Both the position numbers and the translations under genes were made by a program. A DNA stretch of 64,000 bases. It comes from Turneriella sp. (lineage in GTDB: Bacteria; Spirochaetota; Leptospiria; Turneriellales; Turneriellaceae). Below, one piece after another: positions 1-64,000 of this stretch; positions within the stretch are counted from its first letter, which is position 1, and every line of letters begins with the position of its first letter. The notes under the pieces are model-generated. The model was given only the letters and a program-made list of their open reading frames with translations, was not told the origin of the DNA and did not search any database. The stretch covers positions 608,001 to 672,000 of the forward strand of contig CBDIID010000003.1 in assembly GCA_965279515.1 (NCBI GenBank), written 5' to 3'.

Positions 1-192
1 AAGCTGCTTTTTAACCGCGCCTGCTACCCATACCGCATCGATTTCTCGAGCGACCCCGAACGCACGATCAAGACTGCCTTCGAGCTTCTACGAAAGAAGA
101 AACTCTTGCCACCCGGCACACGTATCGTTATTGTCTCCGACATTATCGCGGGTACCGACCGCGTCGAATCAATTCAGGTAAGGAACCTTTGA
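1..192 (+). CDS. pyk: Pyruvate kinase, C-terminal end (partial at window edge)
   Basis: Frame 1 reads KLLFNRACYPYRIDFSSDPERTIKTAFELL...GTRIVIVSDIIAGTDRVESIQVRNL*, resembling the PK C-terminal alpha/beta domain; stop overlaps next start. Confidence 0.7.
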   Translation, partial: KLLFNRACYPYRIDFSSDPERTIKTAFELLRKKKLLPPGTRIVIVSDIIAGTDRVESIQVRNL

Positions 193-755
193 AAATATAC
201 ACTAAAACCGGCGACAGGGGCGAGACCTCGCTCTTTGGCGGCGCGCGCGTCAGCAAAGATCACCCGCGCGTTGCGGCTTATGGCGAGGTAGACGAGCTCA
301 ACAGCTTTGTGGGTTCGCTCGTCTCGCTGTTGCACAAGGGGGATTTATCCCTCAACAAAAAGGTTTCGACCGGAATTCAGGAGTTTCTGCAGACCATGCA
401 GCACCGTCTATTCGACCTGGGCGCGGAACTCGCGGCCACCGACCCGAAATTCGTGGAAAAACTGCCGCGCCGCATCACCGAGCAGGATGTTGCGATTCTC
501 GAAGGTTCGATCGATACCATGACGATGGTCTTAAAACCGCTGAAGAATTTTATCCTGCCGGGCGGCTCATCGCCCGCTTCTGCAGCGCATATCTGCCGCT
601 CGGTGTCGCGGCGGGCCGAACGCGCCATGGTGGCGGCAGGCGATACGCCCGAGCTCCTGATTACCTATATCAACCGGGTTTCGGATTATTTTTTCGTACT
701 GGCACGCTACTTCAATCATATCACCACCACCGCCGAAACCGAGTGGGAAAAATAG
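189..755 (+). CDS. PduO-type ATP:cob(I)alamin adenosyltransferase
   Basis: KIYTKTGDRGET, YGEVDELNS, FILPGG, RRAER and YINRVSDYFF motifs. Confidence 0.93.
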   Translation: MKIYTKTGDRGETSLFGGARVSKDHPRVAAYGEVDELNSFVGSLVSLLHKGDLSLNKKVSTGIQEFLQTMQHRLFDLGAELAATDPKFVEKLPRRITEQDVAILEGSIDTMTMVLKPLKNFILPGGSSPASAAHICRSVSRRAERAMVAAGDTPELLITYINRVSDYFFVLARYFNHITTTAETEWEK

Positions 756-3068
<2,313 letters not shown>

Positions 3069-4331
3069 TTGGTTCAGAGCGAGCAGAAACCCGCCGCTAA
3101 CAGCGCGGCGCCGCAATCCTTCGGGGCGCTGCGCCACCCCGGCTTTCGCGTGTTCTTCGTTGGCGGCGTTCTCGCGATGCTCGCCGACAATGTCGAGCAT
3201 GTCATTACCTATTGGGTGGTTTTCCAGCAGTTTCAATCGCCGGCCTTAGGCGGCTTTGCAGTCATCGCGCACTGGCTGCCTTTTCTGTTATTCTCGGTTC
3301 CCGTCGGTGCGCTGGGCGAACGTGTCGACCCCCGCAGGCTGATACAGTGCGGCATGCTGCTGTTCATGTCGGTGTCGGTCATCTGGGGTGTTTTGATTCT
3401 GACGGGTTCATTGCAACTCTGGCATGCGGGTGCTCTCCTGGTGATGCATGGCTTTGCCGGAGTTCTCTGGAGCCCACCCACACAGCTCTTGCTGCACGAT
3501 ATCGTCGGCCGCGAAAAATTACAGAGCGCGGTACGCCTTAATGCCACAGGCCGTTACCTGGGAACATTCCTGGGGCCCGCGCTGGGCAGTGGTTTTTTGC
3601 TGTGGCTCGGCCCGGCCTACGGCCTGTTCGCCAACGCACTCATCTACCTGCCGCTGACACTCTGGTTGTGGAAAGCCCCGTACGGGCCGCGCTTCCGTAA
3701 GCAGGCAGCAGCGCCGAGCGTCGCGATGCGGAACATCCGCGATATCTTCGCTGCCATCTCGAGTATCGGCCATTACCCGGTGATCGCGACCATGACGCTG
3801 CTTGCGGGTGGTGCGGCCTTTTTGATCGGCAACTCATACCAGGCGCAGATGCCGGGCTTTGCCCATGATTTAGGCCATGGCGACCCGGGGATTGCCTACA
3901 GCATGCTCTTGGCCGCCGACGCCGCGGGGGCGCTCTCTGCCGGCATCGCCCTCGAAACATTTGGTTTGCTGAGGCCCCAGGCGCGTACCGCGTTGATTTT
4001 AGCCTTACTCTGGTGCTTAGCGCTGGGTAGTTTCGCGCTCGTGCCGAGCTACCATCTCGCCCTCGTGCTGCTTTTTGCGGCAGGCTTTCTCGAACTATCG
4101 TTTAATTCGATGACGCAGACTTTGGTGCAGCTGCATGCGCCGGCTGATATGCGCGGGCGCATGATCGGTGTGTTCTCGATGGCGGCCTCGGGCATGCGCA
4201 TGTTCAGCGGCCTGTCGGTCGGCCTCATGGGGCACTGGCTCGGCATCCACTGGTCGCTCGCCATCAGCGCGGGGCTCATTTCTGTTCTCGTCAGCACCCT
4301 CATCGCGCGCCAAAGCCGGTATGAAAAATAA
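3069..4331 (+). CDS. MFS transporter (MFS_3-like)
   Basis: About 12 hydrophobic segments; GALGERVDPRRL motif A; QTLVQLHAPADMRGR. Confidence 0.88.
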   Translation: MVQSEQKPAANSAAPQSFGALRHPGFRVFFVGGVLAMLADNVEHVITYWVVFQQFQSPALGGFAVIAHWLPFLLFSVPVGALGERVDPRRLIQCGMLLFMSVSVIWGVLILTGSLQLWHAGALLVMHGFAGVLWSPPTQLLLHDIVGREKLQSAVRLNATGRYLGTFLGPALGSGFLLWLGPAYGLFANALIYLPLTLWLWKAPYGPRFRKQAAAPSVAMRNIRDIFAAISSIGHYPVIATMTLLAGGAAFLIGNSYQAQMPGFAHDLGHGDPGIAYSMLLAADAAGALSAGIALETFGLLRPQARTALILALLWCLALGSFALVPSYHLALVLLFAAGFLELSFNSMTQTLVQLHAPADMRGRMIGVFSMAASGMRMFSGLSVGLMGHWLGIHWSLAISAGLISVLVSTLIARQSRYEK

Positions 4332-4899
4332 TCCCGGCCTGGAGTTCTGGTTCTTTTCCATAAGCCTTATCACCTTGCGCGCCGCCGACGTCGCCATCAC
4401 CTATATTGTCTCGCCCGATTTGCGCTGGGAAATCAACCCCCTGGTTTCAGTCGCTGGTTTAGGATGGCCAAGCCTGATCACGAGCAATATCGCCGGTGTC
4501 GCGATTATCCTGATTCTCTTTCACTACTCCCGGGGTCAGGGCGGGGATTTATTTCCGCGCGAACCCGGCTATTCCGTAAAGGAATTCGTTTCGCACTATC
4601 TGTTCGGCGAGCGGCATGCGTTTAGGAAGATCTATTACGTCGTACCGACAAACCGGCGGGCCATCATCGAATATGCCGGCTATGTTTCGATACGGGTATT
4701 AACGGTATGGAGTCTTATTGTTGTTGTTCACAATGCGCTGGTCTGGCATTCGGAGGATTTCCGGGAGATAATGTCAGGTCTGAAATTATGGCTTGGAGTA
4801 TATGCTCTGCTCGCTTTTTTGACAATCGTCTACTCGCTGCGTTTTTTTAAGGTTCTGCATCTTAAATATCGAATCCTGCACCGACCTGATCTCCCCTAA
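4321..4899 (+). CDS. Hypothetical membrane protein
   Basis: ATG at 4321 overlaps the MFS end; about 4 TM segments; EINPLV motif. Confidence 0.65.
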   Translation: MKNNPGLEFWFFSISLITLRAADVAITYIVSPDLRWEINPLVSVAGLGWPSLITSNIAGVAIILILFHYSRGQGGDLFPREPGYSVKEFVSHYLFGERHAFRKIYYVVPTNRRAIIEYAGYVSIRVLTVWSLIVVVHNALVWHSEDFREIMSGLKLWLGVYALLAFLTIVYSLRFFKVLHLKYRILHRPDLP

Positions 4900-4950
4900 G
4901 CCAGATATTTTGTTTACGGGACAGATGGTGCGGTCTGCATAACCGGCGTT

Positions 4951-5751
4951 ATGGCCCGCTTGAAGCATAATATCACAAACTACGTACTGGTGGTATTTTT
5001 AAGCTTTGCGGGTTTTTCGTGCGCGGCAACCTATGAATCCACCACAAGTAGCAACAATACGAAATTCACTTTTACGCTCGGCGCACCAGGATACCCCAAT
5101 AAGCGCGTTTCGGCATATATCTTCGCCAGTGGGGCCTTGATCGGCGTGGTACGCTCAAATACGATGACTGATTCCAAGGGCAATCTGACGGTAACGGCGC
5201 AGGCGGTGGACAGCAACAATTGCCCAACCGGGGGAACGATCAACCATAACGGTCAGGGGCTAAGCCTCCACTTCCGACTGGACGGCGAAGGTAACAACAG
5301 TATCATCAATCCGACAGCTTGTCTGAGTGACGCAGGCTTTCTGGATGCAGCGAACTTCGGTTATACTTATAACTATCCCACCAGTTACTGGCCCTTGAAT
5401 ATTTCTTATATGTCGATCACGAGCAAGGTAACGTATACGCTTTCGGGCACGGGCGTCGCAAGTCTAACGAGAAAGACCCGGTGCAGCGTCGTCGACGGTA
5501 CGATTGCCAACCCGGGGTATTTTACCAGTTCAAATATGGGGTATTTTGAGGGAGATATCACCTATAATGCAGGTGGAGCCCCCACGGGCGGTTCTCAGAT
5601 CTCTGCGTTCAAAATTCCCTATGGCACAACGGGTACGTATAAATACACGTGCTGGATCGATGCTAATAACAGCGGCACTTACAACACAGGCGACAAAATC
5701 GCAACCTCCACAGACCCAGCAACTATGTCGACATGGACGACGGTGCCATGA
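4951..5751 (+). CDS. Putative lipoprotein (paralog A)
   Basis: Signal peptide with GFSC lipobox; Thr/Gly/Ser-rich; paralogous to the next ORF. Confidence 0.7.
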   Translation: MARLKHNITNYVLVVFLSFAGFSCAATYESTTSSNNTKFTFTLGAPGYPNKRVSAYIFASGALIGVVRSNTMTDSKGNLTVTAQAVDSNNCPTGGTINHNGQGLSLHFRLDGEGNNSIINPTACLSDAGFLDAANFGYTYNYPTSYWPLNISYMSITSKVTYTLSGTGVASLTRKTRCSVVDGTIANPGYFTSSNMGYFEGDITYNAGGAPTGGSQISAFKIPYGTTGTYKYTCWIDANNSGTYNTGDKIATSTDPATMSTWTTVP

Positions 5752-6551
5752 TGAAATACCGCTGCCACATCCTGTTATATATCGCTCTCGGTCTTGCAGC
5801 GTGCGTGAATAACGGCACGGCATCTCTTACCACTTCGACATCGTATCCGATGTCGCTCCGGGTGGCGCTCCCCGCCTACCCCAACAAAAAATTTTCCGCC
5901 TACGTTTTTGCAGATAACGCCCTGGTTGGCGTTGTGCGTTCCACTGCCGTGCTCGATTCCGCAGGTTCGTTGACTGTGGATGTCATGGCTGTGGATGCCA
6001 ACAACTGCATCACTTCGAAACAAGCGCTCGCCCCGGCCAATCTCGTTTACCATATCCATTCGCGCGTCGACAGCAACGGTAATTCAACTTATATCAACCC
6101 CTCGGGTTGCCCCACTGATGCAGGCTTTCTGGCGAGCGCAGGGCAAGGTTATATGGAAATAAGACAGCCCACAAGCTATACCTCGTGGTTTAACTATATA
6201 GGCTATGTGTACACGACCTCAGCAGCTTCATTCAGCTTTACCAACACCGGGCTGGGCAATGCAGCCGGTGTCAGAGCACAATGTAATATTGTCGATGGGC
6301 AGATTTTAAATCCAACAGTACTGGTTACCTCGACCTTGGGAGGCAATCAGGCAACGATGACTTTTTCGGGTGGCACCAGCACCACCAGCCTTTCAACCAC
6401 TCCATTTACTTTCGCCAGCGGCTCAGGAATGGCTCTGAAATACGCCTGCTGGATCGACGCCAACGGTAGCAACAGTTACAATTCGGGTGATTTAATCGCC
6501 AGCGGTCCGGGAACTGTGGCTACCATCTCCAGCTGGACTACCGTCCCTTAA
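5748..6551 (+). CDS. Putative lipoprotein (paralog B)
   Basis: LAAC lipobox; shares YPNK..SAY.FA, DAGFL, KY.CWIDAN and terminal WTTVP with 4951..5751. Confidence 0.7.
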   Translation: MMKYRCHILLYIALGLAACVNNGTASLTTSTSYPMSLRVALPAYPNKKFSAYVFADNALVGVVRSTAVLDSAGSLTVDVMAVDANNCITSKQALAPANLVYHIHSRVDSNGNSTYINPSGCPTDAGFLASAGQGYMEIRQPTSYTSWFNYIGYVYTTSAASFSFTNTGLGNAAGVRAQCNIVDGQILNPTVLVTSTLGGNQATMTFSGGTSTTSLSTTPFTFASGSGMALKYACWIDANGSNSYNSGDLIASGPGTVATISSWTTVP

Positions 6552-6564
6552 CCGCGGACCAGAT

Positions 6565-7401
6565 ATGAAAAAACAGACCAGCTTATTTCTATCGGCGATC
6601 CTCCTTCCGGGATTTATCCTTGCACAGGCAACCCAAAAACCGACGAAAATTGATTTTTCATCGGGTGATGCGGCCACGGAAACAGCAAACACCGCGGAGA
6701 AATCCACGGCGGGCGACGATAAGCTCGATCCTGAAACGCAGCGCCTGATCCAAGAAGCGCGCGAAAAAATCATCAGGGAACGCGCAGAAAAACTCGCCGC
6801 GGAAAAGAAGGCAGCCGAAGACGAAGCCCGGCGCAAAGGAGAAGAAGAAAAATTAAAATCCAGGCGCCCCAGTGATGCCCGGGTTTATGTAGGAGCAGTG
6901 GGGTCTCTGGGGGTGTCGCTGAATTCTTTTAATGGTACAGGTTATGCATTCGGCGGCACCCTGGATGCTATTTTTGCAGAACGTTTCGGATTGCACTTTG
7001 GCTTCTCGACCGGCTCTTTCAAGACCAAGGGCTCTACGCTAAAGGCTGGTAATTCGACCCTCACTATTAGCGGTGGTGAATCTATCGGCTATCTCGAATT
7101 TGATTTCGCGGCAGCATACATCTTTCCTAAATTTTTAAACATAGAGACATCTCTGGGTGGCGGCGTCATGTTTCACCAACTGGGCGCAAAAGCATTTGGT
7201 TTTGGCAACCAGGCAGCCCCGATGATTCTTGCATCGGCATTTTTCCCGATTGTTCCTTATATCGAGACAGGTATTCTCACCAATATTGCTTTTCCGCGGG
7301 CCTCAAGCGTTACTTCCGCAAGCGGAAGTTACGCTTTGGATAACTCACAGAGCCTGACCAACCTGAGCATCTTCGTCTCTGTCAGGCTGCTCGTGCATTA
7401 A
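6565..7401 (+). CDS. Exported protein with coiled coil and probable outer-membrane beta-barrel C-terminus
   Basis: Signal peptide, EK-rich helix, alternating amphipathic beta strands. Confidence 0.6.
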   Translation: MKKQTSLFLSAILLPGFILAQATQKPTKIDFSSGDAATETANTAEKSTAGDDKLDPETQRLIQEAREKIIRERAEKLAAEKKAAEDEARRKGEEEKLKSRRPSDARVYVGAVGSLGVSLNSFNGTGYAFGGTLDAIFAERFGLHFGFSTGSFKTKGSTLKAGNSTLTISGGESIGYLEFDFAAAYIFPKFLNIETSLGGGVMFHQLGAKAFGFGNQAAPMILASAFFPIVPYIETGILTNIAFPRASSVTSASGSYALDNSQSLTNLSIFVSVRLLVH

Positions 7402-7425
7402 CGAACAGCGCCGCCGGGTACTGAA

Positions 7426-8070
7426 TTATTCTGTTTTCTTTTTGTAGTTCGTGCCGAAGACGTAGTCCCAAAGCGGCGAGGTAAAACCGAAGTTCGAATC
7501 ATGGTCTTTGTGATGATGCACCATGTGTTTTTTCTTTAAAATCTTGAAAATACGGTTCTTGAACACAAAGAAGTGCGTGGCAAAATGCAGAAAGTCATAG
7601 ATAATGTAGCTCGTTACAAATCCCACAAAAAACGGAAGGCCGTTGAGGCCCAGGGCCCCTTTCGAAGCAAAATAGACGCCGATCGCCAAGGGCACGCTCA
7701 CTGCAGGGGGCATGACCAGACGGGTCGCATCGTTCATCGCATCGTGGTGGATGCCATGCGAATAGAAGTACAATTTCTTGAAGAAGTTGTTTATCATCGG
7801 CGGATGGAACACGAAGCGGTGCAATGAATATTCAATCAGCGTCCAGAAGCCCACGCCAAACAGGGCATAGAGCGCAAAATGCAGCGGCGAGATGTGGTAG
7901 AAATAAAACGAGGCAAAAGCGCAGAACAAGATGACCGGGATGAAGATGGCAAAGGGCACAATCGGGTGCACATAGGAGAAACTCTCCAGAAAATCGCTCT
8001 TAAACATGCGGATACGGTATTGCGGGCTGCGCGCCACCGCCTCTTTAATCGTTAAACTTTCTTTTGCCAT
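7426..8070 (-). CDS. Fatty acid hydroxylase / sterol desaturase family
   Basis: His boxes YSLHRFVFH, HGIHH, FLHFATH and HMVHH; NFGFTSPLWD; start at MAKES. Confidence 0.9.
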   Translation of the reverse strand: MAKESLTIKEAVARSPQYRIRMFKSDFLESFSYVHPIVPFAIFIPVILFCAFASFYFYHISPLHFALYALFGVGFWTLIEYSLHRFVFHPPMINNFFKKLYFYSHGIHHDAMNDATRLVMPPAVSVPLAIGVYFASKGALGLNGLPFFVGFVTSYIIYDFLHFATHFFVFKNRIFKILKKKHMVHHHKDHDSNFGFTSPLWDYVFGTNYKKKTE

Positions 8071-8226
8071 GGGTTTCCTGTAAAGTGGCGAATTAGCCGC
8101 CCCTGTCAAGCCTTCTCTTTGAGACACCGCGTAAAGCGGTGTACCACCCCCGGCACGGTAGGGTAAACAAAAGTACCCGTTAATGATTGACGCGCATGCG
8201 GAATATCCCCTTGTATTAAACCGAAG

Positions 8227-8799
8227 ATGCCGAAAAAAAGTCCATCCGCCACCCCTAATTTTCTCATGCAGAAAATCTTTGACCTGATAGCGCCGTTCAT
8301 TCTCGCCGATCACCGGGTCAGTCCGGGCGAGCTCAATATTCTCGCCGAACAGTATGTACCCCTGGTTTCTGAGCGGCTGAATCCGCTGATGCAAAATATC
8401 ATCAAACAGAGCGATAGGCTGCTCGTGAAGGCATCAAAATCGCGCAAGCCACTGGTCAAGAACCTCGCCGCCCTGAAAAAGGCTGCCGCGCTGCATAACC
8501 GCGAAATTGCCAACACACAGGAGCAACTGCGGCAGATTGTCATTACGCAATTCGAACAGCTGTCGGCGGCCAAACCGGCTGCGGCGATGACGAATTTCAG
8601 CGACGCTGTTAAATTCTTCCGCGAGCTGAACGACAGCACTATCAATTCGCACCTGCTGAAGGCGATTATCCGCATTCTCAATGAAAGCACCAGGTTTGAA
8701 CCCGCGACGCTCAAGCTATTGGCCCTGATCGGCGCCATGTGGGATGTCGAACCGGCGAAGCTGGCAAAGGAAGTCAAACCAGTCGGGAAGTTCAAATAA
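8227..8799 (+). CDS. Hypothetical helical protein
   Basis: 190-aa ORF with genome-like codon usage, upstream of the STAS gene. Confidence 0.6.
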   Translation: MPKKSPSATPNFLMQKIFDLIAPFILADHRVSPGELNILAEQYVPLVSERLNPLMQNIIKQSDRLLVKASKSRKPLVKNLAALKKAAALHNREIANTQEQLRQIVITQFEQLSAAKPAAAMTNFSDAVKFFRELNDSTINSHLLKAIIRILNESTRFEPATLKLLALIGAMWDVEPAKLAKEVKPVGKFK

Positions 8800-8835
8800 G
8801 CCGGCGAGAGACCTGCGGTAGCAGGCCATAGGCGT

Positions 8836-9177
8836 ATGGAGATTACACAACGCACTGCCGGCGATGTTACGGTAATCACCCTCGCCGGTGAGATCGATCT
8901 CTATAATGCGGCCAGCCTCAAATCGGCCGTCGCCGCGCTGACGGCTGAGCAAAAATACCGCATCGTTCTTAATATGAAACGTGTCTCTTACATGGATTCA
9001 ACGGCGATCGGGGTTTTGGTCAGCGCGCTGCTTCTGATAAAGAAAAATAACGGCGATCTGAAACTGGCGCAGACAGAGCCGAGCATTCAAAAGGTGCTGC
9101 GGCTGACCCATCTGGACGACTTCATTGAACTCTGGGATTCCGAAGAAGAGGCTATAGCTTCGTTCCAGAAAAGCTAA
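8836..9177 (+). CDS. STAS-domain anti-sigma factor antagonist
   Basis: GEIDLYNA and YMDSTAIGVL (phosphorylatable Ser). Confidence 0.92.
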   Translation: MEITQRTAGDVTVITLAGEIDLYNAASLKSAVAALTAEQKYRIVLNMKRVSYMDSTAIGVLVSALLLIKKNNGDLKLAQTEPSIQKVLRLTHLDDFIELWDSEEEAIASFQKS

Positions 9178-9212
9178 ACGTTCTTCTTCATAAGACTTGA
9201 CGTGGGGGCATC

Positions 9213-9812
9213 ATGCCTGCGCAACGGGCCATGGACCTCAAGTACGGTAACAAAAATATTCTCGCGGGCGGCATCGCACTATTGCTTGCCCTGCCAATGA
9301 CCTTCTTCATCGAACGCGCCGGCGCCAACCATGGCTTCCATGACAAGGCGGCGCAGGCCGTGATCGACACCAAAAATACAGTGCAGCTCGAAGACGATCT
9401 TGTCACCGAAGCCAAACGCGGCCCGGCATACCGCGTCGGCGGCCTCTATTACAAGAACTATTATCCAGATTCTTACGTGCGCGTCTTCAACTTCTACCGC
9501 GAAGCGGGTCAGAACACTCGCCTTTTTCTCATCGTATTCGGTTTCCTGAATATTCTCATCGGTATTGCCGTGGGCCTCAAGTCCGGCGCCGGCAAATCGC
9601 TGCGCAAGACAACATCGATTCTCGCGCTTGTGGGATTTCTCTTTGTGCTGCGTGATTTTGTGTTTTTCTGGGGCCGTTACGGGGACGCCGACTTTTCGCC
9701 GATGGGCAGTGCACCCCTGCTCTACCCCATCATGATTATTGGCGCGCTGGCGATGTTTCTCGCGATACTCTTCTCGCTGATCATTTTCCGGCGCGGAATT
9801 CAGAACTCGTAA
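9213..9812 (+). CDS. Hypothetical membrane protein
   Basis: 4 hydrophobic segments. Confidence 0.6.
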   Translation: MPAQRAMDLKYGNKNILAGGIALLLALPMTFFIERAGANHGFHDKAAQAVIDTKNTVQLEDDLVTEAKRGPAYRVGGLYYKNYYPDSYVRVFNFYREAGQNTRLFLIVFGFLNILIGIAVGLKSGAGKSLRKTTSILALVGFLFVLRDFVFFWGRYGDADFSPMGSAPLLYPIMIIGALAMFLAILFSLIIFRRGIQNS

Positions 9813-9815
9813 TTT

Positions 9816-10511
9816 TCAGGCATAGGGCCGCGCCGCGGCAACCTGGATAATGTCACGCGTTGCCGGGTTGATCGCGGTGAGCGATCCGCCATAGACGCAA
9901 CCCGTATCGATGCCTGTTGATTTTTGCCCTTTAATTATTTCATGCTGGCGTTCGAGGCCATAGAGGTAGCGCGCCGGCGTGTGGCCGAAGATAACATGTT
10001 TGCCCGGCCACGACGCTTCATTGGATATCCACTTCATTCGGATATACATCAGGTCGCGCGGTGACTGCTGATCGAGGCGCGCTATTTCGGTATTCACGCC
10101 CGCATGCACCGCGATAAAATCTGAACCTTCGTGGTAGAGCGGCAATGCTTCGATAAATGCGCGGTGGCTTGCTGGCAGATCGCCGTATATGCAATCAGGC
10201 TCTAAACCATACGATTGCAAAGTCTGCGGCCCGCCGTTGACCCGGTGCAGCCAGAGCGCCGTATCGGGATTATCCTGATCATGGAAATAGTCGAGCAGCA
10301 TCTGCTCGTGGTTGCCGCGCAAAAACACACTGCGCTGTTTTTCCAGCATCAGCCGCTCGATGCAGCCTTTGCTGTCGGGCCCGCGGTCGATATAGTCGCC
10401 GAGAAAGATCAGCTGATCGTCCTGCGGAATCTTTTTCAGCAGCGCTTCGAGCTCGCTGAGACAGCCATGGATGTCGCCGATCAGCCAGATATTTTGCGGA
10501 GTGTCAGGCAT
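9816..10511 (-). CDS. Calcineurin-like Ser/Thr protein phosphatase (PPP metallophosphoesterase)
   Basis: GDIHG, GDYIDRG, RGNHE, HAG, GHTP and DTGCVYGG motifs. Confidence 0.93.
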   Translation of the reverse strand: MPDTPQNIWLIGDIHGCLSELEALLKKIPQDDQLIFLGDYIDRGPDSKGCIERLMLEKQRSVFLRGNHEQMLLDYFHDQDNPDTALWLHRVNGGPQTLQSYGLEPDCIYGDLPASHRAFIEALPLYHEGSDFIAVHAGVNTEIARLDQQSPRDLMYIRMKWISNEASWPGKHVIFGHTPARYLYGLERQHEIIKGQKSTGIDTGCVYGGSLTAINPATRDIIQVAAARPYA

Positions 10512-10606
10512 GGCCGTGAGATAGCCTTAGCAACGGCAAATAGCATGGCAACCTCTTAGGGCATACAGGCCGAACCCAATAATTTTTTAGGCCAGCGGGG
10601 AAATTT

Positions 10607-11059
10607 ATGGAAGAAACAACACAAGACGAACTCTACCTGACGGTCTTTCTGTCGGGGGCGCACAGCCCTTGGGGCAAGGAAATCGACGAATTCATCGAAA
10701 CCAAGCTCGGGCATGAAATCATCTCGCTCAAGGCAGCTGAGCAAAACGCCCCCGTGAATATTGAGGCGCTGGAACAGGACACGGAAGATTGTTCGTTTGC
10801 CATTATCCTGCTCACCGACGCCAGTCCGGCGGCTCGGGAGAGATTGATCCACGAAATCGGCTATTGCCAGGGCACGTTCGGCTACCACAACGTGCTGGTT
10901 TTAAGGCATGAAAGCGTCCCCGAATTTACCAACCTGGCAGGCATTCTGTACGAGGTGTTTTCCGGCGATAACATCAAGGCGGCATTTCCGCGCATCCGCG
11001 CCGAAATCGACGCAGCGATAGAGAGATTTTCGAGCGAAGAAGAAGAGGATGAGGATTAA
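10607..11059 (+). CDS. Stand-alone TIR-like domain protein (CAP12/Pycsar-type TIR family)
   Basis: VFLS...FAIILLT...ARERLIHEIGYCQG..G...VLVL...LAGILY pattern. Confidence 0.7.
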   Translation: MEETTQDELYLTVFLSGAHSPWGKEIDEFIETKLGHEIISLKAAEQNAPVNIEALEQDTEDCSFAIILLTDASPAARERLIHEIGYCQGTFGYHNVLVLRHESVPEFTNLAGILYEVFSGDNIKAAFPRIRAEIDAAIERFSSEEEEDED

Positions 11060-11079
11060 AGCGTGGGTTATAGTATTGG

Positions 11080-12525
11080 CTAAAACACGCCCGCATCGAC
11101 GTCTTTGATAAAGCGGATCACGCCGCCCATAAAGACCTCCTGGTCATCCCACATCGACAGGTGACTGCCATTGGGGCAGAACAGAAAACGCCCCCTTTTC
11201 ACCAAGCGGCTCTGTTTTTCCATAGCCTGTGGATCCATGGTATCGTATTTTGCACCGATCATCAGTGTCGGCACGGTGATCTCTTTCAGGCGGTGCATGA
11301 TATCCCACTCCGCTAAACGGCCGCCGATGCCGAATTCGCTCGGGCCCTGCATCAACGTGTAGATCCCGCTATTGACATGATCCATGGAGCGCTTCAGGCC
11401 ATCGGGCCAGTCTTTCAGCCGGCAGATGTGCTTGTGGTAAAAATGCGGCAAGAGCAGCTCCATGTAGCGCGGATTCTCAAAATCCTTTTTGGCTTCGATC
11501 GCCCTGATCTCGGCGAGCACCGCGGGATTCATCTGCTTCGCCAGCACCTCATTCGCATACCTGCCATACGCCGGCGCACTCGCCATCATATTCGAGATTA
11601 AGAGCCCCTTCAGATTCTTCTGGTATTTGAGTGCATACTCCATCGCCAGAATGCCGCCCCAGGAATTACCGAGCAGGTAAAAATTTTTGCCGTCGGCGCC
11701 GATCGCCTGGCGCACCTGTTCGACCTCTTCGACAAAACGACTGACCTGCCAAAGGCTGTTATCTTTGGGCTGGTCGCTGAAGTGCGAACCCAGCTGGTCA
11801 TATTGATAGAATTCAAAGCCCTCTTTCGCAAAGAACTTTTCGAAACATTCCATATATTCATGCGTCAGCGCCGGCCCGCCATGCAGTAACAGGATTTTGA
11901 TTTTCGGATTATTGCCGAAACGTTTAGTCCAGACCTGGAATTTCCCTGCGGGCGTTTGGATGGGAATCATCTTTACGCCTTCGGCAGCGGCGCTTGTATT
12001 TTCGCCGAAAATCGCATGTGCAAAGGCCGGCGACTCAAAGTCGACATCCCCGACCTTGCTGAAGGTGATCTCGCCCTGCTCATTCAGAACATAGGTTGTC
12101 GGTATCGCGTGGATGCCATAGGTCTCGAAAGATTCTGCGAGAGTATAAAAGGCAAACGGATATTGATGGCGTTGGCGGTAGCTAAGCATCGTGCCCATAC
12201 CTTCGTCCGTGACAAGCGCTACATCGACCTGCCTGAGCTTACCCTGCCATGCTGCGTGTAGTTTAGGCAGTTCGCGCGCGCAATCATGGCACCAGCTCGC
12301 ATAGAAGACGATCACGAGCGGGCGGCCAGGCCGCGGTTTCAGGGTGACTTTTGCGCCGAGAGCATCGGTGACGTTGAGGTTTGACAAGGTCAGAGGCGGA
12401 GCCACACGGTACTTGCTGTACGTGTAGACGATCAGCAGCAAACCAACCAGCACCGCGACGGCGATGGCCCAGGTTTTAGGTTTGTTCAGCACAAATCCGC
12501 CTGAAGGCCTCGCCGGCAACGTCAA
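11080..12525 (-). CDS. TlpA-like thioredoxin fused to proline iminopeptidase (alpha/beta hydrolase)
   Basis: N-terminal TM, FYASWCHDC, IPTTYV; then LLHGGP, YDQLG, GNSWGG and GSHL. Confidence 0.85.
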   Translation of the reverse strand: MTLPARPSGGFVLNKPKTWAIAVAVLVGLLLIVYTYSKYRVAPPLTLSNLNVTDALGAKVTLKPRPGRPLVIVFYASWCHDCARELPKLHAAWQGKLRQVDVALVTDEGMGTMLSYRQRHQYPFAFYTLAESFETYGIHAIPTTYVLNEQGEITFSKVGDVDFESPAFAHAIFGENTSAAAEGVKMIPIQTPAGKFQVWTKRFGNNPKIKILLLHGGPALTHEYMECFEKFFAKEGFEFYQYDQLGSHFSDQPKDNSLWQVSRFVEEVEQVRQAIGADGKNFYLLGNSWGGILAMEYALKYQKNLKGLLISNMMASAPAYGRYANEVLAKQMNPAVLAEIRAIEAKKDFENPRYMELLLPHFYHKHICRLKDWPDGLKRSMDHVNSGIYTLMQGPSEFGIGGRLAEWDIMHRLKEITVPTLMIGAKYDTMDPQAMEKQSRLVKRGRFLFCPNGSHLSMWDDQEVFMGGVIRFIKDVDAGVF

Positions 12526-12542
12526 ATAGAATCGTAAATCCT

Positions 12543-13511
12543 ATGGATAACCTGACACATTCCATGACCGCTGCCATTGCAGCAAAATTCGTCCGCAAGG
12601 GCGGCGAAGCACTGCCGGCGCGCCCGATCTTCTGGCTGCTCATCGCCAGCGTCAATTTTCCCGACCTGGATGTGGTGATGGCGCTGTTCCGCGATCCGAT
12701 TCTCAGCATCAAGACGCACAGGTGGATTACCCACTCTGTTCTCGCTGCCCCGTTTTTTGCAGTCATACCCGCGGCGTTATTTTACCGTTTCAGCAGCATC
12801 AAGGATTTCCGTGTGCTATGGCTCACGGCGCAACTGGGTATTTTCCTGCATATCTTCTGCGATCTTGTGACGCCCTATGGAACCCAGCTTTTGGCGCCCT
12901 TTTCAACCCAGCGCTTTACGCTGGGTTCGCTATTTATCGTCGATCTGTATTTCTCGTTCGGCCTGCTGGCGCTGATCCTGCTCGGCAGGTACCATGCCCG
13001 CCGCAAAAAACTTTGGCAGAGGTTTGCGCTGGGGTATCTGATATTTTATCTTTTGGGCACATTTTGTATCCACGAGTATGCCGATGCGCGGGTGCGGCGC
13101 GTGGTGCGCGAGAAGCAGATCGTGTTTGAGAAGATCTCAACGCTGCCCTTGCCTTTAAGCGTTTTTGACTGGGTGGGCCTTGTCCAGGCAAAGGACGGTG
13201 TTCATCGTGTTTTTTTCTCTTTATGGAATAACCAGATGGTGTTCGAAGACCTGAAACACGCCGACGATGTCTTCGCGCAAAAAGCGAAACAGCATCCGCA
13301 CACGCAGTGGTATTTTGGCTTTGCCCATCATCCCCGATTGATTTCGTATACGCAGGACAAGAACCAAATTGTTGAAATACAGGATCTGCAATTTTCTGCG
13401 CCACTCAAACTCATCAAGATGATCGGTGCCGAGCGGCGACGCCCGCCCTTTACCTTAAGATTCACCTACAACGCCCAGGCTGAACTCACAGGCAGCACGT
13501 TCAACGAATAG
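12543..13511 (+). CDS. YdjM-like membrane metal-dependent hydrolase
   Basis: MDNLTH, PDLD, HRWITHS and HIFCDLVTPYG motifs. Confidence 0.88.
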   Translation: MDNLTHSMTAAIAAKFVRKGGEALPARPIFWLLIASVNFPDLDVVMALFRDPILSIKTHRWITHSVLAAPFFAVIPAALFYRFSSIKDFRVLWLTAQLGIFLHIFCDLVTPYGTQLLAPFSTQRFTLGSLFIVDLYFSFGLLALILLGRYHARRKKLWQRFALGYLIFYLLGTFCIHEYADARVRRVVREKQIVFEKISTLPLPLSVFDWVGLVQAKDGVHRVFFSLWNNQMVFEDLKHADDVFAQKAKQHPHTQWYFGFAHHPRLISYTQDKNQIVEIQDLQFSAPLKLIKMIGAERRRPPFTLRFTYNAQAELTGSTFNE

Positions 13512-15314
13512 CTAGGCCTCGGCCGGTTCATCGCGAAACGGTGACCGGGATTCATACTCTGTCGCGGCAAGTTTGCCCACATAATAATTACCGACCGTCC
13601 GGTAGAACCAGTTGTCGGAGTGGAAAAGTAAAAAATAATCTTCGCGTTCTGCACCGACCGTGGACTTGATTTCGAGCGCTGTACGGCCCAAATGGATCGC
13701 CGGGAGTTTTTTCGCAATGCCCTCTTCGACATAATCATAGAGCATGCGTTGGTATAATTTCTGCTCTGCGTTGACCGCGCTCTCAAAGCCGACATAGTGG
13801 GCGATGAGTCTGTCCCCCGCATCCATCGAGCTGCGGAAACCGACGAGGCGGTTCTCGAAAAAATAGCCGTAGAGTGAAAATTCAGGCATGCCGGCAAGGC
13901 GCATAAAATAGTCTTCGGAAACCTGCTCGAGGTTAAATTTGTCGAGACGCACGATATTGCTGAATAATGCGTTGATTTCTGTTTTGTACTGAGCGATCTG
14001 CGGCAGGTTCAATTTCTGCATCGTCACCGCGGCGCTTTTTTTCAGCGTGCTCTGGTAGCGCTGCCGGTACTTCGTGCGCATCGCGGCCACGTAAGCCGCC
14101 ACTGTCGGCCAGACATTTTGCACCACCATGTTCGGGTCGACCTGGAACTTTTTAAACTCGGCCGGCGTCTTTTTCAGCGGCAGGGGAATATCCTTGATAA
14201 TGACCGCGTCAAAATCGATGGCATCTTTGAGTTTGCGGAGCGCGGCTGTGACGGCGTCGGCCTCGTCCATATCATCGGGTTTCGAAACGAAACGAAAATC
14301 ACCGGTGAGGTTCGGGCAGCCGTTAACCAATATCGAAATCTGGCGGTTTTGTACGAAGAATTGGATCACCCTGCGCACAAGGCTCTTACCCAGCGAGCCT
14401 TTGGCCTTTACGTATCCCAAAAGCTCGCGCGGCGTCACGGTGAGTTTTTGAAACAGCAAAAGCGCATCTGAGCCATTGGGACCTCCCACTTTGACAAAAT
14501 AGCTCTGCCCCTCGATGCCATGGCTCACCTGCGAGATGTAGGATGCGAGCCAGAGTTGGTCCTTGAAGTACAGGTCAACACCCTTGATCTGGTCGAGTTT
14601 TGTATAGATGATCGAACCGATTTTTTTCTGCAGCCGGCGCCGCGCAATGGCGCGCGCGATTTTTTTACCGATGACAATCAGCAGCAAAAGGACGGTCGAC
14701 ATGCCGAAATAGATCGGAATGTAATACAGGGGATTTTTGACGTAGGGACTCAGTGCCGTGGTGATGAGCGCAATGCAGAAAATGCCCGGCATCAGCCCCA
14801 AAAAGGTGCCGACGATATAGAGGCGCAGGTTAACGCCCACGGCGCCGGCGAGGTAGTTCTCGATCGTGAACGGTGCCACCGGGGTCAGGCGGATGATCAT
14901 CACGGTGGCAAGGCTCGGCGAACGCAGGGCATCCTTCAGATCGGAAAGCCGGCGGTTGTCGAGAAATTTGAAAACCTGCTTTTGGCTGAACCAGGCGCCA
15001 AAATAATAATTCATGATCGCAGCCGTCATGGTTCCGGCAAAACAATACAGGATTCCCGGAAAAAGACCAAAGCTTAGAATGGTACCATAGAGCAGAATAC
15101 TGATGGGGAAAACAAAAAGACTCAGCAGGCAGTAGATACCCACAACCAGGAACCCGGCCCAGGGGGTGTTGGGAATATTCCGGACGCTATTACTGATCGA
15201 GTCGATCAGCGCGGGATCCAAAAATTTCCAGGATAGCCCGAGCGCAAACAGCAATAACAGCGGAAAACTCAGCCGCAGCAGATCGACAAAACGGCCCATC
15301 TTGCTCCGCGCCAT
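13512..15314 (-). CDS. VTT/TVP38 (DedA-like) membrane domain fused to GNAT/FemAB-like domain
   Basis: IRLTPVAPF..ENYLAG VTT motif; C-terminal MRTKYRQR...LYQRMLY...IHLGRTALEIKSTVGA; start uncertain. Confidence 0.75.
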   Translation of the reverse strand: MARSKMGRFVDLLRLSFPLLLLFALGLSWKFLDPALIDSISNSVRNIPNTPWAGFLVVGIYCLLSLFVFPISILLYGTILSFGLFPGILYCFAGTMTAAIMNYYFGAWFSQKQVFKFLDNRRLSDLKDALRSPSLATVMIIRLTPVAPFTIENYLAGAVGVNLRLYIVGTFLGLMPGIFCIALITTALSPYVKNPLYYIPIYFGMSTVLLLLIVIGKKIARAIARRRLQKKIGSIIYTKLDQIKGVDLYFKDQLWLASYISQVSHGIEGQSYFVKVGGPNGSDALLLFQKLTVTPRELLGYVKAKGSLGKSLVRRVIQFFVQNRQISILVNGCPNLTGDFRFVSKPDDMDEADAVTAALRKLKDAIDFDAVIIKDIPLPLKKTPAEFKKFQVDPNMVVQNVWPTVAAYVAAMRTKYRQRYQSTLKKSAAVTMQKLNLPQIAQYKTEINALFSNIVRLDKFNLEQVSEDYFMRLAGMPEFSLYGYFFENRLVGFRSSMDAGDRLIAHYVGFESAVNAEQKLYQRMLYDYVEEGIAKKLPAIHLGRTALEIKSTVGAEREDYFLLFHSDNWFYRTVGNYYVGKLAATEYESRSPFRDEPAEA

Positions 15315-15392
15315 AACAAGTCGCTCTGCGATTGGTAAACCGAACGTCAATGGGTTGACGGCGCGTGGGATAAGTAAGCGTGCTGTCCGACT

Positions 15393-15893
15393 ATGATGCC
15401 CAACCTTGCAATTGTTGCAGCTGCAGCGCTTATCCCTCTTTTGATGGGATTTATTTGGTACCACCCGAAAGTATTCGGCACCGCGTGGATGAACCTCGCG
15501 GGCCTGACTGAAGAAAAGATGAAAGGCGCGAATATGGCCCTCGTCTTTATCTTAAGTTATGTTTTCGCTTTTATGATGGGGCTCGCGATTATGGGCATCG
15601 TCATACACCAGGGACATATTTATTCGATTCTCGTGAAGACACCAGGCTTCGGTGTGGCTGGTTCGCCCGTGATGACCATGCTCGACGGCTTCATGCGCGA
15701 TTATGGCCATAATTTCCGTACTTTTAAGCACGGTGTTTTCCACGGTGTATTGTTTTCTATCTTTTTTGTTCTGCCTCTCATCGCGACGGGTGCGATGTTT
15801 GAACGCAAAAGCTTCAAATATATCTTCCTTAACTGGGGTTACTGGCTCGCCACGATCTCCCTCATGGGCGGCGTGATCTGTCAGTTTGCTTAG
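15393..15893 (+). CDS. DUF1761-family membrane protein
   Basis: GFIWYHPKVFGTAW, FRTFKHG and FERKSFKYIFLNWGYW. Confidence 0.85.
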   Translation: MMPNLAIVAAAALIPLLMGFIWYHPKVFGTAWMNLAGLTEEKMKGANMALVFILSYVFAFMMGLAIMGIVIHQGHIYSILVKTPGFGVAGSPVMTMLDGFMRDYGHNFRTFKHGVFHGVLFSIFFVLPLIATGAMFERKSFKYIFLNWGYWLATISLMGGVICQFA

Positions 15894-15896
15894 GAT

Positions 15897-16005
15897 AATC
15901 TAAAAGGCGCATCTTGGGAAAACCGAGGCAGGCCGCTTCGGCCGCTTTAGCAGCACTTTGCAAAGCAAAGTGCGGGGCCTCTGGTTTTCCTGCGCATTTT
16001 AGATT
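15897..16005. repeat. Intergenic imperfect palindrome with nested hairpins (REP/MITE-like)
   Basis: AATCTAAAAGGCGCA..GGAAAACC versus GGTTTTCCTGCGCATTTTAGATT; internal GCACTTTGC-AAA-GCAAAGTGC. Confidence 0.6.
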
Positions 16006-16073
16006 TCACACGGTCACAATCGCCCCCTTATAAAACAGGGTTTACGTACCCACCCCCCAATCCCTGATGCGTC

Positions 16074-17552
16074 ATGGCATCTAAACGTAACCCCATCAAA
16101 CGCGCCGCCCTCGTCCTGCTCACTGGTCTCATTCTCTTCATCGGCTATACAATCATCTTCACGGAACCACGCATCCACCCGGTTACACCCGGCTCGACAG
16201 CCCCCGCCGTCGATTATGCCGCGCTAAGTCTTGAGGCCGCGGCAGATCTGCAAAAATATATCCGCATCGCGACGGTGCGCGGCAAAGAGCGCGAGGGTGC
16301 GCTATTCCTGAAAGCCATTCTCGATAAGCGTGGCATTCCCTCGCGGCTCATTGCCTACCCCGGCAAGCCTGACCGCGTCTCTTTGGTTGCGGAACTCAAG
16401 GGTAAGGATTCCAGCAAGGGCGGACTCATTCTCACGAGCCACATCGACGTCGTCGAAGCCGATGCCCGCGAATGGGTGCATCCGCCTTTTGCCGGCCTGC
16501 TTGCGGGCGGCAATGTCCATGGCCGCGGCGCTGTCGACACTAAAGGCTTAGGCATCATGCAGCTCTATGCGTTTTTACTCGCGCACGAGAAAAAAATACC
16601 GCTCGAAACCAATCTGATGTTCCTCGCGGTTGCCGACGAAGAGAGCCGTTCGGAGCACGGCATGCGTTTTCTGGTGCGCCAGCACCGTGACATCTTCAAT
16701 GGTTATGAATATGTCTGGAATGAAGGCGGCACAGGCAGTAAGGACGTGGCCATCAAGGGCACGAAACTTTTTAATATCCAGCTCGCAGAAAAGGGCGCTG
16801 TGTGGCTGGATCTCAAATCGAAGGCCAACCCCGGCCACGGCAGCACTCCGCCTCTCACCTATGCGGCGAAGGCGATGGTAGATTTTTTAACCGAAGTGCA
16901 GACGATTTCGGAGAAAACGCAGATCGACGACCAGGCCGCGGCATTTTTTTCTTCGCTGGCAGACCTGTTGCCCTTCCCGCAATCCTTTGCGCTGCGCCGC
17001 TCACGCAACCCCGCGCTTTTTCCGCTGATTAAGAAGAGTATCAACCTGAGCCGCCACCTCATCGCCATGACGCGCAATACCGTCAGCATCACCGGCATCG
17101 ACACGCACCCGATCGGCATCAATGTCATCACGTCTGAAACGACGGGGTCTATCGACATGCGCATTTTGCCCGGGCTGGATGAAAAACAGATGGTCGAACG
17201 CATCAAGGCCATCGGCGCAAAGCATAACGTCGAAGTCACGCCGCGCCATATGGAGGCAGGCTCGATTTCTCCGATGGATGGCCTGCTGTTCCGCGTCATC
17301 GCAGGGGTTGCGGTCAAGACAGTGCCCGGCTCGAACGCCGCACCCTTCATGTCGCCTGGCACAACCGATAGTTCTTACCTGCGGCAAATTGGCCTGAAAT
17401 GTTACGGGCTGATTCCCGCCCTGCTGTCAACAGAAGAGATCGACGGCATCCACGGCAAGAATGAAAGTATGGCGGTCGACCACCTGAAAGTGGGGATTGA
17501 GATACTCTTTAAGTCTGTAGTCGAGTACAACTACCAGTTACAGAAAAAATAA
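16074..17552 (+). CDS. M20/M25/M40 metallopeptidase, membrane anchored
   Basis: SHIDVV, GRGAVDTKG, ADEE, GHGS, GTTDS and IHGKNE motifs. Confidence 0.9.
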   Translation: MASKRNPIKRAALVLLTGLILFIGYTIIFTEPRIHPVTPGSTAPAVDYAALSLEAAADLQKYIRIATVRGKEREGALFLKAILDKRGIPSRLIAYPGKPDRVSLVAELKGKDSSKGGLILTSHIDVVEADAREWVHPPFAGLLAGGNVHGRGAVDTKGLGIMQLYAFLLAHEKKIPLETNLMFLAVADEESRSEHGMRFLVRQHRDIFNGYEYVWNEGGTGSKDVAIKGTKLFNIQLAEKGAVWLDLKSKANPGHGSTPPLTYAAKAMVDFLTEVQTISEKTQIDDQAAAFFSSLADLLPFPQSFALRRSRNPALFPLIKKSINLSRHLIAMTRNTVSITGIDTHPIGINVITSETTGSIDMRILPGLDEKQMVERIKAIGAKHNVEVTPRHMEAGSISPMDGLLFRVIAGVAVKTVPGSNAAPFMSPGTTDSSYLRQIGLKCYGLIPALLSTEEIDGIHGKNESMAVDHLKVGIEILFKSVVEYNYQLQKK

Positions 17553-17612
17553 CCAGTCCCTTCGTTGAAATGGCTATTCAGCATAGCCATCCCTGCGGGC
17601 AAGTCAACAACG

Positions 17613-18491
17613 ATGGATTTTGTAGATTATTACCAGGTACTGGGCGTCAGCAAATCGGCGACAGACGAAGAGATCAAGACCGCCTACCGCAAACTCGCGC
17701 GTAAATACCACCCCGACCTGAATCCCAATAACAAGGATGCTAAAAGTAAATTCCAGCAACTCAATGAAGCCAACGAGGTGCTCAGCAATAAGGAAAATCG
17801 CCGCAAGTACGACCAGTACGGCAAGGATTTCAAACACGTCGATGAAAGCGCAGGGCCGCGGAATTCGTATTCCTCTCCCGGCGGCGGTCCCTTCACTTAT
17901 TCCGGCGGCAATGAAGATTTTTCCGACTTCTTCCGCTCGATGTTCGAGGGCCGCGCGGGTGGCGGCCGCGAAGTTAAATTCCGGGGCCAGGATATTGCCG
18001 CCGAACTGCACTTACCGCTGAGACAGGCATATAAGTCGCACCAGGAAATTCTGACGGTAGGCGGCAAACAGATCCGCGTCACTATACCCGCGGGGCTGGA
18101 AAACGGGCAAACGCTGACGCTGGCAGGCCAGGGTGGCCCCGGAATGGGTGGCGGCCCGCAGGGCGATCTCTATATCACTTTTGCCATTGCGGATGATCCG
18201 CAATTCAAACGCCTGGGAGCCGATCTCTATACAACCGTCGATCTCGATCTTTATACCGCAATACTCGGCGGTGAGGTCGTCATCGACACGCTCGACGGAA
18301 GCGTAAAACTGAAAGTTGCTCCCGAGACGCAAAATGACTCCAAGGTAAAATTAAAAGGCAAAGGCTTTCCGGTCTTTAAGAAAGAGGGAGAGTTCGGCGA
18401 CCTCTATGTAACCTTTAAAGTAAAATTGCCGACCGGGCTTACGTCGAGGCAGAAAGAACTCTTTAGCGAACTATCACAGGAGGGAAAATGA
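17613..18491 (+). CDS. cbpA: Curved DNA-binding protein (DnaJ family)
   Basis: J domain with HPD, DnaJ_C, no zinc finger; followed by a CbpM-like gene. Confidence 0.88.
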   Translation: MDFVDYYQVLGVSKSATDEEIKTAYRKLARKYHPDLNPNNKDAKSKFQQLNEANEVLSNKENRRKYDQYGKDFKHVDESAGPRNSYSSPGGGPFTYSGGNEDFSDFFRSMFEGRAGGGREVKFRGQDIAAELHLPLRQAYKSHQEILTVGGKQIRVTIPAGLENGQTLTLAGQGGPGMGGGPQGDLYITFAIADDPQFKRLGADLYTTVDLDLYTAILGGEVVIDTLDGSVKLKVAPETQNDSKVKLKGKGFPVFKKEGEFGDLYVTFKVKLPTGLTSRQKELFSELSQEGK

Positions 18492-18781
18492 GCGTCGCCG
18501 AAAATCTGATTCCTGTCGGGAAATTTTGCGAAAGCCACCAGATCGACATCACCTTCGTTGCGCGTTTGCGCGAGAACGGGCTTGTGGATCTCGTCAGCGA
18601 CAGCGACGTACTTTATGTGCATGTGGAAAACATCCCCCGCCTGGAGAGAATTGTACGCCTGCATTTCGAACTCAACATCAATGTCGAAGGGATCGAGGCA
18701 ATTTCACACCTGCTCGAGCGGCTTGAAGAGAAACAACAGGAAATCACCCTACTGAAGAACCGCCTGCGCCTTTATGAGTGA
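18488..18781 (+). CDS. cbpM: Chaperone modulator CbpM (MerR-like)
   Basis: RLHFELNINVEGIEAI..LL motif; translationally coupled to cbpA. Confidence 0.85.
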   Translation: MSVAENLIPVGKFCESHQIDITFVARLRENGLVDLVSDSDVLYVHVENIPRLERIVRLHFELNINVEGIEAISHLLERLEEKQQEITLLKNRLRLYE

Positions 18782-18784
18782 GAC

Positions 18785-19303
18785 ATGGAAACGGCAGAAC
18801 GGATTGTCACTTACTTAGGCCAGCTCACCGCGTATGCGCAGGCGCAACTTGCGGATAAAGATCTCGCAGCAGACGCGGTCCAGGAAGCCGTGGCAAAGGC
18901 GGTGAAAGCAGCGGCAAATCTCAGGGAAGAAGATAAACTTCTGCCCTGGCTCTACAGCATCCTCAGGAATACCATCGCGGATCTATCCCGTAAACAGGCG
19001 CGCGAAGTAGCCACAGCAGCCTTAGCCGAAGACATGGCGGCGCCCGACGCTGCCGAACGCGACCAGGCCTGCGAGTGTTTTAAACCACTCATCGCCACCC
19101 TGCCCTCCGATTATGGTGAGATCATCAGGGCAGTCGATCTTGAAGAAGAACCGCGGGAGAACGTGGCAGCCCGCCTGGGCGTCACGGTACCCAATCTGAA
19201 CGTAAAAATCCATCGTGCCCGGGAGAAATTGCGGAGCGCCATCGAACAAAGCTGCAAAATGTGCGCAAAGCATGGTTGCCTCAACTGCACTTGTGTACAC
19301 TGA
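18785..19303 (+). CDS. CorE-like metal-responsive ECF sigma factor
   Basis: sigma2 (DAVQE, WLYSILRN) and sigma4; linker CEC; C-terminal CKMCAKHGCLNCTC. Confidence 0.8.
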   Translation: METAERIVTYLGQLTAYAQAQLADKDLAADAVQEAVAKAVKAAANLREEDKLLPWLYSILRNTIADLSRKQAREVATAALAEDMAAPDAAERDQACECFKPLIATLPSDYGEIIRAVDLEEEPRENVAARLGVTVPNLNVKIHRAREKLRSAIEQSCKMCAKHGCLNCTCVH

Positions 19304-19380
19304 GGGAGAAACTGCAGATTTTTTTCCACCAGGTGTAATATTTCAGGAGTGCATGAGTCTGCCGGGTATAGGAGATTTAT

Positions 19381-21726
19381 ATGAACCATAGCCACCACAA
19401 CCACGAACACACGCATGAAACGCTGCCCCAGGGCAAGGTCAAAGACCCCGTCTGCGGCATGATCATCGATCCCGCCCGGGCGGCTGCAAAGCAACAATAC
19501 AAGGGAGAAACGATTTACTTTTGCAACCTGGGTTGTGAGAAGAAATTCCTGCTTTCGCCTGAAACATACCTGCAACCAAAACCCAGGGTGAAAGTTGCGG
19601 CCGCCCCGACGCAGCATGGCGCGATGTATACCTGTCCCATGCATCCTGAGATACTCCAGGACCATCCCGGTGATTGCCCTAAGTGCGGCATGGCACTTGA
19701 GCCCGTGACACCGACCGCAGAGCCGACAGAGAACCATGAGCTTCAGGATATGAAACGCCGCTTCTGGCTTTCAACCGTTCTGACGCTGCCGCTCTTTGTC
19801 GCATCGATGCTCGATATGGTGCCGGCATTATCCCTGCAACACCGGCTGCCGCAGGGCTGGTTTGGCTGGCTGCAATTCGCCCTGGCGACACCGGTCACGC
19901 TCTGGGCAGGATTTCCCCTGCTGGCGAAGGCGTGGCGTTCGATAAAAAATATTTCACCGAACATGTTTACGCTCATTGGTTTGGGTACGCTGTCGGCGTA
20001 TTTTTTCAGCGTCATCGCGCTGGTTTTTCCGCAGTGGTTTCCCGCGGCTTTCCGCGGCCATGGCGGCAGTGTAGATCTGTATTTCGAAGCAGCCGCGGTG
20101 ATCACAAGCCTCGTGCTTTTGGGGCAAGTGCTTGAACTTACCGCGCGCGACGCCACCGGCGGCGCGATCAAGGCGCTGCTGGGGCTTAAAGCAACGACCG
20201 CGCACCGCGTGACTGCGGCAGGCAGCGAAGAGGATATTCCCCTCGAGCATGTGCATAAAGGCGATTTATTGCGCGTCAGGCCCGGCGAAAAGATTCCCGT
20301 CGATGGCATCGTCACTGAAGGGCAAAGTTATGTCGACGAATCGATGATCACGGGTGAAAGCATTCCCGCAGAGAAACGCGCCGGCGATGCTGTCACTGGC
20401 AGTACCATCAACACAACAGGTTCTTTCGTCATGAAAGCCGAACGCATCGGCAGTGAAACACTGTTATCGCAAATTGTAAATATGGTGAGTGCCGCGCAAA
20501 GGAGCCGTGCGCCGATTCAGCGCCTCGCCGACCTCGTCTCGGCCTGGTTTGTGCCGGCGGTCGTGCTGGTGGCCGCCCTTACATTCGTTACCTGGACAAT
20601 CTTCGGCCCCGAGCCGCGTTATGCCTATGCGTTTGTCAACGCCGTGGCAGTGCTCATCATCGCCTGCCCCTGCGCGCTGGGGCTTGCGACCCCGATGTCG
20701 ATCATGGTCGGCGTCGGCAATGCCGCGCGCCAGGGTATACTCATCAAAAACGCCGAAGCCCTCGAGGGCCTCGGCAAAGTCGACATACTCGTCGTTGATA
20801 AAACGGGCACGCTTACCGAAGGCAAACCCTCTGTCGTCGCGACCTTCGCCGCTGCGGAGTTCAGCGAACAGGCGGTTCTCGAAACCGCCGCGGCCCTCGA
20901 AAAATCGAGCGAACATCCGCTGGCGCGCGCCATCGTAGCCGCTGCAAAAAATGCATCCGGCAGCGTTACAGATTTCCAATCCGTGACGGGCAGCGGCGTG
21001 ACCGCGAAGGTTGCCGGTGTCGAATATGCTCTCGGTAACGAAAAGATGATGCTTGACCGCGGGATATCCGACTCTGCTGCCGATGCTTTTGCCCGCGAGC
21101 ACCGCGCCCGCGGCGAAACCGTTGTGTACCTGGCGCGCGGCAATAACCTTGCCGGTCTCATCGCCATCGCCGATCGCATTAAAGCCACATCGCCGGCGGC
21201 GATTCAGGCGCTGAAGGCAAACGGCATTCAGGTGGTGATGCTCACCGGCGACAATGCGCAGACCGCGCAGGCAATCGCGCATGCGCTGGGCATCGCCGAT
21301 TTCAGGGCCGACGTTAAACCCGCTGACAAGGCGGCGTTTGTTGAAAAACTGATCGGCGAAGGCCACAGCGTGGCGATGGCGGGCGACGGCGTCAATGATG
21401 CACCGGCGCTGGCGCGCGCGCATGTCGGCATTGCCATGGGTACCGGCACCGATGTCGCGATGGAAAGCGCGGGGATTACCCTCGTCAAGGGCGATCTCAT
21501 GAAAATCGCCACGGCGCGCGAGCTCAGCGTCGGCACGATGCGCAACATCAGACAGAATCTGCTGTTTGCCTTTGGTTATAATCTGTTGGGAGTACCCATT
21601 GCCGCGGGGCTGCTCTACCCGTTTTTCGGCATTCTCTTGAGCCCGATGCTCGGTGCCGCAGCGATGAGCCTCAGCTCCGTTTCGGTAATCAGCAATGCGC
21701 TGCGGTTGCGCAAGCGAGCAGCATAA
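19381..21726 (+). CDS. copA: Copper-translocating P1B-type ATPase with YHS and heavy-metal-binding domains
   Basis: [44 protein letters not shown] and MSLSS motifs. Confidence 0.93.
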
Positions 21727-21783
21727 AATGAACCCCATGCAACCGTCAGGCGTCTAAACATATATTTTTGAGGAGATCAAACC

Positions 21784-22050
21784 ATGAAAACAAAATTCAC
21801 CACCACCCTGGCCGTCGCCGGCCTCTGCCTTTTTGCAGCGGGCATCTATGCCGGCGTCTCAGCAAAGTCGGCAGACAGAAGTATGGCGGAGTACTCAACA
21901 GCACCCATCGACCCGAAAAAGAAAAAGGCGGGTGAGGAATGCAAAGCCGCCGACGAGTGCCAACGTCACCACAGCTGCGTCAAAACCGGCGAGAAGAGCA
22001 TCTGCACCGCGCCACAGCACTTTAATCCGCCGAGCATTCCAAATACTTAG
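21784..22050 (+). CDS. Small secreted 4-Cys protein (paralog 1)
   Basis: GAGGAG RBS, signal peptide, DPKKKKAGEECKAADECQRHHSC..CTAP. Confidence 0.75.
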   Translation: MKTKFTTTLAVAGLCLFAAGIYAGVSAKSADRSMAEYSTAPIDPKKKKAGEECKAADECQRHHSCVKTGEKSICTAPQHFNPPSIPNT

Positions 22051-22535
22051 TCTGCGGGAAAGCCCGCCAGGTATTCCTGGGTTTTGCCGGCCTTCTCGGC
22101 TTTCACAAGCTTCTCCATAGATTCCAATTTGAATTGGGGATCCGATTTCTTCAGCACTTGATATACCTGTATGGTTGCAGTAATCGCCGCAGGTACATCG
22201 TGCTCCTTTTTACCGGAGGCCAGTTGCGATTTCACGCTGCCTGAGATATAAGCACAGAGCAGAATGGGACTCAAATCCTTTTTGCCGGAAGTCTTATCCT
22301 TGATCCAGACGACACCCGTGCGTTGCCCTATCAAAACAGAAACATCGGAGCTTTCGGTCGCAAAGCCCAACATGACCCCGCAATGGGGCTTGGCATTGGC
22401 GATGGGGTCAGCCCGAAAGGCCTTGCTCGCGGCTTCAAACTGCGCAGCGGTAAACTGCGGCTTATCTTCGCCGTGTAGCATGCCGATGGTAAAAATGCAC
22501 GGGGGCAGCAATAACTTTGCGAATATGTTTTTCAT
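22047..22535 (-). CDS. Hypothetical exported protein
   Basis: Signal-peptide-like start MKNIFAKLLL. Confidence 0.6.
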   Translation of the reverse strand: MKNIFAKLLLPPCIFTIGMLHGEDKPQFTAAQFEAASKAFRADPIANAKPHCGVMLGFATESSDVSVLIGQRTGVVWIKDKTSGKKDLSPILLCAYISGSVKSQLASGKKEHDVPAAITATIQVYQVLKKSDPQFKLESMEKLVKAEKAGKTQEYLAGFPAD

Positions 22536-22802
22536 GGGTCGCTCCGCTCGAAAGTGCTTTGTTGACTGGTATCCAAGCCAGTCTGCCGAATGCCATTTTT
22601 TCACAATATAAGCAGTCAACGGAAATAACCGAACGCATCGCGCATCCCGCGGATAAAATTTTACTTTTCTGGGCTTGAATGGAAATCAATCTCATCCCTC
22701 TCCTGACCTACTTTGGGATGATTCGCCGCAGCCCGCTGCAAATAAAGTTGACCTTTCACGGCCGGGCGGCGTCCAATACTGGACACTTTTAAGGAAACAA
22801 CG

Positions 22803-23063
22803 ATGCTAAAAACAACCACAACAATTCTGCTCATCGCGGGCATGGCCCTCATCGGTGGCATAACGCATGCAAAGCAACGCGCGCCGGCGATTATGGCCGA
22901 CGAAGCCCCGCCCGAGCCGCCGGATCCGAAAAAGAAAAAGCCCGGCGAAGAATGCAAGGCCTCTGACGAATGCCAGCGCCACCACGAATGCAAAAAAGAT
23001 GGCGACAAGGGAGTCTGCACGGCGCCGCCAGCACCGAAACTGCCACCGGGCGCCGTGACCTGA
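22803..23063 (+). CDS. Small secreted 4-Cys protein (paralog 2)
   Basis: AAGGA RBS, signal peptide, DPKKKKPGEECKASDECQRHHEC..CTAP. Confidence 0.75.
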   Translation: MLKTTTTILLIAGMALIGGITHAKQRAPAIMADEAPPEPPDPKKKKPGEECKASDECQRHHECKKDGDKGVCTAPPAPKLPPGAVT

Positions 23064-23120
23064 CGGGCGCGGCAATGGGTTGGAATACCACCTGGGTGGC
23101 GGCGCTCAGCTATTCCTGAA

Positions 23121-24038
23121 TCAGATTTTTGCGGCGCGCGCCGCTAAGCCCCGTGCGACGCGGCTGGTCTCCGCATCGTTGCAGAGCGCCAGGCTTAATT
23201 CCCAAAGCCTGTCCTGGGCCGCGCGATCCAGGATATCCGCGTTTTCCTTTATCTCGCTATAAGCATGCTTTTTCCAGGTGAACAGCTTACCGGATTTCTC
23301 CAGGCTGTTGTTCTGCGCTTCGAGAAATAACGGCGCCATTTCTCTGCCGCAGTCTTCAATGGAAATAAACGTTCCGAAAAATTTCATGAGCCGGGCCATG
23401 AATTTCATGCCTTTCGGGATGATATTCAGCTGATTCGTCCAGACGGTCTTGTGAATATGGTAACTAATGAAGGCCGGCGGCTTTTGCAACGGTGCGTACA
23501 ATGCATGCAGCTTGTGCATCAGCATGCGCTTGGCGGCCATGCCCTGAAAGATTCCCCGCTCAAAGTTCCATTTCTTTTGCAACTGGAGGTCATCCCAAAA
23601 GATCTGCCCGTAGTTTGTGGCGTTGAAAATAATACGCCCCCCGGTTGTCGAACTTTCCAGTAAGGGCAAGAGGTTGAGCGCCAGCATGAACTGCGAGAGG
23701 TAGTTCACCTGAAAATGCGCATCCATACCATCTTCGGTCTCGATGCGGCGCGCCGCATAGCCGAGCCCCGCATTAATGAAGAGGGCGTCGAGAGACTGAT
23801 GTTTTTTGCGCAGCTCGCCGACCGCAGCCCTGACATCGCTGAGTTTCATGAGGTCGCATACGATGAGGGATGTTCTCGTGTTCCCGGTGCCGCTTTCGAT
23901 TTCGCGGAGTACCGTTTCGCCCAGGGTTTTTGACCGGCAGAGCAGGATCAGCTCATGGCTGTGCATCTCGGCGGCGGCGAGAATTTTGGCCACTCCCTTA
24001 CCCATGCCGTTGCTCGCACCCGTGATCAGGATCTTCAT
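23121..24038 (-). CDS. Short-chain dehydrogenase/reductase (atypical)
   Basis: ITGASNGMG, INAG and FQVNYLS motifs; catalytic YxxxK appears altered (MAAK). Confidence 0.85.
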   Translation of the reverse strand: MKILITGASNGMGKGVAKILAAAEMHSHELILLCRSKTLGETVLREIESGTGNTRTSLIVCDLMKLSDVRAAVGELRKKHQSLDALFINAGLGYAARRIETEDGMDAHFQVNYLSQFMLALNLLPLLESSTTGGRIIFNATNYGQIFWDDLQLQKKWNFERGIFQGMAAKRMLMHKLHALYAPLQKPPAFISYHIHKTVWTNQLNIIPKGMKFMARLMKFFGTFISIEDCGREMAPLFLEAQNNSLEKSGKLFTWKKHAYSEIKENADILDRAAQDRLWELSLALCNDAETSRVARGLAARAAKI

Positions 24039-24250
24039 AGATTATTCGGTCGATAAATCTTTTATACTCTGGCAAGAGCAAAACACAGTCGTATGAAAGT
24101 CCCGGCGTGATAAGGGTATTTCGGCGGTGGAGTATTCCCTAGGCGACTGCGGCGTGGCCCGGCACATGCCCCCTCGCGTTAGCCGAACCCTGGCCTGATC
24201 CGTCGCTGGAAATAAAAAACAGCAGGAAAAGTGAAATTGTTCCCACATAG

Positions 24251-24275
24251 AAAAAAAAGGCCGGCAAAGCCGGCC
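24251..24275 (-). terminator. Rho-independent terminator following the tRNA-like 3' end (also at 25774-25800)
   Basis: Minus strand GGCCGGC-TTT-GCCGGCC followed by T8. Confidence 0.8.
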
Positions 24276-24282
24276 CCGGTCG

Positions 24283-24340
24283 TGCGTCCCGAGGGGAACC
24301 CGCCAGTGAACCTGAATGGGAGGTGGAGGTGCCGCTATAA
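24283..24340. mobile_element. Junction J1: att-like site, left boundary of the accessory array
   Basis: TGCGTCCCGAGGGGAACCCGCCAGTGAACCTGAATGGGAGGTGGAGGTGCCGC; related to six other sites. Confidence 0.7.
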
Positions 24341-24392
24341 AGGCAGATGCGATTTTTGTTGATTTTTTGATCCCATTTAGCCCATTGAGCGT

Positions 24393-24596
24393 ATGTCAGC
24401 TAAGGCCGAGCTAGTATCCTATTTAGAAACCTTGCCGGACGAACTTACGACAGCCGATCTATTGTACGAAACCTATTTCTTTCACGGTGTTAAATCCGGC
24501 TTAAATGACATCGAAAACGAAAAGACCCAGTCACATGATGAAGTCATACGGAGACATGAAGCGTGGCGAAAATCTCGTGGTCTGACTTCGCCTTAA
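24393..24596 (+). CDS. Putative antitoxin
   Basis: 67 aa, LETLPDE...GLNDIENEKTQSHDEV; overlaps the toxin gene. Confidence 0.8.
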   Translation: MSAKAELVSYLETLPDELTTADLLYETYFFHGVKSGLNDIENEKTQSHDEVIRRHEAWRKSRGLTSP

Positions 24597-24880
24597 ATCA
24601 TCTGGAAGAAATCCGCGACGACCTTGCCCGGTATTCTCTTCAGGCAGCAGATCGCACCTATTCGGGTATTGTGGAACATGTCGGCCTCTTAAGTGCGAAT
24701 CCTTTGCTCGGTAGAACAGTTCCTGAATTTCCCGCAAGCCCCTTGCAAGAAATTATTCATGATGATTATCGCATCGTTTATAGAACCGACGCTGACATGG
24801 TCAGAGTTGTTTTTATCGCTCACGGCAAACGCGATCTGAGGAAGTTTCTCAGGATGATGATCGATACACAGAACAATTGA
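24563..24880 (+). CDS. RelE/ParE-family toxin
   Basis: ISWSDFALNHLEEI, GRTVPE, YRIVY and HGKRD motifs. Confidence 0.88.
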   Translation: MAKISWSDFALNHLEEIRDDLARYSLQAADRTYSGIVEHVGLLSANPLLGRTVPEFPASPLQEIIHDDYRIVYRTDADMVRVVFIAHGKRDLRKFLRMMIDTQNN

Positions 24881-24917
24881 GCGGACGAATGGCTAAACTT
24901 TGCTTGAGATGAACTCT

Positions 24918-25046
24918 GGTTCGATTCCCCGACGGGGTCAGTGACTTATTGACCTAAAACAATAAAAAAGCCCAAAGATGAACCAATGAAATCAAGGGTT
25001 CACCTTTGGGTGAACTATGCGTCCCCTAAGGAATGCCGTTCGAACC
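24918..25046. mobile_element. End module and junction J2
   Basis: GGTTCGATTCCCCGACGGGGTCA, hairpin CCCAAAGATGAACC/GGTTCACCTTTGGG, then TGCGTCCCCTAAGGAATGCCGTTCGAACC. Confidence 0.7.
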
Positions 25047-25063
25047 GTCTTGTTTAAGTAAGG

Positions 25064-25231
25064 TTATTTACCTGTTTTCGCCTTTTTTTTAGGTTTTATT
25101 GTCCGGACAACGAAACGCGTATTTGTTTGTTTCGCCAGTTTGCGTGCATAGGCTGTCGCCTCGCGAAGGGATTTATTGATAGCCACATTTTCCGGGCTCA
25201 AGGGCTTTGATTTAAGTGCTTTTGCTTTCAT
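25064..25231 (-). CDS. Small basic protein coupled to the zeta-like ATPase
   Basis: 55 aa (MKAKALKSK...); start overlaps the upstream ORF end. Confidence 0.6.
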   Translation of the reverse strand: MKAKALKSKPLSPENVAINKSLREATAYARKLAKQTNTRFVVRTIKPKKKAKTGK

Positions 25232-25733
25232 GATCACTCGTTTCCAGTAAACGCATTGGAGCAGGACTACTGTCATATATCTTCCATGAGTCGGCAAGTT
25301 TTTTATAACTCGGCAGGTTTTCCAAGCCACGAATAAACCGCCTGCGAATAACATCGGCAGGAATATTGTGACCGCCTTGTTTGACCCGCTGTCTGACACG
25401 TTCGATGGCAAAATCCGCATTCGGAAGACTCAGGAAAATTATCTCCACGTGATAACCTTTCTTCTTCCAGCTATCGATCCGCCGTAGGTAATTCTTTGCT
25501 GACAATGTTGTCTCAAAAGCAAAGCTCACCTTTTGCTCCGCCAAATGGCTCATCTGCTTGAGTAATATACGTCCCGCTTCGACTGCAGCAAGCTCCGGCT
25601 TTAAAGGGGCAATACCTGAAGCCAAAATATCAGCATTCAGGTAATGCTTTATGTCCGGATAGTTCTTGAGAAAGAATTTTGCAAACGTCGTCTTGCCTGC
25701 CCCGTTTGGTCCCGCAATGATGAAGACCTTCAT
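25212..25733 (-). CDS. Zeta-toxin-like P-loop kinase / predicted ATPase
   Basis: IAGPNGAGKTT, NAD, FETTLS and RVRQRVKQGGHNIP..IRRRF motifs. Confidence 0.88.
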   Translation of the reverse strand: MKVFIIAGPNGAGKTTFAKFFLKNYPDIKHYLNADILASGIAPLKPELAAVEAGRILLKQMSHLAEQKVSFAFETTLSAKNYLRRIDSWKKKGYHVEIIFLSLPNADFAIERVRQRVKQGGHNIPADVIRRRFIRGLENLPSYKKLADSWKIYDSSPAPMRLLETSDHESKST

Positions 25734-25917
25734 TGTGCCCAGAAGGTCAGGACTACAACTTTACATTGGCAACAAAAAAAAAAGGCCGGCAAAGCCGGCC
25801 CCGATCGTGCGTCCCGTGGGGAACCCGCCGGTGAACCTGTGTGGGAGGTGGAGGTGCCGCTATAAAGGCAGATGCGATTTTTGTTGATTTTTTGATCCCA
25901 TTTAGCCCATTGAGCGT

Positions 25918-26121
25918 ATGTCAGCTAAGGCCGAGCTAGTATCCTATTTAGAAACCTTGCCGGACGAACTTACGACAGCCGATCTATTGTACGAAACCTA
26001 TTTCTTTCACGGTGTTAAATCCGGCTTAAATGACATCGAAAACGAAAAGACCCAGTCACATGATGAAGTCATACGGAGACATGAAGCGTGGCGAAAATCT
26101 CGTGGTCTGACTTCGCCTTAA
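25918..26121 (+). CDS. Putative antitoxin (second copy)
   Basis: Protein identical to 24393..24596. Confidence 0.8.
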   Translation: MSAKAELVSYLETLPDELTTADLLYETYFFHGVKSGLNDIENEKTQSHDEVIRRHEAWRKSRGLTSP

Positions 26122-26405
26122 ATCATCTGGAAGAAATCCGCGACGACCTTGCCCGGTATTCTCTTCAGGCAGCAGATCGCACCTATTCGGGTATTGTGGA
26201 ACATGTCGGCCTCTTAAGTGCGAATCCTTTGCTAGGTAGAACAGTTCCTGAATTTCCCGCAAGCCCCTTGCAAGAAATTATTCATGATGATTATCGCATC
26301 GTTTATAGAACCGACGCTGACATGGTCAGAGTTGTTTTTATCGCTCACGGCAAACGCGATCTGAGGAAGTTTCTCAGGATGATGATCGATACACAGAACA
26401 ATTGA
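26088..26405 (+). CDS. RelE/ParE-family toxin (second copy)
   Basis: Protein identical to 24563..24880. Confidence 0.88.
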   Translation: MAKISWSDFALNHLEEIRDDLARYSLQAADRTYSGIVEHVGLLSANPLLGRTVPEFPASPLQEIIHDDYRIVYRTDADMVRVVFIAHGKRDLRKFLRMMIDTQNN

Positions 26406-26442
26406 GCGGACGAATGGCTAAACTTTGCTTGAGATGAACTCT

Positions 26443-26589
26443 GGTTCGATTCCCCGACGGGGTCAGTGACTTATTGACCTAAAACAATAAAAAAGCCCAA
26501 AGATGAACCAATGAAATCAAGGGTTCACCTTTGGGTCTCCTATGCGTCCCGTGAGGCACCCATCGGTGAACCTGAGTGGCAGATTGAGG
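26443..26589. repeat. End module and junction J4; direct repeat with 39563-39708
   Basis: About 146 bp near-identical to 39563-39708. Confidence 0.9.
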
Positions 26590-26845
26590 TGCCGCTCGCG
26601 TGATGCAGCTAATTTGGAAGCCGACAACTTCATTTTTATCTGACCCCAGAAATGGATGGACTCCCGTTTGTTGAGTCAGCCTACGCCGGGGCATACGTTT
26701 ACCTAATACTGACTCAAAATAGTCTAACCCTACTCATATCGGCCCCTACAGGTAATAGAAGCATAACTTCCCGGTTTGTTAACGTAAGAAATCATATGTT
26801 GCCCCTTAAGGTAATCTTGAATCAGACCGGAAATATGTTGCCACT

Positions 26846-29800
26846 TTGAGAGATAAACTACTGCCTGACCGCCGCTTGCAAAATATAAGTCGCCATATCA
26901 TTATTCCACGCTTGCGCTTTGTTGCGAAGTGGGTTGCGTTTTTTACCTTAACATCCGGGTATTGGCCTTTGTTCAGCGCGGTCGACATTAATGAGTCGAC
27001 CACTTCCGTAGACATACACCCTGAGATATTCGTCGCCGAAGACGCGGCGAAGAGATTGTCAATCGCAGATGTGCTGGCCGGCAAGCTGGATTTTCACTTG
27101 ATTCAAGGCCAGACTGTAGCCCCAGGATTTACCAAAAGCGCGTACTGGGTAAAGTTTCCGTACAGCCTCACGGCGCTAAAACAATGGATTCTCGAGCTTG
27201 AATGGCCGCACCTTGAATACCTGGACTTATACATATATGACGGCCAAACACAAATTAAGAGCCGAATGAGTGGTTACATGCGCGCCCCTTCGGCTCGCGA
27301 CTATCTGAATCGAAATTTCATCTTTGACCTACCTAAGACAGACGGAAAAAGGTTCGATGTTTACATTCGCTTCGAATGCCAGGTGCCGCTGATCGTCCCC
27401 ATTGCAATAAGAACGCTCGGCGACACCTTTATCAAGAATGCTGCTGAAAAAATGTTTTATGGATTTGTATTCGGTGTTATCGGGATTATGCTTTTGTATA
27501 ATTTTTTTCTTTTCTTGACCTTGCGCGACATCAATTATCTTAATTATGTTTTCTTTTCGCTCTGTTTCGCCGGTTACAGTGTTGCCGTGAGCGGCTATCT
27601 TCGGGAATTTTTACCCGATTATCCCCGAGTAAATCTCTACGGTGTACCTGCGGTGGTGTCATTGGTGTGGCTCAGCAATTACTGGCTTGTCCGTACGTTC
27701 CTGGAATTGAAGAGTCGTAGCAAAACACTCTACTGGATTTATACGGCAGGCATCCTGATTTCTCTTTTCGGTTTTCTTCCTGCAAGCTTTATCTATCCAT
27801 TTCACACCGACATACTGCTGGATTTTCATTCATTGATTTCAGGGCTATTACTCCTAATCTCTTCGGGGTATGTCTGGCTGCGCGGCCACAGGGCCGCTCG
27901 TTATATGTTCTTGGCTTTCATCTCCTGGATCAGCGGCATGATTTTGTTGCTGGCGCGCAATTGGGGGCTTCTACCGCACAATTTTTTTACCACGCATGCG
28001 CTCCAAATAGGTTCGTTGCTCGAAATGTCGTTATTCTCACTCGCCCTCGCCGATCGCATTAATATCATCAAAGCGGAACGGGAACAAGCGCAACGTGGCG
28101 CGCTGGAGAGCGAAAAGAAAGCAGTTGAAAGCCTGAAGAAAGCGGAGGCAATCAAGGATACTTTTCTAGCGCACACGTCTCATGAATTGCGGACCCCTCT
28201 ACAGGGTATTATGGGCCTAACGGAAACAATTTTAGCTCAGACCGGCGATGTCACAATGCGCGAAAACGCGGACCTAATCATGCAAAGCGCTCGCCGCTTA
28301 TCGAATCTGATCAACGATATTCTTGACTATTCACGCATGAAAGAGCACGACATCATGCTCAATCGGGCCGATCTAGACCTTGGGCTACAAGTCAATAAAG
28401 TTATGCGAAGCCTCGAATTTGCGTCCAGGAGTAAAGGGGTTCCAATCTTCAACAACATTCGCACTGGTACCGTCTTCGTGAGTGCGGACGAACAGCGGTT
28501 ACAGCAAATTTTGTTCAATCTGATTGGGAATGCTCTGAAGTTTACGACAATCGGCTCTGTCAGTATAGAGGCAATGGAAGAGAGCGGGCAGGTTTCAATC
28601 CACATACGCGACACGGGTCGAGGAATTCCAGCCCCGAAAATCGAAGGAATATTCCAAAGGTTTGGTCGAGTCGACGATAACAATACCGACGGCACGGGGC
28701 TTGGTCTTACGATCACGAAAAGCCTGGTAGAACTCCACGGTGGAAGGATCCACGTCGAATCCATAGTAGATCGCGGCTCAACCTTTACGTTCAGTTTACG
28801 TTCGGCGCAAAGTTGCGGAGAACTGGCACCATCAGCAGAAATTCAAGCTGCAAATGCCACCGTAAGACAGGTAGCGATAAAATCGAAATACGTGCTCATC
28901 GTCGACGACGATCCTTTTATTTTGCGGAGTACTTCAGAACATCTGCGTCGCCGCGGCTTCGAGGTGGCTACCGCGCACGACGGTGCCTCGGCGCGTAGTC
29001 ATTTATTAGAAGGGGAAATCCCCCCCATACTTGTGGTATTAGATCTAATGTTGCCCGACGTTTCGGGTATTCAACTCTGTCGCGAATTTCGGGAAAAATA
29101 CGCCGCGAAAGACTTGCCGATTCTAATGCTGACAGCGCGCACTGAATTTAGGGATTTTCTTAGCGCAGCAAACGCGGGCGCAAACGATTATCTGACCAAA
29201 CCATTTGAAACTGCCGACTTGTTTCTGCGGATCGATAATCTTCTGACGCTGGCTACATTGCGCAGAGACCTGGAGACAACGGAAAGCCAGTATCTACGAC
29301 GGGTTTATGAAGACATGCACGACCATCTCGGCAGCTTGCTGACTGATATTTCGGTAATGACTGGTCAGCTACGCGAGGGCGAACATTTCGATTCGGCCGT
29401 CGTTCGGGAATTACAAAAGCAGAGCGCCTACGCGCTGCGAATTCTGCGCGAGCGTCTGCAAGCAATGGCCGATCAGGCCGAGCTGACGAAAGATTTTTTC
29501 GGCAGCCTAAACGCACAACTGTTGAGGCGGTACATAAACGCCGGGCGAACCTTGCGCTTCACCATTGAAAAAGAAGTATCGCCTCAGCTTATGCGCGAGG
29601 AAAATATGCTACTGCGCAGGGAGATCTATTTGCTCGTCAGCGAAATTGCCACGAATGACCTTAAATACGGTGTGAACGAGGCCGTTTGGTCGTGGTGGTG
29701 CGAGTCCGCGTTGCTTTGCCTAAAAATTACGACGCATAGCAATTATAACCCGACGATTCAAAAAAGAGGATTGGGTACGGCCAGCATCGCGAACCGCATG

Positions 29801-29905
29801 GCGGCGGTGGGTGGAAAGATTAGCTACGAATTGCGGGAAACTCTGCTCGACATAAGCGTTGAATTCCCCATGATTGCTCAGGAAACTTCATCGTTCCCTA
29901 TCTAA
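26846..29905 (+). CDS. 7TMR-DISM hybrid sensor histidine kinase
   Basis: DISMED2, 7TM, SHELRTPL, NALKFT/DTGRGI/GTGLGL, REC (DDD, DLMLP), then a degenerate HisKA_3-like DMHDHLG; start uncertain. Confidence 0.9.
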   Translation: MRDKLLPDRRLQNISRHIIIPRLRFVAKWVAFFTLTSGYWPLFSAVDINESTTSVDIHPEIFVAEDAAKRLSIADVLAGKLDFHLIQGQTVAPGFTKSAYWVKFPYSLTALKQWILELEWPHLEYLDLYIYDGQTQIKSRMSGYMRAPSARDYLNRNFIFDLPKTDGKRFDVYIRFECQVPLIVPIAIRTLGDTFIKNAAEKMFYGFVFGVIGIMLLYNFFLFLTLRDINYLNYVFFSLCFAGYSVAVSGYLREFLPDYPRVNLYGVPAVVSLVWLSNYWLVRTFLELKSRSKTLYWIYTAGILISLFGFLPASFIYPFHTDILLDFHSLISGLLLLISSGYVWLRGHRAARYMFLAFISWISGMILLLARNWGLLPHNFFTTHALQIGSLLEMSLFSLALADRINIIKAEREQAQRGALESEKKAVESLKKAEAIKDTFLAHTSHELRTPLQGIMGLTETILAQTGDVTMRENADLIMQSARRLSNLINDILDYSRMKEHDIMLNRADLDLGLQVNKVMRSLEFASRSKGVPIFNNIRTGTVFVSADEQRLQQILFNLIGNALKFTTIGSVSIEAMEESGQVSIHIRDTGRGIPAPKIEGIFQRFGRVDDNNTDGTGLGLTITKSLVELHGGRIHVESIVDRGSTFTFSLRSAQSCGELAPSAEIQAANATVRQVAIKSKYVLIVDDDPFILRSTSEHLRRRGFEVATAHDGASARSHLLEGEIPPILVVLDLMLPDVSGIQLCREFREKYAAKDLPILMLTARTEFRDFLSAANAGANDYLTKPFETADLFLRIDNLLTLATLRRDLETTESQYLRRVYEDMHDHLGSLLTDISVMTGQLREGEHFDSAVVRELQKQSAYALRILRERLQAMADQAELTKDFFGSLNAQLLRRYINAGRTLRFTIEKEVSPQLMREENMLLRREIYLLVSEIATNDLKYGVNEAVWSWWCESALLCLKITTHSNYNPTIQKRGLGTASIANRMAAVGGKISYELRETLLDISVEFPMIAQETSSFPI

Positions 29906-29909
29906 CCAG

Positions 29910-30530
29910 CTATAGATTAAACTTTTTCATCAACTGAATGCGCGAATGTACGCCGAATTTCTTGTAGATATGCTTGATGTGCGTCCGCACGGTATCGAAC
30001 GTAATGCCGAGTTTGTGAGCCACCTGTGTCGCACTCGCCCCGGTCGATAGTTCTTCCAGTATGTCTCTTTCGCGGGGCGTCAATCCATCGAGCTCGGTAT
30101 TACGTACGGGCGCGCCTTGTTTCATCACGCGGAAAATTCGCAGGGCAATGACCGGCGATATGGAACCTTTGCCTTCCGCTACATCTTTGACAGCTTTGCC
30201 CAACTCGCCGACTTCAGATTTGGCAATATAGCCGACCGCCCCGGCGGAAAGCCCGTCGAGTATGCTGGATTCATCCGCCTGATTGGTCAAGATCATGCAA
30301 TTGAGGTCAGGTATTTGACCCATGATTTCATAGATGAGCTTTATGCCCTCGGGTTTCGGCAGATTCAAATCGACAATCAGGACATCGAGGTCCCGTACGA
30401 CACCCAGTTGCTGCCGCAGCTTCTCGGCGTCCTGCCACGTAAAGACTTCGCTGCCAGGCATTTGATCCTTTAAAATTTGCGTCACCTGCTTTAGAAATTT
30501 CCCGTCGTCATCAATTATTCCGATACGCAT
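29910..30530 (-). CDS. NarL/LuxR-family response regulator
   Basis: REC domain (IDDD, VDLNLP) plus LTPRE...TVRTHIKHIYKK HTH. Confidence 0.92.
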   Translation of the reverse strand: MRIGIIDDDGKFLKQVTQILKDQMPGSEVFTWQDAEKLRQQLGVVRDLDVLIVDLNLPKPEGIKLIYEIMGQIPDLNCMILTNQADESSILDGLSAGAVGYIAKSEVGELGKAVKDVAEGKGSISPVIALRIFRVMKQGAPVRNTELDGLTPRERDILEELSTGASATQVAHKLGITFDTVRTHIKHIYKKFGVHSRIQLMKKFNL

Positions 30531-30607
30531 ACTTTTCCACAAACCTTGGCACACTTCGCAGATCTTCTCTAATCTGGCATGTCATTAATTACCACGTGGC
30601 AGGGGTT

Positions 30608-30667
30608 CTGTCCATACCCCAGATGGGGGAGAAGTGGCGCCCAGTGGACCTCGCCCAATTGGGGGAT
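30608..30667. promoter_or_regulatory. Two palindromic CCC(C)AATTGGGG-type operator sites in the divergent promoter region
   Basis: ATACCCCAGATGGGGGAG and TCGCCCAATTGGGGGAT; the motif recurs at 32238 and 35220. Confidence 0.6.
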
Positions 30668-30737
30668 TTACTTCGTTCTAAAATTAACTTAGGCATAGAC
30701 GGTGCAGTAAAATTTATGAACTATCAGGAGTCCGAGT

Positions 30738-32216
30738 ATGCAGAGAACACTCTTAATAATTTTGATCACTATTTTTCTTGTCACATGCGGAAAAACTGGC
30801 AACGAGAATACAGCAGCAGGTACAACGGGACCGGATACCACACCGCCAACGTTAGTCTCTTCAATCCCTGCGAACACCGCAACGGGCGTGGCTCCGTGCA
30901 GCGGCAACCCGTGCATCGGTAAAATTACACTCTCGTTCAGCGAGAGCATGGATACGACGTTTTCTCAGACTTTAACTACCGAGATAAGTAATAATAATGC
31001 CGGCACGACCTATGCAAGCGCACCGAACAATGGCACAACGTTTACCTGGAGTACGACCACATTTAGCAACGACACACTCACGATCAACATTAGCTGGCAC
31101 TGGTTTCCTGAGAATTCGAAAATCCGCTACACTGTCACGGCTGCGGGGATCAAAGATTTGGCAGGCAATGTGATTGGGGCTGATGTGCAGCGGACCTTCA
31201 CAACAACCGCACCACGACCAGGATTTGCCATCGCCGATACGGGCCAAACGCAATGCAGCTCGGGTGCTTCGGGCAACAACACCATGGCAGCCTGTCCGCA
31301 AACAATTACAGGCCAAGACGGAAATTCTGTCGATAAACCCGTGGCACGCAGCTTTACGGGCCCCACGCAGTATGGTGTCACGGGGAACTACACCACTACT
31401 GACAATGTTACCGGACTTGTTTGGGCTTCGTGCAGCGAAGGCCTTTCGGGCGCGACCTGCGCCACAGGCACGGCATCGACGCTGGTATGGACTAACGCAA
31501 TCAACCAATGCGCGGCGCTGAATGCAGCCAACTCCGGTGTCGGTTATGCAGGTAAGACAACATGGCGGCTACCGACTTCAATGGAGTTGGAGTCAATACC
31601 CAATTTGGGAACCTCGTCGCCCGCAATCGACGTGGCATTTTTTCCGGGGACAGTTTCCTCGACTTATTGGTCATCAAGCACCAATGTCGCCGCCGCGGCT
31701 GATGCCTGGCATATTAACATGAGCGACGGTCGCTCTTACATTGCAACGAGTAAAACAACGAGCAACCCGGTCCGTTGCGTTGCCGGTGCTTCGGCAGGTC
31801 CGGGCACAGTGCCTGCTTATACTGACAATGCCGATGGCACCGTGACCGATGCCCGGATAAGCCTGCGCTGGCAAAAGTGCAGTAACGGGCTCAGCGGGAT
31901 TTCTTGCGGTACTGGCACGGCGACGCAAAGCACTTGGGTGAATGCGATTGCCTATTGTCAGGGTCTAAGCCTCGCAAGCAAAACATGGAGACTTCCTTCA
32001 AAAAATGAACTACTGAGTCTCATGGATCGAAGCAAGTCAAGCCCGGCTATCGACACGACGTATTTTCCTGCGACAGTTGCATCCGCTTATTGGTCTTCGA
32101 GTACCTATATTCCGTCTGGTGGTAATGGTGGTTGGTTCGTTGGCCTAAACAATGCATCGGGCAACGGCACTAAGACGGATAACAACTATGTGCGTTGCGT
32201 GACGGACGGATCGTGA
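30738..32216 (+). CDS. Lipoprotein with Ig-like domain and two DUF1566 (Lcl-like) domains
   Basis: LVTC lipobox, DTTPP..FSESMD..KDLAGN; TDNVTGLVW..WRLPT..YWSS..VRCV occurs twice. Confidence 0.88.
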   Translation: MQRTLLIILITIFLVTCGKTGNENTAAGTTGPDTTPPTLVSSIPANTATGVAPCSGNPCIGKITLSFSESMDTTFSQTLTTEISNNNAGTTYASAPNNGTTFTWSTTTFSNDTLTINISWHWFPENSKIRYTVTAAGIKDLAGNVIGADVQRTFTTTAPRPGFAIADTGQTQCSSGASGNNTMAACPQTITGQDGNSVDKPVARSFTGPTQYGVTGNYTTTDNVTGLVWASCSEGLSGATCATGTASTLVWTNAINQCAALNAANSGVGYAGKTTWRLPTSMELESIPNLGTSSPAIDVAFFPGTVSSTYWSSSTNVAAAADAWHINMSDGRSYIATSKTTSNPVRCVAGASAGPGTVPAYTDNADGTVTDARISLRWQKCSNGLSGISCGTGTATQSTWVNAIAYCQGLSLASKTWRLPSKNELLSLMDRSKSSPAIDTTYFPATVASAYWSSSTYIPSGGNGGWFVGLNNASGNGTKTDNNYVRCVTDGS

Positions 32217-32237
32217 TGCATACACTGCGGGTCTAGC

Positions 32238-32255
32238 ATCACCCAATTGGGGTAT
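32238..32255. promoter_or_regulatory. Palindromic operator-like site
   Basis: ATCACCCAATTGGGGTAT upstream of 32295. Confidence 0.55.
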
Positions 32256-32294
32256 TGATGAACTACCTTAAATAGGTTATGTCGACACCATTGT

Positions 32295-33326
32295 ATGTTA
32301 AAAAAGCACCTAACAAGCACCCCGGCTTTCATCTGCCTGATACTATTTTTTTCCTTATTACCTTTTGGCTCCATTGCCTCGGAGCCCGGTAATCAGAGGA
32401 TAAAACGCAAGGTACTGCTACTGGATTTTCAGAATACGGCGAAGAATGCGAGCTATGATTATGTCAAAAAGCAAATCTCTGATAACATCAAAGCTGAGCT
32501 GCAAAAAACAGATAAACTGATCCTCATCGATCAGAAAACTTTCGAAAAGCTACACCCCAATTTACTGATACCCAAGTTGACTCAGGCTGAAGCCGCCGAG
32601 CTTGCCGAAGTTGCCGGCTGTGAAGCGGTGGTTATCGGCAAATTTCTCACGACGCCGAATCGTTTGCGGATACAAGCGCAACTTGTCGATGCGGTAACCG
32701 GCGAGGTATTGCTTTCAGAAAAGGCCGAAGGTGAAATCGCCACGAAAGTTTCGGAAAGTATCGATCTGGTGGTGAAACCTCTCAGCACAGGCATGGACGA
32801 AACAATACCGGCACTGGAATCCAGGCGCTCCCCCGCGGATGTTTCGGCGGCGTCAAAGTCGCGGGTTACCGCTTACGCGCATATTCTGGGCGGCTACTAC
32901 TTCGCATCGGGTAATAGCGCAGCGTATTTCAATAATGGTTTTTCCGGAAAAGCGTCCGTCGCATTGCCCCTGGCAAAATACCTCGCACCGTATGCATCGG
33001 CGGGGGCTCTGCTTTATTCAGGCAAGACTGCATTCAACAATGGAGCCTTCTATTTCGCAGACGCCGGCCTTTCCGTACCTTTGCAATTATCAAACCGTTT
33101 CATCCTGATACCCTACATTGCCGCCGGCATTTTCGGCGGGAGTTTAACATCGGGCGCCACGTCGGCCAACCTACTCGCCCCGGCTTTCGACGCCGGACTC
33201 TATGCGACTTATTATTTCACGCAAAGATTAGGCCTAACAATTTCGGGGTCTGTTTTTTATGTTTTGGATAAGCCCAATGATTTAGTATTCACGGTCGTTT
33301 CGGCTGGATTGGGCTTAAGGTTTTGA
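32295..33326 (+). CDS. CsgG/TolB-N-like domain plus outer-membrane beta-barrel
   Basis: LLDFQN..AQLVDAVTGE; C-terminal GLGLRF barrel signature. Confidence 0.7.
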   Translation: MLKKHLTSTPAFICLILFFSLLPFGSIASEPGNQRIKRKVLLLDFQNTAKNASYDYVKKQISDNIKAELQKTDKLILIDQKTFEKLHPNLLIPKLTQAEAAELAEVAGCEAVVIGKFLTTPNRLRIQAQLVDAVTGEVLLSEKAEGEIATKVSESIDLVVKPLSTGMDETIPALESRRSPADVSAASKSRVTAYAHILGGYYFASGNSAAYFNNGFSGKASVALPLAKYLAPYASAGALLYSGKTAFNNGAFYFADAGLSVPLQLSNRFILIPYIAAGIFGGSLTSGATSANLLAPAFDAGLYATYYFTQRLGLTISGSVFYVLDKPNDLVFTVVSAGLGLRF

Positions 33327-33343
33327 TTAAGGAGATTCGCATC

Positions 33344-34303
33344 ATGAGAAATTTAACGAAAATAAACTTACTTGTCGTCGCCTTGGGTTTAGGGCCAGCG
33401 GCCTGTCAATACTCGGGCGATTTCCTAGCAAAATCAGCGGCAGGGGCGACGACATCAAGCACCTTTGGACAAGGCGGTCAAAATTGGACAACGCGAACTT
33501 TGCCGACCAGCAGCGGCTGGGTGTCGGTAACCTATGGTAATGGAACTTTTGTTGCCGTAGCAAGTGCCAGCACTGCGGCTGCGACCTCTCCTGACGGCAT
33601 AACATGGACTGCCCAAACATTACCCAGTAGCAGTAATTGGAATTCAGTAACCTACGGCAACGGTACCTTTGTCGCTGTAGCCGGAGGCCCCAGCACCACT
33701 GCTGCAACGTCGCCAGATGGTATTACGTGGACGCCACAAACGATGCCAAGCAGTCAAACTTGGGGCCATGTTGCATATGGCAATGGTACTTTCGTCGCGA
33801 TTGCTAATACGACCAGCGTTGCTGCGACTTCACCTGACGGGGCGACGTGGACCCCAAGAACTCTTTCTAGCAGTGCGCCGTGGGGCAACATGTTTTTTGG
33901 CAACGGTATTTTTGTTGCTATGGGTGGCACCGTTGCCGTAACTTCTGCCGATGGCATAAATTGGGCTTCGCAAACTCTGCCCGTCAACCTGTCAAAAGGT
34001 ACTTACGGAAACGGAATTTTCCTAATTGTAGCCAGTGGCTTTTTTTCATTTACTTCGCCAAGTAGCACTACTTGGACGGCGCGCAGCATGCCAAGCAATA
34101 GCAATTGGAATACCATTGCATACGGCAATAATACTTTCGTGGCTTTCGTCCCCAGTTCAAATATCGCGGCGACATCGGGTGATGGCATCACTTGGACCCT
34201 TAGAATGATGCCAAGCAGCAATAATTGGAATTCTGCGACCTATGGCAACGGAACTTTTGTTGTTCTTGGTGGCTCGGGTACCGTAGCGGCGACTTCACCA
34301 TGA
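33344..34303 (+). CDS. Lipoprotein with about 6 tandem beta-propeller-like repeats
   Basis: PAAC lipobox; repeats of W.SVTYGNGTFVAV..AATSPDGITWT. Confidence 0.8.
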   Translation: MRNLTKINLLVVALGLGPAACQYSGDFLAKSAAGATTSSTFGQGGQNWTTRTLPTSSGWVSVTYGNGTFVAVASASTAAATSPDGITWTAQTLPSSSNWNSVTYGNGTFVAVAGGPSTTAATSPDGITWTPQTMPSSQTWGHVAYGNGTFVAIANTTSVAATSPDGATWTPRTLSSSAPWGNMFFGNGIFVAMGGTVAVTSADGINWASQTLPVNLSKGTYGNGIFLIVASGFFSFTSPSSTTWTARSMPSNSNWNTIAYGNNTFVAFVPSSNIAATSGDGITWTLRMMPSSNNWNSATYGNGTFVVLGGSGTVAATSP

Positions 34304-34382
34304 GCGTGCCGGTACACTGGTTGCGCTGCGTCAATGGAAATTTCTCAATAAGTTAGAAAATTAAGAAAAGGAAGGTAAGTTT

Positions 34383-35177
34383 ATGAACATAATGAAGAAT
34401 ATTCTTTTAGTCGTGGGCGTTCTGGGCTTGGCGATAAGTCTTGGCGCAGCATCGGCTGCGAAAGGGAAAAACGTCGACAACAATAAAAAAAGCGAGAAGC
34501 CAGAGAGCGAAGTTCCGGTCGTTACACCTACAAGTGCTTCTTATCCGAAAAATATTCTGATTGCGATTCCTGAAGATGCTTCAGACAAACTATACGACAA
34601 CCAGACAAAAAAGATATCTTTAAATTTCAAAGTCATAGACCATGTTGAGGAACTGAGGATCCTACGCGAAGAAAAAGAATTAACCAAAGATCCTAAAAGC
34701 ACGGAAAAAAACATTTCGGACAAACGCCTGTATACTCTGAACAGGATAAATATCGAAAGAAATTATTTAGGCTGTTGGGGCTGGTCGGCCATCGCGCCCT
34801 GCATCGGCTCCCTAAATCTATCAGCGCATACATTTATGGACATACTTGGCTCGAAAGATAAGCAGGATATTTCAGCGCAACCTCAGATTTTTATTGATGG
34901 CAGCTTGCTAAACCTGGACCTTCTTTATACAACACAAAGCGTATGGCTCGGTTTTGGTGGTAGTGTTGGCACAAGTACTATTTCAAACGAAAAAGTGATC
35001 GTGTTCAAGGGAGGTATTGTGCTACAATCAGAAAACTTACGAGCTGAATTTGGCATTATGCATTTATCCGACGTATATTTCGAGAAAGATAACACGGGTG
35101 TATATTTCGGAATCGGTGTCCCGATAATCGGCTACGCAACCGCATTAAAAGAAAAATTGGCGAGTAAAGGACTTTGA
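34383..35177 (+). CDS. Hypothetical exported protein
   Basis: Signal peptide; beta-rich C-terminus. Confidence 0.6.
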   Translation: MNIMKNILLVVGVLGLAISLGAASAAKGKNVDNNKKSEKPESEVPVVTPTSASYPKNILIAIPEDASDKLYDNQTKKISLNFKVIDHVEELRILREEKELTKDPKSTEKNISDKRLYTLNRINIERNYLGCWGWSAIAPCIGSLNLSAHTFMDILGSKDKQDISAQPQIFIDGSLLNLDLLYTTQSVWLGFGGSVGTSTISNEKVIVFKGGIVLQSENLRAEFGIMHLSDVYFEKDNTGVYFGIGVPIIGYATALKEKLASKGL

Positions 35178-35219
35178 TTTGGTGAACCTCTGAAAAGCCC
35201 ATAAATAGACGCGGCGAGC

Positions 35220-35243
35220 CTCCCCCAATTGGGGTATGGACAG
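35220..35243. promoter_or_regulatory. Palindromic operator-like site
   Basis: CTCCCCCAATTGGGGTATGGACAG is the reverse complement of 30608-30631 with 2 mismatches. Confidence 0.6.
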
Positions 35244-35273
35244 GTCACCAGAAATGGACTATCCAAACCCACC

Positions 35274-36746
35274 ATGAAGCCGAAAAAACTTGCCGCCTGC
35301 GCCCTGTTCATCGCTGCAGGCCACCTTCACGCCGCGCAAATCAACTTCACCTCGGGCACACCCGCCTTGGCTGCCGATGTGAACGCGAATTTTACGGAAC
35401 TTTATGGCTCAATGTGGATGAAGTCCGGTGCTGATTTAAGTTACAGTGCGGGGAATGTGGGGCTTGGGGTGGCGAGTCCGGGCTCTAAGTTGCATATCAC
35501 GCAGGCTGTGTCTGGCATAACCGGAGGTATGAGACTGACTGATGGGGTAGCGTCGTTAAATATGTATGGCTCTGGCGATGGGCATTTTCACCTTAATGCA
35601 GCAAGTGGCACAAGTCATATTATTCTTGCGGATACGGGCGGAAACATTGGCATCGGAACGGCGACACCGAGCAATAAACTCGAAATCGTCGGGGGTGGCA
35701 TCACTCTGCCCTATTCGACCATCCATACAGGTTCCATAAAGTTTACAAATTCAGGCGGGACTCCGGTTAATATTTTGGGCATCAAGAGCGCCGCTGATAT
35801 CTATTTGCGCAGCATTGACAATGGTGCTACCTCGGGCTTAGTCTTTCAGGATAGTGCAGGTGTAGATAGGGTTAAGTTCCAAAATGATGGTAATGTCGGT
35901 ATTGGTACGGCAACTCCAGGGGCGCAGTTGCACGTCAACGCATTAGCCGCCGGAGCGACCGGAATTACCAATGCCCGACAGAATGCGACAGCTTTCCTGC
36001 GCGGCTCGAATGGTGCATGGGGGCTTGCCATAGGGTCGATCGCCGCTACCAATGAAGCTTACTTGCAATCGATGGACGAAGTGCAAGGTAGTGGTCACGA
36101 TCTGCTTCTGAATCCATACAATGCCGGACGTGTGGGCATCCGCACAAACGCGATCACAACCACCTGCAACGCCAGCGCCACCCTATGCGTAAACGGTCAG
36201 GTTTGGTCGAATAGTACCCAACTCACCTCCGACGTCCGCTGGAAAAAAGACGTCTCGAAAATCCTTCTTAGCCCGGGATTTAAATCCGGGACTAAGGAGG
36301 GTTGGCACAAATTCCTCTCCCTCGCCCCATCGACCTATTACTGGCGCAAGAACGAGTTTCCTGATATGAACTTCGAAGACGGCAAGCAGTACGGTTTTAT
36401 TGCACAGAACGTGGAGCAAGCCTACCCGGAACTGATCAAAACGAATGGTGCTGGCTTCAAGAGCCTCAACTATTCAGGCTTGATTGCCATCAATACGTCC
36501 GCGATTCAGGAACTCAAGCGAGAGAAAGACGCGGAGATGGGGAAACTCACTTTCGCCCTTCGACAAGCTCAGGGCGACACTGCTGCTGCTCAGGCCGAAA
36601 ACAAAGCGCTGCGCGCCGAATTAGCCGAAACCAAGAAGAGCCTGTCCCGAGTAGCGCGGCGTATCGAGGTACAGGAAAAGGAAACCGCCCAACGCCTGTC
36701 TCGGCTGGAAAAGTTTTTGAGTGCTGGCATAGTGGCTCGGAGATGA
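35274..36746 (+). CDS. Secreted fibre-like protein with peptidase S74 intramolecular chaperone domain
   Basis: Signal peptide, GNVGIGT repeats, SDVRWK, GFIAQNVE..PEL, coiled coil. Confidence 0.85.
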   Translation: MKPKKLAACALFIAAGHLHAAQINFTSGTPALAADVNANFTELYGSMWMKSGADLSYSAGNVGLGVASPGSKLHITQAVSGITGGMRLTDGVASLNMYGSGDGHFHLNAASGTSHIILADTGGNIGIGTATPSNKLEIVGGGITLPYSTIHTGSIKFTNSGGTPVNILGIKSAADIYLRSIDNGATSGLVFQDSAGVDRVKFQNDGNVGIGTATPGAQLHVNALAAGATGITNARQNATAFLRGSNGAWGLAIGSIAATNEAYLQSMDEVQGSGHDLLLNPYNAGRVGIRTNAITTTCNASATLCVNGQVWSNSTQLTSDVRWKKDVSKILLSPGFKSGTKEGWHKFLSLAPSTYYWRKNEFPDMNFEDGKQYGFIAQNVEQAYPELIKTNGAGFKSLNYSGLIAINTSAIQELKREKDAEMGKLTFALRQAQGDTAAAQAENKALRAELAETKKSLSRVARRIEVQEKETAQRLSRLEKFLSAGIVARR

Positions 36747-36825
36747 GAGGTGAGCCTCTAGAAATCCCTAGTTTCCTGGTAGGCCAAAGGCCGTACCGAG
36801 AACTAAGGGAAAGTGGGGATAATAA

Positions 36826-37887
36826 ATGACTCGCTTTGCTGGCTATTCAATGCTAGCCGGTCTTTTCAACACCCCCGTCTTAGCCGGGCTGGTTCTTCAC
36901 TTCTCTCTTTTCCCCCTTGCCGCCGCACCCATGAAGGCGGGTATCATTACGCTCACGGGTGATGACGAGATCAAGACCGTTGGCGGTACCGAAAAGAAAC
37001 TCATTTTTCTGGACTTCTACAACGAATCTAACGATACAAATTTGCAATATCTATCGAATTCGATCGGCGATGCGGTCGATGCCGCAATTAAGGGGAAATA
37101 CCGCTACAAGGTAATTGCATCCGCCATCTGGAAAAAATACGCAGCCGGGCAAAAATGGAACGAACAGGACTTCTATCGTGTCAAAAAGATACGCGAGATG
37201 GGCAAGGCGCTGGGCGCCGACGGCGTCATCTATGGAAAGTACACTTCTAAAGAAGGTAATCTCGAAATTCAGGGCGCGATCTTTTCAGTGATCGACGGTG
37301 AAATCGTCGATGAACAAAAGGGAGCGACCCCCGTGAGCGCCGAGATGTTCGAGACGATCAATTTGGTTTCCGAAAACCTCGCCAAAAAGATCAAAGACTT
37401 GTTCGTGCCCTCTGACCGCGGCGCGCTCATGCGTTCACTGGTTTTTCCAGGTTGGGGGCACATGTACAAGCAGCGCCACAACTGGGGCTATGTCTGGGGC
37501 GGCGCGGCGGCGGCATCGCTTGCCTATACCGCGACGATGCTCACGCTGTTTATCATCTATAAGGCGAAGTACGCGCAGTCTTCGCCGCCTGTCTATACCA
37601 ACGCATCGGGGCAGACAGGTCTCTACGATCAGACCGCCGCGCAGGCGGAATTCGACCGTCTCGAAAACACCGGCAACCAGTTCGGGCAACTCACGCTGAT
37701 TGGTGTCGGTGTTTCGGCGGCGATCTACGTGGCGGCGTTTGTTCATGCTTGGCTCATCGCGCCCGATCTGGGCAACGTCACACAGCCGGGCACGGTGAGC
37801 GCGTTGCCGCTGCATTTCTCCATAGGCAGCGAGGCGTGGCAGACGGGCGGCACGCGAACCCGCTTTTCGTATGCGTTCAGATTCTAA
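36826..37887 (+). CDS. CsgG/TolB-N-like domain plus DUF5683-like membrane region
   Basis: FLDFYN..GKALGADGVIYG; RSLVFPGWGHMY; terminal YAFRF. Confidence 0.65.
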   Translation: MTRFAGYSMLAGLFNTPVLAGLVLHFSLFPLAAAPMKAGIITLTGDDEIKTVGGTEKKLIFLDFYNESNDTNLQYLSNSIGDAVDAAIKGKYRYKVIASAIWKKYAAGQKWNEQDFYRVKKIREMGKALGADGVIYGKYTSKEGNLEIQGAIFSVIDGEIVDEQKGATPVSAEMFETINLVSENLAKKIKDLFVPSDRGALMRSLVFPGWGHMYKQRHNWGYVWGGAAAASLAYTATMLTLFIIYKAKYAQSSPPVYTNASGQTGLYDQTAAQAEFDRLENTGNQFGQLTLIGVGVSAAIYVAAFVHAWLIAPDLGNVTQPGTVSALPLHFSIGSEAWQTGGTRTRFSYAFRF

Positions 37888-37896
37888 GGGAGATTT

Positions 37897-39009
37897 ATGG
37901 AAGCAAGACAAACATTTGCCGTAGCTGCCGCTATAACACTGGCGCTGCTCCCGGCGGCTTGCAAGATAAATAAAGACGCTAACTGCCTGAACCCGAAGGC
38001 GGGATGTTTCAAGAAGGATACGGAGCAGCCCACGATCGTTGACACAAATCCTATTTCTACAGCCACCATGGCTAATCCTACTCCGCAGAATTCTTTAAGC
38101 GTATTTACTTTAACTTTCTCCGAGCCTATGAAAAACGCAGACCAGAAGTCGAATTATCCGAGCCCAACCGGTTCAGGGTCAAACGGAATGACTATTGCGT
38201 CTGTCGAAAAAATTGACGAAAAGAACTCCCGTGTAAAGCTCTCGGGAAGCCCTGGTGCCGGCACGGTAGCATTGGATCTCAGCGCTTTAACCGATCTATC
38301 CGGTAATACTCTTACAAATCCAGTCATCAGTTTTCAGATCAATGGGATTACGTCTAACCATGATTTTGTGAGCGCCTCGGGATATACCACAGTCATACTC
38401 GATTGGAAAAACAATTCCATTTATCCGGTCAATTATCAGGTGAAATCCGGGGCGGATTGTTCCGGTGCCGTCCTCGCTGGTACGAATGTGGACAGTCTTG
38501 GGACACCGATTAATCCGCAAACCCAGGTCCTCACAACGTTGACTTTGGGAAATTTTACCAATGGTGTTATTTCGACAATTCGCGTATGTCAGACAACGGT
38601 CCCGGGTGGCACTTTGCTCGAATTGACGATCAATATCGGTCGCGATGACAGCGCACCAGCTACAACCCCGAGCCCGGCAACAACAACTGTCTTGGCTACG
38701 TCGACAGTTTTGCCATTTCCTGCAAATATTACTTTAGCTTGTACTAACAACTATGACCAAATTTCGTATACAATTAACAATACTGCTACGCCGGCTTTCC
38801 CGCCGCCAGTAGGTAACTTGTTCGTGGGCAGCGGGTTTACTTTACCCGTTCCAACGGCCTTAGGTGAAAGGGATCGAACAGTCCGGTACCGGTGCCTTGA
38901 CAAAGCCGGAAATGCCGAAATCGAAAAAACGTCATATTATCGGGCCGAACTGCAATGGGCTGATTCTGGCGGAAAGTCTGAAAACTGGGATTGGGCATAT
39001 TGGAAATAG
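37897..39009 (+). CDS. Ig-like lipoprotein
   Basis: PAAC lipobox, LTFSEPM, DLSGN and DKAGN motifs. Confidence 0.7.
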   Translation: MEARQTFAVAAAITLALLPAACKINKDANCLNPKAGCFKKDTEQPTIVDTNPISTATMANPTPQNSLSVFTLTFSEPMKNADQKSNYPSPTGSGSNGMTIASVEKIDEKNSRVKLSGSPGAGTVALDLSALTDLSGNTLTNPVISFQINGITSNHDFVSASGYTTVILDWKNNSIYPVNYQVKSGADCSGAVLAGTNVDSLGTPINPQTQVLTTLTLGNFTNGVISTIRVCQTTVPGGTLLELTINIGRDDSAPATTPSPATTTVLATSTVLPFPANITLACTNNYDQISYTINNTATPAFPPPVGNLFVGSGFTLPVPTALGERDRTVRYRCLDKAGNAEIEKTSYYRAELQWADSGGKSENWDWAYWK

Positions 39010-39134
39010 GCCCACATTGCCCCAGAGGAAACGCTTAAATGGGCGTCTACCGATTATAGTTCCCGTTTTGCAATCCGGATGGCAATCATCTCCAGCCAGC
39101 AAATGTCGGTATCTTTTTTAAGAGTGCTGACGAA

Positions 39135-39407
39135 ATGGTTGTAGAAAAGCAGTCTCCGAAACCGAGAATCGTCTTTTCGGGTTTGATATTTCAAATCCAT
39201 CTAGCGCAAAACGAGGTCGTAATTTACCATCCGACGAATCTGCGGAAGCTGAGTGCGAGGCAAAAGCTAGAAATTAAAAGCCGCCGCTCGGGCGCACCAG
39301 TCGTAACGGTTAAGGTTGACCGGTTAAACTATACGAATGCGATTGCTTCTGTAGAATCGGGTTCTATTGAGCACATAGAAATAGCGGACTTGGTGTTGCT
39401 GTATTGA
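39135..39407 (+). CDS. Hypothetical protein (possibly 5'-truncated)
   Basis: 90-aa ORF co-oriented with the operon. Confidence 0.4.
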   Translation: MVVEKQSPKPRIVFSGLIFQIHLAQNEVVIYHPTNLRKLSARQKLEIKSRRSGAPVVTVKVDRLNYTNAIASVESGSIEHIEIADLVLLY

Positions 39408-39562
39408 TCAAAGCGATGCGGTGCTGTTGATACCCAAATTGCAAACTATTACTGAGGAGCTCAAAGCCTTGATGTAAAACAGCGTCAACTGCGATGATCT
39501 GCTGTCCCAAGCCTTCGGATCGATGACTTGGATGATTCGTTGGCGAATCTCATCTATGTGCG

Positions 39563-39708
39563 GGTTCGATTCCCCGACGGGGTCAGTGACTTATTGACCT
39601 AAAACAATAAAAAAGCCCAAAGATGAACCAATGAAATCAAGGGTTCACCTTTGGGTCTCCTATGCGCCCGTGAGGCACCCGCCGGTGAACCTGAGTGGCA
39701 GATTGAGG
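39563..39708. repeat. End module and junction J5; direct repeat with 26443-26589
   Basis: Same sequence as J4, with a 1-bp deletion in the core (TGCGCCCG). Confidence 0.9.
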
Positions 39709-39775
39709 CTGCTTTGTAAGGTCGCCGCAGCGTAAAAGGGTGAACATTACGCTTTTTGGAAATGACAGCGATGGA

Positions 39776-40729
39776 TCAATCCGGCTCGTGTTCGATTGTC
39801 GCATATAATTTCAGATCGGTTAGTGCATTCTGCCGGTAGCTAAGCTTTAAATGGTTAAATCCGCGTGCAGGCTCTTTGCGTTGATTCGCGGAGATCGGCG
39901 CAAGCCAGTTATTGAATCGGTTATGTAACTGATCTGTGGGGTTTAAATCGTGATTCCTAAGGCAATCTAAAATTTGTTCCCATTTATTGTCGAGTGGATA
40001 AAATTCCAACCCAAATTCGGAACTCTCTGAATTTACTGGGATAATAATATTGAGAAATGTCTCACAATCAGGTTTGATATCGGCGATTAAATCTGAAAAG
40101 CTTTTGAACTGGCACTCCGGGAAGTATTCGCCGAGAGCCCGTTTTAAGTCGTCAAAATCAAGAGACAGGATACATCGAATTTCAGATTTTGTGCCGCGCG
40201 AAAGCATTAGACTGATATAATGCATATCGCACTCCAGCTTGAGAGCAGAATTGAAAATGGTGATCATTTTCTCTCTCTGTGAGTCTGTTATTTCGAAATG
40301 CGTTGATATTTGCCTGATAATCTGCTCAAACTCCTGAACATCCGTATCGTGAACCGCATAATGAAGCGAAGGAGCCTCAATCTGAATGTTTTCAGTGAAA
40401 TCAAACTCCCAACTGAGAGCATTGACTGCTTCAAAATTCTCATCTGTGTACCATTGATCGGTGAGAGCAAGTACTTGTTCCCATTTTTGAGTCGTAAATC
40501 GCTTTCTGTAGTCTGTTAAAAGATCACTGTTCCAGTTTTGTTCCGAACGCAGGTAGACAATGATCATATCAAGCGTCGTTTTGGCATTGTGCAGTTCGAA
40601 GTATGTAACGGGACTTTCTGGCAGCCATGGGGCTATTTTCGTAAAGAATGCTTTATTTTGATCGGTTTCGAAAAAACTTGCCAACCCAGCCAAATATGGT
40701 TGAGTTTGTGTGAATAGCGTATGTTTCAT
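39776..40729 (-). CDS. Hypothetical protein (possible ABBA prenyltransferase-like fold)
   Basis: WEFD, LMLSR, GLEF and NHLKLSY..KLY pattern; fold call is weak. Confidence 0.6.
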   Translation of the reverse strand: MKHTLFTQTQPYLAGLASFFETDQNKAFFTKIAPWLPESPVTYFELHNAKTTLDMIIVYLRSEQNWNSDLLTDYRKRFTTQKWEQVLALTDQWYTDENFEAVNALSWEFDFTENIQIEAPSLHYAVHDTDVQEFEQIIRQISTHFEITDSQREKMITIFNSALKLECDMHYISLMLSRGTKSEIRCILSLDFDDLKRALGEYFPECQFKSFSDLIADIKPDCETFLNIIIPVNSESSEFGLEFYPLDNKWEQILDCLRNHDLNPTDQLHNRFNNWLAPISANQRKEPARGFNHLKLSYRQNALTDLKLYATIEHEPD

Positions 40730-40735
40730 TTTCGA

Positions 40736-43700
40736 TTAAAGCCACTTAGCCGGATTGAGTATTTTTTTCAACTTTTTCCAGGCTTTCTTGAAATTGTGTC
40801 CATTTAACCAGTTTTTGGCTGCTTTCTCTGTCCATCCAAATCCTTTTTCTATTAATTTTTTCGGATTCCCCAGCTCTGATAAGAGCTTCTTGCCGAAGGC
40901 TTCAAGAAAGTTTTCAGGATGCTCAAACAGCTCTTCAATTTGATTTTTTATCTTTTCAGCGATCAAGTCTACCAGAATCTTCATGAGCGTACTCAGATCG
41001 CGAACTTTGACATTTTGGCTCTCAAGGTGAAGGCTAAAATTAAGTCCCATAAATCCGAACTTGACGTTGGCTGCGATTGATTGTTCATGAGTCGTCTTCA
41101 CTTTAATCGCTATGTCACCCGTCATAGTTGCTTGAATGTGCACCTTGAAGCTATGAATCCCGAAGGGGTTGATTTTGAGTTTAAAATCCAGCCCTGCGGT
41201 AAAATCCGATTTTGTGCTGAAGTCACCGGCTGTACCGAGATTACAATCAAAAAAAAGTTTGGCAAATGGTCCCGTGTCTCCTTCGACATGGAACGATATT
41301 CCGTCTTTTGAAAGTGAGACTTCTTCATTCGCCCGCAGCCCAAATAAAAGGATTTCCCAGGTGCCGTTCATTTTGCCTTTAAGAAAATCAATTGCTAAAT
41401 TTGGCCCTCCGGGTTTAATAAACTCAACTGGCTTTGTTTTTTTTGGATCGGGTTGCGGATAGCAGGTATTTATAGACTCGCCCTGTTCGTTTTGTTTCCG
41501 CGCGTATCCCTTCCCCTTTCCCGAAATCTTAAGTATTTCCGAAAGGTTAATGGGACTTAAGCTAATCTGCGCGTGAATATCGGGATCGGAAAATTCTGCA
41601 CTCCCCTTTATATCGACGAGACCTTTCATTCCAAAAATATCCACGAGGCCGAAGACACATAAACCTGGATTAGCCGCTGTACCATCCGGAAGTGTCTGTA
41701 TCGTCGTAGACAAGTTAAAAAGTACATCTTTGATGCTCAGTGATGAAGGTAATTTTCCTTCTTTGCCTATCAAAATCTTAAAAATATCCTCAAAGCCAAT
41801 CTCTCGTATTGAGAATGCCAGATACTTTGGCACCTCACCGCTTTTGGGGTCCCAGACCACAGCAAAATTTCCGTCTTTTTCGCCGATCGACAAGATCCCC
41901 GAAGCACCCAATCCAAATCCCGTAGCATCTTTTGAAACCAGCAGAGTGGCTGATCTGATGTCAATTGCGCTTAGTCCGGGAATCGATAACGAAGTTTTAC
42001 CGATTGCCGCAGACCCGGTTAATGCTCCCGGGGCTACCGTTACCGTCATTTCGCTGATTGAAATCAAAGATGTAAAAATACTGATCGAGGTTTGCCCCTT
42101 GATTACCAGACTAATGGGAACTGTGGTTAAACCAATCTCAACTTTGACGGAGGCAATTTTTAGCAAAGACACTTCCTTTGACGGCAGATAAATATCAGGC
42201 AATGGTTCAATATTGAACCCCGATGGGGCAGAGAGACCGCCACCGCTCAGGCAAACGCGAAAAATATTCTTGTTGCCGAAAAGATCGGTCAAGGGCGAGA
42301 TCAAAAACTTTGCAATGCTAAAATCGACGACTATCTGTGCGCCCTGCACCGCCTCAACCTGAGGGTTGATGACGACGTCTGATCGCAAATCCAAGAGCGC
42401 GGCCACCGGTGCCGGCGTAGAACAATATAAAAAGGACATCGATTGAGGTTTGATTTTATCTAAGGCCCCCGCTAACAGCCTAAAGTCTGAGAAAACCTCG
42501 GTCAGCTTTGCCAAGGTGAAAAAACCAACGCCCAGCGACCATTCTGCTCCGACTTTTTTTGTGATTTTTCCGTGCAAATTTTCCCCGAAGTCAATTTCGA
42601 CGCTTAATGATTTTTTTTTCACATCGTTTTCAAGTTTGATTGATGAAAGCTCGAGCGCAAAATTTGAAAAAAAATCCGGTGTGGATCCAAGCAGGCCATT
42701 TAGCAGATTTACGAGCGTAAATTTAACGCCGGGTTCTGGCAGCCAGGCCCCTGAAAAATTTTCGATCTTTTCTCCCACATCAGCGCTCAATTCGAATAGC
42801 TGATCGGCCAGGTATAAATGAGAGACGAGACTAATTTTAGGCGTTGCTAAACCGTCCTTGACAACTTTCAATTGCACATTTGCCGTTTCAACCGGCAAGA
42901 GATCAGAATCGAACGGTATGTCCGCATCCGAGAAAAATGTAAAAATTTTGCCGGACGTATTGATGTTCATTTTCAAGCCGCCTAAGGTAATGGATGGTAT
43001 CGGCGGAAGTAAGTTGCCGAAAAATTCACGAAGAACAGCGATAGGTTCGATCTTACCTTCCTGTAAAAACAACTGAAGATCCCAGCTTTTTTTATCTTCC
43101 CCGGGAAATGCGCCCAGATAAAAGCGCAATTCCTTGTAATTAAAACTCCCTGAAAAGCTTGGCTGCAGGCCATTACCGAATGGGTAGGCCTGAATCGTTA
43201 GCGAATTGAGGGAAATTGAACCCTCTATAAACGGTATTCGAAAATCTGTAGCTATCGTTGTCGTAAATCCAAAACTTTTCGTTATGACTTGCCCCTTTAT
43301 CCTGATATCCGTCACCACGGCTTTAGGCAGGTTGTTTTTGGGCATGTCTGGCAATATTTTGGAAAAAATATCAATGACATCAAATTTGACGGATGGCGGC
43401 AGCTGGGCGAAAAACTCTGTTGAAGGTAGGTCAATTCCTATCGAAAACTTTTGATTGGAAAGTTTCGGGATCGTCGCTTCGCCGCGTAATTCAAGAAAAA
43501 AACCTGGCTTAGTAGAAATCGGGTTTGATACCCTTAAGACAAGGTAGCTCTTTTCTATTTTCAAAAACTCTTTGAAGTCAATACTTTTAATGATGTCAAT
43601 TTCCACATCGATGCTCTGCAACTCGAATGTAGCTGCGGTAAATACGAGATTCAAGCCAATCTGTTTCAGGTTAAGGCTGTCCAAAATCAGAAAATCATTG

Positions 43701-44692
43701 GGGATCATCGTTTTCAAGCCGTCATAAATTGTTGGGCCTGACGGCGCGTTGTCTGTAGCAATAGTTTCCAAAAGGCCGACGACATCCTCAATACTAATGC
43801 TTTCTTTCTTGCCAGCAATACACTCCAGTGTCAGAGCAAAGGGGCTGTTCTGGAAAAAATTGCCTGCAAAGATGAGTGTCTTTTTTTCTCCGCGAAAACT
43901 TACATCTTGCTGAAAACTTAATCTCGCTAAGCTTACCGGCCATATTGCTTTTGACTCGTCATTTCCTTCAGGCAAAAATGATAAGAAATGCAGACGAATA
44001 TCTTTACCAGGGAAATATTTAAGATGAAATTTTTCGGGCGACTCCAGAAAAATCTTCGGCATGCGTACGCCAGACTTCAGCGTGCAATCGAAAATCTTGC
44101 CCTCCAGACAGAGCGGCTCTTTACGCTGTGCCGGTAAAAGCAGCCGGAGCGGTTCGGGAGTATTCTCGTCGCTTCGCATGCTACAGCGCATTTTCAAGAT
44201 GGAGGCTGAAAAGTTAGCAGCCTTGCCATCGTCAGGATATCCAAAACCTGTTTGAAAATTGAAACCTTCTTCAGGGTCCGCCAAAGAGTCAAACTCGATC
44301 GTTTCCAAAGAAAAAGTGTTTTCATCGTAAATCGTCCCAATCAAAACCTTGAATGGGTCGCAAAATTTAAAAGGGACGGAATTAGCAGGTAGTGCGGATT
44401 TAAGGGTAAATTTAAATTCGACTTTTGTCTTGATAAGCTTGAACTCCACTTCACACGGGGTTTTTTCGAGCGCAAATAACCCGGATAAGTAAGAGCCAGA
44501 GAATCTTTCACGATTGATCAAATCGCGTTTTAACCGGAAGTGCAGTGAGTTATCGGTGCAGGATTTTTCAAGGAAGCGGCGAGCATTGGCAGAAAAATCG
44601 GGGTTTTTTGCAGAGAGCTCTGAATCAATATTCTCGAGACTTTTGAGAAATGCTTCATAGGCTTGCGGGATCATATTAATTATGCGTGCCAA
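40736..44692 (-). CDS. Large 1318-aa beta-rich hypothetical protein
   Basis: Long ORF of amphipathic beta strands; basic amphipathic C-terminal helix; no signal peptide. Confidence 0.7.
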   Translation of the reverse strand: MARIINMIPQAYEAFLKSLENIDSELSAKNPDFSANARRFLEKSCTDNSLHFRLKRDLINRERFSGSYLSGLFALEKTPCEVEFKLIKTKVEFKFTLKSALPANSVPFKFCDPFKVLIGTIYDENTFSLETIEFDSLADPEEGFNFQTGFGYPDDGKAANFSASILKMRCSMRSDENTPEPLRLLLPAQRKEPLCLEGKIFDCTLKSGVRMPKIFLESPEKFHLKYFPGKDIRLHFLSFLPEGNDESKAIWPVSLARLSFQQDVSFRGEKKTLIFAGNFFQNSPFALTLECIAGKKESISIEDVVGLLETIATDNAPSGPTIYDGLKTMIPNDFLILDSLNLKQIGLNLVFTAATFELQSIDVEIDIIKSIDFKEFLKIEKSYLVLRVSNPISTKPGFFLELRGEATIPKLSNQKFSIGIDLPSTEFFAQLPPSVKFDVIDIFSKILPDMPKNNLPKAVVTDIRIKGQVITKSFGFTTTIATDFRIPFIEGSISLNSLTIQAYPFGNGLQPSFSGSFNYKELRFYLGAFPGEDKKSWDLQLFLQEGKIEPIAVLREFFGNLLPPIPSITLGGLKMNINTSGKIFTFFSDADIPFDSDLLPVETANVQLKVVKDGLATPKISLVSHLYLADQLFELSADVGEKIENFSGAWLPEPGVKFTLVNLLNGLLGSTPDFFSNFALELSSIKLENDVKKKSLSVEIDFGENLHGKITKKVGAEWSLGVGFFTLAKLTEVFSDFRLLAGALDKIKPQSMSFLYCSTPAPVAALLDLRSDVVINPQVEAVQGAQIVVDFSIAKFLISPLTDLFGNKNIFRVCLSGGGLSAPSGFNIEPLPDIYLPSKEVSLLKIASVKVEIGLTTVPISLVIKGQTSISIFTSLISISEMTVTVAPGALTGSAAIGKTSLSIPGLSAIDIRSATLLVSKDATGFGLGASGILSIGEKDGNFAVVWDPKSGEVPKYLAFSIREIGFEDIFKILIGKEGKLPSSLSIKDVLFNLSTTIQTLPDGTAANPGLCVFGLVDIFGMKGLVDIKGSAEFSDPDIHAQISLSPINLSEILKISGKGKGYARKQNEQGESINTCYPQPDPKKTKPVEFIKPGGPNLAIDFLKGKMNGTWEILLFGLRANEEVSLSKDGISFHVEGDTGPFAKLFFDCNLGTAGDFSTKSDFTAGLDFKLKINPFGIHSFKVHIQATMTGDIAIKVKTTHEQSIAANVKFGFMGLNFSLHLESQNVKVRDLSTLMKILVDLIAEKIKNQIEELFEHPENFLEAFGKKLLSELGNPKKLIEKGFGWTEKAAKNWLNGHNFKKAWKKLKKILNPAKWL

Positions 44693-44715
44693 ATATCATA
44701 GATCAACCAGGTGTT

Positions 44716-45978
44716 TCAATTATCTGAATCGGAGATAGTAAACTGAACCGGCAGGTGATCGCTGATGACATACTCATAAGCTGCAGTTTCCAAGCGGTCA
44801 AACTGGCCTGTGCTTTTCACCCATAATTCAAATTCTGTAATCTTCTTTATCCCAAGATCTATTTCGTTTTCAAGACCAACCCATTCCCTAATTTTACCAA
44901 TAAGGCTCATCTCTTTTGACACATAGTATAAGATGCTTTTTAAGTTGGGAATTGTTAACTGACCAAAGTGGAGATGAAAGAGCTGATTTCTCGCTTCTGT
45001 TTCTATTATCCGTTTAATTTGCTCGCAAAGACTTTTGCCTTTTTCTCTTAAGCCAGGATATCGTGGAGGCTGAGCGCGCATTTTCCGCTGACCTTCATCA
45101 ATGTTAGCAAAATCATGAAGTATTTGACTGAGCCCTGCAACTAGCGCGCCACATGCAATTACAACTGCATTTGATATCAAGGCCAAGGATGACGAGACAG
45201 ATAACGATACCGGCCTATGCCATACCTGATCATAAGGTTGAGATTCCGATTCGCCATCGCGAAGTATCCCATCTATGCTTTTCAAAGATGTGCACGCATT
45301 CCCCCCCCCCCCGGCAAGTGGACCACATTGAATGAATTGTCCGGACGATGTCCGAAGGTTTTCCAGTTCACCTTTTTTCGTATTAAAATCACCGCATAAG
45401 ATGATATCTCCAGTTAGGTCAAATTTTGCATCCGATTCAAATATTTCGAGCGTGCGGCTTAAGAATATTTGCCTAAAGTATTTAATTCTCAACTGGGCTG
45501 CGCTCTCTGCGTCTGCTGCCTTTGAAAATGGTGCATGAACGACTAATATTGCAAATGTCTTCTTTCGAAAGCCGAACTCGCCTTTAATGGCCAAAATATT
45601 TCGGATAGAGGGGGCTTCAACGGAGGACCATAATACAAGTGTTTTAAAACCGGTGACTTGGACGTTGCAGTTTTGATACAGATTTCTTCTGATTAGCACA
45701 CCGATGACCTCCCCATTTATTTGTACTGGAGGAGCTGAGTTAAACTCCGGATTCTGGGCAATGATTGCATCAAGCACAGTTTTTGCGTCGGCAATACCCA
45801 GCTCAATGATTATGACCATGTCATAGGGTGACCTATGGCTGCCATGAATATTCAGAGCCCGGCGAATTTCTGAAATCCGATCTTCCAGCGTAATCCCTCT
45901 TCCGGCAGTAATTCCCGGTCGCCTTAAATACTCTGTCAAATTCCTGATGTTCCAAACCAAGACGTTGAGCTTCGCCAT
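44716..45978 (-). CDS. Endonuclease/exonuclease/phosphatase (DNase I-like) family protein
   Basis: VWNI, IIE, VHAP, GDFN, YD and SDHLPV motifs. Confidence 0.8.
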   Translation of the reverse strand: MAKLNVLVWNIRNLTEYLRRPGITAGRGITLEDRISEIRRALNIHGSHRSPYDMVIIIELGIADAKTVLDAIIAQNPEFNSAPPVQINGEVIGVLIRRNLYQNCNVQVTGFKTLVLWSSVEAPSIRNILAIKGEFGFRKKTFAILVVHAPFSKAADAESAAQLRIKYFRQIFLSRTLEIFESDAKFDLTGDIILCGDFNTKKGELENLRTSSGQFIQCGPLAGGGGNACTSLKSIDGILRDGESESQPYDQVWHRPVSLSVSSSLALISNAVVIACGALVAGLSQILHDFANIDEGQRKMRAQPPRYPGLREKGKSLCEQIKRIIETEARNQLFHLHFGQLTIPNLKSILYYVSKEMSLIGKIREWVGLENEIDLGIKKITEFELWVKSTGQFDRLETAAYEYVISDHLPVQFTISDSDN

Positions 45979-46021
45979 TGGGCATTCCCAAAGAAAACCC
46001 GCTATCGTCAGCTAAGAAAGT

Positions 46022-46906
46022 CTAAACCCCCTTCAGCCATCGTAAAAAAACATCCCGATGCGTTTTTCCGTCAGTCGCTTCCAAATGAGAATGAGGACCT
46101 GTTGAATTTCCTATAGCCCTGTCTGCAATACTGATAAAAGTTCCGGGCTCGAATATCTGCCCTTTGCCTGCGGCAATTGCGTCACTCACGCGCGTTTGGT
46201 GTGCAATGCGTAGTTGCCCAAGCACGTTACCGGTTTTGTTAAATATTGAAATCAAAAGATAAGAACCAAATCTGCTGCCCGGGGTTTCAATAACAAAATC
46301 ATCGACACGAAACTTAGCATTAGGGCCCCACACTTCGTGCCCGATGTCTGTGCGCCAGGTCTGGTCTGCTCCAGAACCCGGGCGCCCACCATGCGAGGGA
46401 AATTTCGTATAGGCGTCATATGCGGTAAGATTGAGTCTGAAATTGCCTCCGATAATATGCACGTCGGCACTGTTATTATAAACCTTCGTGCCATCGGCCA
46501 GCTCGAAGGCAACTTTGTCGGTCCCTTTAAAATGCAGAGTTCTGATGATTTCGGCCTCGTATGGATTAGTGAAACCTTTGTAAGTGCCAAAAAAATAGCG
46601 TTGCTGCATTCGCTTATTTTCTGCCTGCCCTGCCGAAGTTTTCGCGTTCTCATGCCATTTCTTGTATTCCGCGGCGATTATTTCCATCAGCGCATTTTTC
46701 TCCTCTGTAGAGCCCCCAAGGATTGCAATTGCTTTCTCTGCCGCAGCTCGGTCTTTCAGAAAATAGATAGCTTTAATCTCTTCAGTAAGTTGAGAGAAAT
46801 CTGGTACGCTTAAGCCTGTTCGTGCTTGCTTAGGACTATGATGCGTTTTCCCGGGTGAAGAAACAGATTTTTTCTCTTGGGGTGAACGATGATTTGAACC
46901 AACCAT
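46022..46906 (-). CDS. Hypothetical protein with M23-peptidase-like C-terminal motif
   Basis: IAH...GQ...GNSTGPHSHLE. Confidence 0.6.
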   Translation of the reverse strand: MVGSNHRSPQEKKSVSSPGKTHHSPKQARTGLSVPDFSQLTEEIKAIYFLKDRAAAEKAIAILGGSTEEKNALMEIIAAEYKKWHENAKTSAGQAENKRMQQRYFFGTYKGFTNPYEAEIIRTLHFKGTDKVAFELADGTKVYNNSADVHIIGGNFRLNLTAYDAYTKFPSHGGRPGSGADQTWRTDIGHEVWGPNAKFRVDDFVIETPGSRFGSYLLISIFNKTGNVLGQLRIAHQTRVSDAIAAGKGQIFEPGTFISIADRAIGNSTGPHSHLEATDGKTHRDVFLRWLKGV

Positions 46907-47018
46907 GACAACAGGGTTTTATGGAGATTTTGGCAGGCAAGTATTTATTCGGGCGGTAAAGATTTTCGATTGCCCCGAACCGGAGATCACCTTTTATTCG
47001 CAGGACCACCGCATTTTA

Positions 47019-47086
47019 CCTAAAAAAATCCATCGGAGCAACCCGCCGGTGAACCTGAGTGGCAAATTGAGGTGAACCTTCCCTGA
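47019..47086. mobile_element. Junction J6 (internally deleted)
   Basis: ACCCGCCGGTGAACCTGAGTGGCAAATTGAGGT present; TGCGTCCC core absent. Confidence 0.65.
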
Positions 47087-47143
47087 AATGCAACTTCGGA
47101 TCATAAATCAGCGCAATGGCCCGACCCTTTTGCCGACATGACT

Positions 47144-49240
47144 CTACCTTTTCGTTAAGACGACAATCGACGGAACGGGTCTGTTATCATTCCCGGTCGA
47201 GTTTGTTCGATTTAGGGGCAAAGGCCCCTTTCGCGGAATGACGATTTGCGAGGATCCGCCGCTGTCGAATAGGATCACGTTCTCTCCACCAACACCGGCA
47301 ATCTTGTCGCGAAACCGCTCTAGAGTCAGGCCGATATTTGTCTTCCAGCCATCACTGACCACGAGGAATATATAACTGCCCCCAAATGCGATTGCCGTTC
47401 GCGCGTCCCCGGAAATATCTTGCGACCAACCGGCATCGACTAGAGCGGCCGAAACATTCTTAAGTAAACCGTTTTCCACGAGTAATGCACCTCCACCAAC
47501 CGCATGGAAAGCCGATGGCAGCTCATCCTCTTTGAAATGCGTCGCAGTAGTTTTTGCCAGGAATACTTCATTGGTGGCTGTCAGAGCAAATACGGGCCGT
47601 TTCGGAATTGTTTTTATGCAGAAGCCCAAATTGTCATACAATTTGCAGGTATTGAACTTAACTGCCCCGTCGATCTTGTGGAAGCCGACTAAATTTGTTT
47701 CCTTCCCTTCTTCCTTCACTGGACCAAACAAGCCGGCATTAATAGCCGCCAGAACGGGAATTCCGTTCGCCTGCAGATTACCAACCCAACTTTTGAGCGA
47801 ATAGCCAATCGCGGCACCGCCACCTACAGTGGCTTGGACATGGGGTTTGAGGCTAATCTCACCATTTAGCAGAGAACTTTTCGCAATAAAGACCCAATGC
47901 ATGGCTAAGCCCACTTCGAATGTGCGGCGGCAGTAAAAAATACCGGAAGCGAGGTTCTCCCCGGTAACACCCAGCCGTTCTTTGCATGGATCGTTTCTCA
48001 GGCTAGGGAGATCGACTATTGCTTCGCCAGGCGATGGATATTTCTCCAGTTCTTGGCGCACTGCGACTACCTCGGGGCGATTGATCGAGGTTTCAGCCGG
48101 CAGATATTTTTTTATTTGGATCTGCGGCATTTTGAAATCAAAAGCAGGAAATTTCATACCGAAGGTGAAGCCTTCTGAATCAGGGTACTGATGCTCGATA
48201 CCCCAATCGACGCGTATATGATTTAGGTCGGAGATATCAATGTTCGACTGCATTCCCCACTGCTTCTGGATAAATCCCTCCACTGTAAGCTCCACCCATT
48301 CTCTTGCCAAGGTAGGTATTTGTCCGACGAGCCAGAACACGCGATCAGCCAGGAAACCGGCGACTGAGCCGATGACTCCAATGAGATCTGCAACGAAGCC
48401 GCCAAAGTTAGCATTGACCCGCAGGTTTGTTTCAGCCATTGGTCTAGTTGCCGCAGTTAAGAAGCCTGCATCAGGATAGCATCTGTAACCCAGGAATTTC
48501 ACACAGTATCGATCTGCGTAGTACTCGATCACTGCGCCGCCGTCGGCGTATTTCTCATACATGGCCTGCCCCGTATCTGTATTTATGCCGTAAGTAAGGC
48601 CAGCGAGGTATTTGCCCTTCGGAGCACCGGAGAAATAAACCTCCGCACCTTCTTGAAAGAGGAGTTGCTGTAAACTCACCGTAGAGTTTTGATCGCCCAG
48701 AGCATGCGCAATCATTGTGGCTCGCGCAACGTAGTATGCGAAGCCCGGACCGTTTTTTTCTATGACTTCGGCTGCCATGTTGTCTCTTTTGATTTCAATG
48801 TGGTTTCGTTGCGGCAAAATATGGAATGCTAGCGCACGCGTGCCGCTCTTACCAATAATCGTATCCGTGACGAGGAGTGAACCATCCGGCAGCGGCGAAG
48901 TAGTGGCATATACCGGAGTAACTGCCGCGGAATTGTATTCGGGTGTCACCTTCAGGAGAAACTCCTTATGGTTATTGCCACCGCAATCGACGTCGATCTT
49001 AACCACGCTGCTGATGCCCGGTGATAAATTGCCAATCGTCAGGTAATTGCCATACCTCTTCCCAGACCGCTCGCTCCGTACATCGCAGCCCTCGGCGCCC
49101 TCTAATCGGATGTTTGCCGAAGTTCCGCGCGCCCAAGCCAGATTGACCCCAACGCGATCAATAGGATTCTCGGTATGCGCACAATGCGGAAAGTAGACAA
49201 AAATCGGTATTAGCAGCAAAGTTTTTAATGAATATTTCAT
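47144..49240 (-). CDS. Exported protein with C-terminal phosphodiester glycosidase (NAGPA-like) domain
   Basis: AINAGLF, GGGALLV, ARTAI, VSDG, DSGGSS and RPV motifs; AGGAG RBS. Confidence 0.78.
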   Translation of the reverse strand: MKYSLKTLLLIPIFVYFPHCAHTENPIDRVGVNLAWARGTSANIRLEGAEGCDVRSERSGKRYGNYLTIGNLSPGISSVVKIDVDCGGNNHKEFLLKVTPEYNSAAVTPVYATTSPLPDGSLLVTDTIIGKSGTRALAFHILPQRNHIEIKRDNMAAEVIEKNGPGFAYYVARATMIAHALGDQNSTVSLQQLLFQEGAEVYFSGAPKGKYLAGLTYGINTDTGQAMYEKYADGGAVIEYYADRYCVKFLGYRCYPDAGFLTAATRPMAETNLRVNANFGGFVADLIGVIGSVAGFLADRVFWLVGQIPTLAREWVELTVEGFIQKQWGMQSNIDISDLNHIRVDWGIEHQYPDSEGFTFGMKFPAFDFKMPQIQIKKYLPAETSINRPEVVAVRQELEKYPSPGEAIVDLPSLRNDPCKERLGVTGENLASGIFYCRRTFEVGLAMHWVFIAKSSLLNGEISLKPHVQATVGGGAAIGYSLKSWVGNLQANGIPVLAAINAGLFGPVKEEGKETNLVGFHKIDGAVKFNTCKLYDNLGFCIKTIPKRPVFALTATNEVFLAKTTATHFKEDELPSAFHAVGGGALLVENGLLKNVSAALVDAGWSQDISGDARTAIAFGGSYIFLVVSDGWKTNIGLTLERFRDKIAGVGGENVILFDSGGSSQIVIPRKGPLPLNRTNSTGNDNRPVPSIVVLTKR

Positions 49241-49252
49241 GGTTTTCTCCTT

Positions 49253-50686
49253 TTATTTCTCGGTTGTGCGCTGGGCCGTAACCGCAAATCGCACAACCGT
49301 CGTATAAGTGATATTTGCATAAACCCCTTCGTCAAAAGAACAATCGTATGGGACCGGCAAAGGCACAGGTGGCCACCAACCTGCCCATACCCACATAATA
49401 CAGGTAGCGCTCACGCGGCGATAGCCGACGAGTTCATTCTTCGTTTCGGTTTTTGAGCCCTCCGCCGCTATAAGCGTTACCTCGGAGATGGTATCATCCG
49501 CAACGAAAGTATCTCCCGCGGCTATGGTTAAACCGTTTGCTACCATCGACGCACCGGAATTATTCGGCGCGTATGAAATAACTTGGTTGTTTCTGAGCCG
49601 CCCCACAAAGCATGCCGGGGAGACGATAGACCCTGCCTCTATCGCCACAGCCAAATTCTTGTTGTTCTGGTTCACGGCTAAATCTGTACCATACGCTTGC
49701 TGGTTGAGCAGGTAGGTTTTGTCCAGATAGACACGAGATGCGTACCGCGTGTCCATAACGCGAAATCTCGTGGAAAAGATCTGTGCGTTTGCGTAGTCTT
49801 GATTTTCTACTTGCGAAATTCTGGCGGCGTCACTATATATTGTGCTCGGGTATGAAAACGTAGTCCCTGTCGGAGCATCGTCGATAAATACCTCGGCGCT
49901 TCGTTCGCCGGCAACTGTAATCGTATTCTGCACTCCGAATCCGTGTAGGCGAATAAAGCTTTCGAAAGGATCCATATTGTTGATGGCCACGGCTCCCAGC
50001 CTGAATACGCCGCTTTCGGAGAAAGGACCCTGATCGCCGTCGGCGAACACAGCGCGCACCCGAACAAAGTAGATATATTCGGGTGAACCAGAGAAGGTAA
50101 GCAACGGCGTTACCGTATGTTCGCTCACCTCGTTATTACCCGTGTTAAAGAGTGGATTATCACGGCGAACTTCAATGTAGTATTTAACCGCACCATAAAC
50201 AGCACGCCAGGTGATTTTTGCTGGAACATTTAAAGATTGGGCTTCTATCGCAGGGTCAGGAGCAATAAAGATTGGACGCTCCGCTTTGTCGATAATGGGG
50301 GTCGTTTCCAGAGGGATAAGATTGTAAGCGGAATCCAAATAGTTGGAAACGACGCTGCCTGACTCAAGCACTAAGCCTGAAACTGTTAAACTGGTTTGAA
50401 CGCCGGTACCGAAACCGAAGTTCAGTAGCGCACAACCTTCCGCATTCACGCTGATTTGAGCGGGGCGCCCCTGCAGAGAACTTTCCGCCAGCGCGGTCAC
50501 GGTTTTTATCCGCTGGTTCGCGCAGGCCTTGACAATGATCTCTTTGCTCAAATCGAACCTAGAGCCTGAGGGTGGTTCTATCTGAGTCAACCCATGCTTA
50601 CTAACAGTCAGATCAATCCCACCACGGCAAGCCGCGAAGGAAAATACGGCAAAAAAAGCAAAATATCGCCGAAGGGTAAAACGCAT
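49253..50686 (-). CDS. Lipoprotein with FN3-like domain
   Basis: FAAC lipobox after Met 50686 (alternative start 50815); ITW..YFVRVRAV..GPFS. Confidence 0.7.
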   Translation of the reverse strand: MRFTLRRYFAFFAVFSFAACRGGIDLTVSKHGLTQIEPPSGSRFDLSKEIIVKACANQRIKTVTALAESSLQGRPAQISVNAEGCALLNFGFGTGVQTSLTVSGLVLESGSVVSNYLDSAYNLIPLETTPIIDKAERPIFIAPDPAIEAQSLNVPAKITWRAVYGAVKYYIEVRRDNPLFNTGNNEVSEHTVTPLLTFSGSPEYIYFVRVRAVFADGDQGPFSESGVFRLGAVAINNMDPFESFIRLHGFGVQNTITVAGERSAEVFIDDAPTGTTFSYPSTIYSDAARISQVENQDYANAQIFSTRFRVMDTRYASRVYLDKTYLLNQQAYGTDLAVNQNNKNLAVAIEAGSIVSPACFVGRLRNNQVISYAPNNSGASMVANGLTIAAGDTFVADDTISEVTLIAAEGSKTETKNELVGYRRVSATCIMWVWAGWWPPVPLPVPYDCSFDEGVYANITYTTVVRFAVTAQRTTEK

Positions 50687-50934
50687 AGGGCCCCCCTTTA
50701 AGGTGATCAAGGGCCATTCGCTGGTTGCTTCGGCCACACCAGCCCCAACGATGCAAAAAACAATATTGTGACAAAAAAAGGGAAAATGTTTCCTAAGAAA
50801 TTGTATAAGAGACATAGCAATCCTCCCAAGACAATTCTAGATTACGTTGATTGAAGGGCCAATTCAGGGCCGTCAATATTTTTATCGCAGAAAGACTGTA
50901 GTTTGCCGGCATATTACTGCAATTTTGAATTTTC

Positions 50935-52206
50935 ATGCTTTGCAGCATGATTTCTGCATTTACTGATGCCTTTATGAAAACTGGCAAGCCAAGCTTTGAA
51001 TGGGGAGGCCTTAAGATTCCGGCAGCGAATCGCATCCTTAACTTTTTTCTGACATCTCTACAAAACCTTAACCTCAATCAGACTGAAAAAATAGACCTAT
51101 TTAAAGCTTTTGTAATCCTATTCTCAGACCTATTTTATGTCAAACCCTCGGCAGACGACGAAAAAGAGCAAACGAAGTTACAAAGAAAGCTGTCGCCAAT
51201 CGACAAAAGAAGAACCGCAATAATGAAAGCTCTTAACGGATTGAAAATCAACCTCAAGCCGACCGAATACGATGAGATATGCAATAAGGTGACACGCGAC
51301 AGCCAGCTGTGGAATTCTCTCAAATTGACATCGCTTGAGATCTTAGAAAAGCCTAGGTATCAGTTCAAACCACAATTCAGAACTATAACGACCACCGAAG
51401 CAGTGTTTAGGCATTTTTTCAAGGGATCCACCGTTCCAAATTGGTTTCCAAGGTTCATACTCAGTCATGCAGACGGATATCTTGGAGTTGCGAGAACAGC
51501 TATCGAAAGAGTAATAAAAAGATTTGAGTCTACTCCTCCATCCAGCATTAAACTCGCCGTAAGCGGGGGCAACAGCAGCTTCACCTACGTTTTTCGGCTT
51601 GTTGAAGATTTGCTCGAAGCAAAAATTAATCTCAATAACATTGATTTTGAAATATACACCGCTGGCGATCGGGCCTTTTTATCAGAGCTAGAAGAACGAA
51701 TAGACAACGCATGGATATTAAACTCAATTCTTAAACAACAGAGACTGAAAAGTCGATACGTATCATTCGAGAAAGCACGCGCACAACAGAAAAACGATCA
51801 AGATAATAAGCTCCACCTTGATGTCCTTTATTGCGGCATAGGCTCGTTTGAAACCCGCAACAACACATCTTTCAAAGAATACCTAGAAGACAGAAATATC
51901 TCTGGATGGGATTTCGAAATTTGCGATGAAATTTTTTTTATAACCGAGCCAAAGGATAAAGAAACTCAAAAAAAACTGCAAGAGTACTTTACCAATATTT
52001 TCAGACATAACGAAGTTGGCGCAAAAAGGAAAATCTTACTTTGCAACGGTGCAGAAAAGGCTAAGCCATTACGGAGCTTCTTGAGTTACCTATCTAGACG
52101 CCAGGACAGCTACACCTTGCAGAAACAAAACATAGTTACTCATGTCATCTTAGACACTGAGTTACTCCGCGCATTATTGCGAATGAGTCATCTCGCTGGA
52201 GGATAA
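50935..52206 (+). CDS. Protein with SorC/DeoR-type sugar-binding-like C-terminal domain
   Basis: LAVSGG, DVLYCGIG, GAEKA and THVILD pattern; unrecognised N-terminus. Confidence 0.55.
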   Translation: MLCSMISAFTDAFMKTGKPSFEWGGLKIPAANRILNFFLTSLQNLNLNQTEKIDLFKAFVILFSDLFYVKPSADDEKEQTKLQRKLSPIDKRRTAIMKALNGLKINLKPTEYDEICNKVTRDSQLWNSLKLTSLEILEKPRYQFKPQFRTITTTEAVFRHFFKGSTVPNWFPRFILSHADGYLGVARTAIERVIKRFESTPPSSIKLAVSGGNSSFTYVFRLVEDLLEAKINLNNIDFEIYTAGDRAFLSELEERIDNAWILNSILKQQRLKSRYVSFEKARAQQKNDQDNKLHLDVLYCGIGSFETRNNTSFKEYLEDRNISGWDFEICDEIFFITEPKDKETQKKLQEYFTNIFRHNEVGAKRKILLCNGAEKAKPLRSFLSYLSRRQDSYTLQKQNIVTHVILDTELLRALLRMSHLAGG

Positions 52207-52327
52207 TGTCATAAAGGAAATCGCAATGTCTTCTCCGATCTAGCTGGCGCCTTCACTTTTTTAGTCGACGGTTAGATTTACAGGTGCAGGGATTATGTAA
52301 CTTTAGAACTCACAATAGTACAGGCTT

Positions 52328-52435
52328 ATGGGGAAAAATATTGTCATCTGCTGCGACGGTGCAGAAAACTAATTGTCTAAACACCATACAAATGTGGTCC
52401 GCGCCTTTTGCAGAATCCTTGGAATTTATGCCTAA
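52328..52435 (+). pseudogene. 5' remnant of a DUF2235 (Tle1-like alpha/beta hydrolase) gene
   Basis: MGKNIVICCDGAEN*LSKHHTNVVR matches the family N-terminal KxIVxCxDGTxN...TNV; internal stop; truncated at J7. Confidence 0.65.
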
Positions 52436-52540
52436 AATGCAGTCGGAACAACCCGCAGGTGTGGTGCACCTTTGGGCCTCCCGTGCGTCCCCGGGTATTC
52501 CCAATTACGAACCTGAGTGGGCGGTGGAGGTAGAACTGCC
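52431..52540. mobile_element. Junction J7
   Basis: CACCTTTGGG..TGCGTCCCCGGGTATTCCCAATTACGAACCTGAGTGGGCGGTGGAGGT. Confidence 0.7.
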
Positions 52541-52660
52541 CCCCTCCCTTAAAGGAAAAACAGAAGTAATAAGTCCTAAATACTGATTAAGGCCCCTCCA
52601 AACCCGCCTTGACGGCAGGGTACAGAAGCAATAGAATGTGTTTTGAAGTAATGTAAGCTT

Positions 52661-55600
52661 ATGAAAATTGAGAAAGGAACTGTGATTTTAGCCGCCACTG
52701 ATCTGGCGAACCATATCGGATGCCACTATCTGTCTGGTCTCAATCTAGCCGTTGCCACAGGTACCAGAAATAAGCCTGATTGGAAGAATCCCCAGAATGC
52801 TGCTCTTATTGAGCGTGGCATAGCTCATGAAAAAGCCTTTATCGAAAAATTAGGTCACGATGGCCTTAATATCCATGACCTTGAAGATCAAGGGAGCATA
52901 CAGGAGACCATTAAGGCAATGCAAGCAGGGTTTGACATCATCGTGCAGGCTCCCCTTGGCAACGCACGCTGGTATGGTATTGTAGATATCCTGAGAAAAG
53001 TTGACCGAAAAAGTAAATTGGGCTCCTGGTCTTACGAGGCTCTCGATACTAAACTTTCTCACGAAACTCGGGGAAGCACTATTCTGCAAATGTGTCTATA
53101 CACCAATCTGATCGAAGAAATACAAGGGATAACACCTGAGTATTTCAGAGTTGTGAAGCCGGGAAACGAATTTGTTGAAGAGGTTTTTCGTGTATCTGAT
53201 TACTACGCATATTTTGGGTTTCTTCGCGATGCTTTGGCTTCGGGCTTAAGTCAGCCTGAAGCACAAAGCACGATTTTGACCAATCTCTATCCAGAACCCG
53301 TCACAAAGTGCGAGTTTTGTAACTGGGAACGAGAATGTCGCGATCGGCGCGTACAAGACGATCACCTTTCATTGGTCGCGAATATTACACGAGTTCAGAG
53401 ACGTGAATTAGAATCTCAAGATGTGAGGACATTGACGAGTTTGGCGAAATGGGAACAGCCCAACGATTGGCGGCCAAGTAGAGGCGAAACCGTTAGTTAC
53501 AAGAAAGTTCGACATCAGGCAGAAGTACAGCTCAAGACTCGGGAAAACAATCGAATACATTACGATGATTTACCGATCGAACCAGACTTTGGTCTCTCTG
53601 CATTACCTGAACCGTCAGGTGGGGATATATTTTTTGACATTGAAAGCGATCCCTTTGTCGGAGAATCCGGCCTGGAATATCTACTGGGATATTGCTACTT
53701 CCCCACAGGTAGTGCCGCGGAAAATCCCATTTATGAAGGGATTTGGGGGCTGGACTATGCAAAGGAGAAAACCGCATTTGAGAAGTTTATTGATTTCATA
53801 ACCAACCGCCTTCAAGAGTTTCCCGATTTGCATATCTATCATTATGCTCCATATGAGCCTTCTGCGATTAAGCGGCTCATGGGGCGACATGGGACAAGGG
53901 AGAATCAAGTTGATTTTCTCTTACGCAGTAAGCGCTTTGTGGATTTACTACAAGTAGTCCGCCGATCCGTACGGGTCGGGATTGAACGGTATTCATTAAA
54001 GGATCTTGAACCTTTATATCAATTCAGCCGGCAGGTTGAGCTTAAAGATGCATCTCGAAGCTTAAACTTGCTAGCATACCAACTTGAAATGAATGATGCC
54101 GATGGCATTGACCCAAAAACCGCAGAGAGTGTTCTGCATTATAACGAAGATGATTGCCTTTCAACATGGCATCTGCGTAACTGGCTTGAAGAACGTAGAA
54201 ATACCTTAATTGCTGGCGGAGCATCAGTAAGTAGACCCGTAATTCCCCCAGGAGAACTACAAAGTCCTGAGAGGACAGAAGCGCAAAATGAAATAGACAG
54301 ACTTAAGCAAGAGCTTTCTGCAGGTTTAGAAGGTGATCCTGATACATTTTCGGAAGATGAGCGAGGTCGATGGCTCCTGGCTCAGCTACTCGAATTCCAT
54401 CAGCGCGAACAAAAATCCCAATGGTGGGAATATTTTCGTCTTACAGAACTTCCTCCCGATGAATACCTTCATGAAAAAAGTGCCATTTATGGTCTAAATT
54501 TTTTGAGATCGGTAGGTGGCACCGCGGCCTGCCCTGTGCATCAGTACCAGTTTCCCCCTCAAGAAGTAGATTTGCGATCGGGTGCAGAATGTCATTTTGC
54601 GAAAGAGAAGTACGGAGAGATTGAGAGTATTGACAAAGAAAACAGAACACTTGATATAAAGAAGAATAGAAAAAGCGCCGCACAGCATCCAATTGCTGTT
54701 TTTGGACATTCGATTGTTCCGGATGCTGTATTGAGAGCTGCCTTACAATGCATCGCCAAATCAGTCGTAGCTCACGGGTTTGATCGCAATAGTCCATACT
54801 CTGCCGCCTTCGATCTATTATTACGTCAACCACCTCGACTTAGCAATGGTTTAGTTCGTTCAACCCTGCGTCAGGACAATGAGAGTACGATAGAAGCTGC
54901 GAAGCGTATCGTCATTGATCTACAAGGGGGAGTGTTGTCTATTCAGGGGCCGCCAGGTACGGGCAAAACACATACGGCGGCAGAAATGATCATAGCCTGC
55001 ATACAAGCCGGCCTTAAAGTAGGTATAACGGCTCTAAGTCATAAAGTAATTCGCAATTTGATTGAGAAGGTATGCGAGCTATCCCTTAGGTCTCAAATTC
55101 CAGTCCGTTGCTGCGTTAAGGTAAAAGAAATAACAGCTGGTGCCAATGGAAATATACTTGAAACAACGGATAATGCCGGAGCTTTGAATTTTCTGCGAAA
55201 TGATACCCCTTCAGTGTTAGGCGGAACAGCCTGGCTCTGGGCACGCCCAGAGTTTGCAAACGCTGTGGATGTATTATTTGTCGATGAAGCTGGTCAGTAT
55301 TCCCTCGCGGACACTCTGGTGGTTTCTCAAGCAGGCCGAAATCTAGTTTTATTGGGCGATCCACAACAATTAGAGAGGCCCATTCAGGGGACGCACCCAC
55401 CAGGGTGTGATCTTTCGGCGCTTGAACACCTTTTTGGTCAAAACCAAACAACCGTGAGTGCCGATAAGGGTCTCTTCTTGGAAGAGACTTGGAGGATGAC
55501 CCCAGCCATTTGTGAATTTATCTCGGATCAATTTTATGAGAGTAAACTACATAGTAAAGATGGCTGCCAATTCCAGGAAATACAATCGTCATCTCAATTT

Positions 55601-56095
55601 AAGGGCTCGGGCTTGTTTTATGTTCCCGTAGAGCATACGGGAAATCAAAGTCACAGCCCGGAAGAAATTGCCGTAATTGGAAGAATTATCGATGATCTTT
55701 TGGATGAATCGAGCACCTACACTGATCGTCATGGGGCAACTCAACCACTAACCTTACAGAATATCTTGATTGTGGCACCTTACAACTCCCAAGTAAGTTA
55801 TTTGCAAGGCCATATTCCGGGTGCACGCGTCGGGACAGTAGATAAGTTTCAGGGACAGGAAGCTGCTATTGTGATATACTCTCTGACGACTTCAACCCCG
55901 GAGGATGCCCCAAGGGGTATGGAGTTTCTCTACAGTCGAAATCGGTTTAACGTCGCGATTTCGAGAGCAACCTGCATTGCCATAGTTGTTGGGAATCCGA
56001 TGCTTTTCCAACCAGAGTGTCACGCACCAAGACAGATGAAGTTAGCAAATGCGTTTTGTGCTTTTTCCCAGAAGGCAAAGCTCCTCGAGTTATGA
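52661..56095 (+). CDS. TM0106-family RecB-like nuclease / RNase H-like / SF1 (DNA2/UPF1-like) helicase
   Basis: D..DTK nuclease motif, FFDIE..YNEDD, GPPGTGKT, DEAGQ, GDPQQL, TVDKFQGQE and NVAISRA. Confidence 0.92.
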   Translation: MKIEKGTVILAATDLANHIGCHYLSGLNLAVATGTRNKPDWKNPQNAALIERGIAHEKAFIEKLGHDGLNIHDLEDQGSIQETIKAMQAGFDIIVQAPLGNARWYGIVDILRKVDRKSKLGSWSYEALDTKLSHETRGSTILQMCLYTNLIEEIQGITPEYFRVVKPGNEFVEEVFRVSDYYAYFGFLRDALASGLSQPEAQSTILTNLYPEPVTKCEFCNWERECRDRRVQDDHLSLVANITRVQRRELESQDVRTLTSLAKWEQPNDWRPSRGETVSYKKVRHQAEVQLKTRENNRIHYDDLPIEPDFGLSALPEPSGGDIFFDIESDPFVGESGLEYLLGYCYFPTGSAAENPIYEGIWGLDYAKEKTAFEKFIDFITNRLQEFPDLHIYHYAPYEPSAIKRLMGRHGTRENQVDFLLRSKRFVDLLQVVRRSVRVGIERYSLKDLEPLYQFSRQVELKDASRSLNLLAYQLEMNDADGIDPKTAESVLHYNEDDCLSTWHLRNWLEERRNTLIAGGASVSRPVIPPGELQSPERTEAQNEIDRLKQELSAGLEGDPDTFSEDERGRWLLAQLLEFHQREQKSQWWEYFRLTELPPDEYLHEKSAIYGLNFLRSVGGTAACPVHQYQFPPQEVDLRSGAECHFAKEKYGEIESIDKENRTLDIKKNRKSAAQHPIAVFGHSIVPDAVLRAALQCIAKSVVAHGFDRNSPYSAAFDLLLRQPPRLSNGLVRSTLRQDNESTIEAAKRIVIDLQGGVLSIQGPPGTGKTHTAAEMIIACIQAGLKVGITALSHKVIRNLIEKVCELSLRSQIPVRCCVKVKEITAGANGNILETTDNAGALNFLRNDTPSVLGGTAWLWARPEFANAVDVLFVDEAGQYSLADTLVVSQAGRNLVLLGDPQQLERPIQGTHPPGCDLSALEHLFGQNQTTVSADKGLFLEETWRMTPAICEFISDQFYESKLHSKDGCQFQEIQSSSQFKGSGLFYVPVEHTGNQSHSPEEIAVIGRIIDDLLDESSTYTDRHGATQPLTLQNILIVAPYNSQVSYLQGHIPGARVGTVDKFQGQEAAIVIYSLTTSTPEDAPRGMEFLYSRNRFNVAISRATCIAIVVGNPMLFQPECHAPRQMKLANAFCAFSQKAKLLEL

Positions 56096-56146
56096 GCTTC
56101 TAATGAAGATTGCCCTTGAGCACCAATACGTCATATGCTTCGTTTA

Positions 56147-57325
56147 TCAAGTAAAAATCAGCACGAAGACGGACCAACACTTAAGTTCATTTGCCTCAAC
56201 ATGACGTAGGCCATGATTCTTCAAATGCGCTAAAACCGTTGGATGCGGATGCTTTGGACTGTTGGATGGGGCAGAAGTCACCCAGAAACAATCCTTCGGC
56301 AGCTTCGGCAGAAGCATCGGATTCCATCCCTTAGAGGAACCGTGATGCGGTAACAAATAAGTACCAGTCTTCGGAAACAAGTTATGGTAATGCTTCTCAA
56401 AATCGGAAAAGATGTATTGTGTAGCCAGATCCAGATCTCCCGTTAGAAGACAGCCAAACAGTATGGGTTTCGAGAAAAAAAACTTATGGCTGAACAATGG
56501 AAATGGAATTATTTTTAACGATTTTGTCGGCCCATGAAATAAACAGAGACTAGTATTGTTTCGGCTAATTTTCAAGCCGGCATAGATTGACTTAAGTTTC
56601 TTCAATTTGGTCCGGTCTTGAATTGCTGTCAGAATATCAGCCACTGACTGCAAACCTTCTCTTTGTATCATAGAATGAAATTTTGCAAGGTTTGCGGCGG
56701 GGATTTTCACATTGAAAAACTTAAAGAACCACAATCCGGTCAAACCGAATACAGAGTTATGCTTTGCAAAATGAAATTTTCCGTTCTCGTATTCATCGTA
56801 GAAAGTATCTCCATCTTCTAAATCCCTTAATTCTGCCGGATCTTTAAATACTGGTCTGAAAATATGATCCGAATCTGGATCTAAGTCAGGAAAATCTGGT
56901 AATTGACTATCTAAGTTATCAGGTTCGCCCCCGCGAATTACAAAAATATTTCCAACGCCACCCTCTAACAAGTAGCCTACCGGATTTCGAAGAAACTGTA
57001 AATACCAAGGCGGCGCATCCGGATCAGCGATAGCTAGCATTAATCGTTCAGAAGCTGTTACATACGGAATTACAACGGTCTGCGGAATGATTCCGTTCTT
57101 TAACAGATGGTCGACTCCGTTCATGTGATCCTGATCAAAATGCGAAATAACCAATAAGTCCAGCGATACTAAGCGCTTTTGCTTAATCAATCGATCTAGG
57201 ATGTTTTTCAGGTGAGTCGGGTTCTGTGAACCGCAGTCATACATGAATTGAAAATTATGAATACGCCCAGTATAGCAGAGCCCTTTGCCGACTTCTCTAA
57301 ATGTAAACTCACCAGTTGTCAGCAT
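56147..57325 (-). CDS. MBL-fold (ComEC/Rec2-like) hydrolase
   Basis: VGKG, YDCGS, SHFDQDH, NNTS, LTGD, PHHGS and HPHP motifs. Confidence 0.85.
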   Translation of the reverse strand: MLTTGEFTFREVGKGLCYTGRIHNFQFMYDCGSQNPTHLKNILDRLIKQKRLVSLDLLVISHFDQDHMNGVDHLLKNGIIPQTVVIPYVTASERLMLAIADPDAPPWYLQFLRNPVGYLLEGGVGNIFVIRGGEPDNLDSQLPDFPDLDPDSDHIFRPVFKDPAELRDLEDGDTFYDEYENGKFHFAKHNSVFGLTGLWFFKFFNVKIPAANLAKFHSMIQREGLQSVADILTAIQDRTKLKKLKSIYAGLKISRNNTSLCLFHGPTKSLKIIPFPLFSHKFFFSKPILFGCLLTGDLDLATQYIFSDFEKHYHNLFPKTGTYLLPHHGSSKGWNPMLLPKLPKDCFWVTSAPSNSPKHPHPTVLAHLKNHGLRHVEANELKCWSVFVLIFT

Positions 57326-57401
57326 TTATCCCACCCTTTTTATGCACACAGTTCCGCAAAACAGCAGGCGGGAAATAACTTTTGTAGAAAAACTAAAGTG
57401 A

Positions 57402-57938
57402 CTAAAAGGAGTATCCAAGCTCCTGCAATTTGATACTCATCGCATGCCGGCTGACTTCAAAATCAGCGGCCAGAGCTTGTAATATCTCGTCTTCCTTATC
57501 CATAAGACTCGGCATACGTTCAATTTTCAGCTGTTTTTCCAATTCTTGAAGAACCATAAAATCAGGCATCAACAATTCAGCAGCAAACCGGTTTGCTTCA
57601 ATTTCTTTTAAATGGAGTCCTTCAGAGGCCGCCGGATCCCTTAAGAAAACTTTATCAACGTGGATTCCTGGCTGATTGTGAAGGAAAAAATGTCCAAGTT
57701 CGTGGGCAATGGTGAATCGTTGTCTATTGATGTGATGGTCTTGATTGACAAGAATGCTTGCCCGGCCATTTTCATTGATTTTCAAAACACCAGATATGTC
57801 GTCGTCAATTTCTTTGCGGAACAAGTCGACCTTCTCCATTTTCGCTATCGCATCGACGTCTACCGCAGGGTGAGTGATGTTAGCCCGTTCCAATACTTGG
57901 TGGGCAAGGTTACGTATTTCGATCTGTCTTTTCGTCAT
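57402..57938 (-). CDS. ImmA/IrrE metallopeptidase (CapP-like)
   Basis: RQRFTIAHELGH and EANRFAAELLMP. Confidence 0.92.
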   Translation of the reverse strand: MTKRQIEIRNLAHQVLERANITHPAVDVDAIAKMEKVDLFRKEIDDDISGVLKINENGRASILVNQDHHINRQRFTIAHELGHFFLHNQPGIHVDKVFLRDPAASEGLHLKEIEANRFAAELLMPDFMVLQELEKQLKIERMPSLMDKEDEILQALAADFEVSRHAMSIKLQELGYSF

Positions 57939-58254
57939 GATTTACTCCTTCAAACAGCTTTTCTATTTTGCTGAATTGAGTCGCGTCGACTCGGTCTTTT
58001 GAAAGTAAATCCAACTGCGCACCCTTTGTTTTTATCGGCAGAATGTCCACAACTCCGACACCCAATGCCGCTGCAATCCTATACAGCCTGTCGATTGGCA
58101 TACGCTGCTTTCCCTTTTCTATGTGCACAACAGAGGTCCTTGTTAAGCCAGAATCCTCTGCCAATTTTTGCTGAGTGATTCCTTTTATCTCGCGATATCC
58201 ACGAATTAAATCACCTATCGATTCATAAAGCCCATTAATTCGCGTCCGTGGCAT
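57910..58254 (-). CDS. XRE-family HTH regulator (CapH-like)
   Basis: ITQQKLA..GLTRTSVVHIEKG; overlaps the peptidase gene; divergent from the MBL operon. Confidence 0.88.
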   Translation of the reverse strand: MPRTRINGLYESIGDLIRGYREIKGITQQKLAEDSGLTRTSVVHIEKGKQRMPIDRLYRIAAALGVGVVDILPIKTKGAQLDLLSKDRVDATQFSKIEKLFEGVNHDEKTDRNT

Positions 58255-58464
58255 GTTGATAAGTATATAGGCATTATACTCAATCGACCATAAAAAGTGA
58301 ATACTGCACACATTAAAGGTGCTATGATGGCGACTTTTTTTGGCACTCCTCGCATTTCAGTGCTAATATAGCTATGGTAGATAAGCCGTTTCTCAAGAAT
58401 TGGGTCTTTTTGCTCGAAACATGGATCGGCCTTCCTACATAAATTTCAAAATAGGAGGCCAACC

Positions 58465-59649
58465 GTGGCTGCAAAGATTTCCTTTTTCCCCGTAGGTAAT
58501 GGGGATATGACTTTAATCAATCTGGAAGATAACTCTCGCATATTGATCGATTGCAATATACGTCAATGGAATGAAGAGAGTGAGTTTATGGATGTGGCAA
58601 AAGAACTTCGGAAGAAGCTGCCAAAAGATGGTAAAGGCAGACCTTTTGTAGATGTTTTCCTACTTTCACATCCCGATCACGACCATTGCCGCGGTTTTAA
58701 TCAGCACTTTTTTCTTGGGAGAATCGAAGACTATGCTAAAGAACCTGAAAATGACACCGCAAGAATTTTTGTTAAGGAAATCTGGTCATCTCCAGTGGTC
58801 TTTCGCCGTTTTTCGAGAAATGATCAGGGTGAAAAACTTTCGTCAGATGCAGAATCCTTTCAAAACGAGGTTCGGAGACGCGTTAAGTTTTTCCGCGATC
58901 AGCAAGGTGACTTTTCAAAAATTCAGGATGGCAACAAGGTCCTCGTTATCGGCCACGATGAAAGTGATAAGACTAAAGGCTTAGAAAAAATCGCCTACGA
59001 CCCTGGAGAATCTTTTAATAAGATACGGGGAATCGCAAACTCACACATTCGCTGTCAAGTTTTAGGGCCTTTACCTTTGGCTGAGATTGCAACGGAAGAA
59101 GAAATACTTTGCAAAAATGACTCCAGTGTGATACTCAATATTCATATTTCACCCGGCCAAAGTGGAAATGACGGGGTAAAATTTTTTACTGGCGGCGACT
59201 CGGAAGTTGCAATTTGGCAGCGACTCTGGGAAAAGCATAAAGCTACCAAGGTTTTAGAATATGACGTCTTACTCGTGCCACACCATTGTTCATGGCACTC
59301 TCTGAGTTCGGATAGCATAAGCAAATCAGCCAATCCCAAGGTAAACGCTGATTCGAAGAAGGCCTTATCTCAGGCGCGAAACGGTGCATTCCTCATCGCA
59401 TCAAGTAAACCGATAAAGGAAAAAGATGCCGACCCACCAGCTCTGAAGGCAAAAGAGGAATACGAACAGATTGCCAAGTCCGCAAACGGGAGATTCATCT
59501 GTGTTGGAGAAAATCCAAATGAAACCAAACCTGAGATATTGGAGGTCTTGGTAGAAAAAGAAGGGGCACGCACAGAAAACAAAACCTTCTCTGTCATGAC
59601 CAGCCAAGCTCAAAAAGGAAGTGCTAAAGAACCTTTGCCACATGGTTGA
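58465..59649 (+). CDS. MBL-fold hydrolase with flexible C-terminal tail ending in PHG
   Basis: GGAGG RBS; VGNGD, SHPDHDH, NDSS, GGD and PHHCS motifs; tail ...GSAKEPLPHG*. Confidence 0.88.
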   Translation: MAAKISFFPVGNGDMTLINLEDNSRILIDCNIRQWNEESEFMDVAKELRKKLPKDGKGRPFVDVFLLSHPDHDHCRGFNQHFFLGRIEDYAKEPENDTARIFVKEIWSSPVVFRRFSRNDQGEKLSSDAESFQNEVRRRVKFFRDQQGDFSKIQDGNKVLVIGHDESDKTKGLEKIAYDPGESFNKIRGIANSHIRCQVLGPLPLAEIATEEEILCKNDSSVILNIHISPGQSGNDGVKFFTGGDSEVAIWQRLWEKHKATKVLEYDVLLVPHHCSWHSLSSDSISKSANPKVNADSKKALSQARNGAFLIASSKPIKEKDADPPALKAKEEYEQIAKSANGRFICVGENPNETKPEILEVLVEKEGARTENKTFSVMTSQAQKGSAKEPLPHG

Positions 59650-61864
59650 TGTCCCAAATATCCCCAGAGCCATAGAGCAGGCGTACCAGGATTTGCGAAG
59701 GCATAAACTCGTTAGTAAGGTTTCTGCAGTCCAATCGACTGCGCCTGGAATATGGAAGATAGAAATTGAAATCCTGTTAGCACTACCCTCCCGTACAGCA
59801 ACTGCGGGAATTACCGCTACAGGCATAAAATCAACAGAAGTCCTGCAGATGGTATTTACTGCAAAATATCCTCAATGTGCGCCCGAACTCTTTCTACGAA
59901 TAGACTTCCCCGAGAATACAGCGCACATCAATCCTTGGAAGTCCAGTGATGGCCGCCTTTCACCCTGCATTTATGAGGGGCATTTGGAAAACCTTCTATT
60001 ATCTGGCCATGGAATTTCAGCAGTCGTTGACCAGGCTTATACATGGTTTACGAATGCAGCGAATGGGACTCTCATCGACCCCGGACAAGGATGGGAGCCT
60101 GTCCGTCGTGAAACTCAATATGGCCTAGTTACCTACGATGAGGAGGAATTGCGATCTTTCATAATAGACAATTCCGCTGGGGCCTTTTTTACATGTCATT
60201 ATTTACCAACAGTTGAAAGGTTTAAGTTCTCGGGGTACTTCTTGGAGAACGCCAGGTGGCGCAGTTTAGATGATGTTAACTTTGCGGAATTTGATCCCCG
60301 AATACAGGCTGGAAGCTCAGTAAAGAAATGCTTTGGACTTCTATTATGGGGTGGCAAGAAAGCAATATCGTCAAACTATAAACCTGATACGGCAAAGAAG
60401 CTAAGTGATTTGGAAGCCTTTGCAAAAGAATACGGATTTCAGGATAAGTTTACAGCCAAGATTTCGGACCTAATCAAAGCTTCACGGTCAAAACTCCAAG
60501 GTGTAGAGCTTATTACAGTCTTATTGGTTTTAGCGGTTCGCCGGCCATTCAACCTAAATAGTAGCTCGTCAAGCATTGAGCTGCTTAACTATTCCTGCGA
60601 GTTAAAGATCTCCGGGGATGTAGGGGCTCAAGAATCTGCTGTTTCCCCTCTATCGCATCGACATATGAACAGCGCAAATCTTTTTCGACAACTATCCGGC
60701 ACTAAGCTCATTGCTGAGAAAATCCATATCCTAGGATGTGGGAGCGTGGGCTCCAAAATTGCGATGCACTTGGCTCGATCGGGCATCGGTGAGATGACGT
60801 TAATCGATACGGCAGATTTCTCTCCGCACAATAATGCACGGCATGCGCTTTTTGATCCGAGCCTCATAGCGCGAAAGAAAGTGTTTCTATTGCAAGAAGC
60901 CTTGGAAAAAATGAAAGTTAGTTCCAGGCCCTTGGTTAAGGATATTATTTATGATGAAGCCATGTACTCGACAGCCCTGGACAAAGACGACCAGATCATC
61001 CTCATTGATTGCACGGCAAATCTTGCCGTCAGGAGCGCTCTTGCTCACAGAAGCATAGCGCAAAATGTCAGAATTCTTACTTGTGGCTTATACAACAATG
61101 GGACTCTGGGCTATTGCATGATCGAAGGACAAAAAAGGTCGAGCAGGATCGACGATCTTTACGTGAGCCTACTATCTAAAAGTTTAGAAGATGATTCTGT
61201 AGCTGAAGCACTTAGCGACACGACGATCACAAGGCAACCCGTAGGTCAAGGATGCAATTCCTTTACAATGCAAATGTCTGATTCCACGTTATCGATTCAT
61301 ACTGCGCTAATGACGGAATTTATCAGGAAGAAACTAGAGAATGGAATGCCTATGGAAGGGGTAATCTTCTTATCAAAGTTCGATCGCAACACCTTAGCTG
61401 TTCAGTCAGAGGAAATTAATGTTGCCCAGACTACGACCTTAAGTGCTGGGCAATGGTCCATACGCATTCTACCCTCGGTAGTGTTGTCAATGTCAGAAAT
61501 AGCGAAGCAGTATTCACCCAAGGAATTCGGCGGCGTAGTCTTAGGTCGATTGAATTTTGCCGAACGCGTAATCCATGTTACTAACCTACTCGATGCTCCG
61601 CCGGACAGTTCAAACTCAGAAACTGAGTTCATTTTGGGTACCGATGGATTAGAAAAACGTTTGGAGGACACATCGATGAGATCCAATAACCTTATTGCCT
61701 ACTTGGGAACTTGGCATTCTCATCCTGTGGGGGGCGAAGCCTCGGTGCGAGATCATAAAACCCTGAACCGAATTCAAACTCTTCGTGGCGGATTACCTAC
61801 TGTTTGTCTTGTCTGGACCCCTGAAGGAGTATTACCGTTAACAAACTTGGAGAATTGGCAATGA
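59642..61864 (+). CDS. E2-E1(ThiF)-JAB fusion (Cap2/Cap3-like ubiquitin-like conjugation/deconjugation enzyme)
   Basis: E2 HINP..PCIYE; E1 GCGSVGS, D..SPHNNARH, IDCT, GQGC; JAB EFGG..WHSHP..S..D. Confidence 0.88.
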   Translation: MVDVPNIPRAIEQAYQDLRRHKLVSKVSAVQSTAPGIWKIEIEILLALPSRTATAGITATGIKSTEVLQMVFTAKYPQCAPELFLRIDFPENTAHINPWKSSDGRLSPCIYEGHLENLLLSGHGISAVVDQAYTWFTNAANGTLIDPGQGWEPVRRETQYGLVTYDEEELRSFIIDNSAGAFFTCHYLPTVERFKFSGYFLENARWRSLDDVNFAEFDPRIQAGSSVKKCFGLLLWGGKKAISSNYKPDTAKKLSDLEAFAKEYGFQDKFTAKISDLIKASRSKLQGVELITVLLVLAVRRPFNLNSSSSSIELLNYSCELKISGDVGAQESAVSPLSHRHMNSANLFRQLSGTKLIAEKIHILGCGSVGSKIAMHLARSGIGEMTLIDTADFSPHNNARHALFDPSLIARKKVFLLQEALEKMKVSSRPLVKDIIYDEAMYSTALDKDDQIILIDCTANLAVRSALAHRSIAQNVRILTCGLYNNGTLGYCMIEGQKRSSRIDDLYVSLLSKSLEDDSVAEALSDTTITRQPVGQGCNSFTMQMSDSTLSIHTALMTEFIRKKLENGMPMEGVIFLSKFDRNTLAVQSEEINVAQTTTLSAGQWSIRILPSVVLSMSEIAKQYSPKEFGGVVLGRLNFAERVIHVTNLLDAPPDSSNSETEFILGTDGLEKRLEDTSMRSNNLIAYLGTWHSHPVGGEASVRDHKTLNRIQTLRGGLPTVCLVWTPEGVLPLTNLENWQ

Positions 61865-62514
61865 AACCTTTTTCAAAGTATGACGTGATAGGCGTTATGA
61901 CGCCCGGCGCGCTTCTCTTGGTGTTGCTGGGTTTTCACACAATAAAGTCCTTTAAAGAAATTTCTGACCTTTCCATCGGAGGTCTCGGCCTGCTTTCAAT
62001 TTTGTGCTTTGTAATTGGGCACATTGTTCAATCAATAGGAAACTTGATAGAGTGGCTTTATTTCAGATTTTTAGGAAAACCTACTATTCAACTTTTAAAG
62101 AAAAGATCCGGGGGGCTCGCCTCCGATCAGATTATCGCTTTAGAAAAACAAATACGCATACGTTACGGATTTAGAAGTTTTAAGATTGAAAAACAAACAA
62201 AGAAAAGCTGGCCCCCCGTCATTCGCCAGATAATTTCAGACGTATCGATTCAATCCACTGCCGAGAGATTAGAATCATTCAATAGCAACTACGGTTTGTT
62301 CCGCGGCCTCTTGGCAGCAGTCCTCATCGCTATTCCCGTGCAGATTACTATGAATGGTTTAAATATTGCTCTTTTAATGACGGACTTCGCTATCGGCGCA
62401 CTGCTGTTCGCAAGAATGCACAGGTTCGCGAAGCATTACGCCTATGAACTTATAATCCAATTCTTACTCTTAAAGAAAACGAACACCAGAGAGGTAAAAC
62501 ATGGAACAAAATAA
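61861..62514 (+). CDS. Multi-TM membrane protein, candidate effector
   Basis: ATGA overlap with the JAB stop; about 4 TM segments. Confidence 0.75.
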   Translation: MKPFSKYDVIGVMTPGALLLVLLGFHTIKSFKEISDLSIGGLGLLSILCFVIGHIVQSIGNLIEWLYFRFLGKPTIQLLKKRSGGLASDQIIALEKQIRIRYGFRSFKIEKQTKKSWPPVIRQIISDVSIQSTAERLESFNSNYGLFRGLLAAVLIAIPVQITMNGLNIALLMTDFAIGALLFARMHRFAKHYAYELIIQFLLLKKTNTREVKHGTK

Positions 62515-63010
62515 CCATAACCCAATATTGCCAATATTGGCTGGAGCTGCTATCGGCGCTTTAGCCGCAGATTTTTGGCAAGATCACGTAGACGCAGAAA
62601 ATCGAAAAAGCCGCGCAGAGATTGAATATCCAGAAGCCGTGGAAGGCGTTTTCAGGATTTTAGAGAAAGTAGGTAACCGGATAAGATTGGATACGAGTAT
62701 TACGGATGAAAATACCTATCGAAGGTCGATGGCAATGCAGCTGCGCTTCATAACAAGGTTTGATATAGAAGAAGAACCCAGTCAATTTGGTATGAAGCCG
62801 GATATTCTTCTCGATGGCTTGGTCGCCATCGAATTGAAATTGAATCCATCCAAGACGGAATTAGACCGCCTCGTCGGTCAGTTGGTTGGCTACGCTCGTG
62901 AGTGGGCAACAATAATCTGCCTAATAAATACTCCCCAAAGCGCTGTCCGGAGATTAAGAGGTTTGTTGGAGGATGGTGGGTTGGACCACCTGGAGATCTG
63001 GGAGTACTGA
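62501..63010 (+). CDS. PD-(D/E)XK-like nuclease domain protein
   Basis: KPDILL..IELK..GQL..Y motif. Confidence 0.6.
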   Translation: MEQNNHNPILPILAGAAIGALAADFWQDHVDAENRKSRAEIEYPEAVEGVFRILEKVGNRIRLDTSITDENTYRRSMAMQLRFITRFDIEEEPSQFGMKPDILLDGLVAIELKLNPSKTELDRLVGQLVGYAREWATIICLINTPQSAVRRLRGLLEDGGLDHLEIWEY

Positions 63011-63088
63011 GCTGGGGGGTCAGAATATCTGCGCAGGGATAGGCTACCTTAGGGTCAATGACCATAGTATCTGAATGAGATTACCTGT

Positions 63089-63667
63089 ATGAAGTCTAAA
63101 CTGAAGACGAATATTCTGGCGGAATGGAAAACTCTGAAGGATTTCATTGAGCATTGGCAAGGAAAGTATCAATACCGAAACGGAATCGAAAACCTCTACC
63201 TGAATAACATTCGGAAACCTTTGACGAAGAAATCTCGGGATGAATTATTTCAGTGGAAAAATGGTGTGAAACTCTCAAAGGACAAGAGGAATTCGGTCGA
63301 AAACAATTATCCGCTCTCTTTCACTGGCTCTATCGAAGACCGCTACTTCGACGAAAATCAAGACGGTGGCGCGATCTGGAATATCTTCTACGCCCACATC
63401 TTACAACCCGATAAGTATCCAATCTTTGATCAACATACCTACCGGGCGATGATTTATTTGCAAAATCTGATACCTTTGAATTTTGATGATTTTGAAGAGC
63501 TGGAAAAAAAGTCCAAACGGGAAATCTATAGAATTTATCAAAAAGATTACATACCATTCTATTCAGGTATTCAATACATAAATCCCGCAGACCAACACAA
63601 CCGGCATAAAGACCAGGCTCTCTTTGCTTTCGGGAAGTTCTTGAAAACGGCATTGAAATATTTATAA
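63089..63667 (+). CDS. Hypothetical protein (weak HhH-glycosylase-like features)
   Basis: WK, P..YPIFD..RA and DQALF motifs. Confidence 0.55.
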   Translation: MKSKLKTNILAEWKTLKDFIEHWQGKYQYRNGIENLYLNNIRKPLTKKSRDELFQWKNGVKLSKDKRNSVENNYPLSFTGSIEDRYFDENQDGGAIWNIFYAHILQPDKYPIFDQHTYRAMIYLQNLIPLNFDDFEELEKKSKREIYRIYQKDYIPFYSGIQYINPADQHNRHKDQALFAFGKFLKTALKYL

Positions 63668-63674
63668 TATCCCA

Positions 63675-64000
63675 ATGGAACCAGTCATCTCATTGCCATT
63701 TACTGAATATTCGGTCGCGAACCACCTGAGCCAACACTTCAAAACTAAGGATGGTTATTCTGTATTTGCGCCGTTATCCCGTCAGGAGAAAGGTATTGAT
63801 TTGATACTCAGCAAGCGTACAGCTCGCAGGTCAAGCACGCTCACGATCCAGATCAAGGCATCCAGAACCTATTCGCCGAAACCAGCCAAACGAATCGATA
63901 CGAAGCGATTCTCGTTCCATACTTGGTTCAACCGATTTGAAGTCCCCAGCCAAGCGGATATTTTTGCATTGATCGGACTTTACCCTCCCGAGAACGACCG
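63675..64000 (+). CDS. PD-(D/E)XK-like nuclease (partial at window edge)
   Basis: MEPVISLPFTEYSVA...EKGIDLIL...TIQIKASR; open to the end of the window. Confidence 0.6.
   Translation, partial: MEPVISLPFTEYSVANHLSQHFKTKDGYSVFAPLSRQEKGIDLILSKRTARRSSTLTIQIKASRTYSPKPAKRIDTKRFSFHTWFNRFEVPSQADIFALIGLYPPEND

Follow-up and report, generated by a model that had tools for sequence, protein, structure and literature searches.

Toxin-antitoxin and defence modules in a tandem array at the tRNA-Glu(UUC) gene of a Turneriella genome, very probably stacked by a large serine recombinase

The window analysed here, a stretch of 64,000 nucleotides from a Turneriella sp. genome, carries a row of short related sites with self-contained groups of genes between them, which raises the question of what these repeats are and how the row arose. 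In the present study, the repeats that the preliminary description of the locus had observed were confirmed to be genuine. Its reading of tandemly stacked integrative units with att junctions was borne out by a tRNA, an adjoining recombinase, a motif confined to the locus and matching boundaries in relatives. The array, which spans 67 kb from window position 24283 to 27.4 kb past the right end of the window, is very probably a series of integrative elements that a large serine recombinase (LSR) stacked in tandem at the 3' end of tRNA-Glu(UUC). The stack consists of an autonomous element of 39 kb and six modules that lack an LSR; LSR gene stubs are retained in two modules (M4 and M6), and a 0.74-kb ParDE unit is present twice (M1 and M3). 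On this reading, the attachment sites are the traces of mobile DNA islands piled up one by one at the end of the tRNA-Glu gene.

The core pattern, TGCG(N0-1)CCC followed by GAACC 14-18 nt on (actual gap 16-17), had six matches in the window (24283, 25018, 25808, 26543, 39663 and 52484), all on the plus strand, whereas the mean over 100 shuffles was 0.09 and six was never reached (0/100). The continuation motif GAACCTG..TGG......GAGG was also matched six times (24308, 25833, 26568, 39687, 47051 and 52509), with 0 expected. Moreover, a repeat finder returned a 54-nt family of six copies, a 107-nt block, D3, at 24918, 26443 and 39563, and a duplication of 24251-24550 at 25776-26075 (98%). These six core-plus-GAACC sites, together with a seventh, partial copy at 47026-47085, lie where related sites had been reported. 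Genome-wide scatter of the kind seen in REP elements was tested with a profile of the six copies, which matched only the same six copies in the 4.9-Mb genome; the motif is confined to the locus and is not a REP.

The individual junctions differ in their state of preservation. J1, the outer array end (24251-24340, minus strand), has the native tRNA-Glu terminator T1 on its B' side (hairpin 24257-24277), a core at 24283-24290 and a P arm of type a, which has its GGTTC 20 nt from the centre and, read on the plus strand, encodes ASRGEPASEPEWEVEVPL and then a stop. In the empty sites of G011, G005, G003 and G002, this same T1 comes immediately after tRNA-Glu. The arm of J2 (25018) differs from those of the other junctions, and the core of J5 (39663) is short by one base (TGCG-CCC). 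At J6, placed earlier at about 47041, the distal 50 nt survive as a partial P arm (47026-47085, plus strand; tail …EQPAGEPEWQIEVNLP, stop), but the TGCG(T)CCC core and the P' side are absent and the M5/M6 boundary has decayed. Since J5 and J6 are damaged, M5 and M6 are unable to move separately. J7 (52484-52586, plus strand) is the left end of the autonomous element M7, with a core at 52484-52491 and a P arm of type c. Minus-strand terminator hairpins were found after J1-J5, as described before. No intact gene crosses a junction, but a 100-aa ORF (52284-52586), a recombinase gene stub fused to the tail of the next module, spans J7.

An intact minus-strand tRNA had been predicted to the right of the window, and tRNA-Glu(UUC), ending GGGGACGCA, was located there on the minus strand (C3:699427-699499), 27.4 kb away. 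Its 3' end and the next 22 nt are identical to the left part of J4 and J5 and similar to the left part of J2 and J7. The recombinase anticipated near the tRNA directly abuts it, but proved to be of the serine type and to lie inside the newest mobile element. This LSR (562 aa, C3:697777-699465; Pfam domains Resolvase, Recombinase and Zn_ribbon_recom) overlaps the tRNA gene by 39 nt, its final 13 codons being antisense to the tRNA, and is the sole serine recombinase, or Resolvase-domain, gene of the genome; all four of its tyrosine recombinases are about 0.7 Mb or more away from the array, from position 1.40 Mb onwards.

The integrated LSR ends …WVSYAS-PRGIEPLLRE, antisense in the tRNA. On an excised circle it would end in the P arm, with the pattern …WVSYAS-R..P..EPEW.[IV]EV.L; for the J7 arm, the predicted excision would replace the last 10 residues of the LSR by a 29-residue end, …WVSYAS and then PGIPNYEPEWAVEVELPPSLKGKTEVISPKY, stop. 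All nine P-arm tails stop 16-29 codons past the core, and the leucine conserved at their last position is encoded by five codons. Codon differences among the nine tails were synonymous in 87 cases and not in 156 in the LSR frame, and 47/202 and 18/216 in the other plus-strand frames, figures drawn from related, non-independent sequences in which one antisense frame is nearly equal (80/154). The LSR gene would thus cross attP and end in the P arm on the circle, which would make the 54-nt repeat a binding arm and a conserved coding tail at once. The LSR clade is tiny: a search of 5.8 billion proteins gave 25 matches at E<=1e-20, which included three clusters at >=52% identity (its own, one at 55% and one at 52%), and these three are all in the integrated form. 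No protein with the predicted excised tail was on record in that search or turned up in a scan of viral contigs, and no directionality factor was identified for this LSR system.

The geometry of the sites was also informative. The attP is a 51-bp imperfect dyad, GGTTC-N20-A-N20-GAACC, centred in the 8-nt core GGGACGCA, the final part of the tRNA acceptor strand. With an intact core, nine of ten P arms place the end of GGTTC 20 nt from the centre; in J2 it is at 19 nt, and the P(z) arm of L066 has no GGTTC. The P' arms of the D3/LSR kind consistently have the start of GAACC at 20 nt (9/9). The 8-nt common core is longer than the 2 bp typical of LSR overlaps, and the B' half carries no GAACC motif. 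In all six tRNA half-sites GGTTC ends 14 nt from the centre, 6 bp closer than in attP; the excess over the tRNA, put earlier at 7-8 nt, is therefore 6, or 5 in J2. This shift agrees with the published LSR model, as in the account of Rutherford et al. (2013, PMC3783163) of a zinc-ribbon motif shifted 5 bp towards the centre in attB relative to attP. Judged from their sequences, the junctions are LSR att sites.

We propose that the outer motif of attB is the T-loop GGTTC of the tRNA itself and that integration would restore the tRNA and place a P arm at the distal end of the element. Subsequent arrivals would then each enter the tRNA-proximal junction and displace the older elements outward. Only the newest element, M7, retains its LSR; M4 and M6 would be decayed elements with LSR stubs, and the ParDE, zeta-toxin and other D3-ended modules, which lack an LSR and have full P and P' half-sites, would supply the tRNA with a terminator. 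The resident LSR can probably move such LSR-less modules in trans or in cis, and trans-mobilisation of small recombinase-less units is plausible, being backed by the duplicated 0.74-kb ParDE unit. Canonical serine integrases need a directionality factor before they recombine attP with hybrid sites of the attL or attR type, so stacking at a P'|B junction would demand behaviour beyond that restriction.

The smallest modules lie at the outer end. M1 (24283-25017, plus strand; ParE_toxin, E 1.2e-13, Pfam) is a 0.74-kb ParDE cassette composed of P arm a, a ParD-like antitoxin (24393-24596), a ParE toxin (24563-24880) and a D3 end block (24918-25024). M3 (25808-26542, plus strand) is its second copy, with the J3 core at 25808-25815, P arm a, D3 at 26443-26549 and one non-synonymous change in the tail (EPVW); the 581-nt interiors of the two are almost identical (1049 and 1044 bits). 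Between them, M2 (25018-25807, minus strand; Zeta_toxin, E 5.3e-13, Pfam) is a 0.79-kb zeta-toxin-like cassette with the J2 core at 25018-25025, a palindromic P arm of type z, a zeta-like ATPase (25212-25733, minus strand) with a small ORF downstream, and a T1-like terminator at its right end (25776-25807). The D3 block (24918-25024, 26443-26549 and 39563-39669, minus strand; 97-100% across the three copies) contains a P' half-site, whose GAACC stands 20 nt from the centre, a terminator hairpin of 14 bp with its U-run, and, in inverted orientation, a segment resembling the tRNA-Glu 3' end, GGTTCGATTCCCCGACGGGGTCA on the plus strand. Folding gave z = -5.1 for the copy at J4 and -6.2 for the copy at J5, and the hairpin half, when translated, resembles the last 22-24 LSR residues.

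The larger modules carry more varied cargo. M4 (26543-39662, 13.1 kb), with the J4 core at 26543-26550 and a P arm b whose tail is ASREAPIGEPEWQIEVPLA, stop, encodes a 7TMR-DISM hybrid histidine kinase, a LuxR-type response regulator, and Lcl_C/Big_5 and other surface-type proteins (Pfam). At its right end, before the D3 block at 39563-39669, lies an LSR pseudogene stub (39406-39551) collinear with residues 428-476, a weak match (E 0.43 for each piece) that was also compared by eye with P0003. M5 (39663-47040, 7.4 kb, minus strand) begins at the shortened J5 core and has no right-hand att site; its four minus-strand ORFs (317, 1318, 420 and 294 aa) had no Pfam or PADLOC match. M6 (47041-52483, 5.5 kb) encodes an NAGPA-domain protein (47144-49240, minus strand; Pfam), ORFs of 520 and 423 aa, and a 3' stub of its own LSR gene (52335-52493), which in tblastn showed 43% identity over LSR residues 500-553 (E 6.9e-4) and 61% over residues 523-553. 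M7, whose left part fills 52484-64000 and which ends at C3:699434, is the newest, tRNA-proximal element, carries defence cargo and is the sole keeper of an LSR. Within the window, Pfam and PADLOC recognised an RNase_H_2/SF1 helicase (MkoA-like, 52661-56095), LmuA-like proteins, a CapP-like M78 peptidase (57402-57938) and an E2-E1-JAB fusion (59621-61864), and beyond it HmaA/HmaB-like genes, Rad52, Gp157, DUF932, a sigma factor, an IS, a D5-like primase and the LSR. Module genes run in both orientations, and some modules have their own regulators.

Boundaries in relatives, a comparison suggested at the outset, coincide with the same core. In same-genus genomes the site is empty, occupied by one LSR element of 34.7 kb, or filled by a different stack with its cuts at that core. 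Empty sites, in which T1 follows the tRNA directly, occur at five loci in four same-genus genomes, and T1 also stands to the left of J1. In G007, an LSR of 52% identity overlaps tRNA-Glu likewise, and the P arm that closes its 34.7-kb element has the same tail. The zeta unit recurs with the same ends in L066 and G009, flanked by T1|P(z), and is pseudogenised in G008; its neighbours differ among L066/G009, G008 and G000, the cut falling always at the core. Furthermore, D3 homologues occur in G008, G004 and L066. In G008 and L066 D3-ended modules stand without any LSR, with a TOTE primase-helicase and YhcG nuclease, VapBC and two large ORFs of no recognised function as cargo.

The alternative that survives best, though we consider it doubtful, is that the array is dead scar tissue: successive autonomous LSR elements would have decayed, and the LSR-less modules would never have been mobile as such. 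The stubs in M4 and M6, the derivation of D3 itself from an LSR 3' end, the 1-nt deletion in the J5 core and the loss of the J6 core all suit it, and accretion followed by decay is, in the part of the literature drawn on here, the default route to such tandems (PMC5704250). Nor were excision products seen: for this strain, contigs assembled from the presumed source runs, which match the assembly, contained no excised circle, empty site or alternative order. What this account fails to explain is the ParDE unit, which occurs twice with identical internal boundaries and was therefore copied after its reduction to 0.74 kb. The two copies produce two new joints, D3|P(z) and D3|P(b), common only in the core of about 10 nt. 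Homologous unequal exchange between T1 copies was considered and rejected, since it would duplicate or delete the zeta unit and not create these joints. At least five cargo sets (M1/M3, M4, G008-A, G008-B and G004) share the same conserved D3 end, and independent deletions do not account for a hairpin replacing the LSR in the D3 ends. The ParDE cassette was found in none of the 19 other family genomes, so the case for its mobility comes from one genome.

Far less probable is an integron-like fixed platform, as favoured in the preliminary description, in which a resident recombinase by the primary site captures promoterless non-autonomous cassettes. It would fit the many small recombinase-less units, some under 1 kb, with toxin-antitoxin and defence genes as in chromosomal integrons, and the single recombinase gene at the tRNA end. 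However, that recombinase is a serine enzyme and not an IntI tyrosine recombinase, and tyrosine recombinases of any kind are missing from the vicinity; it travels inside the 39-kb newest element, with its own P arm at J7, and would be displaced by a new insertion, and at least M4 and M6 are decayed autonomous elements. Moreover, genes lie in both orientations, M4 has its own regulators, and G008 has cassettes but no LSR (in an assembly 86% complete). Least probable of all is that the repeats have no connection with site-specific recombination and are copies of a small RNA gene, of a tRNA-derived repeat or of a REP-like element. Although each has a terminator after it on the minus strand and looks like a tRNA 3' part, the window gave no Rfam match and the rest of the genome no further copy. 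The copies also align with the real tRNA-Glu end and trailer, bear a coding signature in the LSR frame and, in relatives, coincide exactly with the edges of variable DNA.

The LSR-built stack is closest to the Dehalococcoides ssrA islands, SCC composite islands and CIME accretion. In the account of McMurdie et al. (2011, PMC3146451), the Dehalococcoides islands, which use the serine integrase DsiB, likewise lie in tandem, inside the 100 kb downstream of the tDNA, each bounded by a direct repeat of the gene 3' end. A gene for a serine recombinase of about 540 aa adjoins the tDNA and overlaps both it and attL, the repeat is accompanied by a conserved motif that fails to align with the tDNA, and some islands without an integration module are read as cis-mobilisable (PMC3146451). 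Those authors already suggest that the integrase is perhaps complete only on the circle (PMC3146451). The present array differs in its Spirochaetota host and in its target: crossover takes place within the acceptor strand of a true tRNA (Glu-UUC), as against the T-loop of a tmRNA. In addition, it has no six-gene integration module or second small serine recombinase of the kind described there, and has sub-kilobase toxin-antitoxin cassettes with a dedicated terminator block; the likeness of LSR and DsiB is one of description. The alternative tail is conserved at the protein level here, whereas the overlapping part of DsiB is described as divergent (PMC3146451).

SCC composites, also compared by description, resemble the array in that an LSR (Ccr) integrates at the 3' end of one conserved gene and in that their tandems include recombinase-less pseudo-SCC units between integration-site repeats; they differ in their target (rlmH), in having Ccr as CcrA/CcrB pairs or CcrC, and in their resistance and adaptation cargo. 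In CIME accretion with ICEs or IMEs, cis-mobilisation of a composite is likewise possible (Pavlovic 2004; Bellanger 2011; both through PMC5704250), and these systems, as outlined there, involve tyrosine integrases, long identity segments and conjugative or mobilisable elements (PMC5704250). The array, by comparison, has a serine recombinase and no recognisable transfer genes. In the myxophage Mx8 (intP/intX), attP lies inside the integrase gene and integration alters the 3' end of that gene, the prophage integrase having a different C-terminus; unlike the LSR of the array, the Int protein of Mx8 belongs to the tyrosine recombinases. Class 1 and chromosomal integrons share the rows of small units, often toxin-antitoxin, with recombination sites between them and a single recombinase gene beside them, but the array has no IntI, no attI/attC and no common promoter, its units are not uniformly oriented, and its recombinase is mobile with the newest element. 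Tandem LSR islands are a lesser-known yet already described route by which bacteria collect defence and toxin-antitoxin genes.

The array at the tRNA-Glu(UUC) gene comprises seven modules across 67 kb (M1 to M7, from the outermost to the tRNA-proximal, with J1 to J7 as their left att junctions), and a recombinase gene is present in M7 alone. ARAGORN detected 39 tRNAs in the genome and none within the window; the nearest to its right are tRNA-Glu(UUC) at C3:699427-699499 and a tRNA-Lys, both on the minus strand. ARAGORN reported no tmRNA gene in this genome, which is rated 99.99% complete. The 3' end of tRNA-Glu and the next 22 nt (GGGGACGCA TAGGAGACCCAAAGGTGAACCC) were found repeated at J4 and J5, and were present with changes at J2 and J7. 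Convergent with tRNA-Glu is an ORF of 562 aa, the stop codon of which lies 39 nt inside the tRNA gene. This ORF matched PF00239 Resolvase (E 1.8e-26), PF07508 Recombinase (E 8.9e-22) and PF13408 Zn_ribbon_recom (E 8.3e-11), which is the domain set (resolvase catalytic, recombinase and zinc ribbon) of a large serine recombinase (LSR). Moreover, its translation contains YLRVSTKKQ near the N-terminus, which we take to be the catalytic motif, and four Cys in the ribbon region, presumably the Zn ligands. LSR is the sole Resolvase-domain gene of the genome; its neighbours are a 109-aa ORF without a Pfam match, a D5-like primase, an AAA+ protein and an IS, and no directionality factor was recognised for this LSR element. 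A tyrosine recombinase was ruled out as the agent, as none lies within about 0.7 Mb: PF00589 genes occur only at 1.40, 2.78, 2.93 and 4.83 Mb of the contig, the array is located at 0.63-0.70 Mb, and PF00589 was absent from the ORFs of the array. Among 41 loci, many of them short, of distant LSR relatives (at most 34% identity over the best segment), tRNAs lay near the gene only at the locus of the relative G007.

Within the window, the repeat finder returned a 54-nt family at 24283, 25808, 26543, 39662, 47026 and 52484 and a 107-nt end block, D3, at 24918, 26443 and 39563, and the segment 24251-24550 is duplicated at 25776-26075 with 98% identity. A pattern of core plus GAACC gave six matches in the window, with a true gap of 16-17 nt and all on the plus strand, against 0.09 expected, and the continuation motif gave six against 0 expected. 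The arm at J2 (25018) is of another kind, the core is absent at J6 (47041), and one core base has been lost at J5 (39663). Beyond the six copies, the repeat profile matched nothing in the 4.9-Mb genome, and the family is therefore not a dispersed repeat. Rfam at gathering thresholds gave zero matches in the window, and the repeats are therefore not explained by a known RNA family. Two early readings made from the sequence only, a group II intron 5' end (GUGCG) and an integron attC, were dropped on the match to the tRNA trailer and on the coding frame.

When the junctions were written in the tRNA sense as left arm, core and right arm, four half-site combinations were obtained, in which P and P' are the attP arms of the element, B is the tRNA half-site, and B' is the native far side with the terminator T1 (joints are marked by a slash). 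B/B' was observed at empty sites; B/P' at the tRNA-proximal junctions of the genome under study (G000), of the relatives G007 and G008 and of the metagenome contig L066; P/B' at J1, and also at J3 when the T1-like sequence to its left is taken as B'; and P/P' at J2, J4, J5 and J7 and at the inner junctions of G007 and G008. The arm switch falls immediately either side of GGGACGCA, 8 nt common to all four combinations, and the exchange point can be placed only inside these 8 nt. The distance from the end of GGTTC to the central A is 20 nt in the P arms, except at J2 (19 nt) and in one palindromic P(z) arm of L066 (no GGTTC); on the other side of this A, GAACC begins at 20 nt in all P' arms of the D3 or LSR kind. 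Therefore, P/P' constitutes a 51-bp dyad, GGTTC-N20-A-N20-GAACC. For the T-loop GGTTC of the tRNA half-site, the distance to this central A is 14 nt, and attP uses the motif again at a position 6 bp farther from the centre; the B' half contains no matching motif. The available text of Rutherford et al. 2013 (PMC3783163) describes a serine integrase attB about 10 bp shorter than attP, with the zinc-ribbon motif shifted 5 bp towards the centre. The dyad attP of about 50 bp found here and the tRNA half-site with its outer motif nearer the crossover agree with this description, and the locus offers an exceptionally clear natural illustration of how attP and attB half-sites are spaced in serine integrases. 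The T-arm-like look of the repeat, with its extra nucleotides, is therefore expected for an attP half-site that partners the tRNA itself. In the accounts available to us, well-studied serine integrases avoid the use of hybrid sites in the absence of a directionality factor; stacking would require LSR to use the P'/B hybrid junction.

A search of 61 genomes for the composite junction gave matches in seven including G000, five of them among the other 13 genomes of the genus. Empty sites, in which the tRNA is directly followed by T1 (CGATCGGGGCCGGC..), occur in G011, G005 (two loci), G003 and G002, and T1 is likewise the sequence on the left side of J1 and J3 in the window. G007 harbors one 34.7-kb element with a P arm at its far end, and its LSR, 52% identical, overlaps tRNA-Glu as in G000. 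G008 (assembly 86% complete) has no LSR and only a 32-codon stub; its two modules, one with a YhcG-type nuclease and a TOTE primase-helicase and the other with VapBC and an unknown ORF, are bounded by the same junctions and are followed by a pseudogenised zeta-toxin unit. The metagenome scan matched two contigs, one of which is the G008 junction. Contig L066 reads T1/P(z), zeta, T1-like/P(b), 9.5 kb without LSR, and hairpin/tRNA-Glu, and the joint of T1/P(z) with zeta recurs in G009. Furthermore, 18 of 20 tRNA-Glu loci retrieved from the family were examined (set aside were a G019 locus on a 1.5-kb contig end and a G003 locus that was a duplicate), and a long ORF enters tRNA-Glu in G000 and G007 only, while short stubs in G006 and G008 still read ...W V S x A S. 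The preliminary description had proposed att junctions delimiting stacked units and a minus-strand tRNA with an adjacent recombinase to the right of the window; it was largely right in kind, as the tRNA-Glu gene, the overlapping LSR, the junction arms, the confinement of the motif to the array copies and the shared junctions of G008, L066 and G009 indicate.

Several further arrangements were noted in relatives. Nearly every species of the genus has a different sequence immediately behind tRNA-Glu. In G006 (L073), a diverged hairpin end is present in which the LSR frame still reads GVRCWVSTAS. Unrelated sequences follow right after the tRNA's final GCA in G001 (L074), G012 (L075), G013 (L076) and G010 (L081), so further element types may use the tRNA-Glu site. 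An inverted copy of the tRNA-Glu 3' end (24 nt, one mismatch) lies in G003 about 0.6 kb downstream of the real tRNA-Glu (C8:27892-28549; L078/L086); it is fused to the palindromic GTTCGAAC arm known from P(z) of the zeta cassette and may reflect an inversion or a site in the opposite orientation. Two tRNA-Lys/tRNA-Glu loci are present in G005, L021 (C7:488001-508000) and L023 (C4). The C7 tRNA pair is 83% identical to that of G000, the anticodon arm of its tRNA-Glu is altered, and a native-type terminator follows, with an orphan P arm joined to a different terminator 13 kb on; this arrangement may represent a second stack that has a different type of P', or the bin may hold two strains. In G002, no more than 8.4 kb of unrelated DNA separates tRNA-Glu from the homologue of window -7300..754, and a stretch of about 23 kb to the left of J1 in G000 is therefore also non-syntenic there; this stretch (window 754-24000) contains no att-like junctions.

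J1 is the outer end of the array, where the native terminator is joined to P arm a. Towards the tRNA follow M1 (ParDE), M2 (a zeta-like ATPase), M3 (ParDE), M4 (a 7TMR-DISM hybrid kinase, a LuxR-type regulator and surface-type proteins), M5 and M6 (whose proteins mostly lack family matches) and M7 (MkoA-like, LmuA-like, CapP-like, E2-E1-JAB and Hma-like defence genes together with Rad52, Gp157, DUF932, a D5-like primase and an IS). Genes of the array lie on both strands, and M4 includes a two-component regulator pair. The dense defence block of M7 (window 52661-64000 and, outside the window, L001:253-10452) encodes an MkoA-like RNase_H_2/SF1 helicase, two LmuA-like proteins, a CapP-like M78 peptidase, an E2-E1-JAB triple fusion, an HmaA-like SNF2 helicase, an HmaB-like methylase and a DUF499 ATPase. 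In M4, a 326-aa ORF (33323-34303) contains five coding repeats at about 120-nt spacing (33503-34260), with only weak EPTP and beta-propeller-like Pfam matches.

M6 retains 54 codons of an LSR 3' end and M4 a weaker collinear LSR stub, and both modules probably came as autonomous elements that then decayed. The D3 block, a hairpin with a P' half-site, translates into a sequence resembling the last 22-24 residues of LSR and forms, on folding, a 14-bp hairpin with a trailing U-run (z -5.1 and -6.2). D3 is common to modules with unrelated cargo in G000 and G008, with a variant form in G004 and L066, and is therefore a common recombinase-less end and not the outcome of independent deletions. Each D3 ends in an inverted tRNA-Glu-3'-like segment (GGTTCGATTCCCCGACGGGGTCA, plus strand; 24918-24940, 26443-26465 and 39563-39585), which is conserved across species (L020:7020-7045 and 11045-11069; L083 of G004; L066 at about 840-870). 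Some 27 nt separate the segment from the terminator hairpin, so that a long interrupted palindrome arises from the tRNA end and D3 taken together; the segment could be an accessory or decoy half-site.

The two ParDE copies have almost identical interiors, and their right-hand joints are D3/P(z) and D3/P(b), of which the shared part is the core only. Under either of two event orders, namely insertion at both junctions flanking the zeta cassette or repeated accretion at the tRNA, a 0.74-kb ParDE unit that was already reduced would have been inserted twice by core recombination. Duplication by homologous recombination was rejected, as exchange between T1 copies would duplicate or delete the zeta unit and not create D3/P(z). 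The ParDE cassette was absent from the 19 other family genomes searched. We infer that recombinase-less units have moved, for which the double insertion of ParDE in one genome is the main evidence. M1, M2, M3 and M4 have core and arms on both sides; M5 and M6 are without intact att on both sides, J5 being mutated and J6 coreless. In the assembly check, which used contigs of four sequencing runs from one study, sharing 0.97 with the window, and left aside nine other runs with word shares of 0.05-0.10, the contigs agreed with the assembly and broke at repeats, and were informative neither for nor against excision. Their single joint that goes back (40000/39677) is the J5/J6 repeat, and the loose ends at 26521 and 26550 correspond to the tRNA-proximal junction, which shares the repeat.

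The LSR frame, on the plus strand, runs through P' and core. At the tRNA the protein ends ...VHLWVSYAS-PRGIEPLLRE before the stop, and across the P/P' joint with the J4 arm it would end ...VHLWVSYAS-REAPIGEPEWQIEVPLA before the stop; similar LSR-frame tails were read from other arms, including those of G007, G008 and G005. In the protein database search, three clusters were at least 52% identical to LSR among 25 hits at E<=1e-20, and all three carry the chromosomal tail. Across eight non-identical arms, codon differences in the LSR frame were 87 synonymous and 156 non-synonymous, compared with 47/202 and 18/216 in the other plus frames and 80/154 in one antisense frame, counts that are descriptive and not a test because the arm sequences are related. 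The conserved block EW.[IV]EV.L sits outside the 51-bp dyad, which argues for a repeat constrained at the peptide level too and not as DNA alone. A viral-contig scan for core plus tail gave 0 matches.

Neither the capture platform claimed in the preliminary description nor its integron analogy was supported: LSR is not IntI, genes occur on both strands, and the junctions are copies of the tRNA end joined to LSR arms. A bolder and rather doubtful reading is that the locus represents a serine-recombinase counterpart of the integron, combining a topology switch, routine trans movement of cassettes and a tRNA-Glu capture site. The LSR gene runs across attP, so that the enzyme made from the circle would end ...EPEW.[IV]EV.L and that made from the chromosome ends in the tRNA-antisense-encoded ...PRGIEPLLRE; the swap of tails would set the direction or stability of LSR without a separate directionality factor. 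LSR would, moreover, routinely move in trans recombinase-less cassettes from sub-kilobase size to 13 kb, each ending in a dedicated D3 block that would re-terminate the tRNA. If this is true, the tRNA-Glu locus of this spirochaete lineage would genuinely serve to capture TA and defence genes.

The array illustrates the accumulation of TA and anti-phage genes at one site, and close relatives display empty, singly occupied and multiply stacked states. The features of note are the true tRNA target of a rare LSR clade, the legible attP/attB geometry and the predicted integration-dependent swap of a conserved tail. The C-terminus of LSR would change on integration, which provides a testable link between element topology and recombinase function. 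A recombination tool might be built on the 51-bp attP and the tRNA-borne attB of this new and very rare clade. Tyrosine integrases classically land at tRNA genes. According to the available part of the Islander paper (PMC4383910), serine-family integrases were not known to target tRNA genes, and the Dehalococcoides tmRNA islands, in the portion of that report at hand (PMC3146451), are a published exception among tDNAs. The present locus adds a case from another phylum that is clean, resolved at the sequence level and located at a true tRNA.

The integron features, an IntI-type tyrosine recombinase beside a primary site attI and promoterless one-orientation cassettes ending in attC, do not fit this array. 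Composite SCC islands, which use Ccr recombinases and integrate at the 3' end of rlmH, include recombinase-less units in the accounts at hand; unlike them, the present array occupies a tRNA gene, and is set apart by this target site. The accretion model and the definition of CIMEs, as given in the available text of PMC5704250, apply here, in that M1-M4 have no recognisable integration or transfer genes, keep both att sites and stand in tandem with an integrase element. In the sections at hand of McMurdie et al. 2011 (PMC3146451), the Dehalococcoides tmRNA gene carries tandem islands with a serine integrase that overlaps the 3' end of the gene and attL, integrase-less islands are read as cis-mobilisable, and the integrase is suggested to be complete only on the circle. 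As in these ssrA-GI islands, the integrase gene here adjoins and overlaps the target 3' end (G000 and G007), and the tandem units, some of them integrase-less, are bounded by repeats of the tDNA 3' end. Unlike them, the target is tRNA-Glu(UUC) and not ssrA (tmRNA), and the Dehalococcoides six-gene module (a second small serine recombinase, DsiA, with ParB, Mom and RecF homologues) was not found here. Membership of the Dehalococcoides family thus fails on the target, the six-gene module and the second recombinase, and the locus works like the Dehalococcoides, CIME and SCC systems.

What the first reader, a model, noticed from the sequence alone, without database searches (positions are those of the whole stretch)
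26478..26603. Junctions encode a conserved peptide tail: possible recombinase C-terminus split by the att site
Seen: one plus-strand frame reads across the junctions. J4 PKTIKKPKDEPMKSRVHLWVSYASREAPIGEPEWQIEVPLA*; J7 PKMQSEQPAGVVHLWASRASPGIPNYEPEWAVEVELP; J1 RASRGEPASEPEWEVEVPL*; J3 RASRGEPAGEPVWEVEVPL*; J6 EQPAGEPEWQIEVNLP*. Substitutions are conservative (I/V, Q/E). Inference: the att site lies inside the 3' end of an integrase gene, so the EPEWxxEV tail is joined only in the circular or tandem state. That would be a recombination-controlled switch of the integrase C-terminus.
Basis: partly seen in the sequence, partly recalled or inferred. Interest (0 to 1): 0.72.

Follow-up and report, generated by a model that had tools for sequence, protein, structure and literature searches.

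The report
Serine integrase tail split by att site
The repeated "junctions" are attachment-site scars of a pile-up of genomic islands beside a tRNA-Glu gene, and they carry a short protein-coding tail that can only be joined to the islands' serine integrase when an island is excised or stacked, so integration itself probably swaps the enzyme's C-terminus.

Summary
26478-26603 is one of six + strand copies of a ~55-nt repeat, found in this genome only in a 28-kb stretch. The recombinase lies outside the window: a 562-aa large serine recombinase (LSR) at C3:697777-699465, 65 kb downstream. Its ORF ends ...GVHLWVSYAS and then reads across the crossover core TGCGTCCC into tRNA-Glu(ttc) on the other strand, giving the tail PRGIEPLLRE*.

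Empty sites in three sister genomes show that J1 and J3 are true attL sites. J4, J5 and J7 are attP-like joints between stacked, integrase-less islands, so J4 itself is a fossil joint.

The tail R..P..EPEWxxEVxL* lies on the P' side. Only its CCC and GAACC bases fall in the symmetric 51-bp att site; the rest lies outside it. Two copies in a sister genome differ at 11 bases, 10 of them third codon positions, and encode the same EPEWQIEVPL*.

The tail is therefore coding, and only an attP or tandem state gives it a start. No fused protein or circle was seen, and a functional switch is inferred.

This resembles phage Mx8 IntP/IntX, but in a serine integrase that targets a tRNA gene.

The parts
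24259..24340 (+). J1, attL-type junction (B-P'). It holds the tRNA-Glu downstream terminator hairpin (B arm), core TGCGTCCC at 24283-24290, the P' half-site ending in GAACC at 24308-24312, and the tail RGEPASEPEWEVEVPL with stop 24338-24340.
   Evidence: The B arm matches the empty attB flank of G013, G007 and G014 and the pattern hit.
24393..24880 (+). Cargo of mini-island E1: an antitoxin-like ORF (24393-24596) and a ParE toxin (24563-24880). It is duplicated at 25918-26405.
   Evidence: ORFs. Pfam ParE_toxin E 1.2e-13. 98% duplicate with spacing 1525 (D1). About 2x contig depth.
24918..25049 (+). J2, attR-like junction. It holds the 107-nt left arm D3 (tRNA-Glu-like fragment plus relic integrase 3' end ...KSRVHLW), the core at 25018-25025, and a degenerate tRNA-Glu-like B' arm.
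25064..25733 (-). Zeta-toxin-like kinase (25212-25733) with a small upstream partner ORF. It lies between J2 and J3.
   Evidence: Pfam Zeta_toxin E 5.3e-13. A homologous, broken copy lies beside the junction in L225.
25784..25865 (+). J3, second attL-type junction (B-P'), with tail RGEPAGEPVWEVEVPL*.
26443..26549 (+). D3 left arm of J4. It holds an inverted tRNA-Glu-like fragment (about 26443-26462) and a ~20-codon relic of an integrase 3' end ending in the P half-site GGTTCACCTTTGGGT.
   Evidence: A 30-nt stretch is 100% identical to the 3' end of the real integrase gene.
26522..26572 (+). Quasi-palindromic 51-bp attP-like site of J4: GGTTC N5 TGGGT ... core TGCGTCCC (26543-26550) ... ACCCA N5 GAACC.
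   Evidence: Read. The same symmetric motif is present in all P and P' arms listed. A 25-bp half-site agrees with the LI integrase-attP structure (PMC3783163, passages).
26478..26603 (+). The finding: the stop-to-stop frame across J4. The tail codons REAPIGEPEWQIEVPLA run 26551-26600 and the stop is 26601-26603. The part from 26573 onward lies outside the symmetric att site.
39563..39719 (+). J5, attP-like joint (D3 arm plus P' tail REAPAGEPEWQIEAAL*). It is decayed: a 1-nt deletion in the core shifts the frame, and there are V>A and P>A changes.
47033..47086 (+). J6, P' tail only (SEQPAGEPEWQIEVNLP*). It has no recognisable P or B arm and no TGCGTCCC core.
52383..52586 (+). J7, left boundary of the integrase-bearing island. 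A 37-codon relic of another LSR 3' end (...APFAESLEFMPKMQSEQPAGVVHLWASRAS), with the core at 52484-52491, is fused in frame to the tail PGIPNYEPEWAVEVELPPSLKGKTEVISPKY*.
   Evidence: BLASTP to the C-terminus of P0065 gives 23/37 identical, E 2e-12.

Best explanation
The junctions are att sites of a tandem array of genomic islands that accreted at the 3' end of tRNA-Glu(ttc). The array was built by a large serine recombinase (LSR) whose own stop codon lies beyond its attP crossover.

In the integrated state, the integrase ORF runs ...GVHLWVSYAS, crosses the core TGCGTCCC, and ends in 10 codons supplied by the antisense tRNA gene (PRGIEPLLRE*). The other half of attP (P') sits at the far end of each island. 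It encodes, in the same frame, a conserved 16-18-residue tail R-x-x-P-x-x-E-P-E-W-x-[IV]-E-V-x-L-stop.

The tail has no start codon in the attL state. It can be translated only when recombination puts P' behind an integrase 3' end: in the excised circle (attP), or when another island is stacked behind the integrase gene.

Shown here:
- the site anatomy;
- the ORF crossing the site;
- protein-level constraint on the tail.

Inferred:
- that the tail-bearing integrase is made from the circle;
- that the two C-termini differ in activity, partner binding or stability, so that integration resets the enzyme, as reported for Mx8 IntP/IntX.

These are probably cis-mobilizable remnants or satellites that keep both half-sites.
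For: 1. The integrase is an LSR. It matches Resolvase, Recombinase and Zn_ribbon_recom. The AlphaFold model has mean pLDDT 85.7 and residues 523-562 below 50, so the swapped end sits on a roughly 40-residue, probably flexible extension.

2. The ORF L021:7777-9465 overlaps tRNA-Glu on the opposite strand. P0003 (55% identity), P0004 (52%) and the G015 integrase end the same way.

3. The crossover is mapped. Four empty tRNA-Glu sites, in G013 (2 loci), G007 and G014, carry the hairpin-plus-cgatcgTGCGT flank that forms the left half of J1 and J3. attB, attP-like, attL and attR share only TGCGTCCC.

4. The site is a 51-bp quasi-palindrome (GGTTC N5 YGGGT / [AT]CCCR N5 GAACC) in every arm. GAACC lies 17 nt from the core in P' and 11 nt in B'. 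In the LI integrase model the zinc-ribbon motif is shifted by 5 bp (PMC3783163, passages). Tail codons after E-P lie beyond this 25-bp half-site.

5. Coding signature. The G015 attL copy was found through its B arm, not its tail. It differs from G015's other copy at 11 of 48 nt, by codon position 0/1/10: 9 synonymous and 1 non-synonymous codon change. EPEWQIEVPL and the stop position are the same; P=1.3e-4 for this pair. Pairwise differences by codon position are 182/180/275. A stop follows the Leu directly in 6 of 10 copies and one codon later in 2 more. There are no indels in the 48-nt block in 10 of 10 copies.

6. attL copies have no start codon upstream: J1 reads *KKKAGKAG..., and the G015 attL lies behind a TAA and the hairpin.

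7. J7 preserves a 37-codon integrase 3' relic fused in frame to a tail.
Against: - No protein carrying integrase plus tail was found. The J4 peptide search against longer proteins had no candidate. Among the 150 best of 55,729 HMM hits in 1.84 billion representatives, none has an EPEW..EV tail; P0103's EPEW is unrelated. The close family is tiny, and every member seen is in the integrated state.
- No circular junction was seen, but only contigs, not raw reads, were available.
- Part of the tail (CCC, GAACC) is also att half-site, so DNA and protein constraints overlap.
- Over all copies the pN/pS contrast is moderate. The strongest pair was picked out after looking at 45 pairs; multiplied by 45, its P is about 0.006.
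- Copies are related, not independent.
- The tail cognate to the G000 integrase island (J7) lacks the stop after Leu and runs on for 15 more codons.
- Canonical LSRs do not recombine attP with attR or attP, so how attP-like joints arise in the array is unexplained.
- Integrase-less islands also keep the tail, which coding alone does not explain.
Confidence: 0.65

Rival explanations
1. Conservation is purely at the DNA level. The P' arm is an extended binding site for the integrase, a directionality factor or another protein, and the open frame is a by-product that is never translated.
For: CCC and GAACC of the tail coincide with the symmetric half-site motif. Integrase-less islands keep the tail (J1, J3, J4, G018). 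No tail-bearing protein is in the databases.
Against: Ten of 11 differences between the two G015 copies are third-position changes with an identical EPEWQIEVPL. Conservation runs about 25 nt beyond the 25-bp half-site, and only on the P' side. The region left of GGTTC is not conserved between integrase and D3 arms. The stop position is conserved.
Confidence: 0.13
2. The tails are neutral relics of an ancestral integrase 3' end. They look alike only because the islands diverged recently, and they have no present function.
For: Several copies are visibly decaying. J5 has a frameshift and substitutions. L242 reads EPEWWIAVNF with no stop. J6 has lost its core.
Against: The segment between core and EPEW has diverged freely: pS and pN are both about 0.36 there. 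Meanwhile EPEW..EV.L is retained, and synonymous sites between the G015 copies are heavily changed. That pattern indicates constraint, not youth.
Confidence: 0.08
3. An independent ~30-aa micro-protein (MKSRVHLWVSYAS...EPEWQIEVPLA) is encoded across attP-like joints that have a D3 arm.
For: The ATG in CCAATGAAA is conserved in D3-type arms of G000, G015 and G018. A 30-aa ORF is listed at 26511-26603.
Against: No Shine-Dalgarno-like purine run precedes the ATG (read). attL copies without any start keep the tail under the same constraint. The D3 arm resembles the last codons of integrases P0003 and P0004.
Confidence: 0.05
4. The repeat is a structured RNA or DNA hairpin element, such as a small RNA, a terminator or an integron attC-like site.
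For: Single-sequence folds of 26430-26610 have z about -4 on both strands.
Against: Rfam gives 0 hits at gathering thresholds in the whole window. RNAalifold on 8 copies gives -3.29 kcal/mol with no convincing helix. The low single-sequence energy comes from the att palindrome and the left arm.
Confidence: 0.02

Closest known systems
Myxophage Mx8 integrase IntP/IntX (attP inside the int gene)
   Same: attP lies within the integrase coding sequence, so integration creates a recombinant gene with a new 3' end. The change is reported to alter, not abolish, integrase behaviour (PMC6070905, passages seen). Islander also notes that the Mx8 and SSV integrases extend across attP (PMC4383910, passages). 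The target is a tRNA gene; for Mx8 that detail is recalled, not checked here.
   Different: Mx8 Int is a tyrosine recombinase and this one is a large serine recombinase. Here only a short tail (about 17 aa against 10 aa) on a probably disordered extension is exchanged. The original papers (Tojo 1996, Magrini 1999) were not read, only cited via the review.
Large serine recombinases / serine integrases (Bxb1, phiC31, A118/LI type)
   Same: Domain set, about 50-bp quasi-palindromic attP, short core identity, and 25-bp half-sites with an outer motif displaced between attP and attB (PMC3783163, passages).
   Different: The target is a tRNA gene, and the ORF crosses attP. [quoted passage not shown] The main text of the 2022 LSR survey PMC10083194 contains the word tRNA 0 times. 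attP-like joints in a chromosomal array are not expected from strict attP x attB selectivity.
Site-specific accretion and cis-mobilizable elements (CIMEs) at tRNA 3' ends
   Same: These are tandem arrays in which decayed, integrase-less elements keep att sites and a newcomer integrates into the att site next to the target gene (PMC5704250, passages). That matches the array here: attL at the far end, att joints between islands, and the integrase-bearing island next to the tRNA.
   Different: The described cases use mainly tyrosine integrases with long core identity. Here the recombinase is an LSR, and the internal joints are P-P' hybrids.
Integration-dependent immunity of mycobacteriophages (recalled; only mentioned in a listing)
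   Same: As recalled: attP lies inside a gene, so the integrated and free forms encode products with different C-termini, one carrying a degradation tag.
   Different: As recalled, the split gene there is the repressor and the integrases are tyrosine type. No degradation tag was tested here. The tails end in L, LA or LP, not in an ssrA-like AA.

Membership tests
Large serine recombinase (serine integrase) | N-terminal resolvase catalytic domain, recombinase domain and zinc-ribbon domain with an inserted coiled coil | tested here: met
   Pfam PF00239 (E 1.8e-26), PF07508 (8.9e-22) and PF13408 (8.3e-11). The model has long helices at 378-458 after the zinc ribbon and mean pLDDT 85.7.
Large serine recombinase (serine integrase) | Short (~50 bp) quasi-palindromic attP, with identity to attB limited to a few bases around the crossover | tested here: met
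   A 51-bp site GGTTC N5 TGGGT...ACCCA N5 GAACC. Only TGCGTCCC is shared by attB, attL (J1/J3), attR and the attP-like J4.
Large serine recombinase (serine integrase) | Outer (zinc-ribbon) motif about 5 bp nearer the centre in attB than in attP | tested here: inconclusive
   GAACC is 11 nt from the core in B' and 17 nt in P', a 6-nt shift. No matching motif was recognised in the B arm.
Large serine recombinase (serine integrase) | Catalyses attP x attB recombination; excision needs a directionality factor | not testable with these tools
   No assay was possible. No directionality factor was identified in the Pfam scans.
Mx8 IntP/IntX-type integrase split by attP | The integrase ORF extends across the attP crossover, so the prophage form has a different 3' end | tested here: met
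   The ORF reads through the core into the antisense tRNA-Glu in G000 and G015, and by protein sequence in P0003 and P0004.
Mx8 IntP/IntX-type integrase split by attP | The free (attP) form encodes a distinct, functional C-terminus at the other island end | tested here: inconclusive
   An in-frame tail under purifying selection is present. No fused ORF, circle or activity was observed.
Mx8 IntP/IntX-type integrase split by attP | Tyrosine recombinase | tested here: not met
   Serine recombinase domains only. It works like this family but is not a member.
Accretion arrays with cis-mobilizable elements | Integrase-less segments bounded by att sites, stacked at one target with the newest element next to the target gene | tested here: met
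   There are 7 junctions in G000. No recombinase domain was found in the 29 window ORFs scanned, and the integrase lies next to the tRNA. G015 has attL at 361.56 kb, a joint at 337.46 kb and integrase-tRNA at 302.8 kb. G018 has an integrase-less 4-kb element at the tRNA.
Known RNA families (Rfam) | Match to a curated covariance model at gathering score | tested here: not met
   0 matches in the 64-kb window.

The most novel reading that the evidence does not exclude
A short C-terminal linear motif (EPEWx[IV]EVxL-COOH) is attached to a large serine integrase only while its element is free or stacked, and is replaced by tRNA-derived residues on integration. This would give LSRs a built-in, recombination-written state memory that tunes activity, directionality or turnover without, or in addition to, a directionality factor. 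Integrase-less satellites with the conserved D3 end would exploit it.

About a third of this LSR clade's representatives appear to read into tRNA genes, so this could be a widespread, undescribed mode of serine-integrase control and of tRNA targeting by serine integrases.
Probability: 0.3. Interest if true: 0.82.

Novelty: new variant of a known kind. Interest (0 to 1): 0.64.

Why it matters
Serine integrases are prized genome-engineering tools because their direction is controlled simply. A natural case in which the recombination event rewrites the enzyme's own C-terminus would be a new control layer, and it is directly testable with two constructs and att reporters.

It also extends two things known for tyrosine integrases to the serine family:
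- targeting of tRNA genes. The Islander paper (2014) said this was not known for serine integrases (PMC4383910). My searches found no later description, but they cover open-access text only.
- an integrase gene spanning attP, as in Mx8.

Practically, gene callers will report such integrases with wrong, tRNA-derived ends. Islands of this kind will also be mis-delimited unless attP is rebuilt from attL and attR.

Tried and rejected
- **Rfam on the window.** Nothing found.
- **ARAGORN on the window.** No tRNA. The tRNA-like piece in D3 is only a 19-20-nt fragment.
- **Single-sequence folding.** z about -4 on both strands, explained by the att palindrome. RNAalifold gives -3.29 kcal/mol, so the structured-RNA idea was dropped.
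- **Exact 29-mer with up to 3 mismatches.** Found only J4; too strict to be useful.
- **Word-based protein search with the 41-aa J4 peptide against longer proteins.** No candidate. This is weak evidence, because 3 shared 5-mers are needed.
- **HMM search of 1.84 billion representatives with the integrase alignment.** No tail-bearing relative among the best 150. Clusters at 50% identity hide variants.
- **The search for related loci.** Only the G015 locus is a close relative in genome contigs (1 of 41 loci). None of 28 loci in viral contigs is close; the best is 27% identity.
- **The 22-nt tail motif over genome contigs.** Of the 117 loci I translated, 1 (the G015 locus) was real.
- **Core+tail pattern.** It gave 15 stretches in genome contigs and 16 in metagenome contigs. 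Four are real: L218, L225, L236 (identical to L225) and L242. The other 27 are chance matches.
- **Relaxed pattern in the family.** The hits in G001 and G002 encode EPVW and EPAW and were not examined further.
- **Public runs.** Only Logan contigs were available. They break at the repeats, and the loose ends at 26521, 26550, 39677 and 39708 are simply the other repeat copies. There is no new joint, and no information on a circle.
- **Earlier notes of this scan.** None for this genome.
- **Promoter reading of the tail (TTGAGG as a -35 box).** Rejected by eye, because the I/V codon change destroys it in J1, J3 and J7.
- **Integron attC reading.** Considered at the start and dropped once the serine recombinase and the tRNA-Glu attB were found. 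It was not formally tested.

Full report
**1. The observation**

Window 26478-26603 (+) is an open frame from stop to stop that reads PKTIKKPKDEPMKSRVHLWVSYASREAPIGEPEWQIEVPLA*.

The repeat finder lists six + strand copies of a 54-nt core, at 24283, 25808, 26543, 39662, 47026 and 52484. It also lists three copies of a 107-nt left arm, "D3", at 24918, 26443 and 39563. A 98% duplicate of a longer unit occurs with spacing 1525.

The motif GAACCTGNNTGGNNNNTNGAGG occurs 6 times forward, 0 times reverse and 0 times in the control in the 4.9-Mb genome. All six lie at C3:632308-660530.

Contigs of four public runs (two samples, one study) cover 23800-40200 with no differing letters listed and one 1-nt deletion (34888, one run's contig). 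The duplicated unit shows about twice the depth.

**2. Where the recombinase is**

The window holds no tRNA and no Rfam family. None of the 29 ORFs scanned carries a recombinase domain.

I searched the whole genome with 26430-26610. All strong matches lie inside the window's region, plus one 30-nt 100% match at C3:699404-699433. That place is the 3' end of a 562-aa ORF (L021:7777-9465). The ORF carries Resolvase, Recombinase and Zn_ribbon_recom domains, so it is a large serine recombinase, LSR.

The ORF ends ...SKGGVHLWVSYAS and then runs into tRNA-Glu(ttc), which lies on the opposite strand. This gives PRGIEPLLRE*.

- The closest database relatives, P0003 (55%) and P0004 (52%), end in the same ten residues.
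- So does the integrase of sister genome G015, which also abuts tRNA-Glu.
- A 28%-identical LSR in G181 reads into tRNA-Glu(ctc).

**3. Anatomy of the sites**

I compared tRNA-Glu flanks in 13 of the 14 genomes of the genus.

- Four loci (G013 twice, G007, G014) are empty sites. A terminator-like hairpin ggccggcaatgccggcc is followed by ccgatcgTGCGT and then the tRNA end.
- That flank is the left half of J1 and J3, so those are true attL (B-P').
- The integrase junction is attR (P-B').
- J4, J5 and J7 have a P-type left half and a P' right half, so they are attP-like. J2 is P plus a degenerate tRNA-like B'. J6 keeps only P'.

attB, attL, attR and the attP-like sites share only TGCGTCCC, so the crossover lies there.

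Around the core, every P arm reads GGTTC N5 YGGGT and every P' arm reads [AT]CCCR N5 GAACC. Together they form a 51-bp quasi-palindrome (26522-26572 in J4).

This fits the 25-bp half-sites seen for the LI integrase (PMC3783163, passages). GAACC is 6 nt nearer the core in B' than in P', against a 5-bp shift in that model. I count this as inconclusive.

**4. Is the tail coding?**

Only the CCC (Pro) and GAACC (Glu-Pro) bases of the tail fall inside the symmetric site. The codons for E-W-x-[IV]-E-V-x-L and the stop lie at +26 to +50, outside it. The mirror region on the P side is not conserved between integrase arms and D3 arms.

I collected ten copies:
- six from the window;
- the G015 joint;
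- the joint in L225, the same place as G018:C3:40928, which also appears as metagenome contig L236;
- a decayed attL-type copy, L242;
- the G015 attL at C4:361.56 kb, found through its B-arm hairpin and not through the tail.

The two G015 copies differ at 11 of 48 nt. By codon position the split is 0/1/10, giving 9 synonymous and 1 non-synonymous codon change. Both encode EPEWQIEVPL, with the stop at the same codon (P=1.3e-4 for that pair; about 0.006 after allowing for 45 pairs).

Over all ten copies:
- pairwise differences by codon position are 182/180/275;
- a stop follows the Leu at once in 6 of 10 copies and one codon later in 2 more;
- no copy has an indel in the 48-nt block.

The segment between the core and EPEW evolves about neutrally: pS and pN are both about 0.36.

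RNAalifold finds no shared structure, at -3.29 kcal/mol.

I conclude that the tail is, or until recently was, translated in this frame.

**5. What it can be joined to**

In attL copies the frame upstream is the hairpin, with a stop and no start codon. The only configuration that supplies a start is P-P', with an integrase gene on the left: the excised circle, or an island stacked behind an integrase-bearing one.

- J7 shows such a fusion as a fossil. Thirty-seven codons are homologous to the C-terminus of LSR fragment P0065 (23/37 identical, E 2e-12) and run in frame into a tail.
- The D3 arm of J4, J5 and J2 is a shorter relic. KKPKDEPMKSRVHLWVSYAS resembles NKKDPKTLPNDGVRFWVSYAS of P0003. 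That comparison is by eye.

It is not the end of a live gene.

**6. The array**

In G000 the order is:
- attL (J1);
- a 0.75-kb ParDE-type mini-island;
- J2;
- a zeta-toxin module;
- attL again (J3);
- the duplicated mini-island;
- J4;
- 13 kb with a histidine kinase, a response regulator and surface proteins;
- J5;
- 7.4 kb;
- J6;
- 5.5 kb;
- J7;
- 39 kb with SNF2 helicase, methylase and DUF499 genes (which resemble a phage-defence system), Rad52, Gp157 and DUF932 genes, a sigma factor and an IS;
- integrase;
- tRNA-Glu.

G015 has attL, then 24 kb, a P-P' joint, 33 kb, and integrase-tRNA. G018 has a P-P' joint, then 4 kb and a D3 arm directly at tRNA-Glu, with no integrase found; that genome is 86% complete.

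This is the pattern of site-specific accretion with cis-mobilizable remnants (PMC5704250, passages).

How an LSR makes P-P' joints is open, because canonical LSRs pair only attP with attB (PMC3783163 abstract). Possibilities are insertion into attR used as a surrogate attB, attB-bearing circles inserting into chromosomal attP-like joints (J2-zeta-J3 has that shape), or homologous recombination between arms. I could not distinguish these.

**7. Mechanism proposed**

Shown: the integrase ORF crosses attP; the two states have different C-terminal ends; the P' end is under protein-level constraint.

In the AlphaFold model (50-sequence alignment, mean pLDDT 85.7) the fold ends near residue 510 and residues 523-562 score below 50. 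The exchanged piece therefore looks like a short motif on a flexible extension.

Inferred: the circle form makes integrase-EPEWx[IV]EVxL. Integration replaces this with tRNA-derived residues. The two forms then differ in activity, partner binding or turnover.

The nearest precedent is Mx8, where attP lies within int and integration creates a new 3' end that changes integrase behaviour (PMC6070905, passages; PMC4383910, passages).

**8. What speaks against it**

- No fused protein was found. The peptide search had no candidate. None of the best 150 of 55,729 HMM hits carries the tail. No close relative exists in viral contigs.
- All known close members (G000, G015, P0003, P0004, and probably the fragment P0065) are in the integrated state.
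- No circle was seen, but only contigs were available.
- DNA and protein constraints overlap in part of the tail.
- Copies are not independent.
- The tail cognate to the G000 integrase island (J7) runs 15 codons past the usual stop.
- Integrase-less islands also keep the tail.

**9. Novelty**

Integrase genes spanning attP are known for tyrosine recombinases (Mx8, SSV). [quoted passage not shown] The main text of the large LSR survey PMC10083194 does not contain the word tRNA (its supplements were not seen). My other searches turned up no description of an LSR whose C-terminus is exchanged by integration. These searches cover open-access text only.

In the HMM search, 52 of the 150 best LSR representatives have C-terminal motifs typical of a tRNA T-arm read backwards, against 5-6 of 150 in internal control windows. 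The motif list was recalled from memory, so this is a heuristic. If it holds, the arrangement is common and overlooked.

I rate this a new variant of a known kind.

**10. Verdict**

- Observation: confirmed.
- Interpretation: partly supported.
- Best explanation: confidence 0.65.
- Interest: 0.64.

Noticed in passing
window 26443-26462, 39563-39582, 24918-24937; also L269 (G018) beside tRNA-Glu: The D3 left arm starts with a 19-20-nt copy of the tRNA-Glu T-arm/acceptor (GGGTTCGATTCCCC..GGG). It lies in the orientation opposite to the resident tRNA-Glu gene, about 60 nt before the P half-site. It is conserved in G000 and G018, and degenerate in G019. Its origin and role are unexplained (inversion product? 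terminator with the real tRNA end?).
   Followed up: partly
proteins P0063-P0211: About a third (52 of 150) of the closest LSR representatives end in residues typical of an antisense tRNA T-arm (DSN.., G[FILV]EP, TRT..), against 5-6 of 150 in internal control windows. The motif list was recalled from memory, and no DNA was checked except G181. This suggests that many serine integrases target tRNA genes and cross their attP.
   Followed up: partly
L262 (G010), beside tRNA-Glu: Another LSR-like C-terminus (...ITYNEDKTVTIAYKAPFRHFIRPEVVALKNESDPRRFYILMRP...) reads into the same tRNA-Glu end in a different frame. This looks like a second recombinase lineage using the same site in the genus. The locus is cut, and Pfam was not run.
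   Followed up: no
window 24251-25024 and 25776-26549: A 774-nt unit (B arm, P' tail, ParDE-type pair, D3 arm) is present twice at 98% identity, with a zeta-toxin module flanked by B'-like and B arms in between. The shape P-B'...B-P' is what insertion of an attB-bearing circle into an attP-like joint would give.
   Followed up: partly
window 52661-61864: The cargo of the integrase-bearing island includes a 1144-aa RNase_H_2 + AAA_11/AAA_12 helicase, an IrrE-type M78 peptidase, and a 747-aa Prok-E2_A + ThiF + Prok-JAB fusion. Further on (L020) lie SNF2 helicase, methylase and DUF499 genes. Together they look like a phage-defence island.
   Followed up: no
window 33503-34260: Five copies of a 50-nt repeat spaced 120-123 nt (345 nt across one gap), inside ORF 33323-34303, which has a weak EPTP domain hit. 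This indicates a repeat protein of about 40 aa per unit.
   Followed up: no
L277 (G015) and L263/L270/L272 (G013, G007): left of the empty or occupied attB: The gene upstream of the attB hairpin (...IYECTDDIIFIHAVFHASRDRTAIVERISQ*) ends 12 codons before the tail's first codon (Arg), and in the same frame. This is probably coincidence. G000 has a different left neighbour.
   Followed up: no
L225 3231-3838 and 4861-5388: Beside the G018 joint lie a PIN-type toxin (by sequence look, not scanned) with its partner ORF, and a frameshifted homologue of the G000 zeta-like kinase. Toxin-antitoxin modules recur at these joints.
   Followed up: no

What the first reader, a model, noticed from the sequence alone, without database searches (positions are those of the whole stretch)
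56147..63010. Ubiquitin-like conjugation defence system: MBL(...PHG) + E2-E1-JAB fusion + membrane protein, with no cyclase or Ubl
Seen: a translationally coupled operon MBL -> E2-E1-JAB -> 4TM -> PD-(D/E)XK with intact-looking motifs (E2 Cys in PCIYE, E1 GxGxxG and GQGC, JAB HSH). The MBL has a low-complexity tail ending in His-Gly. Established: in type II CBASS, Cap2 conjugates the C-terminus of the CD-NTase and Cap3 cleaves it, and MBL-linked E1/E2/JAB operons have been noted but are poorly characterised. Inference: the MBL hydrolase itself is the ubiquitin-like modifier, conjugated to phage or host proteins, with writer and eraser in one polypeptide and the TM protein or nuclease as effector.
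Basis: partly seen in the sequence, partly recalled or inferred. Interest (0 to 1): 0.82.

Follow-up and report, generated by a model that had tools for sequence, protein, structure and literature searches.

The report
Known 6A-MBL phage-defence operon
This is an intact copy of an already named bacterial anti-phage system (6A-MBL), in which a ubiquitin-style ligase/protease most likely attaches a nuclease-like enzyme by its tail to other molecules; that attachment step is strongly implied by the sequences but was not shown here.

Summary
The four plus-strand genes and their motifs are real. The MBL (58465-59649) and the E2-E1-JAB fusion (59642-61864) score well above NCBIfam's cut-offs for the named 6A-MBL anti-phage system, operon type 6a of Iyer et al. 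2006. The ligase folds like CBASS Cap2 with every catalytic residue invariant. The MBL has a disordered tail; 89 of 91 non-redundant relatives carry HG, RAG, xYA or GFA at or just before the end, resembling conjugated CD-NTase tails, against 2 of 25 other MBLs. So the MBL is probably the conjugated protein, an idea already in print (Ye et al. 2024). The 4-TM gene belongs to a Csx27-like family found at 35 of 61 related loci: a common accessory, not a core part. The PD-(D/E)XK gene was beside no other locus: a passenger. The scan has reported 6A-MBL operons before in other genomes. Verdict: new member of a known kind; modest interest.

The parts
58465..59649 (+). 6A-MBL system MBL-fold protein (ComEC/Pce-like metallo-hydrolase) with a disordered C-terminal tail ending His-Gly; core gene
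   Evidence: NCBIfam NF058524 378.6 bits, cut-off 220; invariant H69, D71, D73, H74, N218, D245, H273, H274; nearest fold ComEC beta-lactamase-like domain 9ic4, E 6.8e-12; residues 373-394 pLDDT under 50
59584..59649 (+). Predicted conjugation tail of the MBL (residues about 373-394, ending Pro-His-Gly)
   Evidence: 85 of 120 homologues end HG, 110 of 120 end in G or A; 89 of 91 representatives at 70% identity carry a tail motif
59642..61864 (+). 6A-MBL cap2_3 protein: E2 - linker - E1 - JAB fusion, 740 aa; core gene
   Evidence: NCBIfam NF058523 530.9 bits, cut-off 320; Pfam PF14457, PF00899, PF14464; catalytic residues invariant; nearest fold Cap2 7to3, E 2.5e-26
61861..62514 (+). 4-TM membrane protein of a Csx27-like family; common accessory gene of 6A-MBL loci
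   Evidence: four hydrophobic segments; weak PADLOC Csx27 match E 3e-4; profile match to the commonest TM family of related loci, hhalign probability 97.9; family present at 35 of 61 loci
62501..63010 (+). Small PD-(D/E)XK-like nuclease-fold protein; probably co-transcribed but a passenger, not a conserved part
   Evidence: conserved P100-D101, E111-x-K113 in 29 aligned relatives; profile hits no other 6A-MBL locus among 186 loci held
57910..58254 (-). CapH-like XRE helix-turn-helix repressor (114 aa from the ATG), divergent from the operon
   Evidence: Pfam HTH_3; PADLOC capH E 7.9e-12; translation
57402..57938 (-). CapP/ImmA-like M78 metallopeptidase (178 aa, HELGH), short form
   Evidence: Pfam PF06114 E 1.3e-20; PADLOC capP E 1.1e-30
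56147..57325 (-). Second, unrelated MBL-fold protein without a Gly/Ala tail; probably a stand-alone gene downstream of the regulators
   Evidence: weak LmuA/RTasMBL/Avs1a matches; only 15 bits against the 6A-MBL model; a relative at 1 of the related loci; 5 of 5 plasmid relatives examined have no ligase or TM neighbour
58255..58464 (.). Intergenic region between capH-like gene and MBL; presumed divergent promoter region
   Evidence: one sigma-70-like site on each strand, but no more sites than in shuffles; function inferred from layout only

Best explanation
This is a 6A-MBL anti-phage operon that works like the Cap2/Cap3 module of type II CBASS with the cyclase replaced by a ComEC-like metallo-hydrolase. 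Inferred steps: (1) the divergent CapH/CapP-like pair represses the operon until DNA damage or infection; (2) the E1 domain adenylates the MBL's terminal Gly, passes it through E1 C538 and E2 C109 thioesters, and ligates it to an amine on a host or phage target; (3) the fused JAB domain cuts exactly after that Gly, removing conjugates and, in relatives with a few extra residues, maturing the tail; (4) conjugation switches on or relocates the MBL, which is itself the effector, most likely a nuclease; (5) the Csx27-like membrane protein is an optional helper; the PD-(D/E)XK gene and the second MBL are passengers. Shown here: family membership, intact catalytic residues, fold, tail conservation, neighbourhood. 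Not shown: every biochemical step, the target, the substrate, and defence by this copy. Confidence by part: 6A-MBL member 0.97; MBL is the conjugated protein 0.85; MBL is a nuclease effector 0.55; regulation by the divergent pair 0.7.
For: Both core proteins above NCBIfam cut-offs. Ligase nearest to Cap2 by fold with invariant catalytic residues (also across tail classes). Ligase directly follows the MBL at 95 of 97 non-redundant loci. Tail motif in 89 of 91 representatives, 72 at the very end and 17 followed by extra residues, against 1.6% of internal 16-residue windows and 2 of 25 other MBLs. Not an artefact of the overlapping start codon: at 74 of 125 HG loci the His codon does not supply the ligase ATG, and 59 use CAC. 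Each tail class falls on one clade of the ligase tree. The GFA class resembles the KPGGFA end of a Bacillus cyclase shown to be conjugated (PMC11153139, passages); CD-NTases of Cap2/Cap3 operons end in Gly or Ala (PMC10097602, passages) and have disordered tails (10.1101/2022.03.31.486616, passages). A WYL or CapP-type regulator at 42 of 61 loci. A different defence MBL is an autoinhibited DNase (10.1101/2025.09.03.673762, abstract).
Against: All comparative; no conjugate was observed. The tail classes were defined after looking at the sequences, and relatives are not independent. 2 of 91 representatives lack a listed motif, and the relative in G011 ends ...TFGLD, fitting only a wider pattern. 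The nearest folds include a phosphorylcholine esterase as well as ComEC, so the substrate is open. The CapP-like protein is 178 aa and too short for the GAF domain of characterised CapP, so its trigger may differ. The primary papers on 6A-MBL could not be read.
Confidence: 0.75

Rival explanations
1. The MBL is conjugated, but it is a signalling or processing enzyme and the killing is done by a partner, here the Csx27-like membrane protein (as pore, anchor or conjugation target).
For: A protein of this TM family lies at 35 of 61 loci, 20 of them directly downstream on the same strand; translationally coupled here; type II CBASS conjugates its cyclase to a membrane-associated protein in Bacillus.
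Against: 26 of 61 loci lack this family (8 of the 61 carry another TM family), 11 have it upstream on the opposite strand with the regulator; a relative also occurs beside a different MBL with no ligase (L175); NCBIfam hits here name only two core genes.
Confidence: 0.15
2. The tail is only activated or trimmed (adenylated, thiocarboxylated or cut) as a switch, or is a docking peptide, and is not ligated to targets.
For: E1-type domains also serve sulfur transfer and peptide adenylation (ThiF, MoeB, MccB are the best sequence hits in the PDB).
Against: An E2 domain with an invariant Cys and an E1 Cys on the crossover position are kept in all classes; closest fold is Cap2, a proven ligase.
Confidence: 0.07
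3. The ligase acts on a separate ubiquitin-like protein supplied in trans (ThiS/MoaD-like or phage-encoded) and the MBL is only a co-regulated effector.
For: The genome has two other ThiF/MoeB-like matches, so sulfur-carrier proteins are probably present.
Against: Does not explain the conserved, class-specific Gly/Ala tail nor its absence from other MBLs; no Ubl gene recurs in the neighbourhoods.
Confidence: 0.03

Closest known systems
6A-MBL anti-phage system (operon type 6a of Iyer, Burroughs and Aravind 2006, PMC1779556; NCBIfam NF058523 and NF058524; anti-phage activity credited to van den Berg et al. 2024 in the review PMC13276650)
   Same: MBL followed by a single-chain E2-E1-JAB; both proteins above the curated cut-offs; no cyclase or Ubl.
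   Different: This copy adds a Csx27-like 4-TM gene, a PD-(D/E)XK-like gene, a divergent CapH/CapP-like pair and a second MBL. None is unique in kind except the PD-(D/E)XK gene, which looks incidental.
Type II CBASS Cap2/Cap3 module
   Same: E2-linker-E1 fold (7to3), both catalytic Cys, JAB peptidase, partner enzyme with disordered Gly/Ala-ending tail.
   Different: No CD-NTase or second-messenger effector; JAB is fused (a separate JAB gene occurs only in the YA/GFA-tailed relatives, 9 of 9, against 0 of 50 HG/RAG loci); the partner is an MBL.
Bil and Bub bacterial ubiquitination systems
   Same: E1, E2 and JAB activities in a defence context; Bub operons often have CapH+CapP or WYL regulators (PMC11601596).
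   Different: They use a beta-grasp Ubl and separate E1/E2 chains; Bub uses Ser rather than Cys. No Ubl here.
CapH/CapP regulators (Lau et al. 2022 preprint, 10.1101/2022.04.27.489752)
   Same: HTH plus M78 peptidase upstream of and opposite to an immune operon.
   Different: The peptidase is 178 aa, lacking room for the C-terminal GAF domain; closer in size to ImmA-type peptidases (recalled).
Csx27 of type VI-B CRISPR and its ComEC-linked relatives (Makarova et al. 2019, title and a citing passage seen in PMC7642515)
   Same: Four predicted TM segments; weak profile match; the paper's title already links this family to competence genes and a ubiquitin signalling network.
   Different: Match is weak (E 3e-4; 4 of 42 family members hit at E up to 0.05), no CRISPR genes among the proteins scanned.

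Membership tests
6A-MBL | MBL protein of the 6A-MBL family (NF058524 above cut-off) | tested here: met
   378.6 bits, cut-off 220
6A-MBL | E2, E1 and JAB in one polypeptide in that order (NF058523 above cut-off) | tested here: met
   530.9 bits, cut-off 320; Pfam order; definition in PMC1779556 Table 1 row 6a
6A-MBL | MBL gene adjacent to the fusion gene | tested here: met
   8-nt overlap
6A-MBL | Protects against phage | not testable with these tools
   needs phage challenge; indirect support from defence-type neighbours and patchy distribution
6A-MBL | MBL C-terminus is the ligase/JAB substrate | tested here: inconclusive
   sequence signature present; biochemistry not testable
Type II CBASS | CD-NTase gene in the operon | tested here: not met
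   none among 11 proteins; no PF18144 match in the genome
Type II CBASS | Cap2-like E2-E1 with both catalytic Cys and a JAB peptidase | tested here: met
Bil / Bub | Beta-grasp ubiquitin-like protein in the operon | tested here: not met
   no Ubl family; no suitable small ORF
CapH/CapP | HTH + HExxH M78 peptidase upstream and on the opposite strand | tested here: met
CapH/CapP | Three-domain CapP with C-terminal GAF domain | tested here: not met
   protein is 178 aa and matches capP profile positions 4-154 of 242 only
Csx27-like TM family | Profile match to Csx27 and four TM segments | tested here: inconclusive
   E 3e-4, 4 of 42 members; four segments
PD-(D/E)XK nuclease | Conserved PD...(D/E)xK motif on the restriction-endonuclease fold | tested here: inconclusive
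   motif conserved; no Pfam or PDB sequence match; Atlas lead 0.79 to PDDEXK_3; fold not predicted

The most novel reading that the evidence does not exclude
6A-MBL systems use a short unfolded tail as a portable ubiquitin-like tag that comes in ligase-specific classes (HG, RAG, xYA, GFA, aromatic-Gly), is made as a pro-form in a fraction of members and matured by the JAB domain, and serves to ligate a ComEC-like nuclease onto a Csx27-like membrane protein, building a membrane-tethered nuclease at the site of phage DNA entry. That would be a ubiquitin-like pathway whose modifier is itself a nuclease and whose target is encoded in the same operon. I found no test of this in the papers searched, but the primary 6A-MBL papers were not readable.
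Probability: 0.15. Interest if true: 0.65.

Novelty: new member of a known kind. Interest (0 to 1): 0.3.

Why it matters
As a locus it is one more copy of a widespread, named defence system (282 plasmid records hold a relative of the MBL). What remains open is the mechanism: I saw no paper that identifies the MBL's substrate or the conjugation target. The tail classes, the pro-form extensions and the frequent Csx27-like partner give precise, cheap tests, and would extend ubiquitin-like conjugation of non-ubiquitin folds from cyclases to hydrolases.

Tried and rejected
Complex prediction of the MBL tail (350-394) with two copies of the ligase linker-E1 region and ATP returned 'no answer' (score 0.00, controls not folded): no evidence either way. 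Idea that HG is an artefact of the overlapping ATG: rejected. Idea that MBL bodies were swapped between ligases while tails stayed with the ligase: suggested by FastTree (tail classes match ligase splits with Jaccard 1.0, MBL-body splits 0.6-0.81; 91 rows), but AU tests on a 36-row subset did not reject one clade for any class (p 0.09-0.75), so it is not shown. PD-(D/E)XK gene as a system part: rejected. Second MBL as a system part: not supported. A single-protein locus search with the ligase found nothing; the MBL alignment was used instead. Promoter and repeat scans of the intergenic region gave nothing above chance. The word-index search found only 4 relatives of the TM protein; the Atlas gave unnamed clusters only. 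Papers not held: van den Berg 2024, Ledvina 2023 (journal version), Chambers 2024, Lau 2022 (journal version), Makarova 2019; the Ledvina and Chambers preprints do not mention MBL. Preprint supplements were not seen and may bear on what is already known.

Full report
Observation. The region holds four overlapping plus-strand genes: an MBL-fold protein (58465-59649, 394 aa, ending ...EPLPHG), an E2-E1-JAB fusion (740 aa from the ATG at 59642, which overlaps the MBL's His-Gly-stop codons), a 217-aa protein with four hydrophobic segments (from 61861) and a 169-aa protein (62501-63010). Pfam gives Prok-E2_A, ThiF and Prok-JAB in order. In an alignment of 84 of the 120 ligase homologues returned, C109, the GCGSVG motif, D389, R400, K413, C538, E628, H692, H694, S701 and D704 are invariant. 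No cyclase or ubiquitin-like family was found among the 11 proteins scanned, no SMODS match in the genome, and no candidate small Gly-Gly ORF near the operon.

Identity. Both core proteins exceed NCBIfam's cut-offs for the 6A-MBL anti-phage system (378.6 against 220 bits; 530.9 against 320). The arrangement is row 6a of Iyer et al. 2006 (PMC1779556, passages). A review credits its anti-phage activity to van den Berg et al. 2024 (PMC13276650, passages); I could not read that paper. Ye et al. [quoted passage not shown] The AlphaFold model of the ligase (pLDDT 89.7) is nearest to Enterobacter Cap2 (7to3, E 2.5e-26). The MBL model (pLDDT 88.7) is nearest to the ComEC beta-lactamase-like domain and to the phosphorylcholine esterase Pce, with its metal-binding residues invariant in 63 aligned homologues. 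The family is mobile and patchy: 3 of 61 related genomes including this one, 282 plasmid records, 9 viral-contig loci. The scan's index lists 22 earlier findings with the same words in at least 21 genomes; these are unchecked notes and are not used as support.

The tail. Residues 373-394 are predicted disordered. Of the best 120 of 1657 homologues, 85 end in HG and 110 in Gly or Ala. Pooling these with 167 complete MBLs from fetched loci (4 of 171 dropped as incomplete or the window's own) and thinning to 70% identity leaves 91, of which 89 carry HG, R/K-A-G, xYA or GFA in the last 16 residues, 72 at the very end and 17 followed by extra residues (the script filed at least one YA-ending tail as an extension); the same patterns occur in 1.6% of internal windows. 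The classes were chosen after seeing the data. As a control, 2 of 25 MBLs that do not precede a ligase carry such a motif. Because His-Gly-stop can contain the ligase's ATG, I tested for a coupling artefact: at 74 of 125 HG loci (not thinned) the His codon does not supply that ATG and 59 use CAC, so the residues are kept for their own sake. CD-NTases of Cap2/Cap3 operons end in Gly or Ala and need that residue for conjugation (PMC10097602, passages), have disordered tails, and Cap3 cuts exactly after them (10.1101/2022.03.31.486616, passages); a conjugated Bacillus cyclase ends KPGGFA (PMC11153139, passages), close to the KPAGFA class here. Each tail class maps on one split of the ligase tree (91 rows); a swap of MBL bodies between ligases was suggested but not supported by AU tests.

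Neighbourhood. The ligase directly follows the MBL at 95 of 97 thinned loci with enough flank (one of the two misses has it by tblastn). Among 61 of 112 thinned loci with long flanks, 42 have a WYL (26) or CapP-type (16) regulator, 35 a member of the TM family (20 directly downstream on the same strand, 11 upstream on the opposite strand), 19 a second MBL. The window's TM protein joins that family by profile comparison (hhalign probability 97.9) and has a weak match to Csx27; Makarova et al. 2019 linked Csx27-like proteins to competence and ubiquitin-type genes (title and a citing passage only). The 169-aa protein has 57 relatives with a conserved PD...ExK motif, but its profile hits no other 6A-MBL locus among 186 loci held, no plasmid and 1 of 300 genomes of the phylum, there without MBL or ligase within the 3.5 kb fetched. 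The second MBL lacks the tail, was not found in 300 phylum genomes with this query, and 5 of the 25 plasmid relatives that I opened had no ligase or TM neighbour. The HTH/peptidase pair has the CapH/CapP layout (10.1101/2022.04.27.489752, passages), but the peptidase is short.

Mechanism. Most likely: stress-triggered derepression; E1 adenylation of MBL G394; transfer through C538 and C109; ligation to a host or phage amine; reversal and maturation by the fused JAB; action by the MBL itself, probably as a nuclease (a different defence MBL is an autoinhibited DNase, abstract only). Family, fold, residues and tail signature are shown; all chemistry, the target and the phenotype are inferred. Rivals: the TM protein as effector or target (0.15), tail activation without ligation (0.07), a Ubl in trans (0.03).

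Verdict. Observation confirmed, interpretation partly supported, system known. New member of a known kind, interest 0.3. The boldest reading not excluded, a nuclease ligated by a class-specific peptide tag to a co-encoded Csx27-like membrane protein, has probability about 0.15 and would merit about 0.65. Claims that something is not in print rest on searches of a library that lacks the key subscription papers and preprint supplements.

Noticed in passing
G000:C3 just beyond the window (L177:2254-12453, minus strand): Five-gene cluster: DUF499 ATPase, a 380-aa protein, a DUF1156-like DNA methylase, a 173-aa protein and an SNF2 helicase (below cut-off for DISARM DrmD); looks like a BREX/DISARM-like defence system converging on the 6A-MBL operon.
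   Followed up: partly
window 63089-63667 and 63675 to beyond the window end (L177:1676-2245): Two more plus-strand ORFs (192 and 189 aa) after a 78-nt gap; the second has a weak DUF4365-like match on its first part. Neither recurs at related loci.
   Followed up: partly
window 52661-56095: TM0106-family RecB-like nuclease / RNase H-like / SF1 helicase fusion, 1144 aa, with Mokosh-like helicase matches.
   Followed up: no
window 50935-52206: 423-aa protein with no family match that happens to end in Gly-Gly; 6 kb from the ligase and not found at related loci; probably coincidence.
   Followed up: partly
window 39000-64000: G+C falls to about 0.42-0.50 from about 0.52-0.59 in the first 24 kb, consistent with an acquired island.
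   Followed up: no
related loci, e.g. L026, L127, L164, L165: 19 of 61 6A-MBL loci carry a second MBL, 14 of them with the TM gene; representatives match PADLOC PDC-M48B strongly. The TM plus second-MBL pair may be a separate module that often joins 6A-MBL; L082 has ligase-TM-MBL with a relative of this window's second MBL.
   Followed up: partly
related loci with YA or GFA tails (e.g. L033, L044, L172): These have an unfused E2-E1 plus a separate JAB gene, as in type II CBASS (9 of 9).
   Followed up: partly
L178:8836-12380 (G011, same genus): A distant 6A-MBL pair (ligase just under the cut-off) whose MBL ends in Phe-Gly plus two residues, next to IS elements: a separate acquisition with another tail class.
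   Followed up: partly
window 47144-50815 (minus strand): Two probable secreted proteins, one with a phosphodiester glycosidase (NAGPA) domain.
   Followed up: no
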